Shown here: positions 1 through 64,000 of the stretch, in pieces | Position numbering within the stretch: position 1 is the first letter of the stretch | Layout of the letters: each line of letters starts with the position of its first letter | Source of the DNA: Candidatus Marinacidobacterales bacterium | GTDB lineage: Bacteria > Acidobacteriota > Vicinamibacteria > Marinacidobacterales > DATDRI01 | Reading direction: 5' to 3' | DNA length: 64,000 nt | Assembly (NCBI GenBank): GCA_965219415.1 | Contig: OZ244742.1 | Location: 1,408,001-1,472,000, forward strand | Made by a program: the position numbers and the translations under genes | The notes under the pieces: generated by a model | What the model was told of the DNA's origin: nothing | Databases searched by the model: none | The model's input: the letters and a program-made list of their open reading frames with translations, nothing else

Positions 1-39
1 ACCCGCACGGACCTGTCAACGTACGGCCCAAAAACACCC

Positions 40-600
40 TCACCTCGTTGCTCCTGGCCTAGACAGGATGCGTTCCGCACCCAATCGGACGACAGGGGGG
101 AGCTCGTTCTTGTCGACCAGTTTCGCGACCACCGACGGTGGGAGGGCCGCCAATGCTTGAAGTGCGGTGTGAACCGGCGTCCTCTTGTTTTTGATGACCG
201 CCGTCCTTACCGCCGGACGGCTCGCCCATCGCTCGGAGTCGGCCAAGACCCGCAGAATCTCCGCGGTACTCCGGGGATCTTCGGCGATCTGCAATACCTG
301 AACTTCACGCAGGCGCGGATTATTGAGCAGCGCGGCGACGACGCGCGAGTTTTTATCACCGATCAAGCCCGGGACTAGGCCGGCGGTGGCGGTACGGGCC
401 AGAGTTACTCGCTCCCCGAGCTCTAGCTCGGGGAGTCGGTCGCGCAAGTACCGCTCCGCGGCGGTCCGAACTGGCATGGGGAGGCGAAAGTTATTCGCTA
501 TCTTCAACAGCTCCTTCCAGAACAGCTGGTTTATCAACCGAAGCGCTAAAGTCTTGGGCGTCTTGGCGTGATTAACGATGGCGGACTTCCATCATGGCAT
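40..600 (-). pseudogene. Helical-repeat hypothetical protein (LRV/DUF2336-like), disrupted at its 5' end
   Basis: GGAGG RBS, then ATG CCA TGA (ATG 600-598, TGA 594-592) in frame with KSAIVNHAKTPKTLALRLINQLFWKELL...ALLNNPRL...WASRPAVRTAVIKNKRTP. Family call is from motif resemblance only. Confidence 0.55.
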
Positions 601-765
601 CACCAGACCTCCGGCGGAGCCGATTCGCTACGTCCCCCCGGCCTCCCGGGCCTCCCCGGCCTGCTCAGCCTTGGCCATCTCCTGCTCGACTACAAGCGAC
701 ATTAGCGAGAACGCTACGCGAGGGGGGGAGCTCCGTCTGGGAAGCTTCTCCGGTCACGATCGAAA

Positions 766-773
766 TACAAAAC
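766..773. repeat. Target-site duplication TACAAAAC (partner at 2158-2165)
   Basis: Identical 8-mers immediately outside both IRs. Confidence 0.95.
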
Positions 774-2157
774 GGGTTTACGCGGATTCGTGTGGGTAAG
801 TTCTGACGGAAAAACAGTGTAACTCATTGTGTGGAAAAGGTATCGAGTACTTCATCAGGTGCTGAAAAGTGGTCCATTTTTAGGATAGGCTAACCGAGTG
901 AAAAATTCCCAGTCGATCCGCTCGCTGTTTGCGCTGCCAGGTTTCGTGGTTGGTGCCGGGTTGAAGGGTCTATTCGGTGACCGATACGCCCGCGTCATCC
1001 AGCTCAAGAGGCGAAAAAAACAGCTGTGTGCTCTTACTGTGGGCAACGGTGCCGGGGGCGCTATGACAAGCAAGTGTGCCGGGTCCGCGACCTGTCGTTG
1101 GCAGGCTGGCGGATCTATCTGGAATACGAGCGTCGGCGCGTCAACTGTTCTGGGTGCGGCGGTGTGCATGTAGAACACCTAGACTGGCTGGCGAACAACT
1201 CGCGCTACACCCAGCGTTTTGCGACGCATGTGGGCAAGCTGTGCCGGGATATGCCGAACAAGGCGGTGGCCGAGATGGAACGTCTGCACCACGGTACGGT
1301 GAAGGCTCTGGATACGCTCTACATGCAAGAGCAGGTCGACCGGGCGGGGCTACCGGCGCCTCGGGCCATCGGTGTCGATGAGATCTCCATCCGCAAGGGA
1401 CATAACTATCGCGTCATTGTCAGCGACCTGGAGCGGGCGCGTCCCATCTGGGTGGGCGGTGAGGGTCGCAAAGAAACCGACATCGATTTGTTCTTCAAGG
1501 CGCTGGGCGGAAAGAAAAGCGCCCGTATCAAGCTGGCCGCCATGGATATGTGGAAGCCCTTCCGGAACTCGGTGATTCACAACGCGCCTAATGCGCGGAT
1601 CATCTTCGACAAGTTTCATATCATGCGTCATCTGTCAAAGGCCCTCGATGAGGTCCGGCGCGGTGAGTACAAACGCCTCAGCGGCAAGGACCGGTCGTAT
1701 ATCAAGGGGCAGCGTTACACTTTGCTTTCCCGGCGGGAGAACCTGAGCCTAGACGGTCGCCGCGCACTCAAAAAGTTGCTCCAGGCCAACCGGCGCCTGA
1801 ACACCGCCTATATTTTGAAGGAGGTCTTCGGGCAACTCTGGGATTACCGCACCGAACGCGGCGCTCGCGCCTTTTTCACTCGTTGGAAAGACAGCCTCAA
1901 ATGGCAACGCCTGCATCCGTACCAGAAGTTCGCCGGTATGATTGAGTCCCATTGGGATGGTATCGCCTCCTACTGTCATCCGGAGAACAAAGTCAGTCTC
2001 GGCCTAGTTGAAGGGGTCAACAACAAAATCCGTGTTCTGCAACGACGCGCCTACGGCTATCGCGACGAGGAATATCTCAAGCTGAAGATCGTGGCGGCTT
2101 TCCTTCCGCCATTACCCAGAAATGCAGTTTTCAACCCACACGAATCCGCGTAGACCC
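774..2157 (+). mobile_element. ISL3-family insertion sequence, 1384 bp, complete
   Basis: IRL GGGTTTACGCGGATTCGTGTGGGT (774-797) and IRR (2134-2157) match at 23/24. 8-bp direct repeat TACAAAAC at 766-773 and 2158-2165. Encodes an ISL3 transposase. Confidence 0.96.
898..2153 (+). CDS. ISL3 transposase (zinc finger + DDE), about 418 aa via a -1 frameshift at A7 (1014-1020)
   Basis: ORF from 898 reads ...QLKRRKK at CGA AAA AAA; the -1 frame continues TAVCSYCG...VNCSGCG, GVDE, MDMW, DKFH, EGVNNKI to the stop at 2153. Confidence 0.9.
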
Positions 2158-2165
2158 TACAAAAC

Positions 2166-2519
2166 TTATGAATGCTTTTCGTGGGTTGCGACGGCATGCG
2201 GCTCTCGGTCGTTCCTTGTCGAAGTGCCACGGTCCGTTGACCCGTCTTCGAGCGGCACCCCACCTGGAAACAACGAAGTAGAGGTCGAACTCCGCGCCTT
2301 GCGTCCGATGACTTCATTCAGCCCGATGTAGATGTTCGCGACTCCGAGACCTGAAACGGCGCCGCGGAACATGGGATTCAAGACGACGTCGCTGAGCGTC
2401 GGGTACGCTTGAAGAAAGTAATTACGCTCCCAAATCATGGACCAGGGAACGAGCAGCAAGAAAACCCCTACTTCGAGACAGATCAAGACATACAGCACGA
2501 ACCACTGGCGGTCTCCCAT
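2166..2519 (-). CDS. Small membrane hypothetical protein (2 TM)
   Basis: 117-aa ORF with hydrophobic segments LYVLICLEVGVFLLLVPW and FRGAVSGLGVANIYIG. Confidence 0.8.
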   Translation of the reverse strand: MGDRQWFVLYVLICLEVGVFLLLVPWSMIWERNYFLQAYPTLSDVVLNPMFRGAVSGLGVANIYIGLNEVIGRKARSSTSTSLFPGGVPLEDGSTDRGTSTRNDREPHAVATHEKHS

Positions 2520-2644
2520 TACGTTGCTCTAGGGGCCACCGAGTGCCGGTCTAGTACCGTCTCAGCCAACTTGTCGAAAAACCTCTTTTTCACGGAAGCT
2601 CGAAGGCGGTGAACCTGATGTCCGGTCGGATCGGCTCGGCGCAC
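2519..2644 (-). other. 41-aa sORF, possibly an internal-deletion scar
   Basis: GTG 1 nt after the TPR gene stop; MRRADPTGHQVHRLRASVKKRFFDKLAETVLDRHSVAPRAT*; its TAA overlaps the next ATG (TAATG). Confidence 0.4.
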
Positions 2645-2645
2645 G

Positions 2646-5600
2646 CTAGTTCTTGGCGGCCTGTAGGCTGCTCACGCGGTCCTTGACGTCGCGAAAACGA
2701 GCATTCACACGATAAATATCCATGAATAGCTCGAGGGCGCGATCGGGTTCACCGGCTGACTCGTATGCGATCGCCAGATCGTATCGGAGACCGTGCTGCT
2801 CTTCTTCACCCCGTCCGGGAGAGTTGAGCCCTTTCTCGAACCATTTGATGGCAATCTGGGGCATTCCCTTCTCCAGGAAGCAAAGCCCCAACATGCTGCA
2901 GCATTCGAGAAGTCTACTCTCGTCCTTGGACGCTAGCTGAAACTCTGCGATGGCCTCATCGAGAAGCCCCATCTCTTTGTAGGCAATACCGAGGTTGTAA
3001 CGGGTGTCGTAGTCTTCGGTGCCGAGCTGCTTTTCCACTCCCTTTTTGAACTCTCGGAACATTTCATCGAGATCTGGGTCGGTGACGGCATCGGTAGGAT
3101 TTCCGGTCAGCGAGGTCTCCTCCACGGCACTCTGCGTTCCGAAGACCTCATCGGAGAGCTCAGAGGCCAGGTCGACGTACTCACCCTCGATACCGGCCGG
3201 ACCGCTCAAAACCGACTCGACCTCGTCTAGCTCGGCGACTCCCTCCAACGCGGCCAGTGGGTCCTCTTCAACGTCAGGGACTTCCGTCGTGGGAAACCCG
3301 GGGACGCTTTCGGCCCGGCTAACCGGGGCCGGTTCAGCTGCCTTGTCCTCTGGCACCGAAGTACTCGCCGGAGAAACAAGTGACTCCTCGACCGGGGCAG
3401 CCGCTCCGGGAGCGGTCGCCGGGGCCTCCACTTCTTGCTGCAGTTGCTCGACCGAAAAGCCGACCTCGTCGATTTTTGCCAGAACCTGTGGGTCGTCGGG
3501 TCGCTGCTTGAGAATCTCTCGGAGCGTATCACGCGCGTCTTCGTAGAGTCCCAAGGCCATGTACTCGTCCACCTCGGCAAGGTCGTCTCGGGCCGGGGGG
3601 GCGGCCGGCACAGCTGCCGGAGGGGGCGCGACCTGCGCAGCGGGAGGTGGGCTGGCGGCCTGACCGGGCGGTACCGTTCGATCTTCTTCTTCGAAAAACG
3701 AATCCGTACCTGACGCGATGGAAGGCTCAGGCGTCTCGGGAATTTCCGCAGCCCCCTCGTCGAACTCGACCCGAACATCGTTGTCCGGCTCTTCACCCGT
3801 GAGCCCCTCTAGATCGATCTCTACATCCCCGCCGGCAGACGACGACTCGCCACCGACCGAGAATTCGTCACCGGGAATGCTCAACTCGTCCGTTACCGGC
3901 GAGGGCGGGGCGGGCAGCTCCTCCGCCAACGGCTCCTCTTCAACAATGGGGGCAGTTGGCACGGCTGGCGCAGACGTTTCCTCTACGATGGGCGCCGGCT
4001 CATCGTCCGAGCCAATCTCACCGGCGACATCGTCCATGTCGACTTCCACCGAAAACTCGTCCGGTCGATCGTCGATGACGACTTCAACGTCGTCTGCTGG
4101 AGCGGAGACGGAGGGTTGTTCCTCTTCCTCCTTTTCAACAGCGAAGGGCAATTCGTCTTCGCCCATCGAGACCGCTACGTCCGGGTCGATGGTTTCCTCT
4201 GGGGTTTGCTCCGGCGATGCGGCGACGGGCACTTCAACGTCCATCGCCAAATCGTCGTACTGTTCCGGGGCCTCTGGTGTGAGATCGATTTCGTCCTCCG
4301 GCACCAAGGATTCAGCGGGGATCTCTTCCAGGGCCGGGTTGATGCTGCGAGCCTCGATGCGAGCCTTCTCGGCGTTATCATTCTGCCCCAACCGCGTATA
4401 GATGGTGGCCAGTTGAGTCAGCTCTTCCGCCGCTTCGTTGCTCATGCCTTGATCGCGATAAATTTCGATCAACTTCTCACGGGCCGCGGTATGAAAACGG
4501 AAGCGGTCGAGAACATCCTTGAGCTGCTCGACCGCTTTGTCCACTAGCCCGTATCGAACGAAGACCTCGGCCTCCGTCATCTTCTCCTTGATATTCTCCT
4601 CGTCATCAGAGCTCAAGGATGTGACAGCGTCGATCTCCTGCTGAGTTTGCTCCGACGGAGGCTCGGCCACCGAAGGCTCCACCTCTAGGGGCCCGGAGAG
4701 CGCTTCGTCGATGTCGATGACCGGCTCCGATAATTCCGATACATCCATCGGTGCTTCCGCAACATCGGTATCCAATTCGACCACAGGCGGTAGATCCTCA
4801 TCCATAATGGCCGGGACTCTAGGCGCCTTCTGAGCGGGCGGAGCGGGGACACGAGGAGCAGGCGCGCTGGCAGCGGGAGCAGGTACGGACGGGGCAGCAG
4901 GAGCTCCCAGCTTGGATTTGAGGAAACGTACTCTATCCTTGTGTTGAGAGTTCTCGGGCTCGAGCTCGATGAGCTGCTCAGCGACTCGAACCGCTTTCTC
5001 GTAATCGCCGTGCTTCGAGTATGCCTCACAGAGCTTGTCGTAGGCGCTCGCCCTCCCAGCATCCTGTTTCAAGACCGTCTGGACTTCCACCAACTTCAAA
5101 AGGGTCTTGGTGTGGTGCGGATCGCGGTTCATAATCTTTTGGAGGTAAGCAGAGGCTTTTTCGCCTTCTTTGCCGGCAACGAGACGATCCACCGCGGGCG
5201 CCAAGAGCTCGAGCGCTTGGTCGCAGTTTCCTTGGCCGATCGCCAGATCGGCCAAGCGGCTCGTATGATCCGCGTTATCCGGCTCGAGGTCGGCGAGACG
5301 CCTGAACATGGCCTCGGCCTCGGCGGAGCGACCTGCACCCATATAGGCTTCGCCGAGGCGCGAGAGCAACTCGACATCTTGCGGGTGTTGCTCGCGCACC
5401 TCCTCAAGTAACTGAATGGCCTTGTCGTGGTGCCCTTGAAGGCTGGCCGCTTGAGCCAGCTTGGTCCTCAGCAATCGACTGGTGTTGTCGATCCGGAGGC
5501 CCTTCTCCATGATCTGGATCGCCTCCGCCACCAACCCCTTGTTGATGAACTCATCGGCGATGCCCACGTACTCGGCGACCGCCTCCTCGACCTTGCCTTC

Positions 5601-6076
5601 TCGCTCCAGAAACTCGGCAAACTTGTAGCGGACTTTCAAGTCAGAGGATCGATCTCGGCGAGCTTCTTGAAGACTTCGGTAGCCTGCCGTTTGTAGCCGG
5701 TCTTCGTGTAGAGCTCGACCAAGGCTTGATACTGCGCCTTGGCCTCCATCAACAAACCCTGAATCACCTGCAGCTCGGCTAGATTGCGCATCGCCGTTTC
5801 GTTCTGAGGATCCAGGCGCAGGATCATTTTGTGAGTGGCGATGGCGCGGACGTTGAAACCATCCTGACGGTAGTAGTCCGCGATCTGCGCGTACTTCTTT
5901 ATGGCTTCGTTGTTTCGCCCGATGCGGGCATAGAGGCCGCCGATTTGGCAAATGGTATTCCAATCCTTGGGGTTGGCGGCCACCCATTTTTCGTACTCGG
6001 CGATGGCCTTCTCGACCTTACCGGAGTGGATATACTTGTCGGCGGTCTTGAAGATCCGGTCCCGGCTCAGCGCCAT
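2646..6076 (-). pseudogene. Giant TPR protein with acidic/Pro linker and C-terminal TPR module (SgmX/FimV-like architecture), frameshifted
   Basis: ORF 5636-6076 (MALSRDRIFKTADKY...LAEIDP) joins the ORF ending at 2646 (SDLKVRYKFAEFL...DYDTRYNLGIAYKEMGLLDEAIAEFQ) if 1 base is restored near 5643-5646. The span is 3431 nt, one short of a codon multiple. Confidence 0.8.
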
Positions 6077-6193
6077 CCCTCAGTTCCTCACCGTATGGAC
6101 ATCCCGACGGGCTCAGAGGTCAAACTCATGCCCTGTTGACGTTGCCGATCTTGCCGGCCTTGTCGAGACCCGCTGTTCCGTTCGCACATGGCG

Positions 6194-6547
6194 TTAGTTG
6201 GTGAGCCCTCTCTTCTCCCGAAGGCGGGCGGCCTTACCCTTCCGACCCCGCATGTAGTAAAGCTTGGCTCGGCGCACGTGATGGGATCGAAGGACCTCGA
6301 TTTTCGCGATCGTTGGTGCGTGGATGGGGAAGATCCGCTCCACACCATGGCCGAAGGACGTCTTCCTGACCGTCATGGTGGCCCGCGGCCCACCATGCTT
6401 GAGCGCGATGATCATCCCCTCGAAAATTTGAATCCGCTCCTTGTCGCCCTCTTTGACCTTCACGTGTACCTTTACGGTATCTCCAGCCGTCAAGGCCGGA
6501 ACACCCTCCTTCAACCCTCGTGAATCTAGTTCTTCCATCACATTCAT
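6194..6547 (-). CDS. rplS: 50S ribosomal protein L19
   Basis: GDTVKVHVKVKEGDKERIQIFEG, GVERIFPIH, VRRAKLYY motifs. Confidence 0.97.
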   Translation of the reverse strand: MNVMEELDSRGLKEGVPALTAGDTVKVHVKVKEGDKERIQIFEGMIIALKHGGPRATMTVRKTSFGHGVERIFPIHAPTIAKIEVLRSHHVRRAKLYYMRGRKGKAARLREKRGLTN

Positions 6548-6623
6548 TTCTAAACCTCTCAAGTAATGCAAATCAAATTAGGACTCGTTTGAACCGGGCT
6601 ACCAGAGCCTCGGTTACACGACG

Positions 6624-7379
6624 TTAGTGCCTCGCCGAGCTCTTCACCAAACCTTCGAGCTCGTCCAGAATCTCGCGCTCCTCTGTATCCAATTCCGCAC
6701 TCGCTAGCAGCTCGGGCCGACGGGCTCGAGTTGCGTGAAGTGCTTTTTCCTTACGCCAGCGTCGGATTGCCGCATGGTTGCCGGAAAGAAGCACCTCCGG
6801 CACCTTCATCCCTCGAAACTCTTCCGGCCTCGTGTAGTGAGGACAATCCAACAGCCCGCGACTGAAAGAGTCTTCTTGGGCGGAAAGTGGATCCGAAATG
6901 GCGCCGGGAAGCAACCGTACGACCGCATCCACGACGACCATGCTGGGAAACTCCCCGCCGGACAGCACATAGTCTCCGATGGAAATCTCCTCCGCACCGG
7001 TAGCGTCCAGGAACCGTTCGTCCACGTCCTCGTAGCGACCAGAAACGAGCACCAGCTGGCTCAGCTTGGCGAGCCGCTCCACCCGGTCCTGGCGCAGGGG
7101 AGCGCCTCGCGGTGAGAGCAAGACCACCGCCCGTTCATCGTCCGGTACGCGATCATCGGTCACCGCTTCGACCGCCTCCACCAAGGGCTCGACTTTCATC
7201 ACCAGGCCCGGCCCGCCGCCGTAGGGTGAGTCGTCAGTCGTACGATGCCGGTCATGGGTCCAAGAACGAAGATCGTGAACACGAATATCCACTCGTCCCG
7301 CTTCACGGGCCTTGCCCAGGACGCCCCACTCGAGCGCCCGAAACATGTCAGGAAAGATGGTGACGACGTCAATGCGCAT
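6624..7379 (-). CDS. trmD: tRNA (guanine-37-N1)-methyltransferase
   Basis: [37 protein letters not shown] motifs; operon context. Confidence 0.97.
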
Positions 7380-7911
7380 TGAGTGCTACCAGCCCTTCCG
7401 GAACATCTACTTCCACGCGCCCTCGCTCCGTGTCAATGGACTTACAGATCGCATCACAAAGCGGAATGAGAGTCTCCCCTGCTTTCGAGTCCCTAACCAC
7501 TAACAGATCGGTGCCGCCCGTGGTTAAGACCTCCTCGACGACGCCCAGATAACCGCTTTGGCCATCCCATACGCCGCAACCACGAACACGAAACTGGTAG
7601 TGGCTGCCTTCCGGCAGCGGCTCGAGCTCCGACTCCGGGATGCGAAGCTCCCGCCCCGACAACCGTTCCGCCTCTCCAATTCCCGTGATCCCCTCGAACT
7701 TGATGATCGGCCTTCCGCCTTGCAGGCGAACCCACTCCACCGGTAATACGAAGACGCTCCCATCATCACGGTCGGTAAACACTCGCCCCAACTTCTCGAA
7801 TCGATTCGGAAAATCGGTAAGCGGGTTTACCGCGACCTCGCCCTTTCGACCTTGAGCGCGAGCCACGCGTCCGACGGCGACCAATTCTTGCCAGCTTGGT
7901 ACGACATCCAT
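7369..7911 (-). CDS. rimM: 16S rRNA processing protein
   Basis: [15 protein letters not shown]-terminus plus PRC barrel; lies between khpA and trmD. Confidence 0.93.
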
Positions 7912-7971
7912 ATTAGGCCTTCATCGTCTCGTTCACCCTATGCCTACGCCTTGTGCCCTATGACTTATGAC

Positions 7972-8202
7972 TTACTCAATAATTTCAAGATGAAACCGCT
8001 TGCGTAACTTCATCCCAGCAGCGGACAGGATCGTTCGGATCGCGCGAGCCGTACGCCCTTGCTTGCCGATGACTTTTCCCAAATCCTCCTGAGCCACCCT
8101 GAGCTCGAGAATGGTGGTTTGCTCCCCGCCCACTTCCGATACTGCAACCTCATCCGGGTTGTCGACTAGTGCTTTCGCAATGAGCTCCAATAATTCCTTC
8201 AT
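7972..8202 (-). CDS. khpA: KH-domain RNA-binding protein
   Basis: 76 aa, [18 protein letters not shown]; follows rpsP. Confidence 0.93.
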
Positions 8203-8246
8203 CTCGGTCCCTCCCGCTCGCTTCGGTTCAGTCGGTGTTGGGCTCT

Positions 8247-8483
8247 CTACGAGGGTGTACGCTTCAAGAGACTGCGGACGGTGTCTGTTGCCTGGGCTCC
8301 CTTCGAGAGCCAGTACTGGGCCCGTTCTCGATCGAAGACCGCCGCTTGGCCCTCGCGCTTGGGCTCGTAGGTTCCAAGGTTTTCCACGATGCTGCCACCG
8401 CGGCCGGTCACAGAATCTGATACGACTATCCGATAGTGCGGTCGCTTCTTGCTACCTATGCGTGCTAAACGAATCTTTAACAT
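8247..8483 (-). CDS. rpsP: 30S ribosomal protein S16
   Basis: [21 protein letters not shown]...WLSKGAQAT. Confidence 0.97.
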
Positions 8484-8529
8484 GGGTCTTAATTCTCACC
8501 TCCCCTCAGGTTCTTAGTTTTTGGTTCGC

Positions 8530-9915
8530 CTATCTCATTCGGCTCATCTTTGCTAGTTGCTTCATTTGACTGCCGAAGCCTCCCTTAGAGTGAGCCATCG
8601 CTTTCGCCATCTTCCGAGCCTCAACGAAACGCCTCAACAATCGATTCACGTCTGAGACCGCGCAGCCGCTACCGCGAGCGATTCTCCGTCGCCGGCTACC
8701 ATTGATGATCGACGCATTCAACCTCTCCCCGACGGTCATGGAGTTCAAAATGGCGAAGAAACGGCCGATCTCGGCGTCGTCGAACTCAGAAGGAGCCCTC
8801 GGCAGGTCTCCACCGCCACCGGGCAAGAAATTCATAATCTCAGAGAGAGACCCCATTCGCCCGATCTGTCGGAGCTGAATACGAAAATCCTCGAGTGAGA
8901 GATCCTCTCGGCGAAGCTTGCGCGCGAGCTGCTCTGCCTGGTCTTGCTCGACTGCCTGTTCAGCTCGCTCGATCAGACTCAGTACGTCACCCATACCCAG
9001 AATCCGCGAGGCCATCCGCTCGGGACGGAAGGGCTCCAGGGCATCCAGCTTTTCTCCAATCCCGACGAACTTAATTGTGCGCCCGGTCGTGGCGGCAAGC
9101 GATAGCGCGGCACCTCCTCTGGCGTCACCATCCAGTTTCGTCAGAATGTGTCCGGTGAGTGGCACGACTTTGGAGAAAGCTTCGGCGCTACGAACAGCGT
9201 CCTGTCCAGTCATCGAGTCGGCAACGAACAGCACCTCGACCGGAGTCGTGGCGTCCACGAGCTGTTTCAGTTCTTCCATCAATTCCGGATCGACGTGAAT
9301 TCTTCCAGCCGTATCCACGATCAACACGTCGAAGCCCGCATCCCGCGCCTGGTTTTTCGCTGCCTTGGCCCGAGCTACCGGCTCCATGGTGTCGGGCTCG
9401 AAACAGTTGAGTCCCGCCTGCCCCGCGAGCACGCGCAGTTGCTCGATGGCCGCCGGGCGTCTCACGTCGACCGAGACCACTGCCGGGTGCCTTCGCTCCG
9501 CGGCGAGCCACTTGCCAAGCTTGGCGGTGGTCGTTGTCTTGCCGGAGCCAGAAAGCCCTGCCATCAGAATGACGGACGGTGTTTCCCGACCGTAATTTAT
9601 TAGTTTCGACGGCTTTTCCGTCTCGGGAAGCGCGGACCCGCCCGGTTCGGTTCCCGCAAGCAGGCTCACTAGTTCATCCCGCATGATCTTGAGAACTTGT
9701 TGCGGCGCGGTGAGTGATGCTAACACCTCTTCTCCCACCGCCCGCTCTCTGACGCGAGACGTAAAGTCTCGAGCCACGCGGAAATGTACGTCGGCCTCCA
9801 GCAGAGCCATCCGCAACTCCTTAAGCGCCACGTCCACGTGGGCTTCCGTCAGACGCGCCTCGCCTCGGAGCTTCTTGATAACCCCTTGAAGCTTCGATGA
9901 AATTTGCTCAAACAT
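8530..9915 (-). CDS. ffh: Signal recognition particle protein
   Basis: ALLEADV, GSGKTT, DTAGR, TKLDGDARGG and M-domain GSRRRRIARGSG. Confidence 0.97.
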   Translation of the reverse strand: MFEQISSKLQGVIKKLRGEARLTEAHVDVALKELRMALLEADVHFRVARDFTSRVRERAVGEEVLASLTAPQQVLKIMRDELVSLLAGTEPGGSALPETEKPSKLINYGRETPSVILMAGLSGSGKTTTTAKLGKWLAAERRHPAVVSVDVRRPAAIEQLRVLAGQAGLNCFEPDTMEPVARAKAAKNQARDAGFDVLIVDTAGRIHVDPELMEELKQLVDATTPVEVLFVADSMTGQDAVRSAEAFSKVVPLTGHILTKLDGDARGGAALSLAATTGRTIKFVGIGEKLDALEPFRPERMASRILGMGDVLSLIERAEQAVEQDQAEQLARKLRREDLSLEDFRIQLRQIGRMGSLSEIMNFLPGGGGDLPRAPSEFDDAEIGRFFAILNSMTVGERLNASIINGSRRRRIARGSGCAVSDVNRLLRRFVEARKMAKAMAHSKGGFGSQMKQLAKMSRMR

Positions 9916-9969
9916 CTAGGGTGGCCTCAAACAAAAGGCGGCCCCCCCCCTTAAATGGTGCATCTATTA

Positions 9970-9998
9970 ATGTTAGAGAACGTGGACACTAAAGTCAA
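9970..9998 (-). promoter_or_regulatory. Sigma70-type promoter of the ffh-rpsP operon
   Basis: TTGACT-N17-TAACAT on the minus strand. Confidence 0.65.
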
Positions 9999-10231
9999 GA
10001 GCAATCGAAGTCAGGAACACGCTTCCAACCGGTTGAAGGCGTGGAGGTTAAGGGGGTGAGAGTCGCGCCGGTGTAGACGATGTAGAAACGATCGCCCTTA
10101 GCCCCCTCCTCGAAAATGACTGCGCCCTTCTTGTAGTCTTTCACCATCCCGAGCATGAGGATCTCGTCGGCTAGCTGGTCGTTATTTAACCCCTGGAACA
10201 GGCCCACGCCCTTCAAGAACTCAGCATTCAC
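9995..10231 (-). pseudogene. Truncated cyclic-nucleotide-binding (CRP-type) domain gene
   Basis: FLKGVGLFQGL...YKKGAVIFEEGAKGDRFYIVYTG is the first half of a cNMP domain; similarity stops before the GE phosphate-binding cassette. Confidence 0.75.
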
Positions 10232-10243
10232 GGAAGGCTGCCC

Positions 10244-11476
10244 TCAGATCTTTTCCAACAAGTGTCCGAGCTTTTCCTTTTTGGTCTTCAAGTAACCCGC
10301 GGAGCTTTCGGTGGCGGCAACCTCAATCGGTACTCGCTCCACGATGCGAAGGCCATACGCCTCTAGCGCAATGAACTTGCGAGGATTGTTGGTGAGCAAA
10401 CGAAGATCCCGCACCCCGATTTCCGCTAGGATCTGTGCACCGATCCCATACTCGCGTTGGTCTGGTTTGAATCCCAGCCGCTCGTTCGCGGTCACGGTAT
10501 CCATTCCCTGATCCTGCAACGCGTAGGCGCGGATCTTGTTGACCAGGCCGATACTTCGTCCTTCCTGATGGAGGTAGAGCAGCACCCCCTTGCCCTCTTC
10601 CCCGATCCGCTTGAGTGCAGAATCGAGCTGCGGACCGCAATCACAGCGCTCCGAGTGAAACACTTCGCCGGTTATGCACTGGGAATGTACTCGAACCAAT
10701 ACGTTGTCTCCCGGTTGAAAATCGCCCAGGACGAGAGCCATATGGGTCGTGCCATCGATCAGGGAGTCGAAAGCCATGATGCGGAATTTTCCGAAGGGCG
10801 TCGGTAACTGGGCCTCCGCCACTTTCTTGACAAGTCGTTCGGTGCTGAGACGATAGCGGATCAGATCGGCTACCGTGATGATCTTCAAACCGTGCTCGCT
10901 CCTGAACTTAGCCAAATCGGGAACCCGGGCCATGCTTCCGTCTTCGTTCATCACTTCGCAGATGACCCCAGCCGGATAAAGCCCCGCGATCCGCGACAGA
11001 TCGACCGCGGCTTCGGTTTGGCCCGCACGCACCAGCACCCCACCTGGCCGAGCACGGAGCGGAAACATATGTCCCGGGCGCGCCAGATCGCTGGGTAGAG
11101 TCTGCGGGTCGATCGCTGCCAAAACGGTGCGCGCGCGATCGGCCGCCGAGATGCCGGTGCTCACTCCCTTCTTGGCCTCGATGGAAACGCAAAAGGCGGT
11201 GCCATGCATCGAAGAGTTGTCGGTCACCATCAGCGGTACTTGCAGCTCGTCCAGCCGCTGCTCGGTCATTGGCATGCAGATGAGCCCGCGACCGTGGCGA
11301 GCCATGAAATTGATGGTCTCGGGACTGATCTTCTCGGCGGCAATGGTCAGGTCGCCTTCGTTCTCACGGTTTTCGTCGTCGACGACGATGACCATCTTCC
11401 CCGAACGGATGTCCTCCAGGGCGGCCTCAACCGTGGAGAACGCCGAATTTTGCTCTGAGTCTAGTCTTTTCTCCAT
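10244..11476 (-). CDS. ribBA: DHBP synthase / GTP cyclohydrolase II
   Basis: [24 protein letters not shown]...CDC, QEGR, LLTNNP motifs. Confidence 0.97.
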
Positions 11477-12072
11477 GAGTCCTGCCTAATCTCCGCCAAC
11501 CGCACCAAGTACTTCGCCAGTATATCGTATTCCAAGTTCACACCATCTCCCGGCACCCGCTCCCCGAGCGTCGTGACCCGCAGGGTCTGGGGAATGAGCA
11601 TGACCTCAAACCAAGCCTCTCCGCAAGCCGTCACCGTCAAGCTAACGCCGTCGATGGCGATCGAGCCCTTCTCGACGATGTAGCGGTCGGACTCCCGGGG
11701 GTGCTCGAAGCGAACGACCCGATCGGCCGCGCGCTCCGAGGTGGAAGCCACGTGCCCCGTTCCGTCCACATGACCCTGCACAAAATGGCCATCCAGCCTG
11801 CCATCGGGCCTGAGGGGCAGCTCGAGATTTACCCGGCCGTCGGTCGCCAGGGCGCCCAGCGTTGTGCGATCTATGGTCTCGTTCGAGACATCGACCGTGA
11901 AGCGGGGTCCCGCGAGCTCGGTAACCGTGAGGCAGACACCGGACACCGCGATACTGGCACCGACTCGAAGCTCGCCAGGAAGAAGGTTGCCTTCGAAGGT
12001 CAGGCTGAGTTGCCCCTTCTGCTCGACCCGTTCGACGATGCGGCCTACGTCCTCGATGATGCCGGTGAACAT
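11461..12072 (-). CDS. ribE: Riboflavin synthase (alpha chain)
   Basis: MFTGI N-terminus, [23 protein letters not shown]. Confidence 0.95.
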
Positions 12073-12074
12073 AG

Positions 12075-13214
12075 CTAGCTCCCCCGCACCTCTGCTTCCA
12101 CGACGATCTCCGACCCCACTCGGTAGGAGACCATGTGGTTCAACCGCGTCGCATCCACAAGTCGCCGAGGCCCTTCTCCATCGACCAACGAGCGCGCCTC
12201 CCTTCCGCCGATGATTCGCGGCGCGAGATACAGTACCACCTGGTCCGCCAACCCCTGCTCGAGAAAAGAGGCGTTGACCTCACTACCACCTTCGACCAGT
12301 AAGCGCGTCACGTCTCTCTTGGCCAAACGCCTTAGCGCCGTCCGGAGGTTGAGCCTGCCTCGACGTAGCGGCAAACGTTCTACGATCACTCCCGCGTTTT
12401 CGAGGCGTCGCACTCGAGACGGCAAAGCCTCCGGGCCTGCGAACACCAGAACCGGTCCTTCTCCGAGCGTCGAGAGCAGGCGCGCGCGAGGCGCCATACG
12501 CAAAGAGGTGTCCAGTACGACCCGTAAGAAAGGGCCCGTCTGCCGGTTACGGGGACGCACCGTGAGCCGCGGATCATCGGCACGAACGGTGCCAATACCG
12601 ACCATGATGGAGTCGTTCTCGCGGCGTAAGAGACGTGCGTGCTCGCGGGCCTCGTCCGACGTGATCCACATTGCGTCTCCGGTTCGCGTCGCGATTCGGC
12701 CGTCTAGACTGGCAGCACCCTTCAACGTCACCAGCGGAACGCCCTGTTTGACGAACTTTGTGAAGGCGCGGTTGAGCCGGGTCGCATCGGCGCTCATCAG
12801 TCCAACTTCCACCGCCAAACCCTTTCGCCGAAGCCACCGAAAGCCCCCGCCATTCACACGAGGATCGGGATCCCGGATGGAGGCGATCACTCGCTTCACC
12901 CCCGCCCACTCGATCTCCTGCACGCACGGCGGCGTGCGACCGGTATGACAACAAGGCTCGAGGTTCGTATAGAGCGTTGCACCGCGGGCCGCACCGCCCG
13001 CCTGTCGCAGCGCAATGACTTCGGCGTGAGGCTCCCCGGCCCGACGATGAAAACCCTGGCCGATGACCTGGTCGCCCTTCGCCACCACCGCCCCCACCAT
13101 CGGATTGGGGCTGGTGCATCCGCGGCCCATCGAAGCGAGAGCTAACACCCGCCTCATCATTCTCCGTCCGGTCTCTGCTTCGCGAGCCGCTATCGACGAG
13201 CTGCGTTCAGCCAC
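12075..13214 (-). CDS. ribD: Riboflavin deaminase/reductase
   Basis: PNPMVG, HAE, LEPCCH...PPC, ASLDG, VEGG; GTG start inferred from overlap with the ftsY stop. Confidence 0.95.
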   Translation of the reverse strand: MAERSSSIAAREAETGRRMMRRVLALASMGRGCTSPNPMVGAVVAKGDQVIGQGFHRRAGEPHAEVIALRQAGGAARGATLYTNLEPCCHTGRTPPCVQEIEWAGVKRVIASIRDPDPRVNGGGFRWLRRKGLAVEVGLMSADATRLNRAFTKFVKQGVPLVTLKGAASLDGRIATRTGDAMWITSDEAREHARLLRRENDSIMVGIGTVRADDPRLTVRPRNRQTGPFLRVVLDTSLRMAPRARLLSTLGEGPVLVFAGPEALPSRVRRLENAGVIVERLPLRRGRLNLRTALRRLAKRDVTRLLVEGGSEVNASFLEQGLADQVVLYLAPRIIGGREARSLVDGEGPRRLVDATRLNHMVSYRVGSEIVVEAEVRGS

Positions 13215-14115
13215 GGATCTCTTCTCCCACCAGCGCGTCAACGAACTGCTCCGCCGAAAAATCCATCAAGTCATCTTCTCCCTCACCCACCCCGGCATAG
13301 ACAACCGGAAGGCCGAGCTCACGCGCGACGGCAACCACGATGCCGCCCTTGGCAGTGCCGTCCAATTTAGTTAGGACAATGCCATCGACTCCCAGCGACT
13401 CGCTGAAACGCCGCGCCTGCACCAAGCCGTTGCCGCCAACCGTTGCGTCCATGACCAGCAGCGTTTGATGCGGGGCTTCTGGAATCAGACGCCCCGCCAC
13501 CCTCTTCATCTTGGCAAGCTCGTCCATCAACGGTTTCTTGGTATGTAGCCTACCCGCCGTATCGACGAACACGTCGTCGGCGCCGCGGGCGGCGGCAGCC
13601 TGAAGCCCCTCGTGCACGACCGAGGCGGGATCCGTCCCCTCATCTCCTCGAATCAGGTCGACCTCTAGCCGATTGGCCCACGTCTGGAGCTGCTCCAACG
13701 CGGCGGCGCGAAAAGTATCCGCCGCGACGATGAGCGGTTTGCGGCCCACGCGGGCCGCACGATGAGCCAACCTGGCAACCGTGGTGGTTTTCCCGACGCC
13801 GTTGACTCCGACGACCAAGACGACGTTGGGAGGAGCGGCAGCCGTCCGCAAGCCGTCCGGGTTGGCGTGACGAAGGATAGTTAATAATTCGTGGCCCAGA
13901 ACCGCACGGATATCTTCACCGGTCCGGCGTCCCCGACCGCTGCGAAGCGCCTCCACCAACTCGACGCTTACGGCCGCACCGACGTCCGCGGAAACCAGCG
14001 CTTCCTCGAGCAGGTCCCAGTCAGGCTCATGGCCCGCTGTCGCAAGCCCCAATCCGCTTGCTAGGTTCCCTCGGGTCCGGGCCAGTCCTTCCTTGAGACG
14101 TTCGAAGACACGCAA
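13207..14115 (-). CDS. ftsY: SRP receptor (short NG-only form)
   Basis: GVNGVGKTT, DTFRAAA, DTAGR, TKLDGTAKGG. Confidence 0.95.
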   Translation of the reverse strand: MRVFERLKEGLARTRGNLASGLGLATAGHEPDWDLLEEALVSADVGAAVSVELVEALRSGRGRRTGEDIRAVLGHELLTILRHANPDGLRTAAAPPNVVLVVGVNGVGKTTTVARLAHRAARVGRKPLIVAADTFRAAALEQLQTWANRLEVDLIRGDEGTDPASVVHEGLQAAAARGADDVFVDTAGRLHTKKPLMDELAKMKRVAGRLIPEAPHQTLLVMDATVGGNGLVQARRFSESLGVDGIVLTKLDGTAKGGIVVAVARELGLPVVYAGVGEGEDDLMDFSAEQFVDALVGEEIRG

Positions 14116-14162
14116 AGGAGCTTCTCGACATTCACAACAGGCGCGAAACGAGATGCCCGATC

Positions 14163-14924
14163 TCAGGTGCCCGGCTTCAAAGAGTCGAGCCTCCCGAGAC
14201 TGAGCTTACCCAAAGTAGAGAAGCGCCCCGCTTCCACGACGCGGCGGTAGTACTTCCGGGCTTCCGTGACGTCACCCCTGTCGTCGTAGATGCGAGCCGT
14301 TTCATAAAGACTCGGAACGTCTGATGGGTCGTTCTCCAGCGCTTTTCCGAACTGTTCCAAAGCCAGCTCGGGCTCCCCGAGCACCCGATGAATTTCGCCC
14401 ATGCCCCGATACCCCATCGCAAACTTGGGCTTCTTCTCGACCGAGCGGTGATAGTACATCATAGCCAGCTCGTAGTTCTTTTCGCGGAGGTACAACGAGC
14501 CCATGTTGTAGAGCGCTTTCTCTGGCGTCGGATAGGTCGAATCGCGGATCACGGTGGTGAATTCCGCGAACGCCCTTTCTTTGTTTCCCATCTCCGAGTA
14601 GAGCACGCCCAAATTGTTGTGCACATCGGTCAGATCCATATTGAGCTTGATAGCGGTCTGAAACGCTTTCTCCGCCCCCCTGAAATCTCCGACCGCGGTC
14701 ATAGCCAAGCCCATGGCATTGAAGATCCAAGGGTTCTCCTTATCAAGCTTGAGGGAGGCCTGGTACTGTTCGATCGCCTCGTCCAGACGACCTTCCTGAT
14801 GCAGGTACTTGGCCTGATTGAAGATCGTAAGCGCTTCGTTGATCTTCGCGTCGTTCTGTACCGCCCCCATCAACAGCAGGGTCAACGAAGCAATCAAGAC
14901 TCGGTGTTGGGATCCAAGAGTCAT
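14163..14924 (-). CDS. Exported TPR protein, PilF/PilW/Tgl-like
   Basis: Signal peptide, tandem TPRs, NNLGVLY...TYPTPEKALYNMG resembling pilotin-type TPR proteins; no lipobox Cys. Confidence 0.7.
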   Translation of the reverse strand: MTLGSQHRVLIASLTLLLMGAVQNDAKINEALTIFNQAKYLHQEGRLDEAIEQYQASLKLDKENPWIFNAMGLAMTAVGDFRGAEKAFQTAIKLNMDLTDVHNNLGVLYSEMGNKERAFAEFTTVIRDSTYPTPEKALYNMGSLYLREKNYELAMMYYHRSVEKKPKFAMGYRGMGEIHRVLGEPELALEQFGKALENDPSDVPSLYETARIYDDRGDVTEARKYYRRVVEAGRFSTLGKLSLGRLDSLKPGT

Positions 14925-14941
14925 GAGAGTCCCTACCTCCT

Positions 14942-15071
14942 TTAGTGCTCGCTCCGCTCGCGCAGAGCCGCCAGCTGTCCCGCAGCCGTTTGCCGGCGAA
15001 GGGACAAGCCGTGGGGGTGGGGCCCCGCAGCATTGATGGAAAGACGCACTGAATTCTTCAACAGCCTGCTA
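14942..15071. repeat. ~130-bp REP/MITE-like element, copy 1
   Basis: Colinear with 59909-60038: TTAGTGC...CAGCTGTCCCGnAGCCG..TGCCGGCGAAGGGAC...GTGGGGGTGGGGCC...TGAATT...CCTGCTA. Confidence 0.8.
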
Positions 15072-16998
15072 CTGTCTCGAACGATTCAATGGCACCGGCT
15101 CGGAAGACACCCCGGCCACTTCTTCTTCCCTACGTACCGGCTCGGCGTCGGGAATACCGTTTGCCGGGTCGGCATGTTCGGACGAATCAACCCCTCCTCG
15201 TATGCCTTGATGAGAGCTTCTACCACCGGTCGATCGAATTTTTTACCCACGAAACTTCGCATGCGATCGAGCACATAGCTAATGTCCATCGCCTTCTGAT
15301 AGGGGCGATTCGTCGTCATAGCATCGAAGCAATCGGCCACACTCACAATCTTAGCAGTCAAGGGGATTTCGTCTCCACGAAGACCCTCTGGATATCCAGT
15401 ACCGTTGACGTTTTCGTGATGGTATTTCATCCCGGGAATCATGTCTTGCAGCTGCGGAACCTGCTCCATGATAACCGCTCCCTTAGTGGGATGGGTCTTC
15501 ATAATCTCGTACTCCTCGTCGGTGAGAGGACCCTCCTTGCCCAAGATTTTGTCCTCGATCCCGATCTTTCCGACGTCGTGCATGAGTGCCGAGACACGGA
15601 CCACCTCGACGTCGTGCTCGGACAGGCCCAGCTCGATGGCGATCTTCTCCGAAAAATGGGAGACCCGCTCCGAGTGACCCCGTGTGTAAGGGTCCCTGGC
15701 GTCGATGGCAGCGGCCAGAGAGCTGACCGCGCCCATGAACATTTTCTTGTTCTCCTCCGCCGCTTTCTGAAGACGTTGAACGTAGTTCTTGATCTCCGCC
15801 TTCATGAGTTGAAGGTATCGGCCAACTCACCGAACTCGTTTCGCGACGTAACTTCGATGTCCCGCGAGAAATCACCCGCCGCCAATCGGCGCGCCCCCTC
15901 CGCTAGCCGCGCGATCGGCTGCGAGAGCCGACCCGCCGAAACCACCGCGAGCACGATAGCCAGAATGATCGAGAATCCGGCCACCCTGTAGCTCGTGCGT
16001 TCGATGTCGCGGACCGTTGAGTAGACCGCTTCCTCCTTAGCCTGCACGATCGCGCCCCAATCCAAGGCGCGCAAAAAGGCGGTCTGCGAGCTCCGGTCCC
16101 CGATGGAAGTGTAAGTGCCAACCATAGCTTCGACATCTGATTCGGTGGGTTGCTCGAAGTTCACCAGCCTCGAGGCGTGTCCAGAGGACTCCTGAAACGC
16201 GGTAACCATGACTTCACCCGAGAAGTTCGGTTTGGTAAAGAGCGTCTCTCGGTTGGAATGCACGACGAGACGTCCGTCGCCGTCCACCACGAAGACCTCG
16301 CGCCCCAAGTGGCTCTTGGCCTCGACCATTTCCTGTATGGGTTGCAGGCTCACCAGTACCGAAACGACACCCGCCACCTCATTGGTAGCAAAGATGGGCG
16401 CGGAGACCACGACCACGGTATCCAAGATCGTCTCCGACACATAGGGGGGTGATACGTAATGCCGACCCGACAGCCCTTCTAGAAAGGACTGACGGAAGTA
16501 CTCTCCCACTTCTTCTCGCAGATCGTACCCGGCGTAGGCGCCATCTCCTCGCTGGTCATAGACGGTAATCGACAGGACATGGCTTCCGTCTTGTACGTAT
16601 CTGATCAAATCGTCACTTTCCGAAACCCTAGAGATCCTCGCCGCCACAACCCAGGGTTTGTCACCGATGCCAAACGTTTGCGCAATCCCCACAACTTGGT
16701 CGTGCATTGCCTGAAGGTAGAGTCGGGCTTGCTTCGCGATGGTGCGGGTCTGGTCGAGTTGGACGAGCTCTTCTGATAGGGCGAGCGCTTCGCGATTTCG
16801 CTCGATGAGTATCGTGCTGGTTACCAGCAAAGGCGTCAAACCGGCGAGCATCATTACGATAACCAACGCGTAGAGTATCTTCCCGCGCCTCAGCCGCCCC
16901 TTGTCGTCTTCGGTCGGTTTGACCAGCGCGCCCGGTTGGGCAGGCTGAGCCAGCTTGGCTGACCGCGATGTCTTGGTAGGTCTGGAAGGTGATCGCAC
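15069..16998 (-). pseudogene. Cache-HAMP-HD-GYP c-di-GMP phosphodiesterase, frameshifted
   Basis: Split at ADTFN|MKAEI (~15805); HDVGKIG and HHENVNGTGYP motifs present. A second probable 1-bp loss near 15180 restores the tail PEHADPANGIPDAEPVRREEEV...RSRQ* ending at TAG 15069-15071. Confidence 0.8.
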
Positions 16999-17014
16999 TT
17001 CGTCTCCGATTTTT

Positions 17015-18582
17015 CTAGTTGACCCGCGTCTCGCTGCTCTTTTTCTCGGATAGGACCTGAAACGCCCGAACGGCTTTCTTCTTCCCTTTGAGAGTAACCG
17101 TGCCGAGATCCTCGAGCTCGAATGAGTCTTTCACGAGCTCTTGAGTCCGTTCTCCCACCACCACCTGCCCGGCCTTGGCCACCATCGACTCGATGCGAGA
17201 CGCGATGTTCACGGTGTCACCGAGAACGGTGATCTCTTTTCTCTTGTGAGATCCGATCGGGCCGGCAATGACGTTGCCACTATTGATGCCCATTCTCATT
17301 TCTATCGGCGGATCCTTGGCGAGCTCCTTGTTCAGATCCCGGAGTCGCCTGCGCATCTCGAGGGCAACTCGGACGGCGCGTTCGGCATGGTCTTCCTGTG
17401 GGTAGGGTGCTCCGAACACCGCCATGATGCAATCACCGATAAATTTGTCCAAGGTCCCGTCGTACTCAAGTACGACATCCGCCATGCGCGAGAAATAGTC
17501 GTTGAGAAGCTGGCCAACCTCGAGCGGCTCCATTTTCTCGGCCATCGGTGTGAAGCCAACGATATCCGAGAAGACCACCGAGACCTCGAGCTCCTGAACT
17601 TCCTTTTCTCCCTCCGACATGATGCGCTCGGCGACGGCGGGGGAGAAGTATTTCTCGAAACGCTCTCGTCTCACCTTCTCCTGTTGAACTTTCTTGTTCA
17701 AGTTGGCCTGCTCGATGGCAATCGCTGCGTAGTTCCCCAGAGCCGGCAACAGCTCCAGATCGGCTTCCCCGAAAGTATTGGAGGCCATCGGGGAGTCGAT
17801 GTGGATGATCCCGACCTTGTCCCCCCTCCACAGCGGCGCACACATCGCGGAGCGTATGCCGTGAAAGCGAATGCTGTCGCCGGAGGCGAAGCGGGGATCG
17901 ACTTGCTGATCGTGATCTTGCCTTCGTCACCACCGTGACGGTATTTGACGACGCGTGGCTTCAGGTTGCCGTCGTCGTCGTACAACATCAGAAAGCCGCG
18001 GTCCACCGGGATGTGCTCGAAGACCGCATCCATCACCCGACCCTCCACCTCCTCCGGCTGAGCGGTGATAAGCGCTTTGGCGAGCTCGGAAAGGCTCCTC
18101 AAGATGTGATTGGTCTTTTCGATGTCCGCCGCTTCGAGATCGGGCACGGTCCGGGACGCCGTGGTCGGAAGATGGGTTTCACCTTTCGACTTAGGCGGCT
18201 CCACACCCAAGTACTTCTGGAGCTCGCCGACGCTACGAATAACGGTACCCGCTTCTTCCAGCAACGGTATTTGCTCGTCCAGGACGACCTTCTCATCGAG
18301 GGTCCGTCTAAACTGGAGAATGAACTTGCCCAGCGCTACCTGATCGCCATCGTTCAGGATGGCTTCGAGCACCGCCACACCGTTTACGTGAGTTCCGTTC
18401 TTGCTCTTGAGGTCGACCAATCGACACTGTTTACCGTCGACCATTACCTTGGCGTGATGGCGGGAGACCCCGAAATCCTTGATCACGATGTCGCAGTCAG
18501 GCGAACGGCCCAGCACGACGCCTCCCAAATCGATGGGAACCGCCCGCTCGTTACCTTCTTCTTGGTACGTCAGCTCGAACAT
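17015..18582 (-). pseudogene. FHA-GAF-class III adenylate cyclase with frameshifting deletion
   Basis: FHA (GRSPDCD, VSRHHA, SKNGT); GAF broken at ITISKSI|VDPRFASGDSIRFHGIRSAMCAPL; catalytic FSDIVGFT, KFIGD, GDTVNIASR. Confidence 0.85.
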
Positions 18583-18638
18583 CAGGAGTGGACTGCGCCC
18601 GACCCAGCGCCCTCTGCCGGAGGAAACAACACCTTTCA

Positions 18639-19252
18639 TTATACCAACTTTCGCCGGCCAACGCCTCTACCGCCAAGACGTGGCTCGACGCCGCGGCGGA
18701 GCCGAGAGACATTTCCGTGGCGGCGCGCCACGATGACCGCGCCGACGATCGCACTGGCGATAGTAACCGCCCGAGACTCTCCCCACCCCAGACACAGGGG
18801 GCGACGGAGGCGGCCGCCGTCATCGATGCCAGCGAGACGAAGCGAAAAGCCCAAAGGACAGTAGCGAATAGCGCCATCGCGATGAGGACTGGCTCAGGCG
18901 CCAGAACCAGGAAGGCCCCTAGAGCCGTGGCAACTCCCTTACCTCCCCGAAAACCATAGAAGATCGGGAAGAGGTGGCCCAAAACGACCGCCACTGCCGC
19001 CGCGGGAAGGGCGCTCCCGGCCGGCGACACCGCCCCCGTCAAGAGCACCGCCGCTGCCCCCTTGGCCGCGTCGAGCACGAGAGCCGCCGCGCCTGCCCTC
19101 TTTCCTGCCACACGCATGACGTTGGTAGCTCCCGGATTTCCGCTCGCCGACTCACGGGGATCCATCCCCTTTACGGCCCGCGAAAGGATCACCCCAAAGA
19201 GAACCGACCCCAGCAGGTAAGACCCAATGAGAACTAGGCTGTTCGTGATCAC
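18639..19252 (-). pseudogene. plsY: Glycerol-3-phosphate acyltransferase PlsY, frameshifted near the C-terminus
   Basis: SGNPGATNV, DAAKG, GHLFP, FRGGKGVAT, VSLAS. Last TM and the RHxxN-like segment lie in another frame; one extra base in the G5 run (18797-18801) restores 204 aa. Confidence 0.75.
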
Positions 19253-19842
19253 CGATCGGCTCCACCCATCATCGAGGGCTTCCCAGCCTGCACCGCGAGA
19301 GGAAACCGCGCCACCGCATCGTAAACGGCTCCACTCGGCTTCAACGTGCTGCGAATCAAAACCAAGTGCTCGACCCGGACAGTTCCAAAAGCCCTATCCT
19401 CGAACCCGGATCGAATTAGCCCGAGCTCCTTCTCCGGTTTCCGGAAGCGCGCGAAGGTCAGGTGCGGTTCGAAACCTCTCTCCTCGGGAGGAAATCCATG
19501 TTTCGTCACGACTCCTTCGATCTGTGCGTGCAACCCGTGGATCTCACGGGGGGGATCTTTGACCGAAGCACACAAAACCCTAGCGCGCCGAAAGTTCGGC
19601 AAGACGGTGAGGCCTCGAAATTCGAGATGCAACGGAGCAAACCGCGCCACAGTTGCCTCGAGCTCGATCGACATGTCTCTCAGGCGCTCCTCGCTGGCTT
19701 CCCCTAGAAAGCGGAGGGTCATGTGGAGATTTTCGGGAGGGACCCAACGGGCACTTTTGAGGGATTTCCGAAGCTCCGAAACGAGCAGGCGTACCGCGTC
19801 ACGCACCTCCGATGAAACTTCGACCGCGATGAAGACACGCAT
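19249..19842 (-). CDS. thpR: RNA 2',3'-cyclic phosphodiesterase
   Basis: MRVFIAV start; two HxT motifs (LHMTLRF, PHLTFARF). Confidence 0.92.
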   Translation of the reverse strand: MRVFIAVEVSSEVRDAVRLLVSELRKSLKSARWVPPENLHMTLRFLGEASEERLRDMSIELEATVARFAPLHLEFRGLTVLPNFRRARVLCASVKDPPREIHGLHAQIEGVVTKHGFPPEERGFEPHLTFARFRKPEKELGLIRSGFEDRAFGTVRVEHLVLIRSTLKPSGAVYDAVARFPLAVQAGKPSMMGGADR

Positions 19843-19873
19843 CGATCCAGACCCTTTAGCGACCGAGTCAGTA

Positions 19874-21130
19874 TTACTCGAGGATGTGCAACCGCAACAA
19901 GTTGAGCGCGGCCTGCGAGCTCCACCATTTCACTTGCGAGCGAGCGCCGGGGATCCGCAGCCGTCGCACGACGCTCACCTTTCCGTCGCTAACCGCAATG
20001 AAGACGAGCCCTACCGGCTTTTCGACGCTCCCGCCGTCAGGGCCCGCGATGCCCGTGACCGCCACCGCGAGATCGGTACCCGCTTTGTTGCGGGCCCCCT
20101 CGGCCATCGATTTCGCCACCTCTTCGCTTACCGCACCATGGGCACGAATGAGAGCGTCCGGAACGCCGAGAAGCTCGACCTTGCTCTCGTTACTGTAGGT
20201 GACGAATCCCCTTTCGACGTAGCGGGAGCTACCGGGCACCTCCGTTAGACGATGAGCGATAAGGCCTCCGGTGCAAGATTCGGCCACCGCAATGGTGAGC
20301 GATCGCTCGCTCAACAGGTGGCCCACAACTGCCTCCAAAGATTCGCCCGTCTCGCTAAAGATCTTCGTTCCTAGTACATCGCGCAGTTTGCTCGCTAATT
20401 CTTCATTCCCGGTATCCGCTTCTGTCGGAGTGCTCGCCCTGGCGGTGAGACGAATCTCGACCTGGCCCGCAGATGCCAAAATCGTGGTGCTAGGATTGTC
20501 GTATTCGCCGTAGATCGGGCCCACCTTCTGCTCTACCGAGGACTCGGGTAGTCCGGCTATAAATAGCTGTTTGGTCCGGTAAACCACGCCGCTGGCACGT
20601 TCAGCCAGCCGGGGAAGCACCTGCGATTCGAAGATCGATTGAAGCTCGTGAGGGGGACCGGGGAGAAGCACCACATCCTTCGCCCCACCTTTAATCGCCG
20701 GAGGAGTCGCCGTGATCCAAAGGCCGGGCGCGGTGCCGACATCGTTTGCCAGAACCTTCGCACCTTCTGGTACCAGCGCCTGCTTTCGATTGACCTCGGC
20801 CATGGTGAATCCGCGTCGTTCGAACCGAAGGCGAATGCCCTCGAGCACGACTTCATCGAGATCCATGGCGAGACCGAGAGCATCCGCGAAACCCTCTCGA
20901 GTCACGTCGTCGGAAGTCGGGCCGAGACCCCCAGTAGCGACTACGAGGTCGGCGCGGGCCAGCGCTTGCCGAGCCGCTTCGGCGATGGCGTCCCGATCGT
21001 CTCCGACCGTGGCGCGAAAGACTACCGGGATACCCGCCGAGGCCAGTCGTTCGATCAAGTAAGCCGAGTTCGTGTCGTTGCTCCCCGGCGTCAGGAGCTC
21101 ACTCCCAACGATTAGAAGCTGAGCGTTCAA
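19874..21130 (-). CDS. cinA: CinA-like protein (MocF domain + PncC NMN deamidase)
   Basis: VGSELL..DTN, TGGLGPTSDD, LPGPPHE, AESCTGG, GAVSEE, TGIAGP; TTG start inferred. Confidence 0.93.
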   Translation of the reverse strand: MNAQLLIVGSELLTPGSNDTNSAYLIERLASAGIPVVFRATVGDDRDAIAEAARQALARADLVVATGGLGPTSDDVTREGFADALGLAMDLDEVVLEGIRLRFERRGFTMAEVNRKQALVPEGAKVLANDVGTAPGLWITATPPAIKGGAKDVVLLPGPPHELQSIFESQVLPRLAERASGVVYRTKQLFIAGLPESSVEQKVGPIYGEYDNPSTTILASAGQVEIRLTARASTPTEADTGNEELASKLRDVLGTKIFSETGESLEAVVGHLLSERSLTIAVAESCTGGLIAHRLTEVPGSSRYVERGFVTYSNESKVELLGVPDALIRAHGAVSEEVAKSMAEGARNKAGTDLAVAVTGIAGPDGGSVEKPVGLVFIAVSDGKVSVVRRLRIPGARSQVKWWSSQAALNLLRLHILE

Positions 21131-21141
21131 CCAGTCTCCGT

Positions 21142-21624
21142 TCAGCTCGCGATGACAAGTGCTGGCCAAACCACGCTCGCTAGCCGCAACACGATGTTTG
21201 CGTAAACCCCCGCGATCAGATCGTCCGCCATGATCCCCAATCCTCCATGAAGCCCTTCGGCTCGACGACAAGGAAACGGCTTGATGATGTCGAACAAACG
21301 GAAAAGGAGGAACCCTACCAATAGACCGATCCAGCTCACCGGAATCAGAAAGAGGGACAGGAGCATTCCGGCTATTTCGTCGACCACCACCGCGGAGGGA
21401 TCTTTCTTGGCGAAGTGCTTCTCCGCCACGTTAGACGCCAACACGCCGGCCACGGAAAAAAACGCCACCGCGAGTCCGTAGACGATATTGGATTCAGTCA
21501 GGCGCAACCCACGATCGATAAGGATCGCCAACGCGGATCCGGCGGTCCCCGGAGCGATCGGAGAAAACCCAACGTACGCGCCGGTTGCCAGAAAAACCGC
21601 CGCTCCCCGTGATATCGAGCTCAT
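21142..21624 (-). CDS. pgpA: Phosphatidylglycerophosphatase A
   Basis: APGTAGS, VVDEIAG, FRLFDIIKP, GIMADD. Confidence 0.95.
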   Translation of the reverse strand: MSSISRGAAVFLATGAYVGFSPIAPGTAGSALAILIDRGLRLTESNIVYGLAVAFFSVAGVLASNVAEKHFAKKDPSAVVVDEIAGMLLSLFLIPVSWIGLLVGFLLFRLFDIIKPFPCRRAEGLHGGLGIMADDLIAGVYANIVLRLASVVWPALVIAS

Positions 21625-21678
21625 TTTCTTGCCTCCAGATTAGGCTTGCTGGGATCGGGTTGCAAACTAGTCAGCTCG

Positions 21679-23475
21679 TCAACTGGTCGACATGTCAGGC
21701 TTTCCGTTTCCGTCTGCTTCGGACTCTGGTAGCTCCGGCCGAACCCTAATCGTTCGGTATTGACCAATGCGAACCGTTCCAGGAGGGGCCGCTGGTATCT
21801 TCCTTACGTTTTTCCGAGGACAGTAGTGAACTTCCACCGCAGTGGAACCGCGGCCTTTGCTCAGATACGCAGCCACCGCCGCCGCTTGCTCGATCTGTTC
21901 GCCCTCGGAGATTCCACTCGTCGGCCGGCGCAACACGACGTGTGCCCCCGCCATCCCTGCGGCGTGAAACCAAAGCTCGTCTGGACGAGCGATCCCGAAC
22001 GTCAGCTCTTCGTTGGATCGTGCCGAACGCCCGGCCAGGACGATCGCCCCTCCCGGTAGTCGAAAACGTCGCGGCTCGAGCCTGCCTTCGGAGCGCGTCC
22101 GCTTCACTCGACCTTTGGGCGTTCCGGCCACCGGTCGCGTCGAGCGCGACAATCCAAGCAGGCCCGCCTCACGCATCTCCTGCACCAGCAGCGCGAGGGC
22201 GTCGCCCCCGGCCGCGTCTCGGAGGCCGAGTTCGAGTGTCTCCAAGTAGTCAATCTCCCCCGTCGTCTTTCCGATGCGTTTGTCTAGCGAGGCTCGGCTC
22301 CGCTCCGTTTTGCGAGCACGGCCGAAGTAGCGACGTGCGTTCCGCGGCAGATCGAAACGGGGATCGACGGGGACTCGCACCATCGGTAGATCCGGGTGAT
22401 AGGGGTCGGGAACGATGACTTCTCCGTCGGCACGCTGCGCCTGGTGGAGACCGGCAAGCAGCAGCTCACCCCAACGCCTAAGCTGATCTGGATCCTGAAG
22501 GCTGTCTCGCTCCCGTTCCAAACGATCTTTCAGTTTCCCGACTTTCTTCATCCGGCGCCTTAGGGCACCCATCCCTTCGAGGTAAAGGCGGCGCGCGGTA
22601 CCGAGTTCGAAGGATTGCGTGACGAAGGCCGCCGCCGTTTCGTTGCAATCCGAGAATTGGCTCGCCGATCGCCCGGTTTGAGACGATAGCGAAATCGGAG
22701 ATACCACCAGCGACGGTGCGTTTCGCTCGAAATCATGGGAAGAAGGGGAAAAAAGCATCGGGTGAGGAGCTACACTTAATTTCTCGACGATCTCTGCGAA
22801 GGCCGACTCAAGAGAGGCTCCGTCGTCAACCATGGCATTCATCTCCCTGACCAACATCGGGCTGAGCCCGCTCGCGCAACTAAGCGCGCGAGATTCTTTG
22901 AGGCCTTGACTCCGCGCCTCCGCCAGTCGCTCGGCGAAATCCTCGGGGCTGGTCGCGACGGGTCGCGATCCGGGAGGCGGTTCGAGACTTTTGAAGGTCT
23001 CGCCCGAGACCAGGCGCGGTGTGCCCGGGCTGACGACCTCCAGTACTTCGCGACTCTCGGAATCCACGAGAAACGCACCGGTTCTGGTCCCCGGCCACTC
23101 AAGAATCAACTTGAGGGTCCGTTCGGCTCCACTCGCTTTCGTGTACTGCCAATCGAGCGTCACTACCCGATCCAGGGATGCAGCTTCGATGTGTATCACG
23201 GAGGCTCCGGCGAGAAGTTTTTTGAATCGAGCCTGCCCAACTTGACGGACCTGACCGAGCCGACCGGCCGTTCCATCCGGGCGCCCCGGTGGTCGTCCCA
23301 GGTAGAAGCCAGGCGCTTGCGGCGAGAGGCCCACCACGAGATCGCGGCCGCGCTTTGTCCCAAGTTGGATCGTGAAGCCCAAGCCGGCATCCCAGGGATT
23401 GTGACTTCTTGCGCGCCGTCCGACCAGTTGGGGCGCCACCTCGCGCACCAACGCTCTCAAGAAGAAACGGTCCAT
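21679..23475 (-). CDS. rqcH: NFACT/RqcH-family ribosome quality-control protein
   Basis: LDRVV N-domain, NARRYF coiled coil, NFACT-R motifs GRSARSNEELT, WFHA...GAHVV. Confidence 0.8.
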   Translation of the reverse strand: MDRFFLRALVREVAPQLVGRRARSHNPWDAGLGFTIQLGTKRGRDLVVGLSPQAPGFYLGRPPGRPDGTAGRLGQVRQVGQARFKKLLAGASVIHIEAASLDRVVTLDWQYTKASGAERTLKLILEWPGTRTGAFLVDSESREVLEVVSPGTPRLVSGETFKSLEPPPGSRPVATSPEDFAERLAEARSQGLKESRALSCASGLSPMLVREMNAMVDDGASLESAFAEIVEKLSVAPHPMLFSPSSHDFERNAPSLVVSPISLSSQTGRSASQFSDCNETAAAFVTQSFELGTARRLYLEGMGALRRRMKKVGKLKDRLERERDSLQDPDQLRRWGELLLAGLHQAQRADGEVIVPDPYHPDLPMVRVPVDPRFDLPRNARRYFGRARKTERSRASLDKRIGKTTGEIDYLETLELGLRDAAGGDALALLVQEMREAGLLGLSRSTRPVAGTPKGRVKRTRSEGRLEPRRFRLPGGAIVLAGRSARSNEELTFGIARPDELWFHAAGMAGAHVVLRRPTSGISEGEQIEQAAAVAAYLSKGRGSTAVEVHYCPRKNVRKIPAAPPGTVRIGQYRTIRVRPELPESEADGNGKPDMSTS

Positions 23476-23517
23476 AGCTCGTGAGGAATGTAGTGAAGAA
23501 CCGGAACGTGGAGCCGG

Positions 23518-24597
23518 TCAGATGCGAACGACCTTGGTGGAAGCGAGTCGATCGTGCCAAGCACGTCTTCCGATGTCGCTCCACAACCCAACAAACCCGG
23601 CGCCGAGCGGAAGTATCGAGAGGCCTACGCCCAAGGTTCTAACAAAGGCTCGCCCGAAACCGAGAGGCTGGCCAAGCGGATCCACCACCCGCGAGCTGGT
23701 CAACAGTTTCCCCATCGTTTGCCCGGAAAGACTCCAAAAAAATAAGAAATACCCCGCCGCCAAAAGGAATCCAACACAGCCCAAGGCGGCAACCGCCGGT
23801 CCGGGCAGCGCTCTTAGAGGTTGACCGACGAGATTCGTCGATAGGTAGGCCAATCCCAGAAGGAGCAGGCTGAGGAAACCGACATCGATGAAGCCGGCCA
23901 AGAGCCTTTCGGCGGGTGAAGCAAGCTCGAAGTGCTCAATCGTGTCGCTGCCGATGCTGGGCCGACGCGACAGTCTGATCTCGCCCGGGTCTTGAGGCAC
24001 CATTGGAGCATCGGGCAGCTCCACGTCCAACGTCGCGGCGGCGGAGGAGGTGGATCCGCCTAGCCGGTCAGGCTGTTCAGCTTGCCTAGCCGGCCCCTCC
24101 CCCGCGTGGATCCCCACCTCACCCGCGTCGACCATGGCCCGGACCCGGTTTCTGGGTTGCGAGAGTTTCTGCTCGACGCGGGCACGAATCTCCGCCCTCC
24201 GCTGGCGAACGCGGTCCTTTTGTTGATCGGCCTCACTGACCGACCCGCTTCGGCCGGCGTCATTTGTCTCGCCGAAGATGGTCAGCTGTCGTGCGACTTG
24301 CTCTCGCTGAGCTTGCTGCTGCTTGCGAAGCTCCTTCCGCCGTTGGACCGTCTCTCGGATTTGCTGGCGCCAATCAGAATCAATGTGCTCGGCAGGATCG
24401 GCAACGTGTCCCGGCTGCTCCGCATAGGCTGGCCTCATGGGCTGCATCGTGTGGACCGACGGTCTGGCTTCCCTTGCGGGTCGAGTCCTCTCGACGTGGC
24501 CGACATGGCCCAGATGAGCCACCCGGCTCGGAGATCCGCACTGAGGACATACACCCTTTGCAGGGTCGATCTCGGATTGACATCTCGGACAGGTCAA
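23518..24597 (-). CDS. Zinc-ribbon + RDD-family membrane protein
   Basis: CPRC...CPQC N-terminus; RLLAGFID, GQTMGK, WHDRLAST RDD motifs. Confidence 0.85.
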   Translation of the reverse strand: MTCPRCQSEIDPAKGVCPQCGSPSRVAHLGHVGHVERTRPAREARPSVHTMQPMRPAYAEQPGHVADPAEHIDSDWRQQIRETVQRRKELRKQQQAQREQVARQLTIFGETNDAGRSGSVSEADQQKDRVRQRRAEIRARVEQKLSQPRNRVRAMVDAGEVGIHAGEGPARQAEQPDRLGGSTSSAAATLDVELPDAPMVPQDPGEIRLSRRPSIGSDTIEHFELASPAERLLAGFIDVGFLSLLLLGLAYLSTNLVGQPLRALPGPAVAALGCVGFLLAAGYFLFFWSLSGQTMGKLLTSSRVVDPLGQPLGFGRAFVRTLGVGLSILPLGAGFVGLWSDIGRRAWHDRLASTKVVRI

Positions 24598-24598
24598 A

Positions 24599-25621
24599 TC
24601 ACTCTCCTTTGGGGCTTCGGACAATCTGAACAAGGGGTTCCGCCGTGACGGAGCCTCGCAGCAACCGTTCTTCAATCCTGAGGATGAGACTTCGCGCTTC
24701 TTCGAAGTTGGGGCTCCCCCGTTCTACTCGAGCAAGCTCGCCCAGAGCTTCGCGGTAGAAGCCTTTCCCATGAAGCCGAGCTCCGTTGAAGTAGTGAAGC
24801 TCCGACAGCGCCGGCAGGCTCGGCAGAGCTCGGGGATCGGCTGGCCCGGAGTTCGGCGGCGCGTTGGGTCCCGAGCCGAGTGAGGTCGAGCCTAGGCCAT
24901 CGCTCACCAGGAAGTCCCAATTCAGATGCAGATAGAGTGCCCCTGCGGCGAACAGACAAAGTGCGCTGAACAGGAAAGCCGCCATCTTGAGGGGCGATGC
25001 GGGCTCGGCCTCGATTGCGGGCTTGACCACTACCCGCCTACGCCGGCTCTTTTCGATCTCGCCGTCTTCCGGTGGCTTCCCGGCAACCGTCCCGGCGCGG
25101 GCCTCGCCACGTCGCTCTTGTTCTTCTATCTTCTCTAACAGACTGCGCCCCTCCGCGTGGCGTGGGTCGAGGGACAATACTTTGGTGAGTCGCTGCTGTG
25201 CTCCGCGCCGATCCCCGGTGGCCTCGCGCCGAGCCGCTTCCAGCACCAAGGCATCCAGCTCTCGCTGTCGTTCTGCGATCACTCGCTTTGCTCTACCTAT
25301 GGCGTCACGAGCCGCCCGGTTGTTCCGATCTAAGAAAAGTATGCGAGTCCATACGTGAATGGCCTGCTGGAGGCGCCCATGGCGGAAGAGGTCCCGCCCC
25401 TGCTGGAGGAGTCCGCCTATCTTGTGCTGCGCCTCATGACGGTCGGGAGTAGCCTTCTCGTCTGGCTCGTGAAGATTGTCAGGCTCGTCAAGATTGTCAG
25501 GCCGATCCGGTCCGCTCAGAACGCTATCGTCTCCACCGACGCCGTCACTCCTGGCACTATTCGCGGGATCGCTAGGTGCGGAGCCGCCGCTGAAACGAGC
25601 CCCACCATCGTTGTTTTTCAT
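24599..25621 (-). CDS. Single-pass TPR-containing membrane protein
   Basis: QAIHVWTRILFLD TPR, one TM, C-terminal TPR-like helix; 5' end uncertain. Confidence 0.7.
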   Translation of the reverse strand: MKNNDGGARFSGGSAPSDPANSARSDGVGGDDSVLSGPDRPDNLDEPDNLHEPDEKATPDRHEAQHKIGGLLQQGRDLFRHGRLQQAIHVWTRILFLDRNNRAARDAIGRAKRVIAERQRELDALVLEAARREATGDRRGAQQRLTKVLSLDPRHAEGRSLLEKIEEQERRGEARAGTVAGKPPEDGEIEKSRRRRVVVKPAIEAEPASPLKMAAFLFSALCLFAAGALYLHLNWDFLVSDGLGSTSLGSGPNAPPNSGPADPRALPSLPALSELHYFNGARLHGKGFYREALGELARVERGSPNFEEARSLILRIEERLLRGSVTAEPLVQIVRSPKGE

Positions 25622-26068
25622 CGACTCCGCTCTAGAGTGCCACTAAGTGCCTTCAACCTCTTCATCGGGCGCCATCGCGGAACACCGGGGGCACCAGACG
25701 TAGGTAATCCCACCCCAGCTTTTCTGACTGGGGGACCGATCCGCGACCACCATGATACACCTACCCCATTGTGATAATGATACATACAACAGTAAGTGCA
25801 TCTAGGTCAAGCACTTTTGCGGACGACTCCGAGGAGAGGACCGACTCCAACTCCCCTCCCGCGGGCCAGGGCTGCCCCCCAGGCGGAGCCGACATGACGC
25901 GCTCGATCGACTTTGGAGGGCACAAACTGCTCGACAGCCGAACTCGGAAACCAACGGGGAAGTAAAGACTATTCCCGTCCCGAGCGTCTAGTGCGGCTCC
26001 AACTAGACTCGCGGCACCAACAGAGACCTTGGCCAATCGCGCTTTGGGCGAATCAGGTGGATACGGCA

Positions 26069-27445
26069 CTAGCCGTCATCCTCGGTCTTGTACGGGGCGA
26101 TGCCGTACGACTTCATCTTTCGATACAGATGGGAGCGCTCGAGCCTGAGGGCCTCCGCGGCCTTCGAGACATTCCCGGCGTTCTCGCGTAGCTTTCGTTG
26201 AATGTATTGGCTCTCATACGCTTCTCGCGCAGCGGCTAGCGAAGGAAAATCCCCGTGCAAATCGAAATGTGACGGACCGTTCTGCTGTAGAGGCGTCGGG
26301 AGATCCTTCGTCTCGATGCGTTCCGACGGGACCATGATCACCAGCCGCTCGATGACGTTCTTCAGCTCTCGCACGTTGCCTGGCCAATGGTAGCCCACCA
26401 AACGTTCTAGGGCGGCCGATGCGATCTCTTTCCGCCTTTTGCCGTTCTCGTCGGAGAACTCGGCGACGAAGTGACGCGCAAGGGCGGGAATATCTTCACG
26501 TCGCTCCCGGAGCGGTGCCATTTGGAATGGGATCACGTTCAGCCGAAAGAACAGGTCTTCGCGGAAACGACCCTCCTTGATTTCCTCTTCCAGCTTCTTG
26601 TTGGTGGCGGCGATCACGCGGCAATCGACCTCGACAAAATGTGTGCCACCAACCCGCTCGAATTTTTGCTCCTGCAACACACGAAGTACTTTGGCCTGCG
26701 TTTTCAAACTCATGTCACCGACTTCGTCTAAGAACAAGGTCCCGCCATCGGCCAGCTCGAACTTCCCGTTCCTGTCGCTTACCGCACCCGTGAAAGCACC
26801 TTTAACGTGTCCAAAGAGCTCACTCTCAATCAGCTCCTCCGGGATAGCGGCGCAGTTGACCTCCATGAATTTTTGATCAGCGCGCAACGACTGGCTGTGA
26901 ATAGAGCGGGCGACCAACTCCTTCCCAGTTCCGTTCTCGCCGAAGATCAGCACGCGGCCGTTGGTGGGCGCGGCGAGCGAAATCTCCCGTCTGAGCTCGC
27001 GCATAGGAGGGCTATCACCGATGAGAACGTGTTTGCTCTCGAATCGCTCCCGCAAGTAACGGTTCTCTTGCTCCAAACTGCGATGCTTGAGTGCATTCTT
27101 GATGACGATGACCGTCTTCTCCAATGACAGAGGCTTCTCGACGAAATCGTAGGCCCCTAGTTTGATGGCCTTCACAGCCGTCTCGATAGTTCCGTGACCG
27201 GAGATCATGACCGTCGCGACGTCCCGCCTCTTCTCGCTAATCTTCTCGAGCGCCTCCACACCGTCCATCTGGGGGAGCCAAACATCCAGGATGACTAGAT
27301 CGAAAGAATCTTTTTCCAGGTGGGCTAGCCCCTCCTCGGCACTGGAAACCGTATCCACACTGTAGCCTTCGTCCTCCAAGACGCCTTTCAAGGAGCTGCG
27401 GACCCCGGCCTCGTCGTCCACGACCAAGATGCGTTCCCTAGCCAT
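26069..27445 (-). CDS. Sigma54-dependent response regulator (NtrX-like)
   Basis: REC domain (VVDDE, LDVWLP), ESELFGH..GAFTGA, WPGNVRELKN, Fis-type HTH. Confidence 0.92.
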   Translation of the reverse strand: MARERILVVDDEAGVRSSLKGVLEDEGYSVDTVSSAEEGLAHLEKDSFDLVILDVWLPQMDGVEALEKISEKRRDVATVMISGHGTIETAVKAIKLGAYDFVEKPLSLEKTVIVIKNALKHRSLEQENRYLRERFESKHVLIGDSPPMRELRREISLAAPTNGRVLIFGENGTGKELVARSIHSQSLRADQKFMEVNCAAIPEELIESELFGHVKGAFTGAVSDRNGKFELADGGTLFLDEVGDMSLKTQAKVLRVLQEQKFERVGGTHFVEVDCRVIAATNKKLEEEIKEGRFREDLFFRLNVIPFQMAPLRERREDIPALARHFVAEFSDENGKRRKEIASAALERLVGYHWPGNVRELKNVIERLVIMVPSERIETKDLPTPLQQNGPSHFDLHGDFPSLAAAREAYESQYIQRKLRENAGNVSKAAEALRLERSHLYRKMKSYGIAPYKTEDDG

Positions 27446-27448
27446 CGA

Positions 27449-29689
27449 TCAGGTGACGGCGCCGACCGGACGTTCGGCGATGGGGAACTCGAGAATGAAA
27501 CGGGAGCCACAGGGCTCGTTGTTTTCCACCCGGATCCGCCCTCGGTGCTCGGCTACGATGCGGCTCACAATGGCCAAGCCCAGACCGCTTCCGCGACGCT
27601 TGGTTGAGTAATAAGGGACGAACAACTTGTCGCGAGCCTCGATAGGAATGCCTGGGCCGTCGTCTGCGATCTCGACGAGGACGACATGGGCCTCTGCATC
27701 GTATGAGGTAGCGACCAACACGTGCCCCTTGCCGGAGGTGGCCTCGATGGCATTGTCGATGATGTTGATGAACACCCGACGGATAAGGTCGGGATCCAAG
27801 CTCACCTCGGGGAGGTCGAGCGCGAAGCGCTTCTCGATGGTGAGCCCTTTGAACAAACCGTCGTACAACTCGAGCGTTGCGTGCAATAGTGGCTGGAGCG
27901 GTTGGCGTCGCGTCGAGACCGTCGGCATTCGCGCAAACTGCGAGAATTCATCGACCAAGCTCTTGAGCGAGTCGACCTCCTCGATGATCGTCCCCGTGCA
28001 CTCCTCAACGATTCGGGGAAGCTCGGCCGTCTTGGAACGAACGTGCTTGCGGATTCGTTGCGCGGAGAGCTGAATCGGAGTCAGCGGGTTCTTGATCTCG
28101 TGGGCCAACCGTCGCGCCACCTCCCGCCAAGCTGCCACTTTCTGCGCACGTAGGAGCTGCGTCAGGTCATCCAGCACCATGAGGAGTCCAGTCGGCTCGC
28201 CGGAAGCCCCAGTAAGCGTCGTCAGATAAACCGCGAGATGAAGCTCTCGGCCGCCCACGACGACATTCACTTCCTCTTCCCGGGCACGGTGACCGTCGCC
28301 CTCCATTCCTTCCATCAAGGGTTGAAGCTCGGTGAGCCCCTCCCCACCGAACACATCGCGGTGGTGCCGCCCCACGACGTTCTCATCGAGCTCTAACATT
28401 CGGAGCGCCGCAGGGTTAACGGTGGTCAAGATTCCGTCTCGGTTCATCGACACGATTCCGGTGGTGATATTCTCTAGCACGGTCTCGATGTACCGCCGGC
28501 GTCGTTCGACTTCGGAGTTTTTGACCCGGAGATCGTGGCCCGACTTTTCCAATCGTTCCTGACTGGCCTTGAGCTGCGCAGTCATCTTATTGAAAGACTC
28601 CATGAGCATCCCGAGCTCGTCCACCGCGGGTCCTGATACCGGATGGTCCAAGTCGCCAGCCATGATCCGTTCCGTCGCTTCGGCCAGCTCGCGTACCGGC
28701 ACGGTAATACGCTTAGCCAAGTAGAGGCCGATCCAGGTCGACGAAAAGAGAACCAATAGCGAGACCATGACGAAAAAGGACAGGAACAAATCTTGGATCG
28801 GTTCTTTCTGTGCTTCCGCTTGACGGTAATCGTTGGCGCGATCGTTGACAAGGTTCAACGTGGTGGCTAACGACTTCGGAATGTAGTGAGAGACTACTAC
28901 CGCGCCGACCACCTCTTCGGTCCAGGCTCCGTAAATCGGTGACACGTAGCGAACGAGCGCCCCGCCCCCGAGCGCATCCTGGTGCAATCTCTCTTCCCCG
29001 CGGAATCCGATCTCTGCCAAACGAATCGAAGAGTCGGGATTGTAATCACTCAATGGAAGCCCCGGATGCACCAGGGTGGCGAGCTCGCCTTCCACGGAGA
29101 AGACATTGATCATATCCAAGCGGTATTGAGTTAACCGGCTCTCCATCGTTTGAAAGAGCTGACGCACCCTATTGGGTGAAAGCAAGCCCCGGCGTGATGT
29201 CTCGTTGGAGAGTTTACGCGCATAGAACGTCGCGCTTTCCTGCTTTTCGCGGTAGTAACTTTCCACGACGTCCTGAGAACCCAACAAGACGGTTTCTACG
29301 GGCTGGTTGAACCAAAGTTCCACACTGGTGGAAATAAGTCGGCTCCCGACCAGAATGATCAATGCGGACGGAAAAAGCGCAAAGCCGACGAAGATCATCA
29401 CCAGCTTGGTCTTGAATTTGGCTCCCAGTACTGCGCGACGCCTCTCGATGAAGAGCTTGATGAGGTTTCTGGCCAAAACGAAAACCAGAACTAGCAACAT
29501 GGTGAGATTTACCACCGTGAAACCGTACAGAAACACGCGTGCTAGGAAACTGGGTGAAAAGGACTGTGATTTCCCAATCAGGTAGGTACTAACAATGGGT
29601 ATGGCGGCTAGCAGAGCCACCGCAGCCGTGAGTAGGCGCGGGTTGTCCTTGAACTCCTTCTTGCCGGTGGGTGGGCCAAGGCTCGCCAT
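27449..29689 (-). CDS. NtrY-like HAMP-PAS sensor histidine kinase
   Basis: Multiple TMs, AAWREVARRLAHEIKNPLTPIQLSA H-box, DDGPG, GSGLGL. Confidence 0.92.
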   Translation of the reverse strand: MASLGPPTGKKEFKDNPRLLTAAVALLAAIPIVSTYLIGKSQSFSPSFLARVFLYGFTVVNLTMLLVLVFVLARNLIKLFIERRRAVLGAKFKTKLVMIFVGFALFPSALIILVGSRLISTSVELWFNQPVETVLLGSQDVVESYYREKQESATFYARKLSNETSRRGLLSPNRVRQLFQTMESRLTQYRLDMINVFSVEGELATLVHPGLPLSDYNPDSSIRLAEIGFRGEERLHQDALGGGALVRYVSPIYGAWTEEVVGAVVVSHYIPKSLATTLNLVNDRANDYRQAEAQKEPIQDLFLSFFVMVSLLVLFSSTWIGLYLAKRITVPVRELAEATERIMAGDLDHPVSGPAVDELGMLMESFNKMTAQLKASQERLEKSGHDLRVKNSEVERRRRYIETVLENITTGIVSMNRDGILTTVNPAALRMLELDENVVGRHHRDVFGGEGLTELQPLMEGMEGDGHRAREEEVNVVVGGRELHLAVYLTTLTGASGEPTGLLMVLDDLTQLLRAQKVAAWREVARRLAHEIKNPLTPIQLSAQRIRKHVRSKTAELPRIVEECTGTIIEEVDSLKSLVDEFSQFARMPTVSTRRQPLQPLLHATLELYDGLFKGLTIEKRFALDLPEVSLDPDLIRRVFINIIDNAIEATSGKGHVLVATSYDAEAHVVLVEIADDGPGIPIEARDKLFVPYYSTKRRGSGLGLAIVSRIVAEHRGRIRVENNEPCGSRFILEFPIAERPVGAVT

Positions 29690-29702
29690 GGTCGCGGGTC
29701 GA

Positions 29703-30272
29703 CTACGGCAGGTAGGTGAAGTACGTTTTCACCCAACCAGAATCCTGATCCCAAGGAATGACTAGGAAGAGATTGCGTTCTTTCACTAGCCCTTTCGCAC
29801 GTAGATAATAATCGCTATTCGGCTCCAAGAGCGAAACGTCGAAAAGCTCGAGACCGTCCACCACGGTCATGAAACGCATCATCTCACTCGTATCGGCGAC
29901 GACCGCTGTTGCGACGATTTCACCGTCGATGTCCCTGGAGAGAGTATAGCGTTCGGTGAGGTTGTCGTACGTAACCGTGTTGGTGATCTTTCTGGTATGA
30001 ACTTTCTGGTTGAACCAAATGGTTCGGACCTTTTTGAGCTGCACCTCGAAGCGAAAGCTGACCTGTAATCCACTCTCGATCGACCGGCCGATGTCTTCAT
30101 TGAACACATCGGCCATTCGAAACGTAACGGAGATCTTGTCGTTCTTGATCAGCAGGCTCAGGTTCGTGAGCTCGGCCGCCGTAGCGGGTGCTTGACCCGC
30201 CACGATGATCCCCAGCGCGAGAAGTGCACGGCGCACTCGGCCGCCCATAAGATGCGATGGTACAGTAGTCAC
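29703..30272 (-). CDS. DUF4390-like exported protein
   Basis: Signal peptide, YDNLTERY motif, position directly upstream of the NtrY-like kinase. Confidence 0.75.
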   Translation of the reverse strand: MTTVPSHLMGGRVRRALLALGIIVAGQAPATAAELTNLSLLIKNDKISVTFRMADVFNEDIGRSIESGLQVSFRFEVQLKKVRTIWFNQKVHTRKITNTVTYDNLTERYTLSRDIDGEIVATAVVADTSEMMRFMTVVDGLELFDVSLLEPNSDYYLRAKGLVKERNLFLVIPWDQDSGWVKTYFTYLP

Positions 30273-30299
30273 AATGAGAGCACAACTTCATTCGATCGC

Positions 30300-30767
30300 T
30301 TACCCCTCCTTTTCCGTTGTGTCCAAGAGTCCTCGAATAGTCTCTACGAACTCGTGGGCATCTTTGAAGTGTCGGTATACCGAGGCGAACCGAACATAGG
30401 CCACTTGGTCCAAACCCTGCAGCTCCGTCATAACGAACTCACCGATGTTGGTCGTCGAGACTTCCTTGTCTGGACTCTCCTGCAAACTCTGTTCCACGGA
30501 TTCTACGATGCTCTCTAACTTGGTCACCGAGACCGGACGCTTTTCACAGGCCTTGAGAAGCCCATTCAGGATCTTCTCTCGATCGAACCGCTCTCTCCGC
30601 CCATCCTTCTTAACGACCATATACGGGATCTGATCGATCCGTTCATAGCTGGTAAAGCGACGTTTACAACCGAGACACTGGCGACGCCGGCGGATCGCTT
30701 CGCCTTCCTTGCTCTCTCTCGAGTCGACGACTTTGTCTCCTAGGTAGCCGCAGTAAGGACACTTCAC
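30300..30767 (-). CDS. nrdR: Transcriptional repressor NrdR
   Basis: MKCPYC..KVVDSR..IRRRRQC..RFTSYE, ATP cone, VAYVRFASVY. Confidence 0.97.
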   Translation of the reverse strand: MKCPYCGYLGDKVVDSRESKEGEAIRRRRQCLGCKRRFTSYERIDQIPYMVVKKDGRRERFDREKILNGLLKACEKRPVSVTKLESIVESVEQSLQESPDKEVSTTNIGEFVMTELQGLDQVAYVRFASVYRHFKDAHEFVETIRGLLDTTEKEG

Positions 30768-30819
30768 AGCCCCAACCTCCTATCTCGGCGCTCGTCCGGG
30801 CGCCGACCGCTCGAATTTT

Positions 30820-31959
30820 TCAACTAGCCGTCCCCAACCGTCTCACTTCGCTCAAACTCATCCCTTCCCGCACGAAATACACCAGGCCGAGCAGGCTAAC
30901 CGGTATGAACGCGATGGCGTGGCTCGCGAGCGCGATCGCCTTAGCGGTGTTGTCATTGACTCCGAACAGCCAAGTGAGAGCGAGAGCGCACATGTAGTGG
31001 TATCCGCCTACTGCCCCCGGCGTGGGAACAGCCACCCCTACGGTGAGGAAACCAATGACCAAGAACGCACCACCTACGGGGATATCGATGTGGAACGCGC
31101 GGGTTCCCAACCAAAACGCCGACGAGATGTTGAGCCACAACACCAGGGATAATATCCCGGCGCGCGCTAGATTCCCCCGATCGACCAAGACCCCCAGTCC
31201 CTCGCCGAAGCTCTTGACGAACCGAAAGACCGGCCCCGCGAGCCTACGAGGGAGCCTCTCAACACGCGGCTGCAGCCAGGCCAGGGCGGAACCGCCGGAG
31301 CGAACATTGTGGGCGAAGAGGAACATGGCCGCGAGACCGAAGCCGGCAGCCACCGATGCCGTGACACCACCAACCTTGAGAGCGTAGATCGCTTTTTGGC
31401 TTCCTGCCCCGATAGGCGTCGGGCCAAGCATAAGCCAGCTCCCCACGAGAAAGATCACCGTAATCAGATCGAGCACCCGCTCGAGAATAATGGTGGCAAA
31501 CGTGCTCGAGGCGGACAGCCCCTCGCGTCGCGCTAACAGATAGGGCCTCGCGAATTCACCCAGCCGGCCCGGCGGCACCAGAAAGTTAACCATGAAGCCG
31601 ATCACAGTGGTCTCGAAACAAACCCTGAGTCGAGCCGGTCCAATAGGGGCTAAGAGATACCTCCACCGGAACGCACGCACGACGTAGCTCACCATGGTTA
31701 AGGAAATCGCGCCCGCGATGATCCAACCGTTGGCGCCCGCAAAACTGGCCGCGATCGCCGTAAAATCGGCGTCCTTGAGGAAAAACCCGAGGAGGACGAG
31801 ACCGACGAGAGCAAGAGCCACCGATTGGAGCTTACGAGATCCGAGCCATCCGCCTCGAACTGGGGCGGCAGACTCTGTGGAGTCCGCAGAGTGTAGAGGT
31901 TCGGCCGACCCGGCTCCGCCCGCGGGCCCGCTAGGCGCTCCCCCCATCGAATCTGTCAA
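30820..31959 (-). CDS. Lysylphosphatidylglycerol-synthase TM (UPF0104/flippase-like) protein
   Basis: RAFRW, PGRLGEFAR, ERVLD, PTPGAVG motifs; multiple TMs. Confidence 0.85.
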   Translation of the reverse strand: MTDSMGGAPSGPAGGAGSAEPLHSADSTESAAPVRGGWLGSRKLQSVALALVGLVLLGFFLKDADFTAIAASFAGANGWIIAGAISLTMVSYVVRAFRWRYLLAPIGPARLRVCFETTVIGFMVNFLVPPGRLGEFARPYLLARREGLSASSTFATIILERVLDLITVIFLVGSWLMLGPTPIGAGSQKAIYALKVGGVTASVAAGFGLAAMFLFAHNVRSGGSALAWLQPRVERLPRRLAGPVFRFVKSFGEGLGVLVDRGNLARAGILSLVLWLNISSAFWLGTRAFHIDIPVGGAFLVIGFLTVGVAVPTPGAVGGYHYMCALALTWLFGVNDNTAKAIALASHAIAFIPVSLLGLVYFVREGMSLSEVRRLGTAS

Positions 31960-32249
31960 TTCCTCTCCACGAAGCTCGTCGTTCTGTGGGCCGGACCTTC
32001 TCCGTCGTCTTCAAGCAGGCCTCAAGCAGGACCTCATTCACGAGATGAGAGGATTATCTTACTTTTAGCCGGGGAGCGGAATCTACTAGAATAGGCCCGC
32101 AGAAGTCAAACACGGCCAGTAGTTAGAGAAACTCGCCGCGGAACCATCCAACGCCGAAGCCAACATGACACGAGGTAAAGTCTGGCAACCAGACGAGGTA
32201 ACGGACTTACGGCACCGACCGACCCATGGCCAGAAAGGGTTTGAAACAT

Positions 32250-32275
32250 TGAACCTTGTCCACCCACTCTTCGTT
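32250..32275 (+). promoter_or_regulatory. ECF-type promoter, probably autoregulatory
   Basis: TGAACC-N16-CGTT ending 36 nt upstream of the ECF sigma start. Confidence 0.6.
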
Positions 32276-32311
32276 TTACCCGGTGAGTAGGGGCGACGGG
32301 GAGTAGGGTTT

Positions 32312-32899
32312 TTGCTATCCGACGAGGAGCTTGCGAGCCGTTGTCAGCGCGGAGACGACCAAGCCTGGGAAGTCTTGGTCAAACGCTACCGGCGCGGAGT
32401 TTGGAACGTTGCTTATCACTTCACGGGACGGGTTGACGAGGCCGACGAGCTTACACAGGAAATCTTTCTGCATGTCCTGGGAGCCCTCAAGAATTTCGAT
32501 CCAAGCGGCAATATGGGCGCATGGCTCCGGCGAGTGGCACGTAACTATGCTATCGACCAGTACCGGTGGCGGCGGCGGGAAAAAGCACTCACGTCCGACA
32601 AGGAGCTTCCCGAAGTCAAAGCCCCCGCTCACCGGTCCGATCCCCATGCGGCTCTCGAACACAAGGACTTGGCGGAATGGATTCGATCGGCCCTCGCGCG
32701 TCTACCCGAGGAGCTCGGCCAGGCCGTTGTCCTTAGGGATCTGCAAGAGATGAGCTACGAGGAAATGGCTGAACTGCTCGAAGTACCGCTCGGCACGGTG
32801 AAGTCTCGACTCAACCGCGGGCGAATCGAGCTGGCCCGCCATCTGAAACGCCGCCGAGGCGAGTGGAGCCACCAATTAGAGAGTGGAGGCGAAGGGTGA
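32312..32899 (+). CDS. ECF RNA polymerase sigma factor
   Basis: Region 2 (ADELTQEIF, WLRRVARN) and region 4 (SYEEMAELLEVPLGTVKSRLNRGR). Confidence 0.93.
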   Translation: MLSDEELASRCQRGDDQAWEVLVKRYRRGVWNVAYHFTGRVDEADELTQEIFLHVLGALKNFDPSGNMGAWLRRVARNYAIDQYRWRRREKALTSDKELPEVKAPAHRSDPHAALEHKDLAEWIRSALARLPEELGQAVVLRDLQEMSYEEMAELLEVPLGTVKSRLNRGRIELARHLKRRRGEWSHQLESGGEG

Positions 32900-33540
32900 A
32901 GTGTCGGCGCTCGGAGGAGCTTTGGAGCGACTACCTCGAGGAAACGCTCTCCCGCCCACTCACGAAGGATCTCGAAGACCACTTGGCGGAGTGTTCCGCC
33001 TGCCCGGGGCTCCTTGAAACCTTCCGAGAAGTGCGGTCGGCTCTCGAGACGATGCCCCATCCGCACCCTTCACCACAGTTGGTGGAGCGCATCCTCTCGG
33101 CCAGCCGGCCCCCGCTGACAAGGCTGGCAGACCTCTCGAACTTCTCCCAGCGGGCCCGGTTCGTCACCCCCCTTGTCCCCAGCCTCTCTCCGGGAGGTTG
33201 GGCCGCATGGGGTGCTGCCGCCGCTCTCGTTGCGGTCTTGATCCTTGGTCCAAGCCAAGCCTTTACCCGCATCAACCAAGTCGGCCATCAGGGCTACAGC
33301 GTTGGGCTCGGTCTCTATCGAGATACGGAAGGTCTGATTGACGAGCTCAACGTCTTGCGGATGACAGTCGGAGTTGCATTCGAAGATCGCCTCGATCGCC
33401 TCAACGAGAGGTTGAAGGACTTGGAGGAGGCACGGCGAAAGAACGACGATGAGCCCGATCAAAGCAATAATCTCGGCTCGCTGCGACTGTCCTTCCAACC
33501 CAGATCTGATACCAGTTCACAATCAAGGAGCGATTCATGA
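32896..33540 (+). CDS. Zinc-binding (zf-HC2/ZAS) transmembrane anti-sigma factor
   Basis: GTGA overlap with the sigma gene; HLAECSAC motif; one TM. Confidence 0.87.
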   Translation: MKCRRSEELWSDYLEETLSRPLTKDLEDHLAECSACPGLLETFREVRSALETMPHPHPSPQLVERILSASRPPLTRLADLSNFSQRARFVTPLVPSLSPGGWAAWGAAAALVAVLILGPSQAFTRINQVGHQGYSVGLGLYRDTEGLIDELNVLRMTVGVAFEDRLDRLNERLKDLEEARRKNDDEPDQSNNLGSLRLSFQPRSDTSSQSRSDS

Positions 33541-34076
33541 AATGTTCACCCGCAGCCGCAGTTTGGCTGTCTCTCTTGCCCGGTCTGGGCCACATTTTCG
33601 TGGGTCAGACACTCCCGAACGCGACGGCCAGGAAGGCCTACGTCACCAAGGGATTCCTTTACGCGCTCATGACTGTGGGGTTGATCTATCTGACCGATCA
33701 ATCCGACGGACCGATCGGGATTCTGATTCCAATTTTCTGGGTGTACGTCATGCTAGACGCACATCGTAGCGCCGTCGAGGCGAACCGCATCATCGAAACG
33801 GGAGGACAGGATTCGCATACAACGATGGACGGAACACCCTGGCTGGGGTGGAGCGCGGTGGGTTTGGGCACCTTGCTTCTTCTCAATAATCTCTTCGATT
33901 TCGATTTCGACTGGCTATGGAAGTTTTGGCCGGTGGCGCTGATTCTCGTCGGCGTGAAGCTCATTCGGGGTGGATCGGGCTTCAACCGCGATCCTGTTTC
34001 ATCTCCACCCCCGAGCAACGTTGACGCGGACTCTGTTTTGGAGGCAGAAAGACATGAGCCAGCCGAGGACGAGTAG
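33537..34076 (+). CDS. Membrane protein with TM2-like and LiaF-TM/DUF5668-like segments
   Basis: LSLLPGLGHIFVG and LWKFWPVALILVG motifs. Confidence 0.75.
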   Translation: MKCSPAAAVWLSLLPGLGHIFVGQTLPNATARKAYVTKGFLYALMTVGLIYLTDQSDGPIGILIPIFWVYVMLDAHRSAVEANRIIETGGQDSHTTMDGTPWLGWSAVGLGTLLLLNNLFDFDFDWLWKFWPVALILVGVKLIRGGSGFNRDPVSSPPPSNVDADSVLEAERHEPAEDE

Positions 34077-35676
34077 AAGCGGTTGCGCCCTGACGCTGGG
34101 CGTACTCCTCGTCGTCACCGGATCTCTGCTCCTCGCCGGGAACCTCTTCGGATTCTCGCTTCTGGGGTTTCGGACCGAGGCCCTCATTTGGTTCTCACTG
34201 TATTGGCCCGTCCTCTTGATCATCTGGGGCGCCAGCAAGATCTACCAACGCGTGCGCGATCCCGAAACCGCCCGGGTGGATCCGGGGAAAGTCGTTCTGT
34301 TGATTCTTATCGTCTGCGCCGGAGTCACTCTGGCCGCGGCCCGTTACGTGGCTGGTAACTTCGCGACGGAATTCTCGTTCGAGGATTTGCTCGAGATCGT
34401 CGAGCCCGAAATCTCCCTGGGCCCCGCGCATCGCTTCAGCGAGGAACACGTCTTCGAGCTGCCGGACGGGGGAAGTCTCACCGTGGAGAATGGCCGCGGA
34501 GAGATCACGGCACGCGGTTGGGATGAGGTCGATCTGAAGGTCGTGGTCACCAAACGCGTCTACCGACACGCCGAAAACGAGGCTCGCCGTTTGGCGGAGA
34601 ACGTCTCGGTTCGATTCGAGATCGCCGATGAGAGCGGCGCCAGCCTCGACATGGACCGGGAGCCAGGTGGCCGAGGTGCGGTCGAGACGGATCTGGAGCT
34701 TTGGGTCCCGCGAAAAACACCGCTCACGTTGACCAATGGCCGGGGTGCAATAAGAGTGTCCGATTTGCAGGCCCCGCTCCGATTGGCGAGCTCCTACGAC
34801 GCAATCGAGGTCGCCGACGTCGAGGGTCGTGTGACGGTAGACGGTCGGCACGGAGCGATCCGCGTCGAAGGTGTCGTCGGGAACGTCGAGGCGCGCAACC
34901 GTTTCGGCGACCTGACCGTCAACGATGTCACCGGAGACGTACTCGGAGAAACCACCCGCGGGACCATTGTAGTCGAACGGATTACCGGAACGGTTCGACT
35001 GAGCAATCGGTCGTCTCGTATCCGAGCGATCGAGATCGGCGAGAGCCTCACCGTCGAGGGTTCCCATACCGAGGTTGCCGTGGAACGAGTGGGGGCCGAC
35101 GTCGCAATCCAGACGAGCTACCGACCGGTCTTCGTAAACGATGTCGAAGGCCGGGTGACCGTCGACGCACATAACTCGGAGGTCGAGATTCGGCTGGTGC
35201 GAGGCGATGTCGGAGTGGAGAGCATTCACCGACCGGTCACCGTTGTGGGCGTGGGCGGCGGTGTCCAGGTCGATGCACAACACGGCGCGGTCCGGCTCGA
35301 CGAGATCGTGGGACCGATCCAAGTCAAGAGCTCCGATAACCCCGTCGAGATCGATGCCTTCGAGTCGAGCCTGAGCGTTGAATCTAAGCACGCGCCCCTG
35401 CGAATCACGACCAACCTTCTCAATGGCGAACTTACCCTCCTTACCTCCTACGGTGATGTCGACCTCGGCCTGCCGGCGGAGAGCTCGTTTAGCCTCAAGG
35501 CGAGGGTTAAGTCGGGAGACATCGACTCAGAGCTCGCTGAATCCGATTGGACCCGCCGCGAGGACGGAGATGCAGTGGAGCTCGTCGGATCGGTGGGGGA
35601 CGGTGCGTCGCCGATCTCTATCCGAACCAGTTACGGCGACATCATTGTTCGGCAGCTTCGCCGACAAGGCCAGTGA
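34054..35676 (+). CDS. Membrane-anchored DUF4097 (toastrack beta-repeat) protein
   Basis: YWPVLLIIWG TM segment followed by many GxV/IxV beta repeats, ending IRTSYGDI. Confidence 0.85.
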   Translation: MSQPRTSRSGCALTLGVLLVVTGSLLLAGNLFGFSLLGFRTEALIWFSLYWPVLLIIWGASKIYQRVRDPETARVDPGKVVLLILIVCAGVTLAAARYVAGNFATEFSFEDLLEIVEPEISLGPAHRFSEEHVFELPDGGSLTVENGRGEITARGWDEVDLKVVVTKRVYRHAENEARRLAENVSVRFEIADESGASLDMDREPGGRGAVETDLELWVPRKTPLTLTNGRGAIRVSDLQAPLRLASSYDAIEVADVEGRVTVDGRHGAIRVEGVVGNVEARNRFGDLTVNDVTGDVLGETTRGTIVVERITGTVRLSNRSSRIRAIEIGESLTVEGSHTEVAVERVGADVAIQTSYRPVFVNDVEGRVTVDAHNSEVEIRLVRGDVGVESIHRPVTVVGVGGGVQVDAQHGAVRLDEIVGPIQVKSSDNPVEIDAFESSLSVESKHAPLRITTNLLNGELTLLTSYGDVDLGLPAESSFSLKARVKSGDIDSELAESDWTRREDGDAVELVGSVGDGASPISIRTSYGDIIVRQLRRQGQ

Positions 35677-36551
35677 TGAACCTCAAAACAGCCGCCATCG
35701 TCGTGGGGAGTCTGCTACCCGGTTGCGTCCATCACGGGAGCGAGGAAAGCGTGACCGAGCGCTTTCGCTTCGACGTCGTAGAACGCCCCCGGGTGGAGGT
35801 CGAGCTCGACCGTGGCTCCATCGAGGTCCTCGGCATCGAAGATTCAACCGAGGTCTCGGTAGTCGTCAATAAGCTCGCTCGCGCCGTCAACGAGGAAGTA
35901 GCCCGGTCTTCCCTCGAGCGACTGTCAGTTCGGGCCGAGCCGAACGGCGAGACCATCCGGGTCAGGGTGAACCGTGAGGGGGGATGGCGAGAGTCTCACG
36001 GGAGTCTGAGATCGGACGTCGAGATCAGCGTGCCACGAAACTCGGACCTCAGGCTTATTACTCACGATGGGCGAATTGAGCTCCGCGATGTGCGAGGTGA
36101 AATAGAAGCCGAGTCCGGGGATGGACGCATACGGCTTGACACGGTCGAGGGTGTCGTAAGGACGCGTACTGCCGACGGTTCTATCGTTGGAGAGAACCTG
36201 AGCGGCGACTTCGATAGCCGCACCGACGACGGTCGCATCCAGTTGATGGGTACCTTTAGCGGTCTGGACGCTGTGACCTCCAACGGATCGATCACCGTGG
36301 ATTGTATCGAGGCGGTTCCGCTGACCCGGAACTGGATGCTCAGGAGCTTGGACGGTTCCATCACATTCGGTGTCCCCAAAGGCCTCTCCGCGAAGCTCGA
36401 GGCTTCGACGAGTGACGGACGCATCGAGAGTGCGCTGACCCTCGTCGATGCAAGGGTGGCGTCCAACCGTATCAAGGGAACCCTGGGCGAAGGGGGGAAG
36501 TTGGTGCTCATCAAAACCAGCGACGGAAGTGTACACCTCCGTATCCGCTGA
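35676..36551 (+). CDS. DUF4097 lipoprotein
   Basis: TGATG overlap; lipobox-like LLPGC; repeated TxDGxI motifs. Confidence 0.8.
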   Translation: MNLKTAAIVVGSLLPGCVHHGSEESVTERFRFDVVERPRVEVELDRGSIEVLGIEDSTEVSVVVNKLARAVNEEVARSSLERLSVRAEPNGETIRVRVNREGGWRESHGSLRSDVEISVPRNSDLRLITHDGRIELRDVRGEIEAESGDGRIRLDTVEGVVRTRTADGSIVGENLSGDFDSRTDDGRIQLMGTFSGLDAVTSNGSITVDCIEAVPLTRNWMLRSLDGSITFGVPKGLSAKLEASTSDGRIESALTLVDARVASNRIKGTLGEGGKLVLIKTSDGSVHLRIR

Positions 36552-36611
36552 GCCGCTCTGATCCAACCTGCAGGGGGAAGGACCCCTCCTCCGCAACGCC
36601 CCCCACTCCTC

Positions 36612-36640
36612 TTGACTCGACCATCCTGCTTTTCTAAAAT
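36612..36640 (+). promoter_or_regulatory. Sigma70-type promoter of purC
   Basis: TTGACT-N17-TAAAAT. Confidence 0.7.
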
Positions 36641-36719
36641 ACGCCCACTTTCGGCTCGGCTCCAGGCCGGTCATGGCCTGACTGGAATCGAGAAACTCTC
36701 AGCCGATAGGAGTATTACT

Positions 36720-37613
36720 TTGAATGAGTCGGTCTTATTCGAAACTGCACTGAGCGACCTCCCCGTCTACCGCCGCGGAAAAGTGCGGGACGTCTACGAG
36801 GTCGGAGACCATTTTCTGATTGTAGCAACCGACCGCATCTCCGCTTTCGACGTCGTCCTCCCGACCGGCATCCCGGACAAGGGTAAGATCTTGAATCAAC
36901 TCTCTCTTCACTGGTTTGCGGGGACGACGCACATCCAACCGAACCATGTAGTAACTGCAGACGTCGAGGAATACCCTGTCTCCCTCGGAAAGTGGCGGAA
37001 GCACCTCGCGAAACGCTCGATGCTCGTCAAGCGCGCCAACCTGATCCCCTTCGAATGCGTTGTCCGAGGCTACCTCTATGGAGGCGGCTGGGGAGAGTAT
37101 CAGCGTTCCGGCGAGGTTTCGGGCATCGCGCTTCCGCCGGGGCTCAAGCGGGCCGAGAAGTTCACCGAACCGCTTTTTACGCCATCCACCAAGGAAGAAT
37201 CGGGCCACGACGTCCCGGTAAGCGAAGACGTCTTGGTCAACGAGCTCGGCGCGGAGCTGGCCACGCGCCTGAAAAACGTCTCTCTGAAGCTCTATCGATT
37301 CGGCAGTCAGGAAACCGAAGAAAAGGGAATCATCATCGCAGACACGAAGTTCGAGTTTGGATTGGTCGGCGACGAGCTCATCGTGATCGACGAGCTAATG
37401 ACCCCGGACTCATCGCGGTTTTGGCCACGCGAAGGCTTCGCGCCTGATCGCACCCAGCCAAGCTTCGACAAACAATTCGTCAGAGATTATCTGAGCACCC
37501 TCGACTGGGACAAGACACCCCCCGGGCCGGAGCTCCCCGACGAAGTCGTAGCCGGGACTCGCGAGCGTTACTGGCAGGTGTTTCGAACGCTCACCGGGCG
37601 AACTGCCCTTTGA
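36720..37613 (+). CDS. purC: SAICAR synthetase
   Basis: GKVRDVY, TDRISAFD, ECVVRGYL, ADTKFEFG, TPDSSRFW; TTG start after AGGAG. Confidence 0.96.
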   Translation: MNESVLFETALSDLPVYRRGKVRDVYEVGDHFLIVATDRISAFDVVLPTGIPDKGKILNQLSLHWFAGTTHIQPNHVVTADVEEYPVSLGKWRKHLAKRSMLVKRANLIPFECVVRGYLYGGGWGEYQRSGEVSGIALPPGLKRAEKFTEPLFTPSTKEESGHDVPVSEDVLVNELGAELATRLKNVSLKLYRFGSQETEEKGIIIADTKFEFGLVGDELIVIDELMTPDSSRFWPREGFAPDRTQPSFDKQFVRDYLSTLDWDKTPPGPELPDEVVAGTRERYWQVFRTLTGRTAL

Positions 37614-37632
37614 GGCGCGCGGGCGAAACGCG

Positions 37633-37842
37633 GTGCTCAAACACAAGCTCGAATCGCTCATCGCAGAAATGATCGGCAAGGGAATTCGCTTCCGAGAGGC
37701 CCGGCGCGAGTTCGAGAAGCGATTCATCGCTCAAGTCTTGGAACACGAGAACGGCAATCTGTCTCGTTCCGCCAAGGTGCTTCGCATTCACCGAAACACC
37801 CTCAGTAAGAAAATCCTTGAGTACAAACTCAAACCCCGTTGA
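37633..37842 (+). CDS. Small Fis-like HTH protein
   Basis: 69 aa, GNLSRSAKVLRIHRNTLSKKI. Confidence 0.85.
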   Translation: MLKHKLESLIAEMIGKGIRFREARREFEKRFIAQVLEHENGNLSRSAKVLRIHRNTLSKKILEYKLKPR

Positions 37843-37899
37843 GACCCGAAAAGGCTCAACCCTGCCGGAGACTTGATGCATAGCCGAACCTGCCGTTTG

Positions 37900-37928
37900 T
37901 TGACACGACAAAACCGAGCGACTAACAT
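37900..37928 (+). promoter_or_regulatory. Sigma70-type promoter of groES
   Basis: TTGACA-N17-TAACAT; no CIRCE element seen. Confidence 0.65.
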
Positions 37929-37990
37929 GAATCTCTGCGATTTTAGGATAAAGTCAGCCGATGTGACGGCGTTACACGGAGGAGTCAAGG

Positions 37991-38281
37991 ATGAAAGTTA
38001 GACCCTTACACGACCGAATCCTCGTGAAGAGGATCGAGGAGCAGGGGGAAGTGAAGAAAGGCAGCATCATTGTTCCCGACAGCGCAAAGGAAAAACCTCA
38101 GGAAGGCGAGGTAGTTGCGGTGGGCAATGGCAAGATCCTCGAGGATGGTGGCAAGCTAGACTTGGAAGTCAAAGCCGGCGACCGAATTCTGTTTGGAAAG
38201 TACGCCGGTACCGAGATCAAGCTCGAGGAGCAAGACTACCTCATCATGCGCGAGGACGACATTCTCGCGATCATTAAGTAG
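37991..38281 (+). CDS. groES: Co-chaperonin GroES (no adjacent groEL)
   Basis: [38 protein letters not shown]. Confidence 0.96.
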
Positions 38282-38323
38282 GGCTTGAGATTGGTGACAA
38301 GAGGGCGGCCGTCAAAATATTGA

Positions 38324-38419
38324 GGTGCTGTTATTTAAGCGCGCCAGACGGCGGTTGCCACCCACGTTCGATGACGCTGCACCCGTAAGGGGCAACTTCT
38401 GAACGCCGTCCAAAGCACC
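38324..38419. ncRNA. Candidate structured RNA element (unassigned)
   Basis: Nested perfect helices GGTGCT/AGCACC, GACGGCG/CGCCGTC, GTTGCC/GGCAAC with an inner CC-GTAA-GG hairpin. Confidence 0.35.
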
Positions 38420-38438
38420 GCCAGCAGCAATCAGCCAA

Positions 38439-38819
38439 ATGCCTGAAAGACGACGTACCAGGCGGTTCCAGCTAGGGACCCTCGTCGAGGTCCTGATCCA
38501 GTCCCAAGGCAGAAGGAAACGCGGCCGCCTCATCAACCTCAGCGAAGGAGGAGCGTTTCTGGCTATGCGCACCGATGTCCACGTCGGTGAAGAGCTCCGG
38601 CTCACGCTCAAATTCCCCGCCGAAGCCGGTGGCCGCCTCCGCACGCGCGTGGTGGTGGTTTGGCGCAATACCAGACTCGCGCCAACGGTTCGCTCGCTAC
38701 CGACCGGTTGCGGGGTGTTGTTCGAAGGGACCGAGATGCAGCAGCTACAGACGGCGTTCGAAGTGCTCAAAGTAAAAGGGTTACTGGTGGAAGAGGAGCC
38801 GCCCGGAGGAATCGACTAA
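38439..38819 (+). CDS. Stand-alone PilZ-domain protein
   Basis: RRRTRR (RxxxR) and NLSEGG (D/NxSxxG) c-di-GMP-binding motifs. Confidence 0.85.
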   Translation: MPERRRTRRFQLGTLVEVLIQSQGRRKRGRLINLSEGGAFLAMRTDVHVGEELRLTLKFPAEAGGRLRTRVVVVWRNTRLAPTVRSLPTGCGVLFEGTEMQQLQTAFEVLKVKGLLVEEEPPGGID

Positions 38820-39035
38820 AACGTAAGCTCTTGTTCCTTTATTCCCTCGCCCCCGTTGGGGGGGCTGCGGGGCGTCAAGAAATGTCGTGCCGCTAAACAG
38901 TGGCGTCAGACGCCGGGTGAGGGGGTCAGATTGAGCCAAGCTCACCCTGGGCGCTGCCAGGCACCGCCGTCGTGCGTGGCGAGAGATTACTTGGAACGGT
39001 ACGACGCCGGGCTTGGGTTCGGCTCTGTTTTCTGG

Positions 39036-41276
39036 CTACCTCCGGCGTCCGCCACCCCCGGCGCGGCGACCACGACCGTGCCTATCCTGCGAACCGCCTC
39101 CTCTTTCTTCCCGCGCTTCACGTCCCTCACCGGCCTCACCGGCGCCCCCGGACTCCTGCCGCGACTCGCCCTGCGGCTGTCCATCGGATGATTCGCCGCC
39201 CTGTTCTTTGAGAACGGCCTTCCGCGAGAGCTTCACCTTGCCCTGGGGATCGATGTTGATGACCTTAACCAACAGCTGGTCGCCTTCGGAAAGCTCCTTA
39301 TGGATGTCCTTGACACGATAGTCGGCAACCTCCGAGATATGGAGGAGTCCATCGGTGCCGGGCAGGATTTCCACGAAGGCTCCGAAGTCGACGATTCTCT
39401 GAACCTTCCCGAGGTACGTCTTCCCCATCTCCGCGACCGCGGTGAGCTCTTCGATGATCTGCATCGCCTTTCGCGCCGATTCCTCGTCGGACGAAGCGAT
39501 CGCAACCGAACCATCGTCTTCGACGTCGATCTTTACTTGCGTCCTCTCCACGATGCTACGGATCATCTTGCCGCCGGGACCGATGACGTCTCGTATCTTC
39601 GCGGTCGGTATGCGCATCGTAAAGATCCGTGGTGCGTAGCGAGAGATGTCCTCGCGCGGCTCGGCAATCGTCTCCGCCATCTTCTCCAAGATGAAAAGCC
39701 GTGCCTGGCGCGCTTGCTCTAGGGCTTCCGCCATGATGGCGGGCGTAATGCCAGAGATCTTGATGTCCATCTGAAGCGCCGTGAGTCCGCTGGCCGTGCC
39801 GGCGACCTTGAAATCCATATCGCCATAATGATCCTCGGCTCCTGCGATGTCGGCCAAAATAGCGTAATCGTCTCCCTCCATGACCAAGCCCATCGCGATT
39901 CCGGCTACCGCCGATCGCACCGGAACTCCGGCATCCATCAAAGCGAGGCAGCCGCCGGTCACAGTCGCCATGGAGGAGGACCCATTCGATTCCAAGATGT
40001 CGGAGACAATTCGAACCGTGTAGGGGAAATCCTCATCGGAAGGAAGGACCGGCGACAAGGCTCGCTCGGCGAGCGCGCCGTGCCCTATTTCGCGGCGTCC
40101 TGGACCCCTCAAGAACTTGACCTCTCCTACCGAAAACGGAGGGAAGTTGTAGTGGAGCATGAACCGCTTTTGCGAAACGCCTTCCACCAGGTCGAGCTTC
40201 TGAATATCGGAGGATGTACCAAGCGTCGTAGTCACCAAGGCTTGCGTCTCACCTCGGGTGAACAAGGCAGAGCCGTGAGTACGAGGCAGAACGCCGACTT
40301 CGCTGGTGATGGTCCGGATCTCATCAAAACGACGGCCGTCCAACCGCTTCTTATTCTGAAGGACTTCCGACCGTAACAACTTTTCTTGAAGACTCTTGAA
40401 GGCGCTCGACGCCTCCGCTCTCTCGTCGGATTCTTCGGGGAAGCTGTCGATAAGGCGTTCTTTCACTTCGCCGACCTTCTTCTGACTTTCAAGCTTGCCG
40501 GCAAGGCACATCGCCTCGAGTAGCGGAGCCGCAGTGGACTCCTCCACCTTGCGAAAGAGCTCCTCGTTTCGGGCCTTGGTCTCAACCACGCGTTTGGTCG
40601 GCTGAATGGCACGATAGAGCTCTTCCTGCATGTCGATCAATTTTTGAATCGCATCGTGAGCGACACCAAGCGCCTCGATCATCTTCGCTTCCGGAACCTC
40701 GTCTGCCGCGGCTTCTACCATGACGATGGCTTCCCGGGAGCCTGCGACCGTCAAATTCAACTTGGATGACGTTAGCTGCTCGATCTTCGGGTTGACGACC
40801 AATTCGTCATCCAGAAGTCCCACTCGTACCGCTGCGATGGGAGTCGTGAACGGAATCTCGGAGCAGTACAACGCTGCCGAAGCGCCGGTAATAGCCAGGG
40901 TGTCCGAGTCGTTCGCTGCATCTGCGGACAAGACCATCGCCACGACCTGGGTCTCTGAGTGCCAGGCCTCGGGAAACAAGGGGCGGATGGGCCGGTCAAT
41001 GAGCCGGCAGGTCAGTATCTCTTTCTCGTTGGGGCGCCCCTCCCGTTTGAAGAAACCACCCGGAATCTTTCCCGCTGCCGAAAAGCCCTCTCGGTAATCC
41101 ACGGTCAATGGCAGAAAATCAATCCCTTCTCTTTCCGTGTGCGCAGCGCAGGCGGTCACCAGGACCACGGTATCTCCGAGTCGTACGAATGCGGCTCCGT
41201 CTGCTTGCTTGGCCACTCTCCCCATCTCAATGGAATACGTTGCGCCGCCAAGCTCTATTTCTTGTCGATGAACCAT
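39036..41276 (-). CDS. pnp: Polynucleotide phosphorylase
   Basis: GGFFKREGRP, RREIGHG, ESNGSSSMA, GDMDFKVAG, KH and S1 domains. Confidence 0.98.
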   Translation of the reverse strand: MVHRQEIELGGATYSIEMGRVAKQADGAAFVRLGDTVVLVTACAAHTEREGIDFLPLTVDYREGFSAAGKIPGGFFKREGRPNEKEILTCRLIDRPIRPLFPEAWHSETQVVAMVLSADAANDSDTLAITGASAALYCSEIPFTTPIAAVRVGLLDDELVVNPKIEQLTSSKLNLTVAGSREAIVMVEAAADEVPEAKMIEALGVAHDAIQKLIDMQEELYRAIQPTKRVVETKARNEELFRKVEESTAAPLLEAMCLAGKLESQKKVGEVKERLIDSFPEESDERAEASSAFKSLQEKLLRSEVLQNKKRLDGRRFDEIRTITSEVGVLPRTHGSALFTRGETQALVTTTLGTSSDIQKLDLVEGVSQKRFMLHYNFPPFSVGEVKFLRGPGRREIGHGALAERALSPVLPSDEDFPYTVRIVSDILESNGSSSMATVTGGCLALMDAGVPVRSAVAGIAMGLVMEGDDYAILADIAGAEDHYGDMDFKVAGTASGLTALQMDIKISGITPAIMAEALEQARQARLFILEKMAETIAEPREDISRYAPRIFTMRIPTAKIRDVIGPGGKMIRSIVERTQVKIDVEDDGSVAIASSDEESARKAMQIIEELTAVAEMGKTYLGKVQRIVDFGAFVEILPGTDGLLHISEVADYRVKDIHKELSEGDQLLVKVINIDPQGKVKLSRKAVLKEQGGESSDGQPQGESRQESGGAGEAGEGREAREERGGGSQDRHGRGRRAGGGGRRR

Positions 41277-41541
41277 CTCTACCTCCAATAACCAACCAAA
41301 AGGCCGGAGTATACCGAGCCTTTCACTGTCCTATCTAGAATGAGTGCTGGAGAACAAACCGCGATCCTTGTGTGGGCGGCGTTTCCCGAATCTCTTATGA
41401 TGCAAAAAATATTTGTTGTTTAAACACCGACGAGGATAAGACCTCAGTCCGACTGGTAACGAAGGAGGGAGAGCTTGAAGGGGCCTGCGGCAGTCCTTGT
41501 TCGTCTTGGGAATTCGCGGCGGGGGATCCCGCCGGGGGCAC

Positions 41542-41811
41542 TCACTTTCGAATTCCAAGCCGCTGGATGACCCCACGGTACCGTTCCATGTCTTTTCCCT
41601 TCAAGTAATCCAGGAGGCGTCGACGCCGGCTCACTAACTTTAGCAGTCCGCGGCGGGAGTGGTGATCCTTCTGGTGTACCTTGAAGTGATCCGTAAGGTA
41701 TCCGATCCGCTCACTCAGGAGGGCGATTTGAACCTCGGGTGACCCGGTGTCAGTCGAGTGCTGCCGGTAGTCTCCAATAATATTGGTTTTCCTGTCTGGG
41801 GAGAGTGTCAA
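41542..41811 (-). CDS. rpsO: 30S ribosomal protein S15
   Basis: [24 protein letters not shown]; a TTG start gives 89 aa. Confidence 0.97.
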
Positions 41812-41859
41812 ATGAGGTTCCTCCCTACTTCTTCCTTGTCTTTCATCTATACGGCGCAA

Positions 41860-41888
41860 ATCATAGCACAGTGGGTATACCCTGTAAA
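41860..41888 (-). promoter_or_regulatory. Sigma70-type promoter of rpsO-pnp
   Basis: TTTACA-N17-TATGAT with extended TG. Confidence 0.65.
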
Positions 41889-41942
41889 GAATGTCACAAA
41901 GGTGAAGAAGGTCTACTTAGATCAACCGAACCTCGGGACCAC

Positions 41943-42851
41943 CTAACTCGGGGTCGCAAGGACAACGAGCGGCCGGAATTGGGGCAATTCCGCAGTCGCC
42001 ACTCCAACTGCGAGGAGCTCCCCTTCGGGACCCAAGAGCCGGCAAGCCTGCCCTGCGGGTACGTCAGGAACTAGCCCCTCGATATCGGATGGCGTTATCG
42101 TGCGACCGTGACGAACCCGTGACGCCGCCTGGGCCCCTAATCGAAGCGCCGGAAGATTAGAAAGGGCTTCGGCTGGATCCAAAACTGCGCGGGCCACCCC
42201 CCCTTCTCGCGCCAAGGACTCCAGTTTGGGAAGCGTCCAAGCTTGCTCCACTCGAAAAGGCCCCACTCGCGAGCGGCGAAGCCCCACCAGATGTGCGCCG
42301 CACCCCATCCGTTTCCCGAGATCATGGGCCAAAGAACGAATATAGGTCCCGGCCCCAACCTCGGTCTCCAACGTGACCCGGTTGCCTTCCATTTCTACGA
42401 GCCGGATAGAGTGGATCACGACTTTGACCGGGCGCGCCGGGGCCGGTCGACCGGCCCTTGCCAATTTATACATTCTTTGGCCGTTGATCTTCTTCGCCGC
42501 AAAAGGTGGCGGCACTTGATCTTGATCTCCGAGGAACTCGGCGAACTCTGACTCTATCGTGCCTCGGTCCAAGTTGACGTCCATCCCCGGACCCAGCGGG
42601 CGCCCTGTAAGATCGTACGTGTCGGTGGCGAACCCGAATCGCAGCACCGCAACGTACGTCTTCGCAGCGCCGGAAACGAAACGGGCGAGGCGCGTCGCGC
42701 GCCCCAGGCACAGCGGCAGCAAACCCGTCGCGAAGGGGTCGAGCGTCCCGGTGTGACCGACGCGCCTCTGACTGGTGAGGCGCCGAACCGACTGCACGAC
42801 GTCATGGGACGTGGGCCCTTTTGGCTTGTCGACGAGAACGATACCGGTCAT
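41943..42851 (-). CDS. truB: tRNA pseudouridine-55 synthase
   Basis: DKPKGPTSHDVV, GHTGTLDP, GTYIRSLA. Confidence 0.96.
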   Translation of the reverse strand: MTGIVLVDKPKGPTSHDVVQSVRRLTSQRRVGHTGTLDPFATGLLPLCLGRATRLARFVSGAAKTYVAVLRFGFATDTYDLTGRPLGPGMDVNLDRGTIESEFAEFLGDQDQVPPPFAAKKINGQRMYKLARAGRPAPARPVKVVIHSIRLVEMEGNRVTLETEVGAGTYIRSLAHDLGKRMGCGAHLVGLRRSRVGPFRVEQAWTLPKLESLAREGGVARAVLDPAEALSNLPALRLGAQAASRVRHGRTITPSDIEGLVPDVPAGQACRLLGPEGELLAVGVATAELPQFRPLVVLATPS

Positions 42852-43255
42852 GAGCGTCCTAAGGTTTCTTCTTCCGGATTCTCAGTGAAATCGTCCGGTG
42901 CGTTTGCACGCGCCTCCTCGATGAGCTTTTCGAGTCGTATTCCATACTCGACGGAGGGATCGAACGTGAAACGCACTTCCGGCGAGACCCGGAGACCAAG
43001 TCGCTGTCCGAGAAGCCGACGCACGAACCCGGAAGCGCCATCCAAAGCGGCCATCGTTCGTTCCTGCTCCTCCGCAGCCCCCAAAACGCTTACGTAAATC
43101 TTGGCCACCTTGAGATCCCCCGACACTTGAACTCGCGTGCAAGTTGCAAGACCGACGCGGGGATCTTTGACATCACGTTGCAAGATCACCGCGATCTCCA
43201 TACGGATCTGTTCGGCTACTCTCTCCGGTCGGATGCGGGCCCCATTTCTCGGCAC
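42848..43255 (-). CDS. rbfA: Ribosome-binding factor A
   Basis: RPERVAEQI, KDPR, SGDLKVAKIY, PEVRF. Confidence 0.94.
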   Translation of the reverse strand: MPRNGARIRPERVAEQIRMEIAVILQRDVKDPRVGLATCTRVQVSGDLKVAKIYVSVLGAAEEQERTMAALDGASGFVRRLLGQRLGLRVSPEVRFTFDPSVEYGIRLEKLIEEARANAPDDFTENPEEETLGRS

Positions 43256-43297
43256 GGCTGATCTCCCTCCGATTGCATCATAGGCTATGGTCGCGGT

Positions 43298-43630
43298 TCA
43301 GTCGATGAGCTCGATCGCGATGTCGACCAACTCCGATGGGTACCGGTCTTCGACGTCGTGGGCCATCGATTCGAGCATCGATTCGAGATGGCGTCGGTCC
43401 GCGCTGACCGATACCGCGGACACCATCGCCCTCTGCCATAGTTCCTGGTAGCCCGTCTCGGCGACGGCGGCGTTGAAACGTGCCCGCAGACGGTCCTTGA
43501 TCCCCTTGACCACCATACGCTTTTCCTTCAAGGAGTGAGAATGAGGAAAGTGAAGCTCAATGGTCAGGAGCCCGAGGAGGGGCTCGCCCTTTTCGATACC
43601 GCGATTCTTGCTCTTCCGGCGGCGGGACAC
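43298..43630 (-). CDS. DUF503 (YlxP) family protein
   Basis: SLKEKR..V, RFNAAVAE; lies between infB and rbfA; start uncertain. Confidence 0.88.
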   Translation of the reverse strand: MSRRRKSKNRGIEKGEPLLGLLTIELHFPHSHSLKEKRMVVKGIKDRLRARFNAAVAETGYQELWQRAMVSAVSVSADRRHLESMLESMAHDVEDRYPSELVDIAIELID

Positions 43631-43637
43631 CGGTCTA

Positions 43638-46409
43638 CTAGACCGAAGCGGCCGGGACCTGCTCGACCGCGTAGATCTCGATCACGTCACCAATCTTAAC
43701 GTCGTTGTAACCCGCGATTCCGATACCACACTCGAAGCCTTGCTTGACCTCTGCTGCGTCATCCTTGAAGCGCTTCAAGCTCTCGACCTTGCCCTCGTAG
43801 ATGATGACGTTGTCTCTAAGTAGGCGAGCACCTCCAGAGCGGGTCACTTTGCCGTCGGTAACGTAGCAGCCTGCTATGGTGCCAACCTTAGGAACCTTGA
43901 AGGTGTTGCGAATTTCCGCGCGTCCCACGGTGGTTTCCTTGAAGGTGGGCTCGAGAAGTCCCGTCAAAGCCTTCTTGATCTCATCGGTGACGTTGTAAAT
44001 CACGGTATGGAGGCGGACGTCGATACTCTCTTTCTCCGCCAACTCTTCCGCAGTCCTCTCTGGTCTTGCATTGAAGCCGACGATGATCGCGTTCGAGACC
44101 GAGGCCAAGTGTACGTCGGCCTCGGTAATGGCGCCGGCTCCGGCACGAATGATCTTCACCTTCACTTTTTCCCCGGAAAGCTTGGTCAGGGTGTCGGACA
44201 AAACTTCCACCGAGCCCTGCACGTCGGCCTTCAGCACGATCGGCAGTTCCTTGACGGTGCCCTCTTCCACCTGTTGGTGGAGCTGATCCAACGTCAATCG
44301 GGAGCTTTGAGCCTGCAGGCGCTCTTTCAGTTTCTGCTGCCGGAACTCGCCGATCTGCCTAGCCTTGGTGCTCTCGAGTACCTGGAACTGGTCCCCGGCC
44401 TGGGGCAACGACGCGAGTCCCAAGATCTCGATTGGCGTCGCGGGATCGACTCTCTTCACTTTGTGTCCCCGATCATCGATCATGGCGCGGATCTTCCCAT
44501 GCACCGCTCCGGCGATAAACGAATCGCCGATCCGAGCGGTCCCATTCTGAATGAGTACGTGTGCGACAGGGCCTTTGCCTTTGTCAATTTTGGCTTCCAA
44601 CACCGTACCCATCGCCGCCCGCTTTGGATTTGCCTTGAGCTCCTGAATGTCCGCGACCAGCAGAACCATCTCCAACAATAGGTCCAAGCCTTGTTGTTGT
44701 TTCGCCGATACTTCGACGAAGACCGAGCTGCCCCCCCAATCTTCGGGCAGGAGACCGAGATCTGCTAATTGTTTCTTGACGCGCTCGGCATTGGCCTCCG
44801 GCTTGTCGATCTTGTTGATCGCCACCATCAGCGGAACCCCCGCCGCCTTGGCGTGGTCGATGGCCTCCACGGTTTGAGGCATGACGCCGTCGTCGGCCGC
44901 GACCACCAGGACCACCAAGTCGGTCACCCGAGCACCGCGGGCACGCATCATCGTGAAAGCCTCGTGGCCGGGGGTGTCCAAGAAGACGATGCTACGCCCA
45001 TTCACGGCAACCTTATAGGCGCCTATGTGTTGGGTAATGCCCCCCGCCTCTTTCTCCACGACCTTGGTCTGCCGAATGGCGTCGAGAAGACTCGTCTTTC
45101 CGTGGTCGACGTGACCCATAACCGTGACCACCGGCGCGCGCGCAGCGAGATCCTCCGGTTTTTCCTCGACCGTCTCCTCTCGGAAAACATCTTCCTCGAA
45201 AGACAGTATTTCGGCTTCCGCCCCAAATTCGCGCGCCACCTCGACCGCGAGCTCGGTCTCTAAGGTTTGGTTGATAGTAGCGAGGAGTCCGCGGTTCATC
45301 AAAGACTTGATGAGGTCCTTGTGCTTGACCTCCATCTTCTCCGCAAGCTCTTTCACGGTGACACCTTCGGTCAAGGTGATTTTGCGAAAGACTTGGGGAG
45401 CAGCTGGCTTGGCGGTTTCTTTCGGTTCCGGGATCGCCTGTTCTTCGACCTCTGCCGCGGTAGCGCGCGCCCTTCGGTGAGATTCCTTGGTCCGCGGTTT
45501 GGCATCCGGGCGCCGCCGATGAACGGTCTTGATCGGTGCCGCCGGTCGCGGCGGGGGAGGTATCGGCTTCATCGCGCCGCCCCGTGTCTGGGCTGGCTGC
45601 CGCGGCCGAATCACCGTCGACGTCGGACCGGGAACGAACGCTGATGCTCTTGTCGCACCGGCCCCCTGCCCGCGCGCCATCGATGGCGCACCCGCCATGG
45701 CGCCGCCAGTCGGGGAAGAGGGTGCCACCGGTGGCAGTGGAGGCGTCCTGGTGGCGTGCGGAGCCGGTGAAGGCGCTGGTTTCTCCGCACGCTGGGCTCC
45801 GAGCTCGGCGGACAACGCTTCGGTCCCTTCGGCCCTTTCGGGCAGGCGCCTACCTGCTGCGTCGACTTCGGCGACTTCAGCGACATTAGCACCTGGCGCC
45901 GCCTCCGCATCTTCCACCAACCCTGAATCGACTCGGGCACGCTCATCCACTTCTACCTGAAGAGCCTCCTGCTCCTCGAGTAGCGCGGCCAGTCTGGCTG
46001 CTTCTTCTCGCGCAGCTTGTTCGGCGGCTACTCTCTCAGCCTCTTCACGCTCTTGGGCCGCTCGTTCCTCGGCCAGCTTTCGTCTCTCCTCCGCGCGCTC
46101 CTCTTCTTCGAATTCGGCGAGAAGCGCCTTGCGAGCGCGTGCGGCGCGTTCCTTGCTCGAGCTCCGCGCTCGATCTTCCTTGGATTGAGCAGGATCGGTA
46201 ACGCTCGCCCTAGCCTTCGCCTTGGCAGAACCAATGGCACCGGCCCCTTCGAGGCGAATGAGCCTTTTCAGCTTGATCGCAACGTCTTCTTCGATGGTAC
46301 TGGAGGCAGACTTGACCCTGATCTGGAGTTTGTCCTTGAGAAGTTGGATGGTCCGAGGGCTAGTGATACCGATATCGCGAGCCAGCTCGTAAACCCTGAC
46401 CTTGTCCAT
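43638..46409 (-). CDS. infB: Translation initiation factor IF-2
   Basis: [33 protein letters not shown]. Confidence 0.98.
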
Positions 46410-47842
46410 CAGTGCTCACCTCCCGAACCTTCCGATTCTGGCTCGCCGACGCTCGATTGTAGATCGTGCGCGATCTCGCCAACCGGAAGTGGTTCTTCGG
46501 TGGCCTCCAGCAAAGCCGGCTCTTCGACCGGCGCCACATCCTCCGTTGTTTCGCTTCCCGTGGGCCCTTCGGCGAGCGGCGGCACACTGGCTAAGTGATC
46601 CCTAGCAGCAGCGACGATTTTCTCCGCGGTTTTTGCTCCAATGCCTGGAATCTCGGTCAAGGAATCGGGTTCGAGCGATGCCACCTCCTCCACCGTGGTG
46701 AAACCCTGCTCCGCCAGCCTCTCTAACGTTTTCTCGCCGAGTCCTTTCACGGTGCTGAGCGGCGTCTGCGTGGTTGCCATGGCGTCCATCTGGCTTTGCA
46801 CTTCCAATTTCTTTTCTTCCTCACTCCTGATGTCGATTCGCCAACCGATGAGCCTGGCCGCCAAGCGGACGTTCTGCCCCTTTTTTCCGATCGCCAACGA
46901 GAGCTGCTTGTCCTCGACGATGACCTCCATGACCTTCTCTCTTTCGTCGACAATGGACACGCGGCTCACCTTGGCAGGGTTGAGCGCGTTGATCGCGAAC
47001 GTGCGAGGATCGTCGTCCCACTCTACGATATCGATTTTCTCTCCTCGCAGCTCGCGGATAATGTTCTGAACCCGCGACCCCTTGATACCGACGCAGGCTC
47101 CCACGGGATCCACGTCTTTGTCTTTCGAAAAAACCGCGACCTTGGCACGATCTCCAGGCTCCCGCACCGCATTTTTTACCACCACCGTGCCTTCATAGAT
47201 CTCGGGAACCTCCATTTCGAACAACCTGGCCAACAGCGCGGGGTCGGTTCGAGACACGACGACCTGCGGCCCACGCGAGGTACGCAACACCCGGACGATG
47301 GCCACTCGAATACGCTCTCCGGCGTTGAACACCTCGGCTCGCGACTGCTCCCTTCGAGGCAAAACGGCCTCGGTACGTCCGAGGTCCACCACCAGGTCGC
47401 CGTTTTCTGCCCGCTTGACAATTCCCGTCAGAAGTTGCGCGATACGATCGCCAAACTCGCTGAAAATGTTGTCCCGCTCCGCCTCCCTTACCTTCTGGAA
47501 GATCACCTGCTTTGCGGTCTGGGCTGCGATGCGACCGAGGGCGGCGGTGGGCTTGTGTACTTCCATTTCCTCGCCAAGTTTCGCGCTGGATTGGGCGTGC
47601 TTTGCTTCCCTCAAGGAGATCTCGATATCGGGTGTGATCACCGAATCCACGACGGTCTTGAGGGTGAAGACCTCGATGTTCCCAGTTTCTCGATTCAGCC
47701 GAGCGCGGAGATCCTCTTCAGTCCGGTAGTACTTCTTGGTAGCGGTAACGATCGCGTCCTCAACGGCACCGATGATCACGTCCGGATCGATGCCCTTCTC
47801 TCGACTGATCTGTTCGATCGTTTGATATAGAAGGCTACTCAT
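46409..47842 (-). CDS. nusA: Transcription factor NusA
   Basis: GRIAAQTAKQ, S1 and KH domains (DPVGACVG, AIGKKGQNVRLA), C-terminal HhH. Confidence 0.97.
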   Translation of the reverse strand: MSSLLYQTIEQISREKGIDPDVIIGAVEDAIVTATKKYYRTEEDLRARLNRETGNIEVFTLKTVVDSVITPDIEISLREAKHAQSSAKLGEEMEVHKPTAALGRIAAQTAKQVIFQKVREAERDNIFSEFGDRIAQLLTGIVKRAENGDLVVDLGRTEAVLPRREQSRAEVFNAGERIRVAIVRVLRTSRGPQVVVSRTDPALLARLFEMEVPEIYEGTVVVKNAVREPGDRAKVAVFSKDKDVDPVGACVGIKGSRVQNIIRELRGEKIDIVEWDDDPRTFAINALNPAKVSRVSIVDEREKVMEVIVEDKQLSLAIGKKGQNVRLAARLIGWRIDIRSEEEKKLEVQSQMDAMATTQTPLSTVKGLGEKTLERLAEQGFTTVEEVASLEPDSLTEIPGIGAKTAEKIVAAARDHLASVPPLAEGPTGSETTEDVAPVEEPALLEATEEPLPVGEIAHDLQSSVGEPESEGSGGEH

Positions 47843-48336
47843 TACCTTTTTCCTGTCAGCCGACGCTGCTCCGGCGAGAACTCTACCTCCAACCGGGCAC
47901 TCTCGATGATCGGGAACCGAATACTAGTCCGCTCACCGCTTTCCTCCAAAAACACTGACTCTCCCTCGACTCCCGCGAGTCTTCCCCGGAACTGATTTTT
48001 CCCATCAAGCTGCTCCCGGGTCTTAATCTTCGCCAGCCTTCCAGTGAAGCGCTCGTAGTCCTTCATGCTCCAGAGCGGTCGATCCAATCCTGGCGTACTG
48101 ACCTCGAGTGTGTAGCTCGCCTCAATGGGATCTTCCACGTCCAGCAGCACACTCAGACGTTCGTTGACTCGCTCGCACTCTTCGAGTCCGACACCTTCCT
48201 CGCGGTCGATAAACACTCTAAAGACCCCGGAACCACCGGCTTGCTTGAGCTCGACCCAAGCGATCTCGATACCCAGCGGCTTGGCGGCCCGATCGGCCAG
48301 CTCCTTTAGTCTGGGGAGCAGGCTTTCGTCTTGCAT
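47842..48336 (-). CDS. rimP: Ribosome maturation factor
   Basis: YTLEVSTPGLDRPL. Confidence 0.95.
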   Translation of the reverse strand: MQDESLLPRLKELADRAAKPLGIEIAWVELKQAGGSGVFRVFIDREEGVGLEECERVNERLSVLLDVEDPIEASYTLEVSTPGLDRPLWSMKDYERFTGRLAKIKTREQLDGKNQFRGRLAGVEGESVFLEESGERTSIRFPIIESARLEVEFSPEQRRLTGKR

Positions 48337-48436
48337 GACGGTGCTGGGCGCAGTACAAGTGCTGATTTCGCCCTCCTAATCCCTCTGGCTGTCCCATCGG
48401 GAGCCGCCCGAAAGGCATTTCGGGCGGTCAACCAAT

Positions 48437-48462
48437 AAAAAAAGTGGGCAAATGCCCACTCT
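48437..48462 (-). terminator. Intrinsic terminator/attenuator in the rimP-nusA leader
   Basis: AGUGGGC-AUUU-GCCCACU followed by a U tract, between the promoter and rimP. Confidence 0.85.
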
Positions 48463-48483
48463 GTGGACTCTCGACTGCGTACA

Positions 48484-48513
48484 ACTATAGTCTAACCGGC
48501 TAGCTCAGATCAA
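48484..48513 (-). promoter_or_regulatory. Sigma70-type promoter of rimP-nusA-infB
   Basis: TTGATC-N18-TATAGT. Confidence 0.6.
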
Positions 48514-48576
48514 GCATCAGATGAACGACTTGAGCCAAATGAAGCACTTACCGGGAATCGCCTTCCGTCGTCCCCA

Positions 48577-49908
48577 TCAGCCAACGATCCGACCCACCAA
48601 ATCATAAGGATGGGCCTCCGTTACCTCCACGGTTACAAAGTCGCCAAGTTTCGCGGCGCCCTCATTGATTAATACCCCACCGTCTATCTCCGGCGCCTGA
48701 CCTTCCGTCCTTCCCCGAAGGAGCAGACCCGTCTCCCCCGACGGGCCCTCCACCAACACCCTTTGACGGCTCCCCACGAGCTTTTGATTCTTGCGCAGGG
48801 AGATGGTGCCCTGCTGTTCCATCAGCAGGTGTCTTCGTTCCTCTTTCTCCGCCGAGGACACGGTCTCAATCTGCACGAAGGCTTCGGTATCCTCCTCGTT
48901 CGAATAGGTGAAGACCCCCACATTGTCGAGCTCCACGTCGCGGCAAAACTGCAAGAGGTCGTCGAAGTCGACTCTCGCTTCGCCCGGGAAGCCGACGATG
49001 AAGGAGCTGCGCAACGATACCCGTGGTACGGCACGACGGATGCGTTCGAGCAGCTTTTCATTGCTCGCTCTCGTTCCTGGGCGTTTCATTGCCTTGAGAA
49101 TGCGGTCGCTCGCGTGTTGCAGTGGTATATCGAGGTAGAGGCAGACGCGAGGCTCGGTTGCCATGACCTCGAGCACTTCGTCAGTGACCGTGGTCGGGTA
49201 GGCGTATAGCACGCGCACCCATTCGAGTCCGTCCACTGCCGCGAGCCCTTGGAGCAAGTCGGCAAGGCTGGCGTTCTGGTCGAGCTCCGCACCGTAGCGG
49301 GTCGTGTCCTGTGCAATGAGGACCAGTTCTCTGATCCCTTGCTTCACGAGGGACTCTGCCTCAGAGAGAATGGACTCCGGCGTCCGGCTTCGATAGTGCC
49401 CCCGTATCTTTGGAATGATGCAGAAGGTGCAGGGGTAGTCGCAACCTTCCGAGATCTTCACATAGGCGTAGGGGCGCGGCGTGGTGAGCACGCGGGGGGC
49501 GAGGTGATCGTAAAGATAGACGACCGAACCGTCGGCCCGGAGATTCGGAACCTGCCGGTCTTGGCCCTCCGACGCGGACACAATCGAGTCCAGTTGGTCC
49601 AGTCCAATCACCGCATCCACCTCAGGAATCTCCCGGGCGATCTCGTCGGCGTAGCGTTGCGCCAAACATCCCGAGACGATGAGACGTCGGCAACGTCCTT
49701 CCTGCTTGTGCCGCGCCATCTCGAGGATCGTATCGATGCTCTCCTGCTTCGCTCGGTCGATGAATCCGCAGGTGTTGACGACCAATACCTCTGCCTCCGA
49801 CGGATCTGAGGTGGGCTGGTACCCCGCCTTGGTTAGATGCCCCAACATCACCTCCGTGTCCACGAGGTTCTTGGGGCAGCCTAGGCTTACGAATCCAATT
49901 TTCTTCAT
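48577..49908 (-). CDS. rimO: Ribosomal protein S12 methylthiotransferase
   Basis: LGCPKNLVD, NTCGFI, CDYPCTFC radical-SAM motif, TRAM domain APEIDG. Confidence 0.96.
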   Translation of the reverse strand: MKKIGFVSLGCPKNLVDTEVMLGHLTKAGYQPTSDPSEAEVLVVNTCGFIDRAKQESIDTILEMARHKQEGRCRRLIVSGCLAQRYADEIAREIPEVDAVIGLDQLDSIVSASEGQDRQVPNLRADGSVVYLYDHLAPRVLTTPRPYAYVKISEGCDYPCTFCIIPKIRGHYRSRTPESILSEAESLVKQGIRELVLIAQDTTRYGAELDQNASLADLLQGLAAVDGLEWVRVLYAYPTTVTDEVLEVMATEPRVCLYLDIPLQHASDRILKAMKRPGTRASNEKLLERIRRAVPRVSLRSSFIVGFPGEARVDFDDLLQFCRDVELDNVGVFTYSNEEDTEAFVQIETVSSAEKEERRHLLMEQQGTISLRKNQKLVGSRQRVLVEGPSGETGLLLRGRTEGQAPEIDGGVLINEGAAKLGDFVTVEVTEAHPYDLVGRIVG

Positions 49909-49969
49909 GGGCAGGCGTTCAGCGTAGCGAAAAACCGATCGGCTCGCAAATCCCCTGCAAATTTTGACG

Positions 49970-51268
49970 CTAGGGGGAGAGTCGGTAGAGCATACGTGGA
50001 AAGGGAATCGATTCTCGAAGATGCTCCAGCTTGCAGATCCAGGCTACCACTCGCTCGATACCCATACCGAAGCCGGAATGCGGAACGCTTCCATAACGGC
50101 GCAGATCGAGGTACCAAGAAAAGGCCTCTTCCGGCAACTTGTGGTCCCGGATCCGTTTCCGGAGGAGCTCTAGATCATGTATGCGCTGACTCCCACCTAT
50201 GATCTCGCCGTAGCCCTCCGGCGCGAGAACATCGACGCACAGTGCAGTCTCCGGCCGATCGGGATCGGGCTCCATGTAGAAAGCCTTGACCGCGCTCGGA
50301 TAACAGGTGATCGCGACCGGCCGTTGGTGAGCCCGCGACAGCATCTCCTCATCTTGCGCACCGAAGTCGGAACCCCATTCGAAAGCGTTGCCCTCCCTTT
50401 TTAGCGACTCGACCGCCTGGTCATAGGTGATTCGAGGAAACGGTTTTTTCACTTCCTCGAGGGGCGCGAGGTCCCTTTCTAAAACCTTCAGCTCTTCGCG
50501 TCTCTTCTCCAATACGGATTCGACGACGAAGCAAACGAAATCTTCGGCGAGCTCGATGATGTCATCCAAAAGGGCATAGGCGACCTCGGGCTCGATCATC
50601 CAGAACTCGATGAGATGGCGCCGTGTCTTGGACTTTTCGGCCCTGAAAGTTGGGCCGAAACAGTAGGTCTTACCCACCGACATCGCGACCGCCTCGTTGT
50701 ATAGCTGGCCGCTCTGGGTGAGGTACGCCCTCTCCCCGAAGTAGTCGGTCTCGAAGAGAGTGGTCGTCCCTTCGCTCGCGTTGGGAGTGAAGATCGGAGT
50801 GTCAGCCAGTATGAAGCCCCGGTCGTCGAAAAAATTACGGCAGGCGGAAATAATCTCGTGTCGAATCCTCAGGATGGCGTGTTGACGGCGGGAACGAAGC
50901 CACAGATGTCGGTTGTCGAGCAAGAAGGCGACGCCGTGCTCCTTGGGGCCTATCGGATACTCTTCCGCGATCTGCACAGGTTCTAGGTCGCAAAGCTCCA
51001 GCTCATAGCCGCCCGGAGCTCGGTCGTCCTTACGTACTTTTCCCCGAACGACGAGGGAGCTTTCCGTGGTGAGCCCCTTGGCGCGCTCCCAAACCTCTTG
51101 GGGCACTTCCGCCTTGGAGATAACACCCTGGATGAAGCCGGAGCCGTCTCGCAGGATCAAGAATTGGATCTTCCCGCTAGAACGACGGTTCACGAGCCAG
51201 CCCTTGAGCGTGACCTCCTTTCCGCCGTGGCTAGAAATGTCTCCGATATATACCTGGGTCGAGCTCAT
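49970..51268 (-). CDS. asnS: Asparaginyl-tRNA synthetase
   Basis: OB fold, [43 protein letters not shown]. Confidence 0.93.
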
Positions 51269-51281
51269 CGAATCAGCTCCT

Positions 51282-52316
51282 TCATGTCATTTCCGGGAGG
51301 TGGGCAGCGAGCACCCGTCTCAAACCATCCCACGCCGTCCGCTCAGAATGCCGTGCCAGATTGGACCTCACCATCTCGAGCGTATAAGGAACGTAGCGCT
51401 CATAGAACGACTTGCCCCTGACCGCAATCTGATTGCCGAACGTGCCAAGCGCTTTCAAATTTCGTTGCAATGCCGTCAAATCGAATTCTTCCTCGAGGCT
51501 CCTGCGATCGGTCGACGTGGCTAGAAGGAACTGTTCTTTGAACTCCTCGACAAACTCCGCTTCCAGTTCCACGTACGAATCCCGCAGCAGCGAGACCAAA
51601 TCATAACTTACCGGGCCCATACGCGCGTCCTGAAAATCGATCACCACCAGGTCGCTCCCCACGAGAAGGAGGTTCCGAGAATGATAATCACGGTGACAAA
51701 GAACACGCGGGCGAGCGGCAAGCTCGGTGGCGATGTTCCGGAAAGCGCTGTCCAGCGCCTCCAGCTCGGGGGCGCCGAGCAAGACCTTGCGGAACCCCTC
51801 GAGAAAATGCTTCCTAAAGAAAGATAGCTCCCAATGGAGCTTGTTTTGGTCGAAAGCCAATCCGTAGGGGAGATACTTGGTGCTTTCTAAAGCCACCCCG
51901 CGCTCTTGAACACGCGCCAGAATGCCGATCGACTGCCGATAGAGACTCTTCTTCGTCTTGGTGTCGGCATTTTCCACCACCGTCTGGAGGAGCTCGTCGC
52001 CACAATCCTCCAACAGCAAAATGCCTTCCGGGCCAGAGACATCATGTATCTTTGGAACGCGCACCGGCATCTCTTGGAAGAGCCGAGCCACGTTCAAGAA
52101 AGGCTCGCGCTCCGGGTCGAAGGGCTCTGGCAGCAGCGCGAGCACCATGGTCTGCAGCCCCGAACCACCGGATAGGTCCACTCGGTAGTAACTGCGTGTC
52201 GAGGCATCCCCGGCAAGAGCCGTTACCGAACCCACCGGAAGACCTTCTTTATTTCGACGACCCAGGTAGCGAACGATCCTGGGATCGATGGATTGGTCTG
52301 CGGGGTCTATCGACAT
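51282..52316 (-). CDS. amgK: AmgK-like anomeric sugar kinase (APH family)
   Basis: [34 protein letters not shown]; paired with a nucleotidyltransferase. Confidence 0.8.
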
Positions 52317-53404
52317 CAAACCTTGATTTCCGCCACCACGCAGTCTCCAACGACTTCCCGGGCTCGGATCGCGGCCCGTTCCGACTGGAGGCGCACCATA
52401 ACCTTCCCGACGGTACTCGTGGAGGCGGCCAAAGATACGTCACTCGCTATTACGCATTTGCGAACCAGTGCGTCTTCGGAAACCGTGACCCGGTCCCAGA
52501 GCACCGCGCTTTGTATCCTTGCGCCGCGCTCCACGACGCAGTCCGCACCGAGAATCGTTGTGCCGGAGAAATGGGCCCCCGGATCGACCCGAGTGCCAGG
52601 ACCGACTAGTACGGTGGTCCCCGGAGGCGAGCCGGCGGGCGGCTCGATGGATTGACTCTTGAACAAACCCTTCTCCACTAACTGCTCGCAGGCATTCAGG
52701 TACCGTTCTGGCGTCCCGATATCGAACCAAGTCGTATCGGCAACGTAACCAAAGACCGAGCCTTCGGCGATGAGCGTCGGGAGTAGGTCCACCTCGAGCC
52801 GGGCGAAGCGGCCTCGGTGCAGATGCTCGAAAACGGAGGGCTCTAGCACCCAAACCCCGGCGAACATGAGAGGCGAGGCAGAAGGGTCCGTTTTGTGACT
52901 CCTTTGGCCGATCGAAATAACGCGGCCGTCCTCTGCGATGCCCAACTCCGTGTAATCGCTACGTGAAGGCTTGGGACGCAAGAGCAAAGTAGCCGTCGCA
53001 TTCTTGCCACGATGCCAATCGATCAGTCCACCTAAGTCGACGTCGACGATCGTGTCTCCGTTGAGGACCACGAAGCTCCCTCCCGCGAGAAGCTCCTCGG
53101 CCTGCTTGAGTCCCCCCGCTGTGCCGAGAAGCTCCGCCTCTCGAGAATAATGGAGGGAGAAATCCTGGCGCTCGTCCATAGCCTCCAGCACTTCGACGAT
53201 GCTCTCGGGGTGGTGGTGGAGGTTGACGATCACTTCGCGAATGCCCGCCTCGCGAAGTAGCTCCATCGCAAACTCAATCGGGGTGGCTCCCAGGAGAGGG
53301 ATCGCCGGTTTCGCCCAATAAACGGTCAGCGGCCTCAAACGCCGCCCCTCCCCTGCCGCGAGCACCATGGCCATGGCCTTCACCGCTCTCGTCGGCGGCG
53401 TCAT
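52316..53404 (-). CDS. NDP-sugar pyrophosphorylase (MurU/GMPP-like) with C-terminal hexapeptide repeats
   Basis: LAAGEGRRLRPLT..KP, LGTAGG, NGD, WFDIGTP. Confidence 0.88.
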   Translation of the reverse strand: MTPPTRAVKAMAMVLAAGEGRRLRPLTVYWAKPAIPLLGATPIEFAMELLREAGIREVIVNLHHHPESIVEVLEAMDERQDFSLHYSREAELLGTAGGLKQAEELLAGGSFVVLNGDTIVDVDLGGLIDWHRGKNATATLLLRPKPSRSDYTELGIAEDGRVISIGQRSHKTDPSASPLMFAGVWVLEPSVFEHLHRGRFARLEVDLLPTLIAEGSVFGYVADTTWFDIGTPERYLNACEQLVEKGLFKSQSIEPPAGSPPGTTVLVGPGTRVDPGAHFSGTTILGADCVVERGARIQSAVLWDRVTVSEDALVRKCVIASDVSLAASTSTVGKVMVRLQSERAAIRAREVVGDCVVAEIKV

Positions 53405-53529
53405 CGAGGTTGGCGGTCTTCCGGATACCGCGGCTCGAGCGCCTCACCCCGGGCGTTTATCAACATCGCCTCACCTTGCTGCCACGACGACATTGGGAAT
53501 TTGACTTCGCGCTCGACCTTAATACCCAA
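53401..53529 (-). pseudogene. 42-aa remnant of a CYTH (class IV adenylate cyclase-like) gene
   Basis: GGAGAG RBS, TTG start, MGIKVEREVKFP (ExExK motif); its TGA overlaps the next ATG (ATGA). Not in the ORF track because it is under 60 aa. Confidence 0.7.
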
Positions 53530-53635
53530 GCCGGTTCTCTCCCCGCGGTCTCGAAAACCGTTCCCTAGTGCCCGCTATCAGCGACACTAGATGATCGAGG
53601 ATAGTAGACGGTACCGAAAAAGGAAAATTGCGCTT

Positions 53636-56600
53636 CTAGGCGTGTGGCGCGGGCGCGGTGACGACCGAGGCCCTTTCTTCGAGTTTCACCGAGACCAGCT
53701 TGGAGATCCCCGGCTCCTCCATGGTGACACCGTACATTTGGTCGGCGTGCTCCATCGTTCGGAGGTTGTGGGTGATAACGATGAATTGGGTTGTCTTCCT
53801 GAGCTCGGCCAGCATGGAGAGGAATCGGCCGACGTTGGCCTCGTCGAGCGGAGCGTCGACTTCGTCCAAGAGGCAAAAGGGCGAGGGCTTGTAGCGGAAT
53901 ATGGCGAACATGATGGCGATCGCAGTCATCGCCTTTTCCCCTCCCGAGAGGAGCAACACGTTTTGAAGCTTCTTCCCCGGCGGCTGGGCAATGATATCGA
54001 TGCCGCTATCCAAGACGTCGTTCTCGTCAATGAGTCGAAGGCCGGCTCGCCCGCCCCCGAAGAGCTGTTTGAACGTCGCCGCAAAGTGATGGTTGATCCC
54101 TTCGAGGGCTTCCAGGAACTTCTGCCGAGAGGTGGAATCGATCCGCTGAATGGCCTTTTCGGTAGATGCGATGGAGTCGAGAAGATCTTTGCGCTGACCG
54201 GTGAGGAACTCGTCCCGCGTCTCGAGCTCGAGATACTCTTCGTCGGCCATCGGATTTACCGGTCCGATGGAATCCAGCTTCCGTTTGAGCTCGGAGAGCT
54301 CGGCCTTGAGCGTCTCGTCGTTCTTGCTGAGATCACCAGGGCTCAACAAGTGGGCCGCTTCCGGGAGTGTTATCTCGTGCGATTCTTGGAAGCTCTGCCG
54401 GAGATGACTCATCTCTGACTCCTCCCTGGTCAGAGCGATCTCTTGGGCGGAGCGTTTTTCGCGCGTCTCCTCCAGCTCTTTTCGCCGGAGCTTGAGAGCC
54501 CCTTCCGTTGACTCGATGCGCCCCCGAAGCCGGCCCGCCGCCTCCTCGAGCCCGGTGAAGCCCTCCCGGAGTGAGTCCCTCTGCGTGAGCGACCCGGTTA
54601 GCTCGGTCTCGGCGTGCGCGAGCTCTTCTTCAACCTCGGACAAGCGCTCCCCGAGCCCGAGCTGCTCTTTTCGGCCCGCTTCCGTGCGCGCCCCGAGCTC
54701 ACTCACGCCTTCCTGCAATCGTTCGACGTCTACCCTGACTGCCTGCACGCGCTCTCGCAGCGCGGCGACGGTGGTAGCCTCTTCCGCGGCTTTGCCTTGG
54801 AGACCCTCGACCTCAGTCCGACGCTCGGCCAGGCTCAACCGAGCTTCCTCCGATCGAGACTCGATTTGGTTCTTAGCTTCTTCCTCGGAGGCAAGCGAGG
54901 CTTCCATTTCCACCCGTTTATCACCCAAGTTGCTCTTCTCGGAATCGGCGCGTGCCAGCTCGCTCGACAAGACTTCGGTTTTACGCTCCGCCCGCGTCCA
55001 CTCCTCGTCGAGCTGGCGGCCCCGATGCTCGAGGCCAACGAGTACCTTATCGAGAGAGTGTTGTTCCTCGGAAACCGAAGCCAATCTTTCCTCTCTCGCC
55101 CCGAGCACTTTCTGGATTTCTTCCTTGCGGGTTTCCTGCCGACTGAGTTCGGTCGCGTTGTGGGATAGCTTCTCCTTGAGCTCGCGGATTTCTCGCCGGC
55201 TGCTGAGCAGCCCCTCGCTCGGTCCTCCAGGACCCGCCCGTAGCACTCCCGGTGGGGAGAGAATCTCTCCGCTCGCTAAGCTCACGTAAGGAACCCCCGG
55301 CTCGAGTCGGAAAGCTCGAAACGCAGCCTCGATGCCATCGACCACGATCGCGTCGGGAAGCGAACGTCGTAGAAGCTCGGACTTGCCGTTCGTCCAACGA
55401 ACCGCGTCACTCAGACGCCCCACCACGCCGTCGACGCCGGTACGTCGAAGATTCTCGAGGGCGTCTCGGACTGGCGAAGTCCTCATCGTGCTCGCGAGAG
55501 ACTCGATGAGGAAATCGCAGCGTCCCGCGTCCTCCTTTTCGAGCCATCGCTGAGCCGCCAGGGCGTCCTCTTCATTGTCGACCAAAATGCGCTGGAGAGA
55601 CTCCCCGTAGAATCGTTCCGCGGCTCGCTCGAACTTGGGGTCGACCTCCAACGAGTCCGCGAGCACGCCTCCGAGCCGAACTTTTTTGTCAGGTCTGTCA
55701 GGTATGTCAGGTAGGTCCGACCCGGCGGTGAGCAAATGGCGCGCTCCTGCCCCGAAGTGCGTTCTAGACGTCACCAACTCTTCGAGAGAGGCGAGCCGCC
55801 CCGAAAACGAAGACGCCTCTTCCCGCCCCCGCAGCAGCTCCTGATCGACGTGCGCCAGGTCGCGTCTGAGGTCAGCGACCTCCCGCTCCGTGAGCTCTCG
55901 CTCGCTGGCGAGCTGCGCGGCGTTCGCCCGCCGCTCCTCGAGCTCCTTGGCGAGCGCCTGCTTTTCTCCCTCCAGGCGCTGGCGCTCAATCGTTAGCTCG
56001 CGCATCTCCTCTCGAAGCTTCAATGCTTCCGACGAGACCTTGTCCACATTCGCCAGAACACCTTGCAGAAAATTGTTGAGCGTCGCGATCTTACTGATGC
56101 GATGCACGAGCTCCGCACGGCTCTCTTCGATCTCTTGCTCCGTCTCGGCGAGCGAGGCGGTTGCTCGAGAGAGCTTCTCCTGAATCCGAGCCGCGTTCGC
56201 TTCCAGCTCCGTGAGTCTAGCCGCCGCCTCCTCCTCGTCGTTGCGCCGAACCACTAGTTGTCGCTCCGCCGGACCCAGGCGCGTCTCGAGATCTTCGAGC
56301 TCCTGTCCGAGCTGGCTCTGGCGACTGTCGACGTCTTTCAATTGTTGACGGCCCCGCGCGATCTGACTATCCAGCCGCTCGATGGCGAGCTCCAATCGGT
56401 GGAGCTTCTCGCGGGCATCCTCCAAACTGGATTCTTGTTCTGCCTGTTCCAACCTCAATCGCTCGAGATAGTTCTCCGCGGTCACCAAGCTGGTGGAACG
56501 CCGCAGCTCTTCGTCGGCCACCGTCTTGAGCTCTTGTCGCAAGTGTCCAAGCTTGCGCTCGAGCTCTCGGCACTTCTTCACCGCGGCGATCTGTTCGAGA

Positions 56601-57268
56601 TGACTCATCGAGGCGCGCAGGCGTTTGTAGCGCCTGGCTTTGCCGGCCTGACGCTTGAGCGAATTCATCTGGCGCTCGACCTCGTAGACGATGTCGTTCA
56701 CGCGCAAAAGGTTTTGCTGAGCCGCCTGTAGTTTCAACTCGGCGGAACGGCGACGTACCTTGTACTTGGTGATCCCAGCCGCCTCCTCGATCACCGCACG
56801 TCGGTCGGACGCCTTGCTGGAAAGAATCAGCCCTATCTTCCCCTGCTCGATGATCGAATAGGCCTTGGTGCCCATCCCGGTGTCCATGAAGAGCTCGACG
56901 ATGTCTCGCAGGCGACACGGACTGCCGTCGAGCAGGTATTCGCTGTCCCCGGAACGATACAAACGCCGTGTGACCACCGCTTCCCGGAGGCCCGATCCGT
57001 TCCCGTTGATGTTGGATAGGCGGAGGTTGACCTCGGCGAAGCCGACGGGGGGGCGACGCTCGCTGCCATTGAAGATAAGGTCCTCCATCCTTTGGCCCCT
57101 GAGGCTCTTGGCACTCTGCTCCCCGAGGGCCCACCCAATGGCGTCCGAGATGTTGCTCTTGCCGCACCCGTTGGGCCCGACGATGGCGGTAACCCCTTCG
57201 TGGAAGGACAGTTCTGTCCGCTCACCGAAGCTTTTGAAACCTAGGATGTCTACCCGGTCTAATCTCAT
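53636..57268 (-). CDS. smc: Chromosome segregation protein SMC
   Basis: GPNGCGKSN, coiled coils and hinge, LSGGEK, LDEVDAPLD. Confidence 0.98.
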   Translation of the reverse strand: MRLDRVDILGFKSFGERTELSFHEGVTAIVGPNGCGKSNISDAIGWALGEQSAKSLRGQRMEDLIFNGSERRPPVGFAEVNLRLSNINGNGSGLREAVVTRRLYRSGDSEYLLDGSPCRLRDIVELFMDTGMGTKAYSIIEQGKIGLILSSKASDRRAVIEEAAGITKYKVRRRSAELKLQAAQQNLLRVNDIVYEVERQMNSLKRQAGKARRYKRLRASMSHLEQIAAVKKCRELERKLGHLRQELKTVADEELRRSTSLVTAENYLERLRLEQAEQESSLEDAREKLHRLELAIERLDSQIARGRQQLKDVDSRQSQLGQELEDLETRLGPAERQLVVRRNDEEEAAARLTELEANAARIQEKLSRATASLAETEQEIEESRAELVHRISKIATLNNFLQGVLANVDKVSSEALKLREEMRELTIERQRLEGEKQALAKELEERRANAAQLASERELTEREVADLRRDLAHVDQELLRGREEASSFSGRLASLEELVTSRTHFGAGARHLLTAGSDLPDIPDRPDKKVRLGGVLADSLEVDPKFERAAERFYGESLQRILVDNEEDALAAQRWLEKEDAGRCDFLIESLASTMRTSPVRDALENLRRTGVDGVVGRLSDAVRWTNGKSELLRRSLPDAIVVDGIEAAFRAFRLEPGVPYVSLASGEILSPPGVLRAGPGGPSEGLLSSRREIRELKEKLSHNATELSRQETRKEEIQKVLGAREERLASVSEEQHSLDKVLVGLEHRGRQLDEEWTRAERKTEVLSSELARADSEKSNLGDKRVEMEASLASEEEAKNQIESRSEEARLSLAERRTEVEGLQGKAAEEATTVAALRERVQAVRVDVERLQEGVSELGARTEAGRKEQLGLGERLSEVEEELAHAETELTGSLTQRDSLREGFTGLEEAAGRLRGRIESTEGALKLRRKELEETREKRSAQEIALTREESEMSHLRQSFQESHEITLPEAAHLLSPGDLSKNDETLKAELSELKRKLDSIGPVNPMADEEYLELETRDEFLTGQRKDLLDSIASTEKAIQRIDSTSRQKFLEALEGINHHFAATFKQLFGGGRAGLRLIDENDVLDSGIDIIAQPPGKKLQNVLLLSGGEKAMTAIAIMFAIFRYKPSPFCLLDEVDAPLDEANVGRFLSMLAELRKTTQFIVITHNLRTMEHADQMYGVTMEEPGISKLVSVKLEERASVVTAPAPHA

Positions 57269-57304
57269 GGCCGCATGGCGTCGTAAATTGTCTGCAGAAA
57301 GCGG

Positions 57305-57334
57305 AGTTTAGCACAGCTGGTGAGTAGCATTCAA
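57305..57334 (-). promoter_or_regulatory. Sigma70-type promoter of smc
   Basis: TTGAAT-N18-TAAACT with extended TG. Confidence 0.5.
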
Positions 57335-57340
57335 CGCGGA

Positions 57341-57387
57341 ACGCTAGATGTGGTGGAAAGGCTTTCTAGCCCTACTATATCTGTGTG
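57341..57387. promoter_or_regulatory. Tandem NrdR boxes
   Basis: ACGCTAGATGTGGTGG (57341-57356) and CTACTATATCTGTGTG (57372-57387), 31 bp apart; both resemble acaCwAtATaTwGtgt. Confidence 0.65.
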
Positions 57388-57558
57388 CGACTGCGGAGGT
57401 CTTAGATATGACCGGCACCCAAGATTCGGAGCTGCAAAGCAGAAACCTAGTAAAGCGGAGCGTGCCGTCGAGTGTTTGGCCATCTCTCGAGCGCTGTGTT
57501 AATTTGGATCGGGCCTCTTAGATATCGTCGAGTATCGCCTCGGCGCTACCGACTCCCC

Positions 57559-59904
57559 ATGCTGCGCATTCTCGACCGATACACCCTACGTGAGATAGGC
57601 CCACCGTTCCTGCTGGGGCTTGGGGTGTTTACTTTCGTCTTCCTGCTCAACGAGATCCTTCGCTACGCCCAAATCCTGATCACCCAAGGGGCTAGCCTCG
57701 ACAGCGTGATTGGCATCCTTGTCAATTTGTTACCGAGCGTGCTTTGCTTGACGATCCCGATGGGGGTCTTGCTCGGAATCCTCATTGCGCTGGGACGACT
57801 CGCCGCGGACAGCGAGATCACCGCGCTTCGCGCTAGCGGTGTCAGCCTTTACCGCTTGCTCATTCCCATTATGGTCGCCGCGACACTTGGCTGGATGGCT
57901 ACTTCCTATTTGATCATAGAGGTACTACCCGACTCGAACCAGGCCGTCCGAAGGCTCCTTTTTCAAGTCATCGCCTCTAAGGCAAAGACGGACATCCGCC
58001 CACGAGTCTTCTACGACACGCTCTTTCCTAACTTCATGTTCCTGGTGATGGACATGCCATCGGGCGACGAAGACTGGAGCAACGTATTCCTGGCCGACCT
58101 GACTTCCCCTACTGCCCCGCGGATCACCCTGGCTCACGCGGGGCAGCTGGTGGTGGATTCCGAAAAGCAGACGGTCAATTTCTACCTGCGAGACGGCGAG
58201 GTGCACCAGGTGACCTACGCACGCCCCGGCGAGTACGACCTGCAGACCTTTTCCGAGACCGTGCTTCCGCTGACCAACAAAACATTCTTCCCCCCGGAGG
58301 ATATGGACGTACCGCGCGGGGCGAGGGAAATGGGAATCCCGCAGCTTTTCGAGTCCTATCGAAAATCCGGTCTTCCCATTTATTTGGTCGAGATTCACAA
58401 GAAGTTCTCGATCCCCTTCGCCTGTTTCGTCTTCGGTGTTCTGGGGCTTGCGCTCGGGATTCGCAACCGTCGCGAGGGGCGTTCTTGGGGATTCGTAGTG
58501 AGCATCGCCGTTATATTCGTTTACTACGTTCTCATTCAATTGGGGGACGGCGTCGCCAAGCAAGGAAATCTTTCGCCTTCGCTCGCGATGTGGATGCCCA
58601 ACGTGGCGCTCGGCATTGCGGGACTGGCCCTCCTCTTGAGGAATGCTCGGGAATCGTCCGTCGGCCTCTCCACCATCGGGTACGCCATCAAGGGTGGCAT
58701 CCAAAAACTCTGGCGTTTGGCCAGACGAGCCCCCGCCGATTCGAAGGCTCTTCCCCAAGAATCCAAGCGCCGCGGTACGGGACCGGTCGTCGTGCTCCAC
58801 ATTCCCCGTATCGTCCTGCGGTTCCCGAATACGCTAGATCGCTACGTCTCTCGCGAGTTCTTCCGTTACTTCGGCCTGGTGCTGTCCGCCCTCGTCGTGG
58901 TCTATGTTTTGGGATTGCTGGTGGACGTGATCCCGTCCGCCATCGAAAATCGGATCAAGGGCAAGCTCGTGGTCGACTACGTCGGTAACGAGATGCCTCA
59001 GATTCTTTTTCACATGTTGCCCATGGCGACACTCATGGCCACGCTCATCAACTTTGCCCTTCTTTCCAAGACCAGCGAGCTCATCGCCGCCAAGGCCGGC
59101 GGGATCAGTATGTACCGCGCCTCGATTCCCATCGTCTTGATCGGCTTTTTCGTCAGCCTGTTCTGTTTCGGAATCCAAGAATATCTGCTCCCCTATACCA
59201 ACCGACGCGCCTCCGAATTGCGTGACGAGATCAAAGATCGGCCGGTCCAAACGCACAACTTGCTCAACCGCCGGTGGATATTGGGTCAAGACGAACGGAT
59301 CTACAACTACGCCTACTACGACGCCGAGGAGCGTCTCTTCAACGGACTTGCTGTCTACGAATTCGATCCCGACCGCTTTTCACTCACCCAGCGGTTTTAT
59401 GCGCAGACCGCCGCCTGGCACCAAACCTCGGCCCGCTGGATGATGCGAGACGGCTGGTTTCGTCACTTCGATGCCCAAGCCGAGATCGAGCGCTTCGACG
59501 AGCTCGGCATGCTCGCGATGGAACCGCCCGATTACTTTACCAAGGAGCGGCGCCAGTCGAGCCAGATGACCTATCTGGAGCTCGCCGACTATATAGGTGA
59601 GTTGAGTCAGTCGGGATTTGATGTGGTGCATCTGAAGGTGGCCCTATACAGCAAGATCTCCTTTCCGTTGGCGGCGCTGGTCACCCTGCTGATTGGGGTC
59701 CCATTCTCTTTTACGCCCGGCAGGAAGGGAGCCCTCTACGGAATCGGGATTGCGATCGTCGTAGGCCTGACCTACTACATCACGACGCGCGTGTTCGCCT
59801 TCATGGGAGACTCGGCTATGCTGCCTCCCCTCATGGCGGCGTGGGCTCCCAACGTACTCTTCGGCGTGGCCGCCCTGTACGCGCTCTTCATGGTGAAGAC
59901 CTAG
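57559..59904 (+). CDS. Fused LptF-LptG LPS export permease
   Basis: Two YjgP/YjgQ units, each starting LDRY and containing SEI/LxAxxAxG and AxWxPN. Confidence 0.92.
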   Translation: MLRILDRYTLREIGPPFLLGLGVFTFVFLLNEILRYAQILITQGASLDSVIGILVNLLPSVLCLTIPMGVLLGILIALGRLAADSEITALRASGVSLYRLLIPIMVAATLGWMATSYLIIEVLPDSNQAVRRLLFQVIASKAKTDIRPRVFYDTLFPNFMFLVMDMPSGDEDWSNVFLADLTSPTAPRITLAHAGQLVVDSEKQTVNFYLRDGEVHQVTYARPGEYDLQTFSETVLPLTNKTFFPPEDMDVPRGAREMGIPQLFESYRKSGLPIYLVEIHKKFSIPFACFVFGVLGLALGIRNRREGRSWGFVVSIAVIFVYYVLIQLGDGVAKQGNLSPSLAMWMPNVALGIAGLALLLRNARESSVGLSTIGYAIKGGIQKLWRLARRAPADSKALPQESKRRGTGPVVVLHIPRIVLRFPNTLDRYVSREFFRYFGLVLSALVVVYVLGLLVDVIPSAIENRIKGKLVVDYVGNEMPQILFHMLPMATLMATLINFALLSKTSELIAAKAGGISMYRASIPIVLIGFFVSLFCFGIQEYLLPYTNRRASELRDEIKDRPVQTHNLLNRRWILGQDERIYNYAYYDAEERLFNGLAVYEFDPDRFSLTQRFYAQTAAWHQTSARWMMRDGWFRHFDAQAEIERFDELGMLAMEPPDYFTKERRQSSQMTYLELADYIGELSQSGFDVVHLKVALYSKISFPLAALVTLLIGVPFSFTPGRKGALYGIGIAIVVGLTYYITTRVFAFMGDSAMLPPLMAAWAPNVLFGVAALYALFMVKT

Positions 59905-59908
59905 TGAC

Positions 59909-60038
59909 TTAGTGCGGACGATTGGGCCTGCGCGCGGAGCCATCAGCTGTCCCGAAGCCGCCTGCCGGCGAAGGGACGGCGGTGGGGGTGGGGCCGCCGC
60001 ACTGATAAAGGGTGCGTGAATTTGTCTGCATCCTGCTA
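59909..60038. repeat. ~130-bp REP/MITE-like element, copy 2
   Basis: Colinear with 14942-15071; fills the gap between two convergent stop codons. Confidence 0.8.
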
Positions 60039-61829
60039 GTTTTCGGCCGCGCAAAACTCAAGCCCGCGCACTTCAATCAAACCCGACGTTCCGGGACGGG
60101 TGTTGCCTGCGTCAAGAACGAAGAAGAGGCCACGCGTTTGATCGAGATCGAGATGCCCGTCGGTCGTCTCGCTGATGCTGCGGAGCTTTTCGAAGGGGAG
60201 GAGGACGTCGCGCCACTCGCCCGAAGTCGTGAAGGAGCTCGCCCACCACTCGGTGTCTTCCACCGACGCACCGGCCCGTGCGTCGCGAAGCTGCACCGTG
60301 ACACGGTACATATCCTCTCCCCGGACTTGGAATCGGATGGCGTCGAAACCGGCAATGTCACGAGGAGTCCGATCGGCGACCGAGCACCAGACGTAGGGTC
60401 GGTCGTCATTAGGCTCGGAGAGGTGGAATTCCATGCGAAAGGCACCGCCAGTGGAGAGCGCGCCCTGTTCATCCATTCGCGATGCGGGATCGTGCTCGGC
60501 GTGAAACGCCATCTTCCATGGTTCCTCACCCACAGGATGGCAGGACATCATTTCCTCGGACGCCGCGGACGAATGTCGCGGAGATTCGGTCCTGGGAGCC
60601 TGCCTACGCTCCGCGACCTCCCCTGATGAGACTGACGAGACGAAGATGGGGTTCGAGACGATCCAAGGCTGTTCGCGTCGGCCGGGGACGAATCGCGAAT
60701 CGAGAATAGCTTCCACGCGATAGATGCCCGGTCCATCGATCGGATGCGACAGCGGGCGGTCAGTCGACTCCACCAGCGAAGTTCCATCCTTCAGTAGGCG
60801 CAGCCGCGTTCCGGCCGGAGCCTCGACCGAGGCGACGAGTCGGAACGAGCCGGCCTCGACCACGTCGACCGGAATGTGGCTCCCAATTGGCCATTCGCGC
60901 GAACCATCTTCGGCATGGAATCGGAAGCGAGAGCCGTCGGCCAGTCCATCGAAGCTCATGAACCCGCTACCGTTCTTGAGAGCGCGGTAGATCGACGCCC
61001 GGTCTTTCACGGCATCGCCGACGAGAGGTTCATTCAATATCAAATGGTTGCGTGCCATCTCGAAAACCGATCCATAGCTGGGCCAGGGCAGCTCGAAACC
61101 CCAGGGCAATGTGGCGTGACCGTGTGCGTCGAGACCTACCCAGGCGACCACATCGCGCTCTTGAAGCATTGCGTCCCAATCTTCCAAGAGACGCGGCTCC
61201 CAATCCAAACCGGCAGCCAGAGCGCGCCGCGGTGAGAAGGGATAGGCGGCGGCCGCGATGGCGACACTCCATCCGCTCTGACGCCTCCATCCACTGAAGA
61301 AATTGAACAGCTCGATGCCGGTGAGGCCCGAAACATCCCAATTGGCCCAAGCGAAATTGGCCCTCCGGGCGTAGGGATGGGCGGCGATGGCAAAGCCCCC
61401 CATCTCGCTGATGTTCCTGAGCGTCTCCGCAGGGCCGGTTCCGAAACGAAGGACCGGATCCGGGATGTCCAGCGCTAGAACGTGCCCCCCCTCGGTCGCC
61501 ACCTCGCTTCCCGCGAGAAGTAGCACCCCTCCCCGATACTCCTGGCCCTCGTTTCGAAGCGCGACGGGGTCGCGGTGATCGGTGAGCACTACGAAGTCGA
61601 GGCCCGTCTGCTTCGCAGCACGGAGGATGTCGGCCACGCTTCCCGAACCATCGGAATAGCTGGAGTGCACGTGAACGACACCGACCGCACGCCGCTCGAC
61701 ATACGAATCTGGGGCGGCGAGCGAGAAAGGCGGTGGCGGCGGATTGGACGGAAGGCTCGCGACAATCGCGATGACGGAGAGCCCAAGCAGTATGGAGAAC
61801 GCTATGGAGGCGGCGCGGAGAAACCGCAT
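60036..61829 (-). CDS. Exported PHP-family metallohydrolase with C-terminal CIA30/CBM11-like domain
   Basis: HVHS..SDG, TDH, AHP, ELFN, GLDAH motifs; C-terminus FDAIRFQVRG...WRDVLLPF...LDLDQ. Confidence 0.8.
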   Translation of the reverse strand: MRFLRAASIAFSILLGLSVIAIVASLPSNPPPPPFSLAAPDSYVERRAVGVVHVHSSYSDGSGSVADILRAAKQTGLDFVVLTDHRDPVALRNEGQEYRGGVLLLAGSEVATEGGHVLALDIPDPVLRFGTGPAETLRNISEMGGFAIAAHPYARRANFAWANWDVSGLTGIELFNFFSGWRRQSGWSVAIAAAAYPFSPRRALAAGLDWEPRLLEDWDAMLQERDVVAWVGLDAHGHATLPWGFELPWPSYGSVFEMARNHLILNEPLVGDAVKDRASIYRALKNGSGFMSFDGLADGSRFRFHAEDGSREWPIGSHIPVDVVEAGSFRLVASVEAPAGTRLRLLKDGTSLVESTDRPLSHPIDGPGIYRVEAILDSRFVPGRREQPWIVSNPIFVSSVSSGEVAERRQAPRTESPRHSSAASEEMMSCHPVGEEPWKMAFHAEHDPASRMDEQGALSTGGAFRMEFHLSEPNDDRPYVWCSVADRTPRDIAGFDAIRFQVRGEDMYRVTVQLRDARAGASVEDTEWWASSFTTSGEWRDVLLPFEKLRSISETTDGHLDLDQTRGLFFVLDAGNTRPGTSGLIEVRGLEFCAAEN

Positions 61830-61858
61830 TGCTCAGGGTACACCACGCCGGTAATCCG

Positions 61859-61913
61859 GGGACAGGTTATTTATTTCGCGCTGCCTCGGAAACTGAAATG
61901 GATAACCTGTCCC
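61859..61913. repeat. Inverted repeat/hairpin downstream of metK
   Basis: GGGACAGGTTAT (61859-61870) pairs perfectly with ATAACCTGTCCC (61902-61913). Confidence 0.7.
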
Positions 61914-61921
61914 GATTTTCT

Positions 61922-63073
61922 CTAAAGCCCGGCGTCGTTGCGAAGCGCGTCGGCCTTATCGGTTTTCTCCCACGTGAACTCCGGCTCGTTGCGACCGAAG
62001 TGCCCGTAGACGGCGGTTTTCTTGAAGATGGGTCGCCTCAGTTTGAGCGTCTCGATGATCTCTCGCGGCGTAAGCGCAAAATGCGAACGGATGAGCCCGC
62101 TGATTTTCTCTTCGCTCACTTTTCCGGTTCCAAACGTATCGACCATGATGGACACCGGCTCCGGCACTCCGATAGCGTACGCCAGTTGGACCTCGACCTT
62201 CTTGGCCAATCCCCCGGCGACGATGTTCTTCGCGATGTGCCGTGCCATGTAAGAAGCCGAGCGGTCCACCTTGGTTGGGTCCTTTCCGGAGAATGCTCCG
62301 CCTCCGTGGCTTCCCACACCCCCATAGGTATCGACAATGATCTTTCGACCGGTGACGCCGCAGTCGCCCATCGGCCCGCCGATCACGAAGCGACCGGTGG
62401 GATTGATGAAGTACTTAGTGTCCTTGTCGAGCAGTTTTTCCGGGATAACGTGCTTAATGACCTGTTCTTTGATCTCCTCACGGAGGGTCTCGTTCTTCAC
62501 GAGGTTGGAATGCTGGGAAGAAATAACGACCGCCTCGATGCGAGCCGGGCGCTCCCCCTCGTACTCGACGGTGACCTGACTCTTACCGTCGGGCCTCAGA
62601 TAGTCCAAGATCTCTTTCTTTCTGGCTTCCGCCAAGCGCTGCACCAGTTTGTGCGCCAACATGATCGGCATCGGCATCAGCTCTTCGGTCTCGTCGCATG
62701 CGTAGCCGAACATCAATCCCTGGTCGCCCGCGCCTCCCGGATCGACGCCCTGCGCGATGTCCGGGGACTGCTCCTTGACCGCCGAGATGACACCACAGGT
62801 TTCGTAATCGAAACCAAACTTGGCGCGCGTGTAACCCACGTCGCGTATCGTACTGCGCACGATTTCCGACAGGTCTACCGATGCCTTACTGGTGATCTCC
62901 CCGGCGATGATCGCCAATCCGGTCGTCACAAGAGTCTCGCAAGCGACGCGGGAGTTCGGGTCGTCCTCAATAAGGGTGTCGAGAATCGAGTCCGAGATCT
63001 GATCTGCAATTTTGTCCGGATGGCCTTCGGTGACCGACTCGGATGTAAAAAGGTGCTTTCCGTCCTTGCTCAT
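61922..63073 (-). CDS. metK: S-adenosylmethionine synthetase
   Basis: [39 protein letters not shown]. Confidence 0.98.
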
Positions 63074-63183
63074 CTCCTCCTCCAAGCCTAAGACTGGGTC
63101 TAACTGGACCTTACTGGTAGTTCCCAGTCCCGAGACTAAGTCTTCAGTGGACCGTGTCTAACGGATCGGCGACAAAGCCAATT

Positions 63184-63212
63184 ATTGTAACATACCCTTA
63201 AAGCCAGGTCAA
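63184..63212 (-). promoter_or_regulatory. Sigma70-type promoter of metK
   Basis: TTGACC-N17-TACAAT with extended TG. Confidence 0.75.
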
Positions 63213-63241
63213 CGGAAAACGCTCGTCATCCATTGGTAGGC

Positions 63242-64000
63242 ATGGCCTGGCCCGGCATGCCACTCCCGGCGCGCTCGGCCCGACAGAAAGAGCCACTTGA
63301 ATCCTGGACCGGTTTTCGATTGAATCGCAGTGGAGTGCACCGAAAAACTCCAACTCGGCAACCTCATGCGCCGCGCCCCCACTCGGGTCCGGTTCGTCCC
63401 ACGCCGCGGACCAGGCGGGCGCGCGGTTTTTCCGACCGACCGTTTCTTCGCGATCTCTTGCTCGCCTCCGGGATTTTCGCAATCGCGACGGTGGTTCTCA
63501 CCTACCCCCTTGCCATTCACCCAACGAGCTTGGGCCGTTTCGATAATGGAGATGCCCGGCTCAACGCTTGGGCCATGTCGTGGGTTGCGAACCAACTGAT
63601 TCATGATCCCCTACATCTTTTCCAAGCGAACACCTTTTACCCGCTGCCCAACACCCTGGCTTTCTCCGAACATCTTTTCGTTCCCGGCCTCATGACGCTG
63701 CCCCTTCTCCAGGTAACAAACGACCTCGTCCTTTCCTACAACGTCGTTTTCCTGTTTTCGATTTTCCTATCGGCGGTCGGCATGTATGTCCTCACCGTGT
63801 CTCTTACCGGCAGCCGGTTGGCCGGTATCGTGGCTGGACTGCTCTTCTCGTTCGCGCCGTACCGATTCAATCGCCTACCCCATATCCAGATGCAACTCTA
63901 CGCTTTTCTTCCCCTAGCTCTCGCCTGCCTTCACCGCTTTCTCGATACCGGCAAACGCAGTTGGGCGTGGTGCACGGCAGGCTTCTTCTTGCTGCAAGTG
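63242..64000 (+). CDS. GT-C/YfhO-like multi-pass membrane protein, partial (runs off the window)
   Basis: Open frame GDARLNAWAMSWV...LFQANTFYPLPNTLAFSEH...FSFAPYRF..HIQ; start uncertain; absent from the ORF track because it has no stop in the window. Confidence 0.75.
   Translation, partial: MAWPGMPLPARSARQKEPLESWTGFRLNRSGVHRKTPTRQPHAPRPHSGPVRPTPRTRRARGFSDRPFLRDLLLASGIFAIATVVLTYPLAIHPTSLGRFDNGDARLNAWAMSWVANQLIHDPLHLFQANTFYPLPNTLAFSEHLFVPGLMTLPLLQVTNDLVLSYNVVFLFSIFLSAVGMYVLTVSLTGSRLAGIVAGLLFSFAPYRFNRLPHIQMQLYAFLPLALACLHRFLDTGKRSWAWCTAGFFLLQV

Follow-up and report, generated by a model that had tools for sequence, protein, structure and literature searches.

Probable genome-wide pseudogene formation behind seven broken genes in a 64-kb window of an uncultured acidobacterial genome

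The window analyzed here is a stretch of 64,000 bp from the 8.05-Mb genome (G000) of an uncultured, marine-type member of the phylum Acidobacteriota. Seven of its genes are broken and the remaining ~48 are intact (Table 1). A sequence-only reading of the same DNA had described these lesions as the selective dismantling of cyclic-nucleotide signaling and of behavior probably related to type IV pili. The lesions that it listed exist, some details differing from the first description.

Table 1. Coordinates of the broken genes, the insertion sequence, and the intact core genes in the window (G001, a congener)
Feature	Position	Strand	Details
Remnant of a gene of unknown function	40..595	-	~244 aa in G001; no Pfam family
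ISL3-family insertion sequence with target duplications	766..2165	+	Pfam DDE_Tnp_ISL3, E = 1.3e-68
TPR-repeat gene	2646..6076	-	1171 codons stop-to-stop in G001
cNMP-binding gene remnant	10037..10243	-	155-codon gene; codons 2-57 kept (10064-10234)
Cache-HAMP-HD-GYP phosphodiesterase gene	15069..16998	-	1-bp deletions at 15806 and 15144
FHA-GAF-class III cyclase gene	17015..18639	-	58-bp deletion at 17902
plsY (single copy)	18551..19252	-	1-bp deletion at 18796, near C terminus
Intact core block (contrast)	39036..57268	-	pnp, rpsO, truB, rbfA, infB, nusA, rimP, MiaB-like enzyme, class II tRNA synthetase, smc
CYTH-family gene remnant	53419..53538	-	~first 40 codons; residues 1-41 of intact CYTH genes

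All four cyclic-nucleotide genes within the window are broken. The cNMP-binding gene lacks 335 bp at ~10037, which takes most of the binding domain (residues 32-117 of the G001 ortholog), and the cNMP_binding profile has no match at the remnant's place in G000. In the phosphodiesterase gene, the deletion at 15806 produces a sensor ORF (15802-16998) and an HD-GYP ORF (15086-15805) with an ATGA overlap; HD_5 matches 4-169 of 170 positions, the second deletion alters the tail, and in the window HD_5 is not joined to the Cache-HAMP sensor. The deletion in the cyclase gene falls in the GAF region (G001 residues ~257-272) and breaks the frame that would carry the regulatory domains, while the catalytic domain is complete (8-176 of 183 positions). 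The same domain orders of multidomain class III cyclases and HD-GYP phosphodiesterases are complete in the G001 orthologs; in contrast, both window frames are interrupted, leaving the catalytic domains as separate ORFs without sensor parts. Cyclase orthologs were found in 14 further MAG contigs at 63-89% identity. At the CYTH locus, Pfam CYTH matched neither the 57-aa frame at E up to 0.01 nor that place in G000. The remnant was recognized by tblastn with the G006 ortholog (E = 3.8e-7 across 28 residues, the search space being tiny; six others weaker) and by synteny, since the family and order relatives G004, G005, G012, G014, G018, and G020 carry an intact CYTH gene on the contig that bears pnp, ~13-15 kb away from it. 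With the HD-GYP domain on an ORF of its own, coupled by ATGA, and the TPR gene in two pieces, partial function may be left.

The TPR gene is split at codon 145 by a 1-bp deletion (5645/5646) at a site with no homopolymer. The gene at 40-595 has lost 182 bp at 584/585, which shifts its frame after codon 5. Approximately 170 bp upstream of its start codon lies an insertion sequence whose transposase (ORF 1026-2153, with HTH and zinc-ribbon domains), terminal inverted repeats (~24 bp), and target duplication place it in the ISL3 family, compared with which we saw no unusual feature. The element proper spans 774-2157 (1384 bp) and is flanked by the duplication TACAAAAC at 766-773 and 2158-2165; 8-bp target duplications are typical of ISL3. 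It is absent from the syntenic site in G001 and in the other congener, G002. Forty-six long copies of this element, with a median identity of 99.4%, are present in G000. The sequence-only reading had singled out plsY as the core exception, and plsY is indeed broken, by one single-base deletion and not by multiple lesions: its profile match runs to position 137 of 164, with an out-of-frame tail.

The core genes of the window read cleanly, as had been claimed. infB, pnp, and smc each align to G001 in a single frame, and ribosomal (including rpsP and rpsO), translation, SRP, riboflavin, and KH-domain genes are intact. So are an NtrY/NtrX-like pair and an ECF sigma/anti-sigma pair. Exceptions to the sparing of core genes in G000 are plsY and pdxJ.

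Insertion sequences have proliferated in this genome relative to its congener. Counting repeat segments of at least 800 bp with at least five other copies, we found ~510 segments of IS size, summing to 740 kb or 9% of the DNA. In equal 1.2-Mb samples, repeated DNA amounted to 129.8 kb in G000 and 3.9 kb (0.3%) in G001, an IS load ~30 times higher, and the G000 copies are about 99.4%-99.8% identical. Base composition has not followed: with G+C at 0.5919 for G000 and 0.5918 for the sampled G001 DNA, the two are equal (0.592), so there is no AT drift in G000. By a crude ORF measure, coding density drops only moderately (0.669 versus 0.759 in G001).

Gene breakage extends far beyond the window. 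When 60 evenly spaced 20-kb pieces of G001 were compared with G000, 141/566 orthologs were broken in G000 under looser rules and 75/541 under strict rules; a codon-score polarity check left 63 of the 541, with 80 events (64 frameshifts and 16 stops). Among the stop codons examined, 22/26 are one base from the G001 codon. Most broken G000 genes carry one lesion. The mirrored, polarity-checked test returned 56 events in 55 of 740 ORF queries for G001, which also has a plsY frameshift of its own (a 1-bp insertion); the pattern may thus be partly a trait of the genus or of the assembly type rather than a recent event in the lineage.

Which functions are hit was assessed from Pfam matches in G000 that are truncated or stopped, a proxy that perhaps includes some natural variants and whose p values overstate significance because paralogs and kin are not independent. 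ABC ATPases (ABC_tran) are seldom affected (3/57), whereas Ser/Thr kinases are broken in 24/58 among the matches listed (p = 4.5e-6; 29 kinase matches lie beyond those listed, and a gene in two halves is counted twice). The corresponding fractions are 6/19 for sigma-54 activators and 3/11 for T2SSE; among GGDEF loci, 6 of 13 are hit within the domain itself, and at the whole-gene level 4/6 HD-GYP genes look broken, against 0/7 in G001. In the ortholog sample, signaling genes make up 14 of the 75 broken genes and 3 of a random draw of 100 intact genes (p = 0.0006); the 100 were annotated out of 425, 66 ambiguous orthologs were excluded from both sets, and the Pfam thresholds were unequal (1e-5 for broken, 1e-12 for intact). 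The other broken orthologs include peptidases, sulfatases, AcrB, ABC transporters, PdxJ, and SbcC; envelope genes, enzymes, and transporters are represented alongside kinases. Three G000 kinase matches cover positions 1-212 and are possible natural variants; G001 has one alike.

We consider it probable, at roughly three in four, that the seven lesions are genuine inactivating mutations and a local sample of pseudogene formation throughout the genome of this acidobacterium. The G000 lineage has undergone a recent IS bloom, and a large share of its genes has accumulated frameshifts, nonsense substitutions, and deletions that range from tens to hundreds of bases, while essential information-processing genes remain intact. 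Genes for sensing and regulation are broken several times more often than those for ABC transporter ATPases. The class prone to breakage comprises Ser/Thr kinases, sigma-54 activators, and two-component, GGDEF, HD-GYP, cyclase, and cNMP-binding proteins, and cyclic-nucleotide genes are one subset of it. The window looks selective because its dispensable signaling genes, beyond the intact NtrY/NtrX-like and ECF pairs, all belong to that subset. The earlier view of a lineage losing genes while keeping its core is therefore borne out: the lesions are true alleles and the core genes are intact. Inside the window the lesions do concentrate in one functional class; genome-wide that concentration dissolves, and many classes are broken.

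Specific dismantling of cAMP/c-di-GMP signaling and the type IV pilus network as a unit, by selection or its relaxation, seems improbable to us. Its appeal lies in the four out of four broken cyclic-nucleotide genes of the window beside intact NtrY/NtrX-like and ECF pairs, in the GGDEF and HD-GYP counts, in broken PilS and PilR, and in one G001 T2SSE/secretin cluster that is degraded or missing in G000. Enrichment of cyclic-nucleotide genes, predicted from the window, was found when cNMP and c-di-GMP families were set against ABC ATPases (10/34 versus 3/57, p = 0.0035) and vanished when they were set against other signaling families (10/34 versus 30/77, kinases among the matches listed; p = 0.39). 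Nor do cNMP and pilus genes stand out in the genome sample (4/75 broken versus 2/100 intact, p = 0.40): Pfam identified among the 75 broken orthologs one GGDEF protein and three pilus-related ones (a pilin-like gene, PilS, and PilR), and the majority of broken genes fall in other classes. Loss of pilus-type behavior fares no better, since the core components PilB, PilT, PilC, PilQ, and PilM have full open frames in G000, and the TPR gene and its neighbor at 40-595 show no tie to pili, Pfam giving TPR families or nothing. Long open frames with complete domains survive for one or two class III cyclases, one CYTH gene, and several cNMP-binding and GGDEF genes, and the CYTH gene of the window is already degraded in both congeners, in each through different deletions.

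Slightly less probable still is that a large acidobacterial genome is turning over its accessory genes in the ordinary way, paralogs of expanded families decaying while the way of life stays unchanged. The dozens of lesions in G001, a CYTH gene degraded in all three congeners, the outright absence of the HD-GYP and cyclase genes from G002, and the unchanged G+C would all suit it, as would the huge expansion of the hardest-hit family, Pkinase (83 matches in G000 and 96 in G001). Against such turnover stands the ~30-fold difference in IS load, and among the matches listed kinases are broken far more often in G000 (24/58) than in G001 (5/92; p = 8.6e-8). Single-copy pdxJ, plsY, and sbcC are broken as well.

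Whether the lesions belong to the organism was judged from two public sequencing runs of different studies, X11 and X12, compared as Logan contigs (library type not on record) and not as raw reads. X12 contigs are identical to the window (0 differences) over 1-798, 2130-11200, and 14999-20000; those of X11 span 2205-9980 and 10064-20000 and depart from it at 0-1 positions in each piece. Every covered lesion is reproduced, over ~18 kb, including those of plsY and of the HD-GYP gene, in agreement with the earlier argument against sequencing error. The junction of the 182-bp deletion is spanned by X12; the cNMP junction (gap 9981-10063) is bridged by X12 record 22 and by none of the X11 pieces listed. 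At the TPR site, the base deleted from the window is present in G001 and G002, and related strains in X1 and X2 carry this extra C, which is absent from X11 and X12. One of the compared runs may be the source of the assembly. The least probable reading, that the genes are intact and long-read assembly or a mixed-strain consensus created the lesions, draws on the three-contig, MAG-like assembly with its 8.45% marker contamination, on a depth of only ~8-18 in the runs holding the sequence, and on a C run adjoining the lesion in plsY, a normally essential single-copy gene frameshifted in both long contiguous assemblies (G000 and G001) and intact in G002 and G003, but it founders on the agreement of two studies, on X1 and X2 strains whose TPR site departs from that of the window exactly as in G001 and G002, on the 32/48 one-base indels that lie in runs of at most two bases, and on 58-, 182-, and 335-bp deletions, an IS with a target duplication, and single-base nonsense substitutions, which are not types of read error.

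Genome-wide pseudogene formation of this kind could have arisen if purifying selection on environment sensing and accessory functions was relaxed and the efficiency of selection reduced. The trigger could have been a small population or a lifestyle that became steadier or more confined; IS elements would then have spread and disabling mutations gone to fixation. The shift to a sessile or host-associated life proposed earlier is compatible with the IS bloom.

Early reductive genome evolution with IS proliferation is described, in the passages of the literature drawn on here, for recently host-restricted bacteria such as Sodalis glossinidius, Serratia symbiotica, luminous symbionts of anglerfish, and the Azolla cyanobiont (PMC7067036, PMC3056288, PMC6020299, PMC4369082). 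G000 resembles them in its many near-identical IS copies, its spared core information-processing genes, the high proportion of genes that one or two recent lesions have disabled, and the preferential loss of regulators and sensors. Unlike them, it belongs to the Acidobacteriota and is still 8 Mb in size, bigger than its congener and without an AT shift, and its pseudogene fraction (12%-25% of orthologs, from partial counts) is below the roughly 50% that a passage of PMC7067036 gives for Sodalis. Also unlike these parallels, the congener has many lesions despite the lack of an IS bloom. Host restriction is a trait of the Sodalis-type parallels, to which G000 is likened by genome features alone. 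Decay of the sort seen in G000 is familiar as a process, and what is unusual is the phylum.

Most studies of genome decay following a shift in lifestyle concern Proteobacteria and some other groups, usually at a point long past its onset. A very large acidobacterial genome in which IS elements have freshly bloomed could reveal which functions go first, and sensing and regulation appear to be the first to go in G000. Useful traits here are the mostly single lesions per broken gene, a much cleaner sister species, and strains that differ at individual lesions. On a more tentative reading, reductive evolution might here be seen at its start for the first time in an acidobacterium, an 8-Mb genome of free-living type whose confined or host-bound life has just begun and whose sensory and regulatory network is collapsing first. 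If so, loss of the network would precede change in metabolism, genome size, and base composition, and would have reached ~40% of ~80 Ser/Thr kinase domains (share from the matches listed), a third of the sigma-54 activators, and half of the c-di-GMP enzymes. Many genes will be split when such long-read MAGs are annotated, and their marker-based "contamination" may be inflated; a functional cluster of lesions in one 64-kb window needs to be judged against the genome-wide lesion rate.

Decay would, on that same tentative reading, still be running and be traceable between samples, because the gene at 40-595 is deleted differently in two near-identical strains, which are also one IS insertion apart. 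The X11 allele joins 588 to 2205 via 21 letters that match G001, so X11 is not the same clone as the window.

The genome under study (G000; 8,046,490 bases in 3 contigs, G+C 0.59, completeness 96.3, contamination 8.45) shows broad decay with a bloom of insertion sequences (IS), hitting sensory and regulatory functions of all kinds hardest. The sequence-only reading had inferred a lineage that is losing functions, and this is borne out both by real lesions in the window and by decay across the genome.

The window (C1:1408001-1472000) contains ~56 features, the majority of them core genes on the minus strand. Among them are rplS, trmD, rimM, a KH-domain gene, rpsP, ffh, ribBA, ribE, ribD and ftsY. 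Further genes are plsY, ligT, cinA, pgpA, an NtrY/NtrX-like pair, nrdR, an ECF sigma/anti-sigma pair, purC, groES, pnp, rpsO, truB, rbfA, infB, nusA, rimP, a MiaB-like enzyme, a class II tRNA synthetase, smc, a fused lptF/G and metK. G001, a single 6.34-Mb contig from the same genus, is the closest genome; it is collinear across the full window at ~80-89% nucleotide identity, and the second congener, G002, is likewise collinear. Lesions were located by searching 81 selected ORFs from the syntenic 80 kb of G001 against the window and aligning each suspect place.

Lesions and other features (window positions, unless a contig of G000, C1-C3, or a locus of G001, L010, or of G000, L104, is named)
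Feature	Position	Observation
Gene 40-595	584/585	182 bp deleted; frame ends after 7 codons
ISL3 element	774-2157	1384 bp; terminal inverted repeats ~24 bp; target duplication 8 bp; ~170 bp upstream of the start of gene 40-595
TPR gene	5645/5646	one C missing; base present in G001 and G002; site not a homopolymer
cNMP-binding gene		codons 2-57 of 155 left; 335 bp lost
Cache-HAMP-HD-GYP gene	15806 and 15144	1-bp deletions
FHA-GAF-cyclase gene	17902	58 bp missing
plsY	18796	single base missing
plsY of G001	L010:6820-7570	own 1-bp insertion; split profile match, 2-103 and 100-164
CYTH remnant	53401-53574	no Pfam match; aligns with first 28-41 residues of relatives' intact CYTH proteins
Second CYTH gene (L104)	C3:4715857-4716282	apparently intact, 227-aa frame
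Fused LptF/LptG	57472-59904	one 810-aa frame; likewise fused in G001 (783 aa)
Formiminotransferase gene of G001	L010:14533-15471	FTCD_N + FTCD, 313 aa; between orthologs of window 25636 and 26069
PilS-like kinase and sigma-54 response regulator	C1:1266322-1268900	broken by a frameshift and CGA -> TGA
Kinase/cyclase-like frame	C3:147045-148658	633 aa; partial Pkinase match (1-153) and Guanylate_cyc match (7-176)
~11-kb repeat	C3:5681915-5693529, C3:2937410-2953345, C2:273651-284250	common to C3 end, C2 end and an internal C3 site; 99.8-99.95% identity

Several further candidates were rejected. A raw 1-bp indel scan against G001 suggested lesions in rpsP/KH (8238) and rpsO (41427-41512); rpsP, the KH-domain gene and rpsO are intact on translation, and the suspected indels are intergenic. 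The same scan suggested three lesions in plsY, of which one was assigned to the window; the indel at ~18905 is the insertion of G001 itself, and the remaining apparent indel lies at 18672. An apparent purC frameshift came from a spurious overlapping ORF of G001, and purC is intact by Pfam. The formiminotransferase gene is missing at window 25636-26069 and also from G002, and its absence was therefore not scored as a lesion.

Because the deletion at 15806 creates two ORFs with an ATGA stop/start overlap (15802-15805) at a natural internal Met codon, a stand-alone HD-GYP domain without its sensor may still be translated; after the split the domain is complete (4-169 of 170 profile positions). 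Both this gene and the cyclase gene are intact in G001 and absent from G002, where ~260 bp stand in their place (window 14934-18366 compared with the G002 locus L014). Within the genus the pair is dispensable.

Sequencing error is a poor explanation of these lesions, given their recurrence in public runs. Window 9900-19300 is at least partly present in 16 listed runs from 8 studies, and 7 of these 16 contain at least half of its sampled words. Four runs were compared with window 1-20000. Contigs of run X12 span 1-798, 2130-11200 and 14999-20000 with 0 differences and 0 gaps. Those of X11, from another study, span 2205-6425, 6397-9980, 10064-11359, 11368-14967, 15005-17786, 17757-18358 and 18329-20000 with 0-1 differences each; the cNMP junction is unbridged by any listed X11 piece (gap 9981-10063). 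Each lesion in 1-20000 is therefore seen outside the assembly in one or more of these runs, and most lesions in both, on the evidence of Logan contigs (library type unrecorded, depth ~8-18) from runs one of which may be the assembly's source.

The runs also reveal strain variation. Past 588, X11 continues for 21 letters matching the undeleted gene of G001 and then jumps to 2205 (window 559-2205). This joint therefore marks a different deletion in gene 40-595, with no IS at the site. X11 is not the same clone as the window: two otherwise near-identical strains carry independent deletions in this gene and differ by one IS insertion. Related strains in runs X1 and X2 both have the extra C behind 5645, and the TPR frameshift is therefore a recent strain-level change.

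To sample the whole genome, we took 60 evenly spaced 20-kb pieces of G001. They yielded 943 stop-to-stop ORFs (≥100 aa), and the 710 whose codon score reached 0.08 were searched against G000. Under looser rules 141/566 orthologs were broken in G000, and 75/541 under strict rules, which demanded identity of 75% or more across 40 aa or more on each side of the lesion. A first mirrored control scored G001 as "broken" in 269/779, and the strict mirrored test found 74/740 G000 ORFs with a lesion in G001. These uncorrected mirrored counts were set aside, being confounded by G000's own out-of-frame ORF tails, and a codon-score polarity check, which passes 96% of true-frame windows and 0% of shifted windows, was therefore added. 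After this check, G000 retained 80 events in 63/541 genes (64 frameshifts, 16 stops), with at least two events in 15 genes, and G001 retained 56 events in 55/740 queries (25 frameshifts, 31 stops). Both congeners therefore have many broken genes, G000 more. Single-base changes such as CAG -> TAG or TGG -> TGA account for 22 of 26 stop codons examined; a few of the 26 may fall in upstream regions, and one gene contributes from two duplicated loci. One-base indels (30 insertions, 18 deletions) make up 48 of the 72 strict frameshifts, and 32 of these 48 fall in runs of at most two bases, a context that does not look like homopolymer error.

A Pfam search of the 75 strictly broken orthologs returned many functional classes. 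They include five Ser/Thr kinases and six two-component proteins (among these the PilS-like kinase and its sigma-54 partner), an ECF sigma factor, an FHA-GAF sigma-54 activator and a single Cache-HAMP-GGDEF protein. A pilin-like protein and a bactofilin are also broken, as are AcrB, HlyD, three ABC components, a CLC channel, a xanthine permease and a solute-binding protein. The set further contains two sulfatases, four peptidases, two amidohydrolases, PrpD, PdxJ, a nucleoside hydrolase, an RnfD-like protein and MauG. A TamB-Omp85 giant, a LolA-like protein, TonB, SbcC, several TPR proteins and 19 proteins without a family make up the rest. Domain matches that were truncated, split or interrupted by a stop were also counted across both genomes.

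Whole-genome census of disrupted domain matches
Family	G000	G001
Pkinase (matches listed)	24/58	5/92
Sigma54_activat	6/19	0-1/21
GGDEF	6/13	3/15
HD_5, inside domain	2/6	0/7
HD_5, by open-frame length	4/6	
Guanylate_cyc	1/5	0/3
cNMP_binding	1/10	0/14
T2SSE	3/11	1/12
ABC_tran	3/57	0/54

In this census the cNMP_binding profile did not match the window's own cNMP-binding gene, and in two more G000 cyclases the break or shortening lies outside the domain. With matches to both families, the 633-aa frame on C3 may represent either a fusion of kinase and cyclase or a gene rearrangement.

The sequence-only reading had proposed a selective dismantling of cyclic-nucleotide signalling and motility genes amid intact housekeeping genes. 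Signalling classes as a whole are over-represented (14/75 broken vs 3/100 intact orthologs, p=0.0006), whereas cyclic-nucleotide and pilus genes are not (4/75 vs 2/100, p=0.40); the intact set in both comparisons is 100 random draws from 425 scored intact, was searched at a stricter E-value cut than the broken set, and still holds a few N-terminally broken genes, including the window's TPR gene. In the census, pooled cyclic-nucleotide families (10/34) do not differ from other signalling families (30/77; p=0.39). Compared with ABC ATPases, both are higher (p=0.0035 for cyclic-nucleotide families, p=4.5e-6 for other signalling). The open frames of PilB, PilT, PilC, PilQ and PilM equal those of G001, and the PilB, PilT and PilC genes adjacent to the broken PilS-like pair are intact. 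Across the genome, the proposed selectivity gives way to broad decay. The window's few dispensable genes include four cyclic-nucleotide genes, and the loss therefore looked targeted.

IS load is high in G000. Self-comparison found 510 segments, each ≥800 bp long and with five or more further copies at ≥95% identity, summing to 740 kb; sequence with one or more additional copies makes up 16% of the genome. Long copies number 26-46 in each of at least three families of 1.38-1.46 kb, with identities of ~99.4-99.8%. Per 1.2-Mb sample, repeated DNA amounts to 129.8 kb in G000 vs 3.9 kb in G001, and five sampled orthologs carry an IS-size insertion. Duplications of at least 5 kb are few (8 matches, mostly at contig ends); the ~11-kb repeat is probably why the assembly stops at the C2 and C3 ends. 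Summed contig depth on the window's IS (668-2668) is ~20-1300x that of its flanks in all four runs (X11, ~1200-2700 vs ~13). This exceeds what 46 long genomic copies would give. The element may also be carried by other replicons or organisms that are more abundant in the samples.

The driver of this decay is inferred; a late or simple "symbiont" picture is weakened by the unchanged G+C, the moderate drop in ORF density and the many lesions in the sister genome. No paper using the order name Marinacidobacterales appeared in the open-access and bioRxiv literature searched, and titles and abstracts there offered no relevant case of acidobacterial IS blooms or pseudogenes.

In six relatives (G004, G005, G012, G014, G018 and G020) a CYTH gene shares a contig with pnp at a distance of ~13-15 kb, and the window remnant is placed likewise; the tallies include the unpublished genome G007, on which no conclusion rests alone. 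G001 keeps residues ~1-49 and 154-187 of this gene and G002 ~105-190; its decay was therefore already under way in the genus. Neither G001 nor G002 gave a CYTH match. The single-copy plsY, a lipid gene that is apparently essential, is intact in G002 and G003, whereas the two long contiguous assemblies, G000 and G001, each have a frameshift in it, at different sites.
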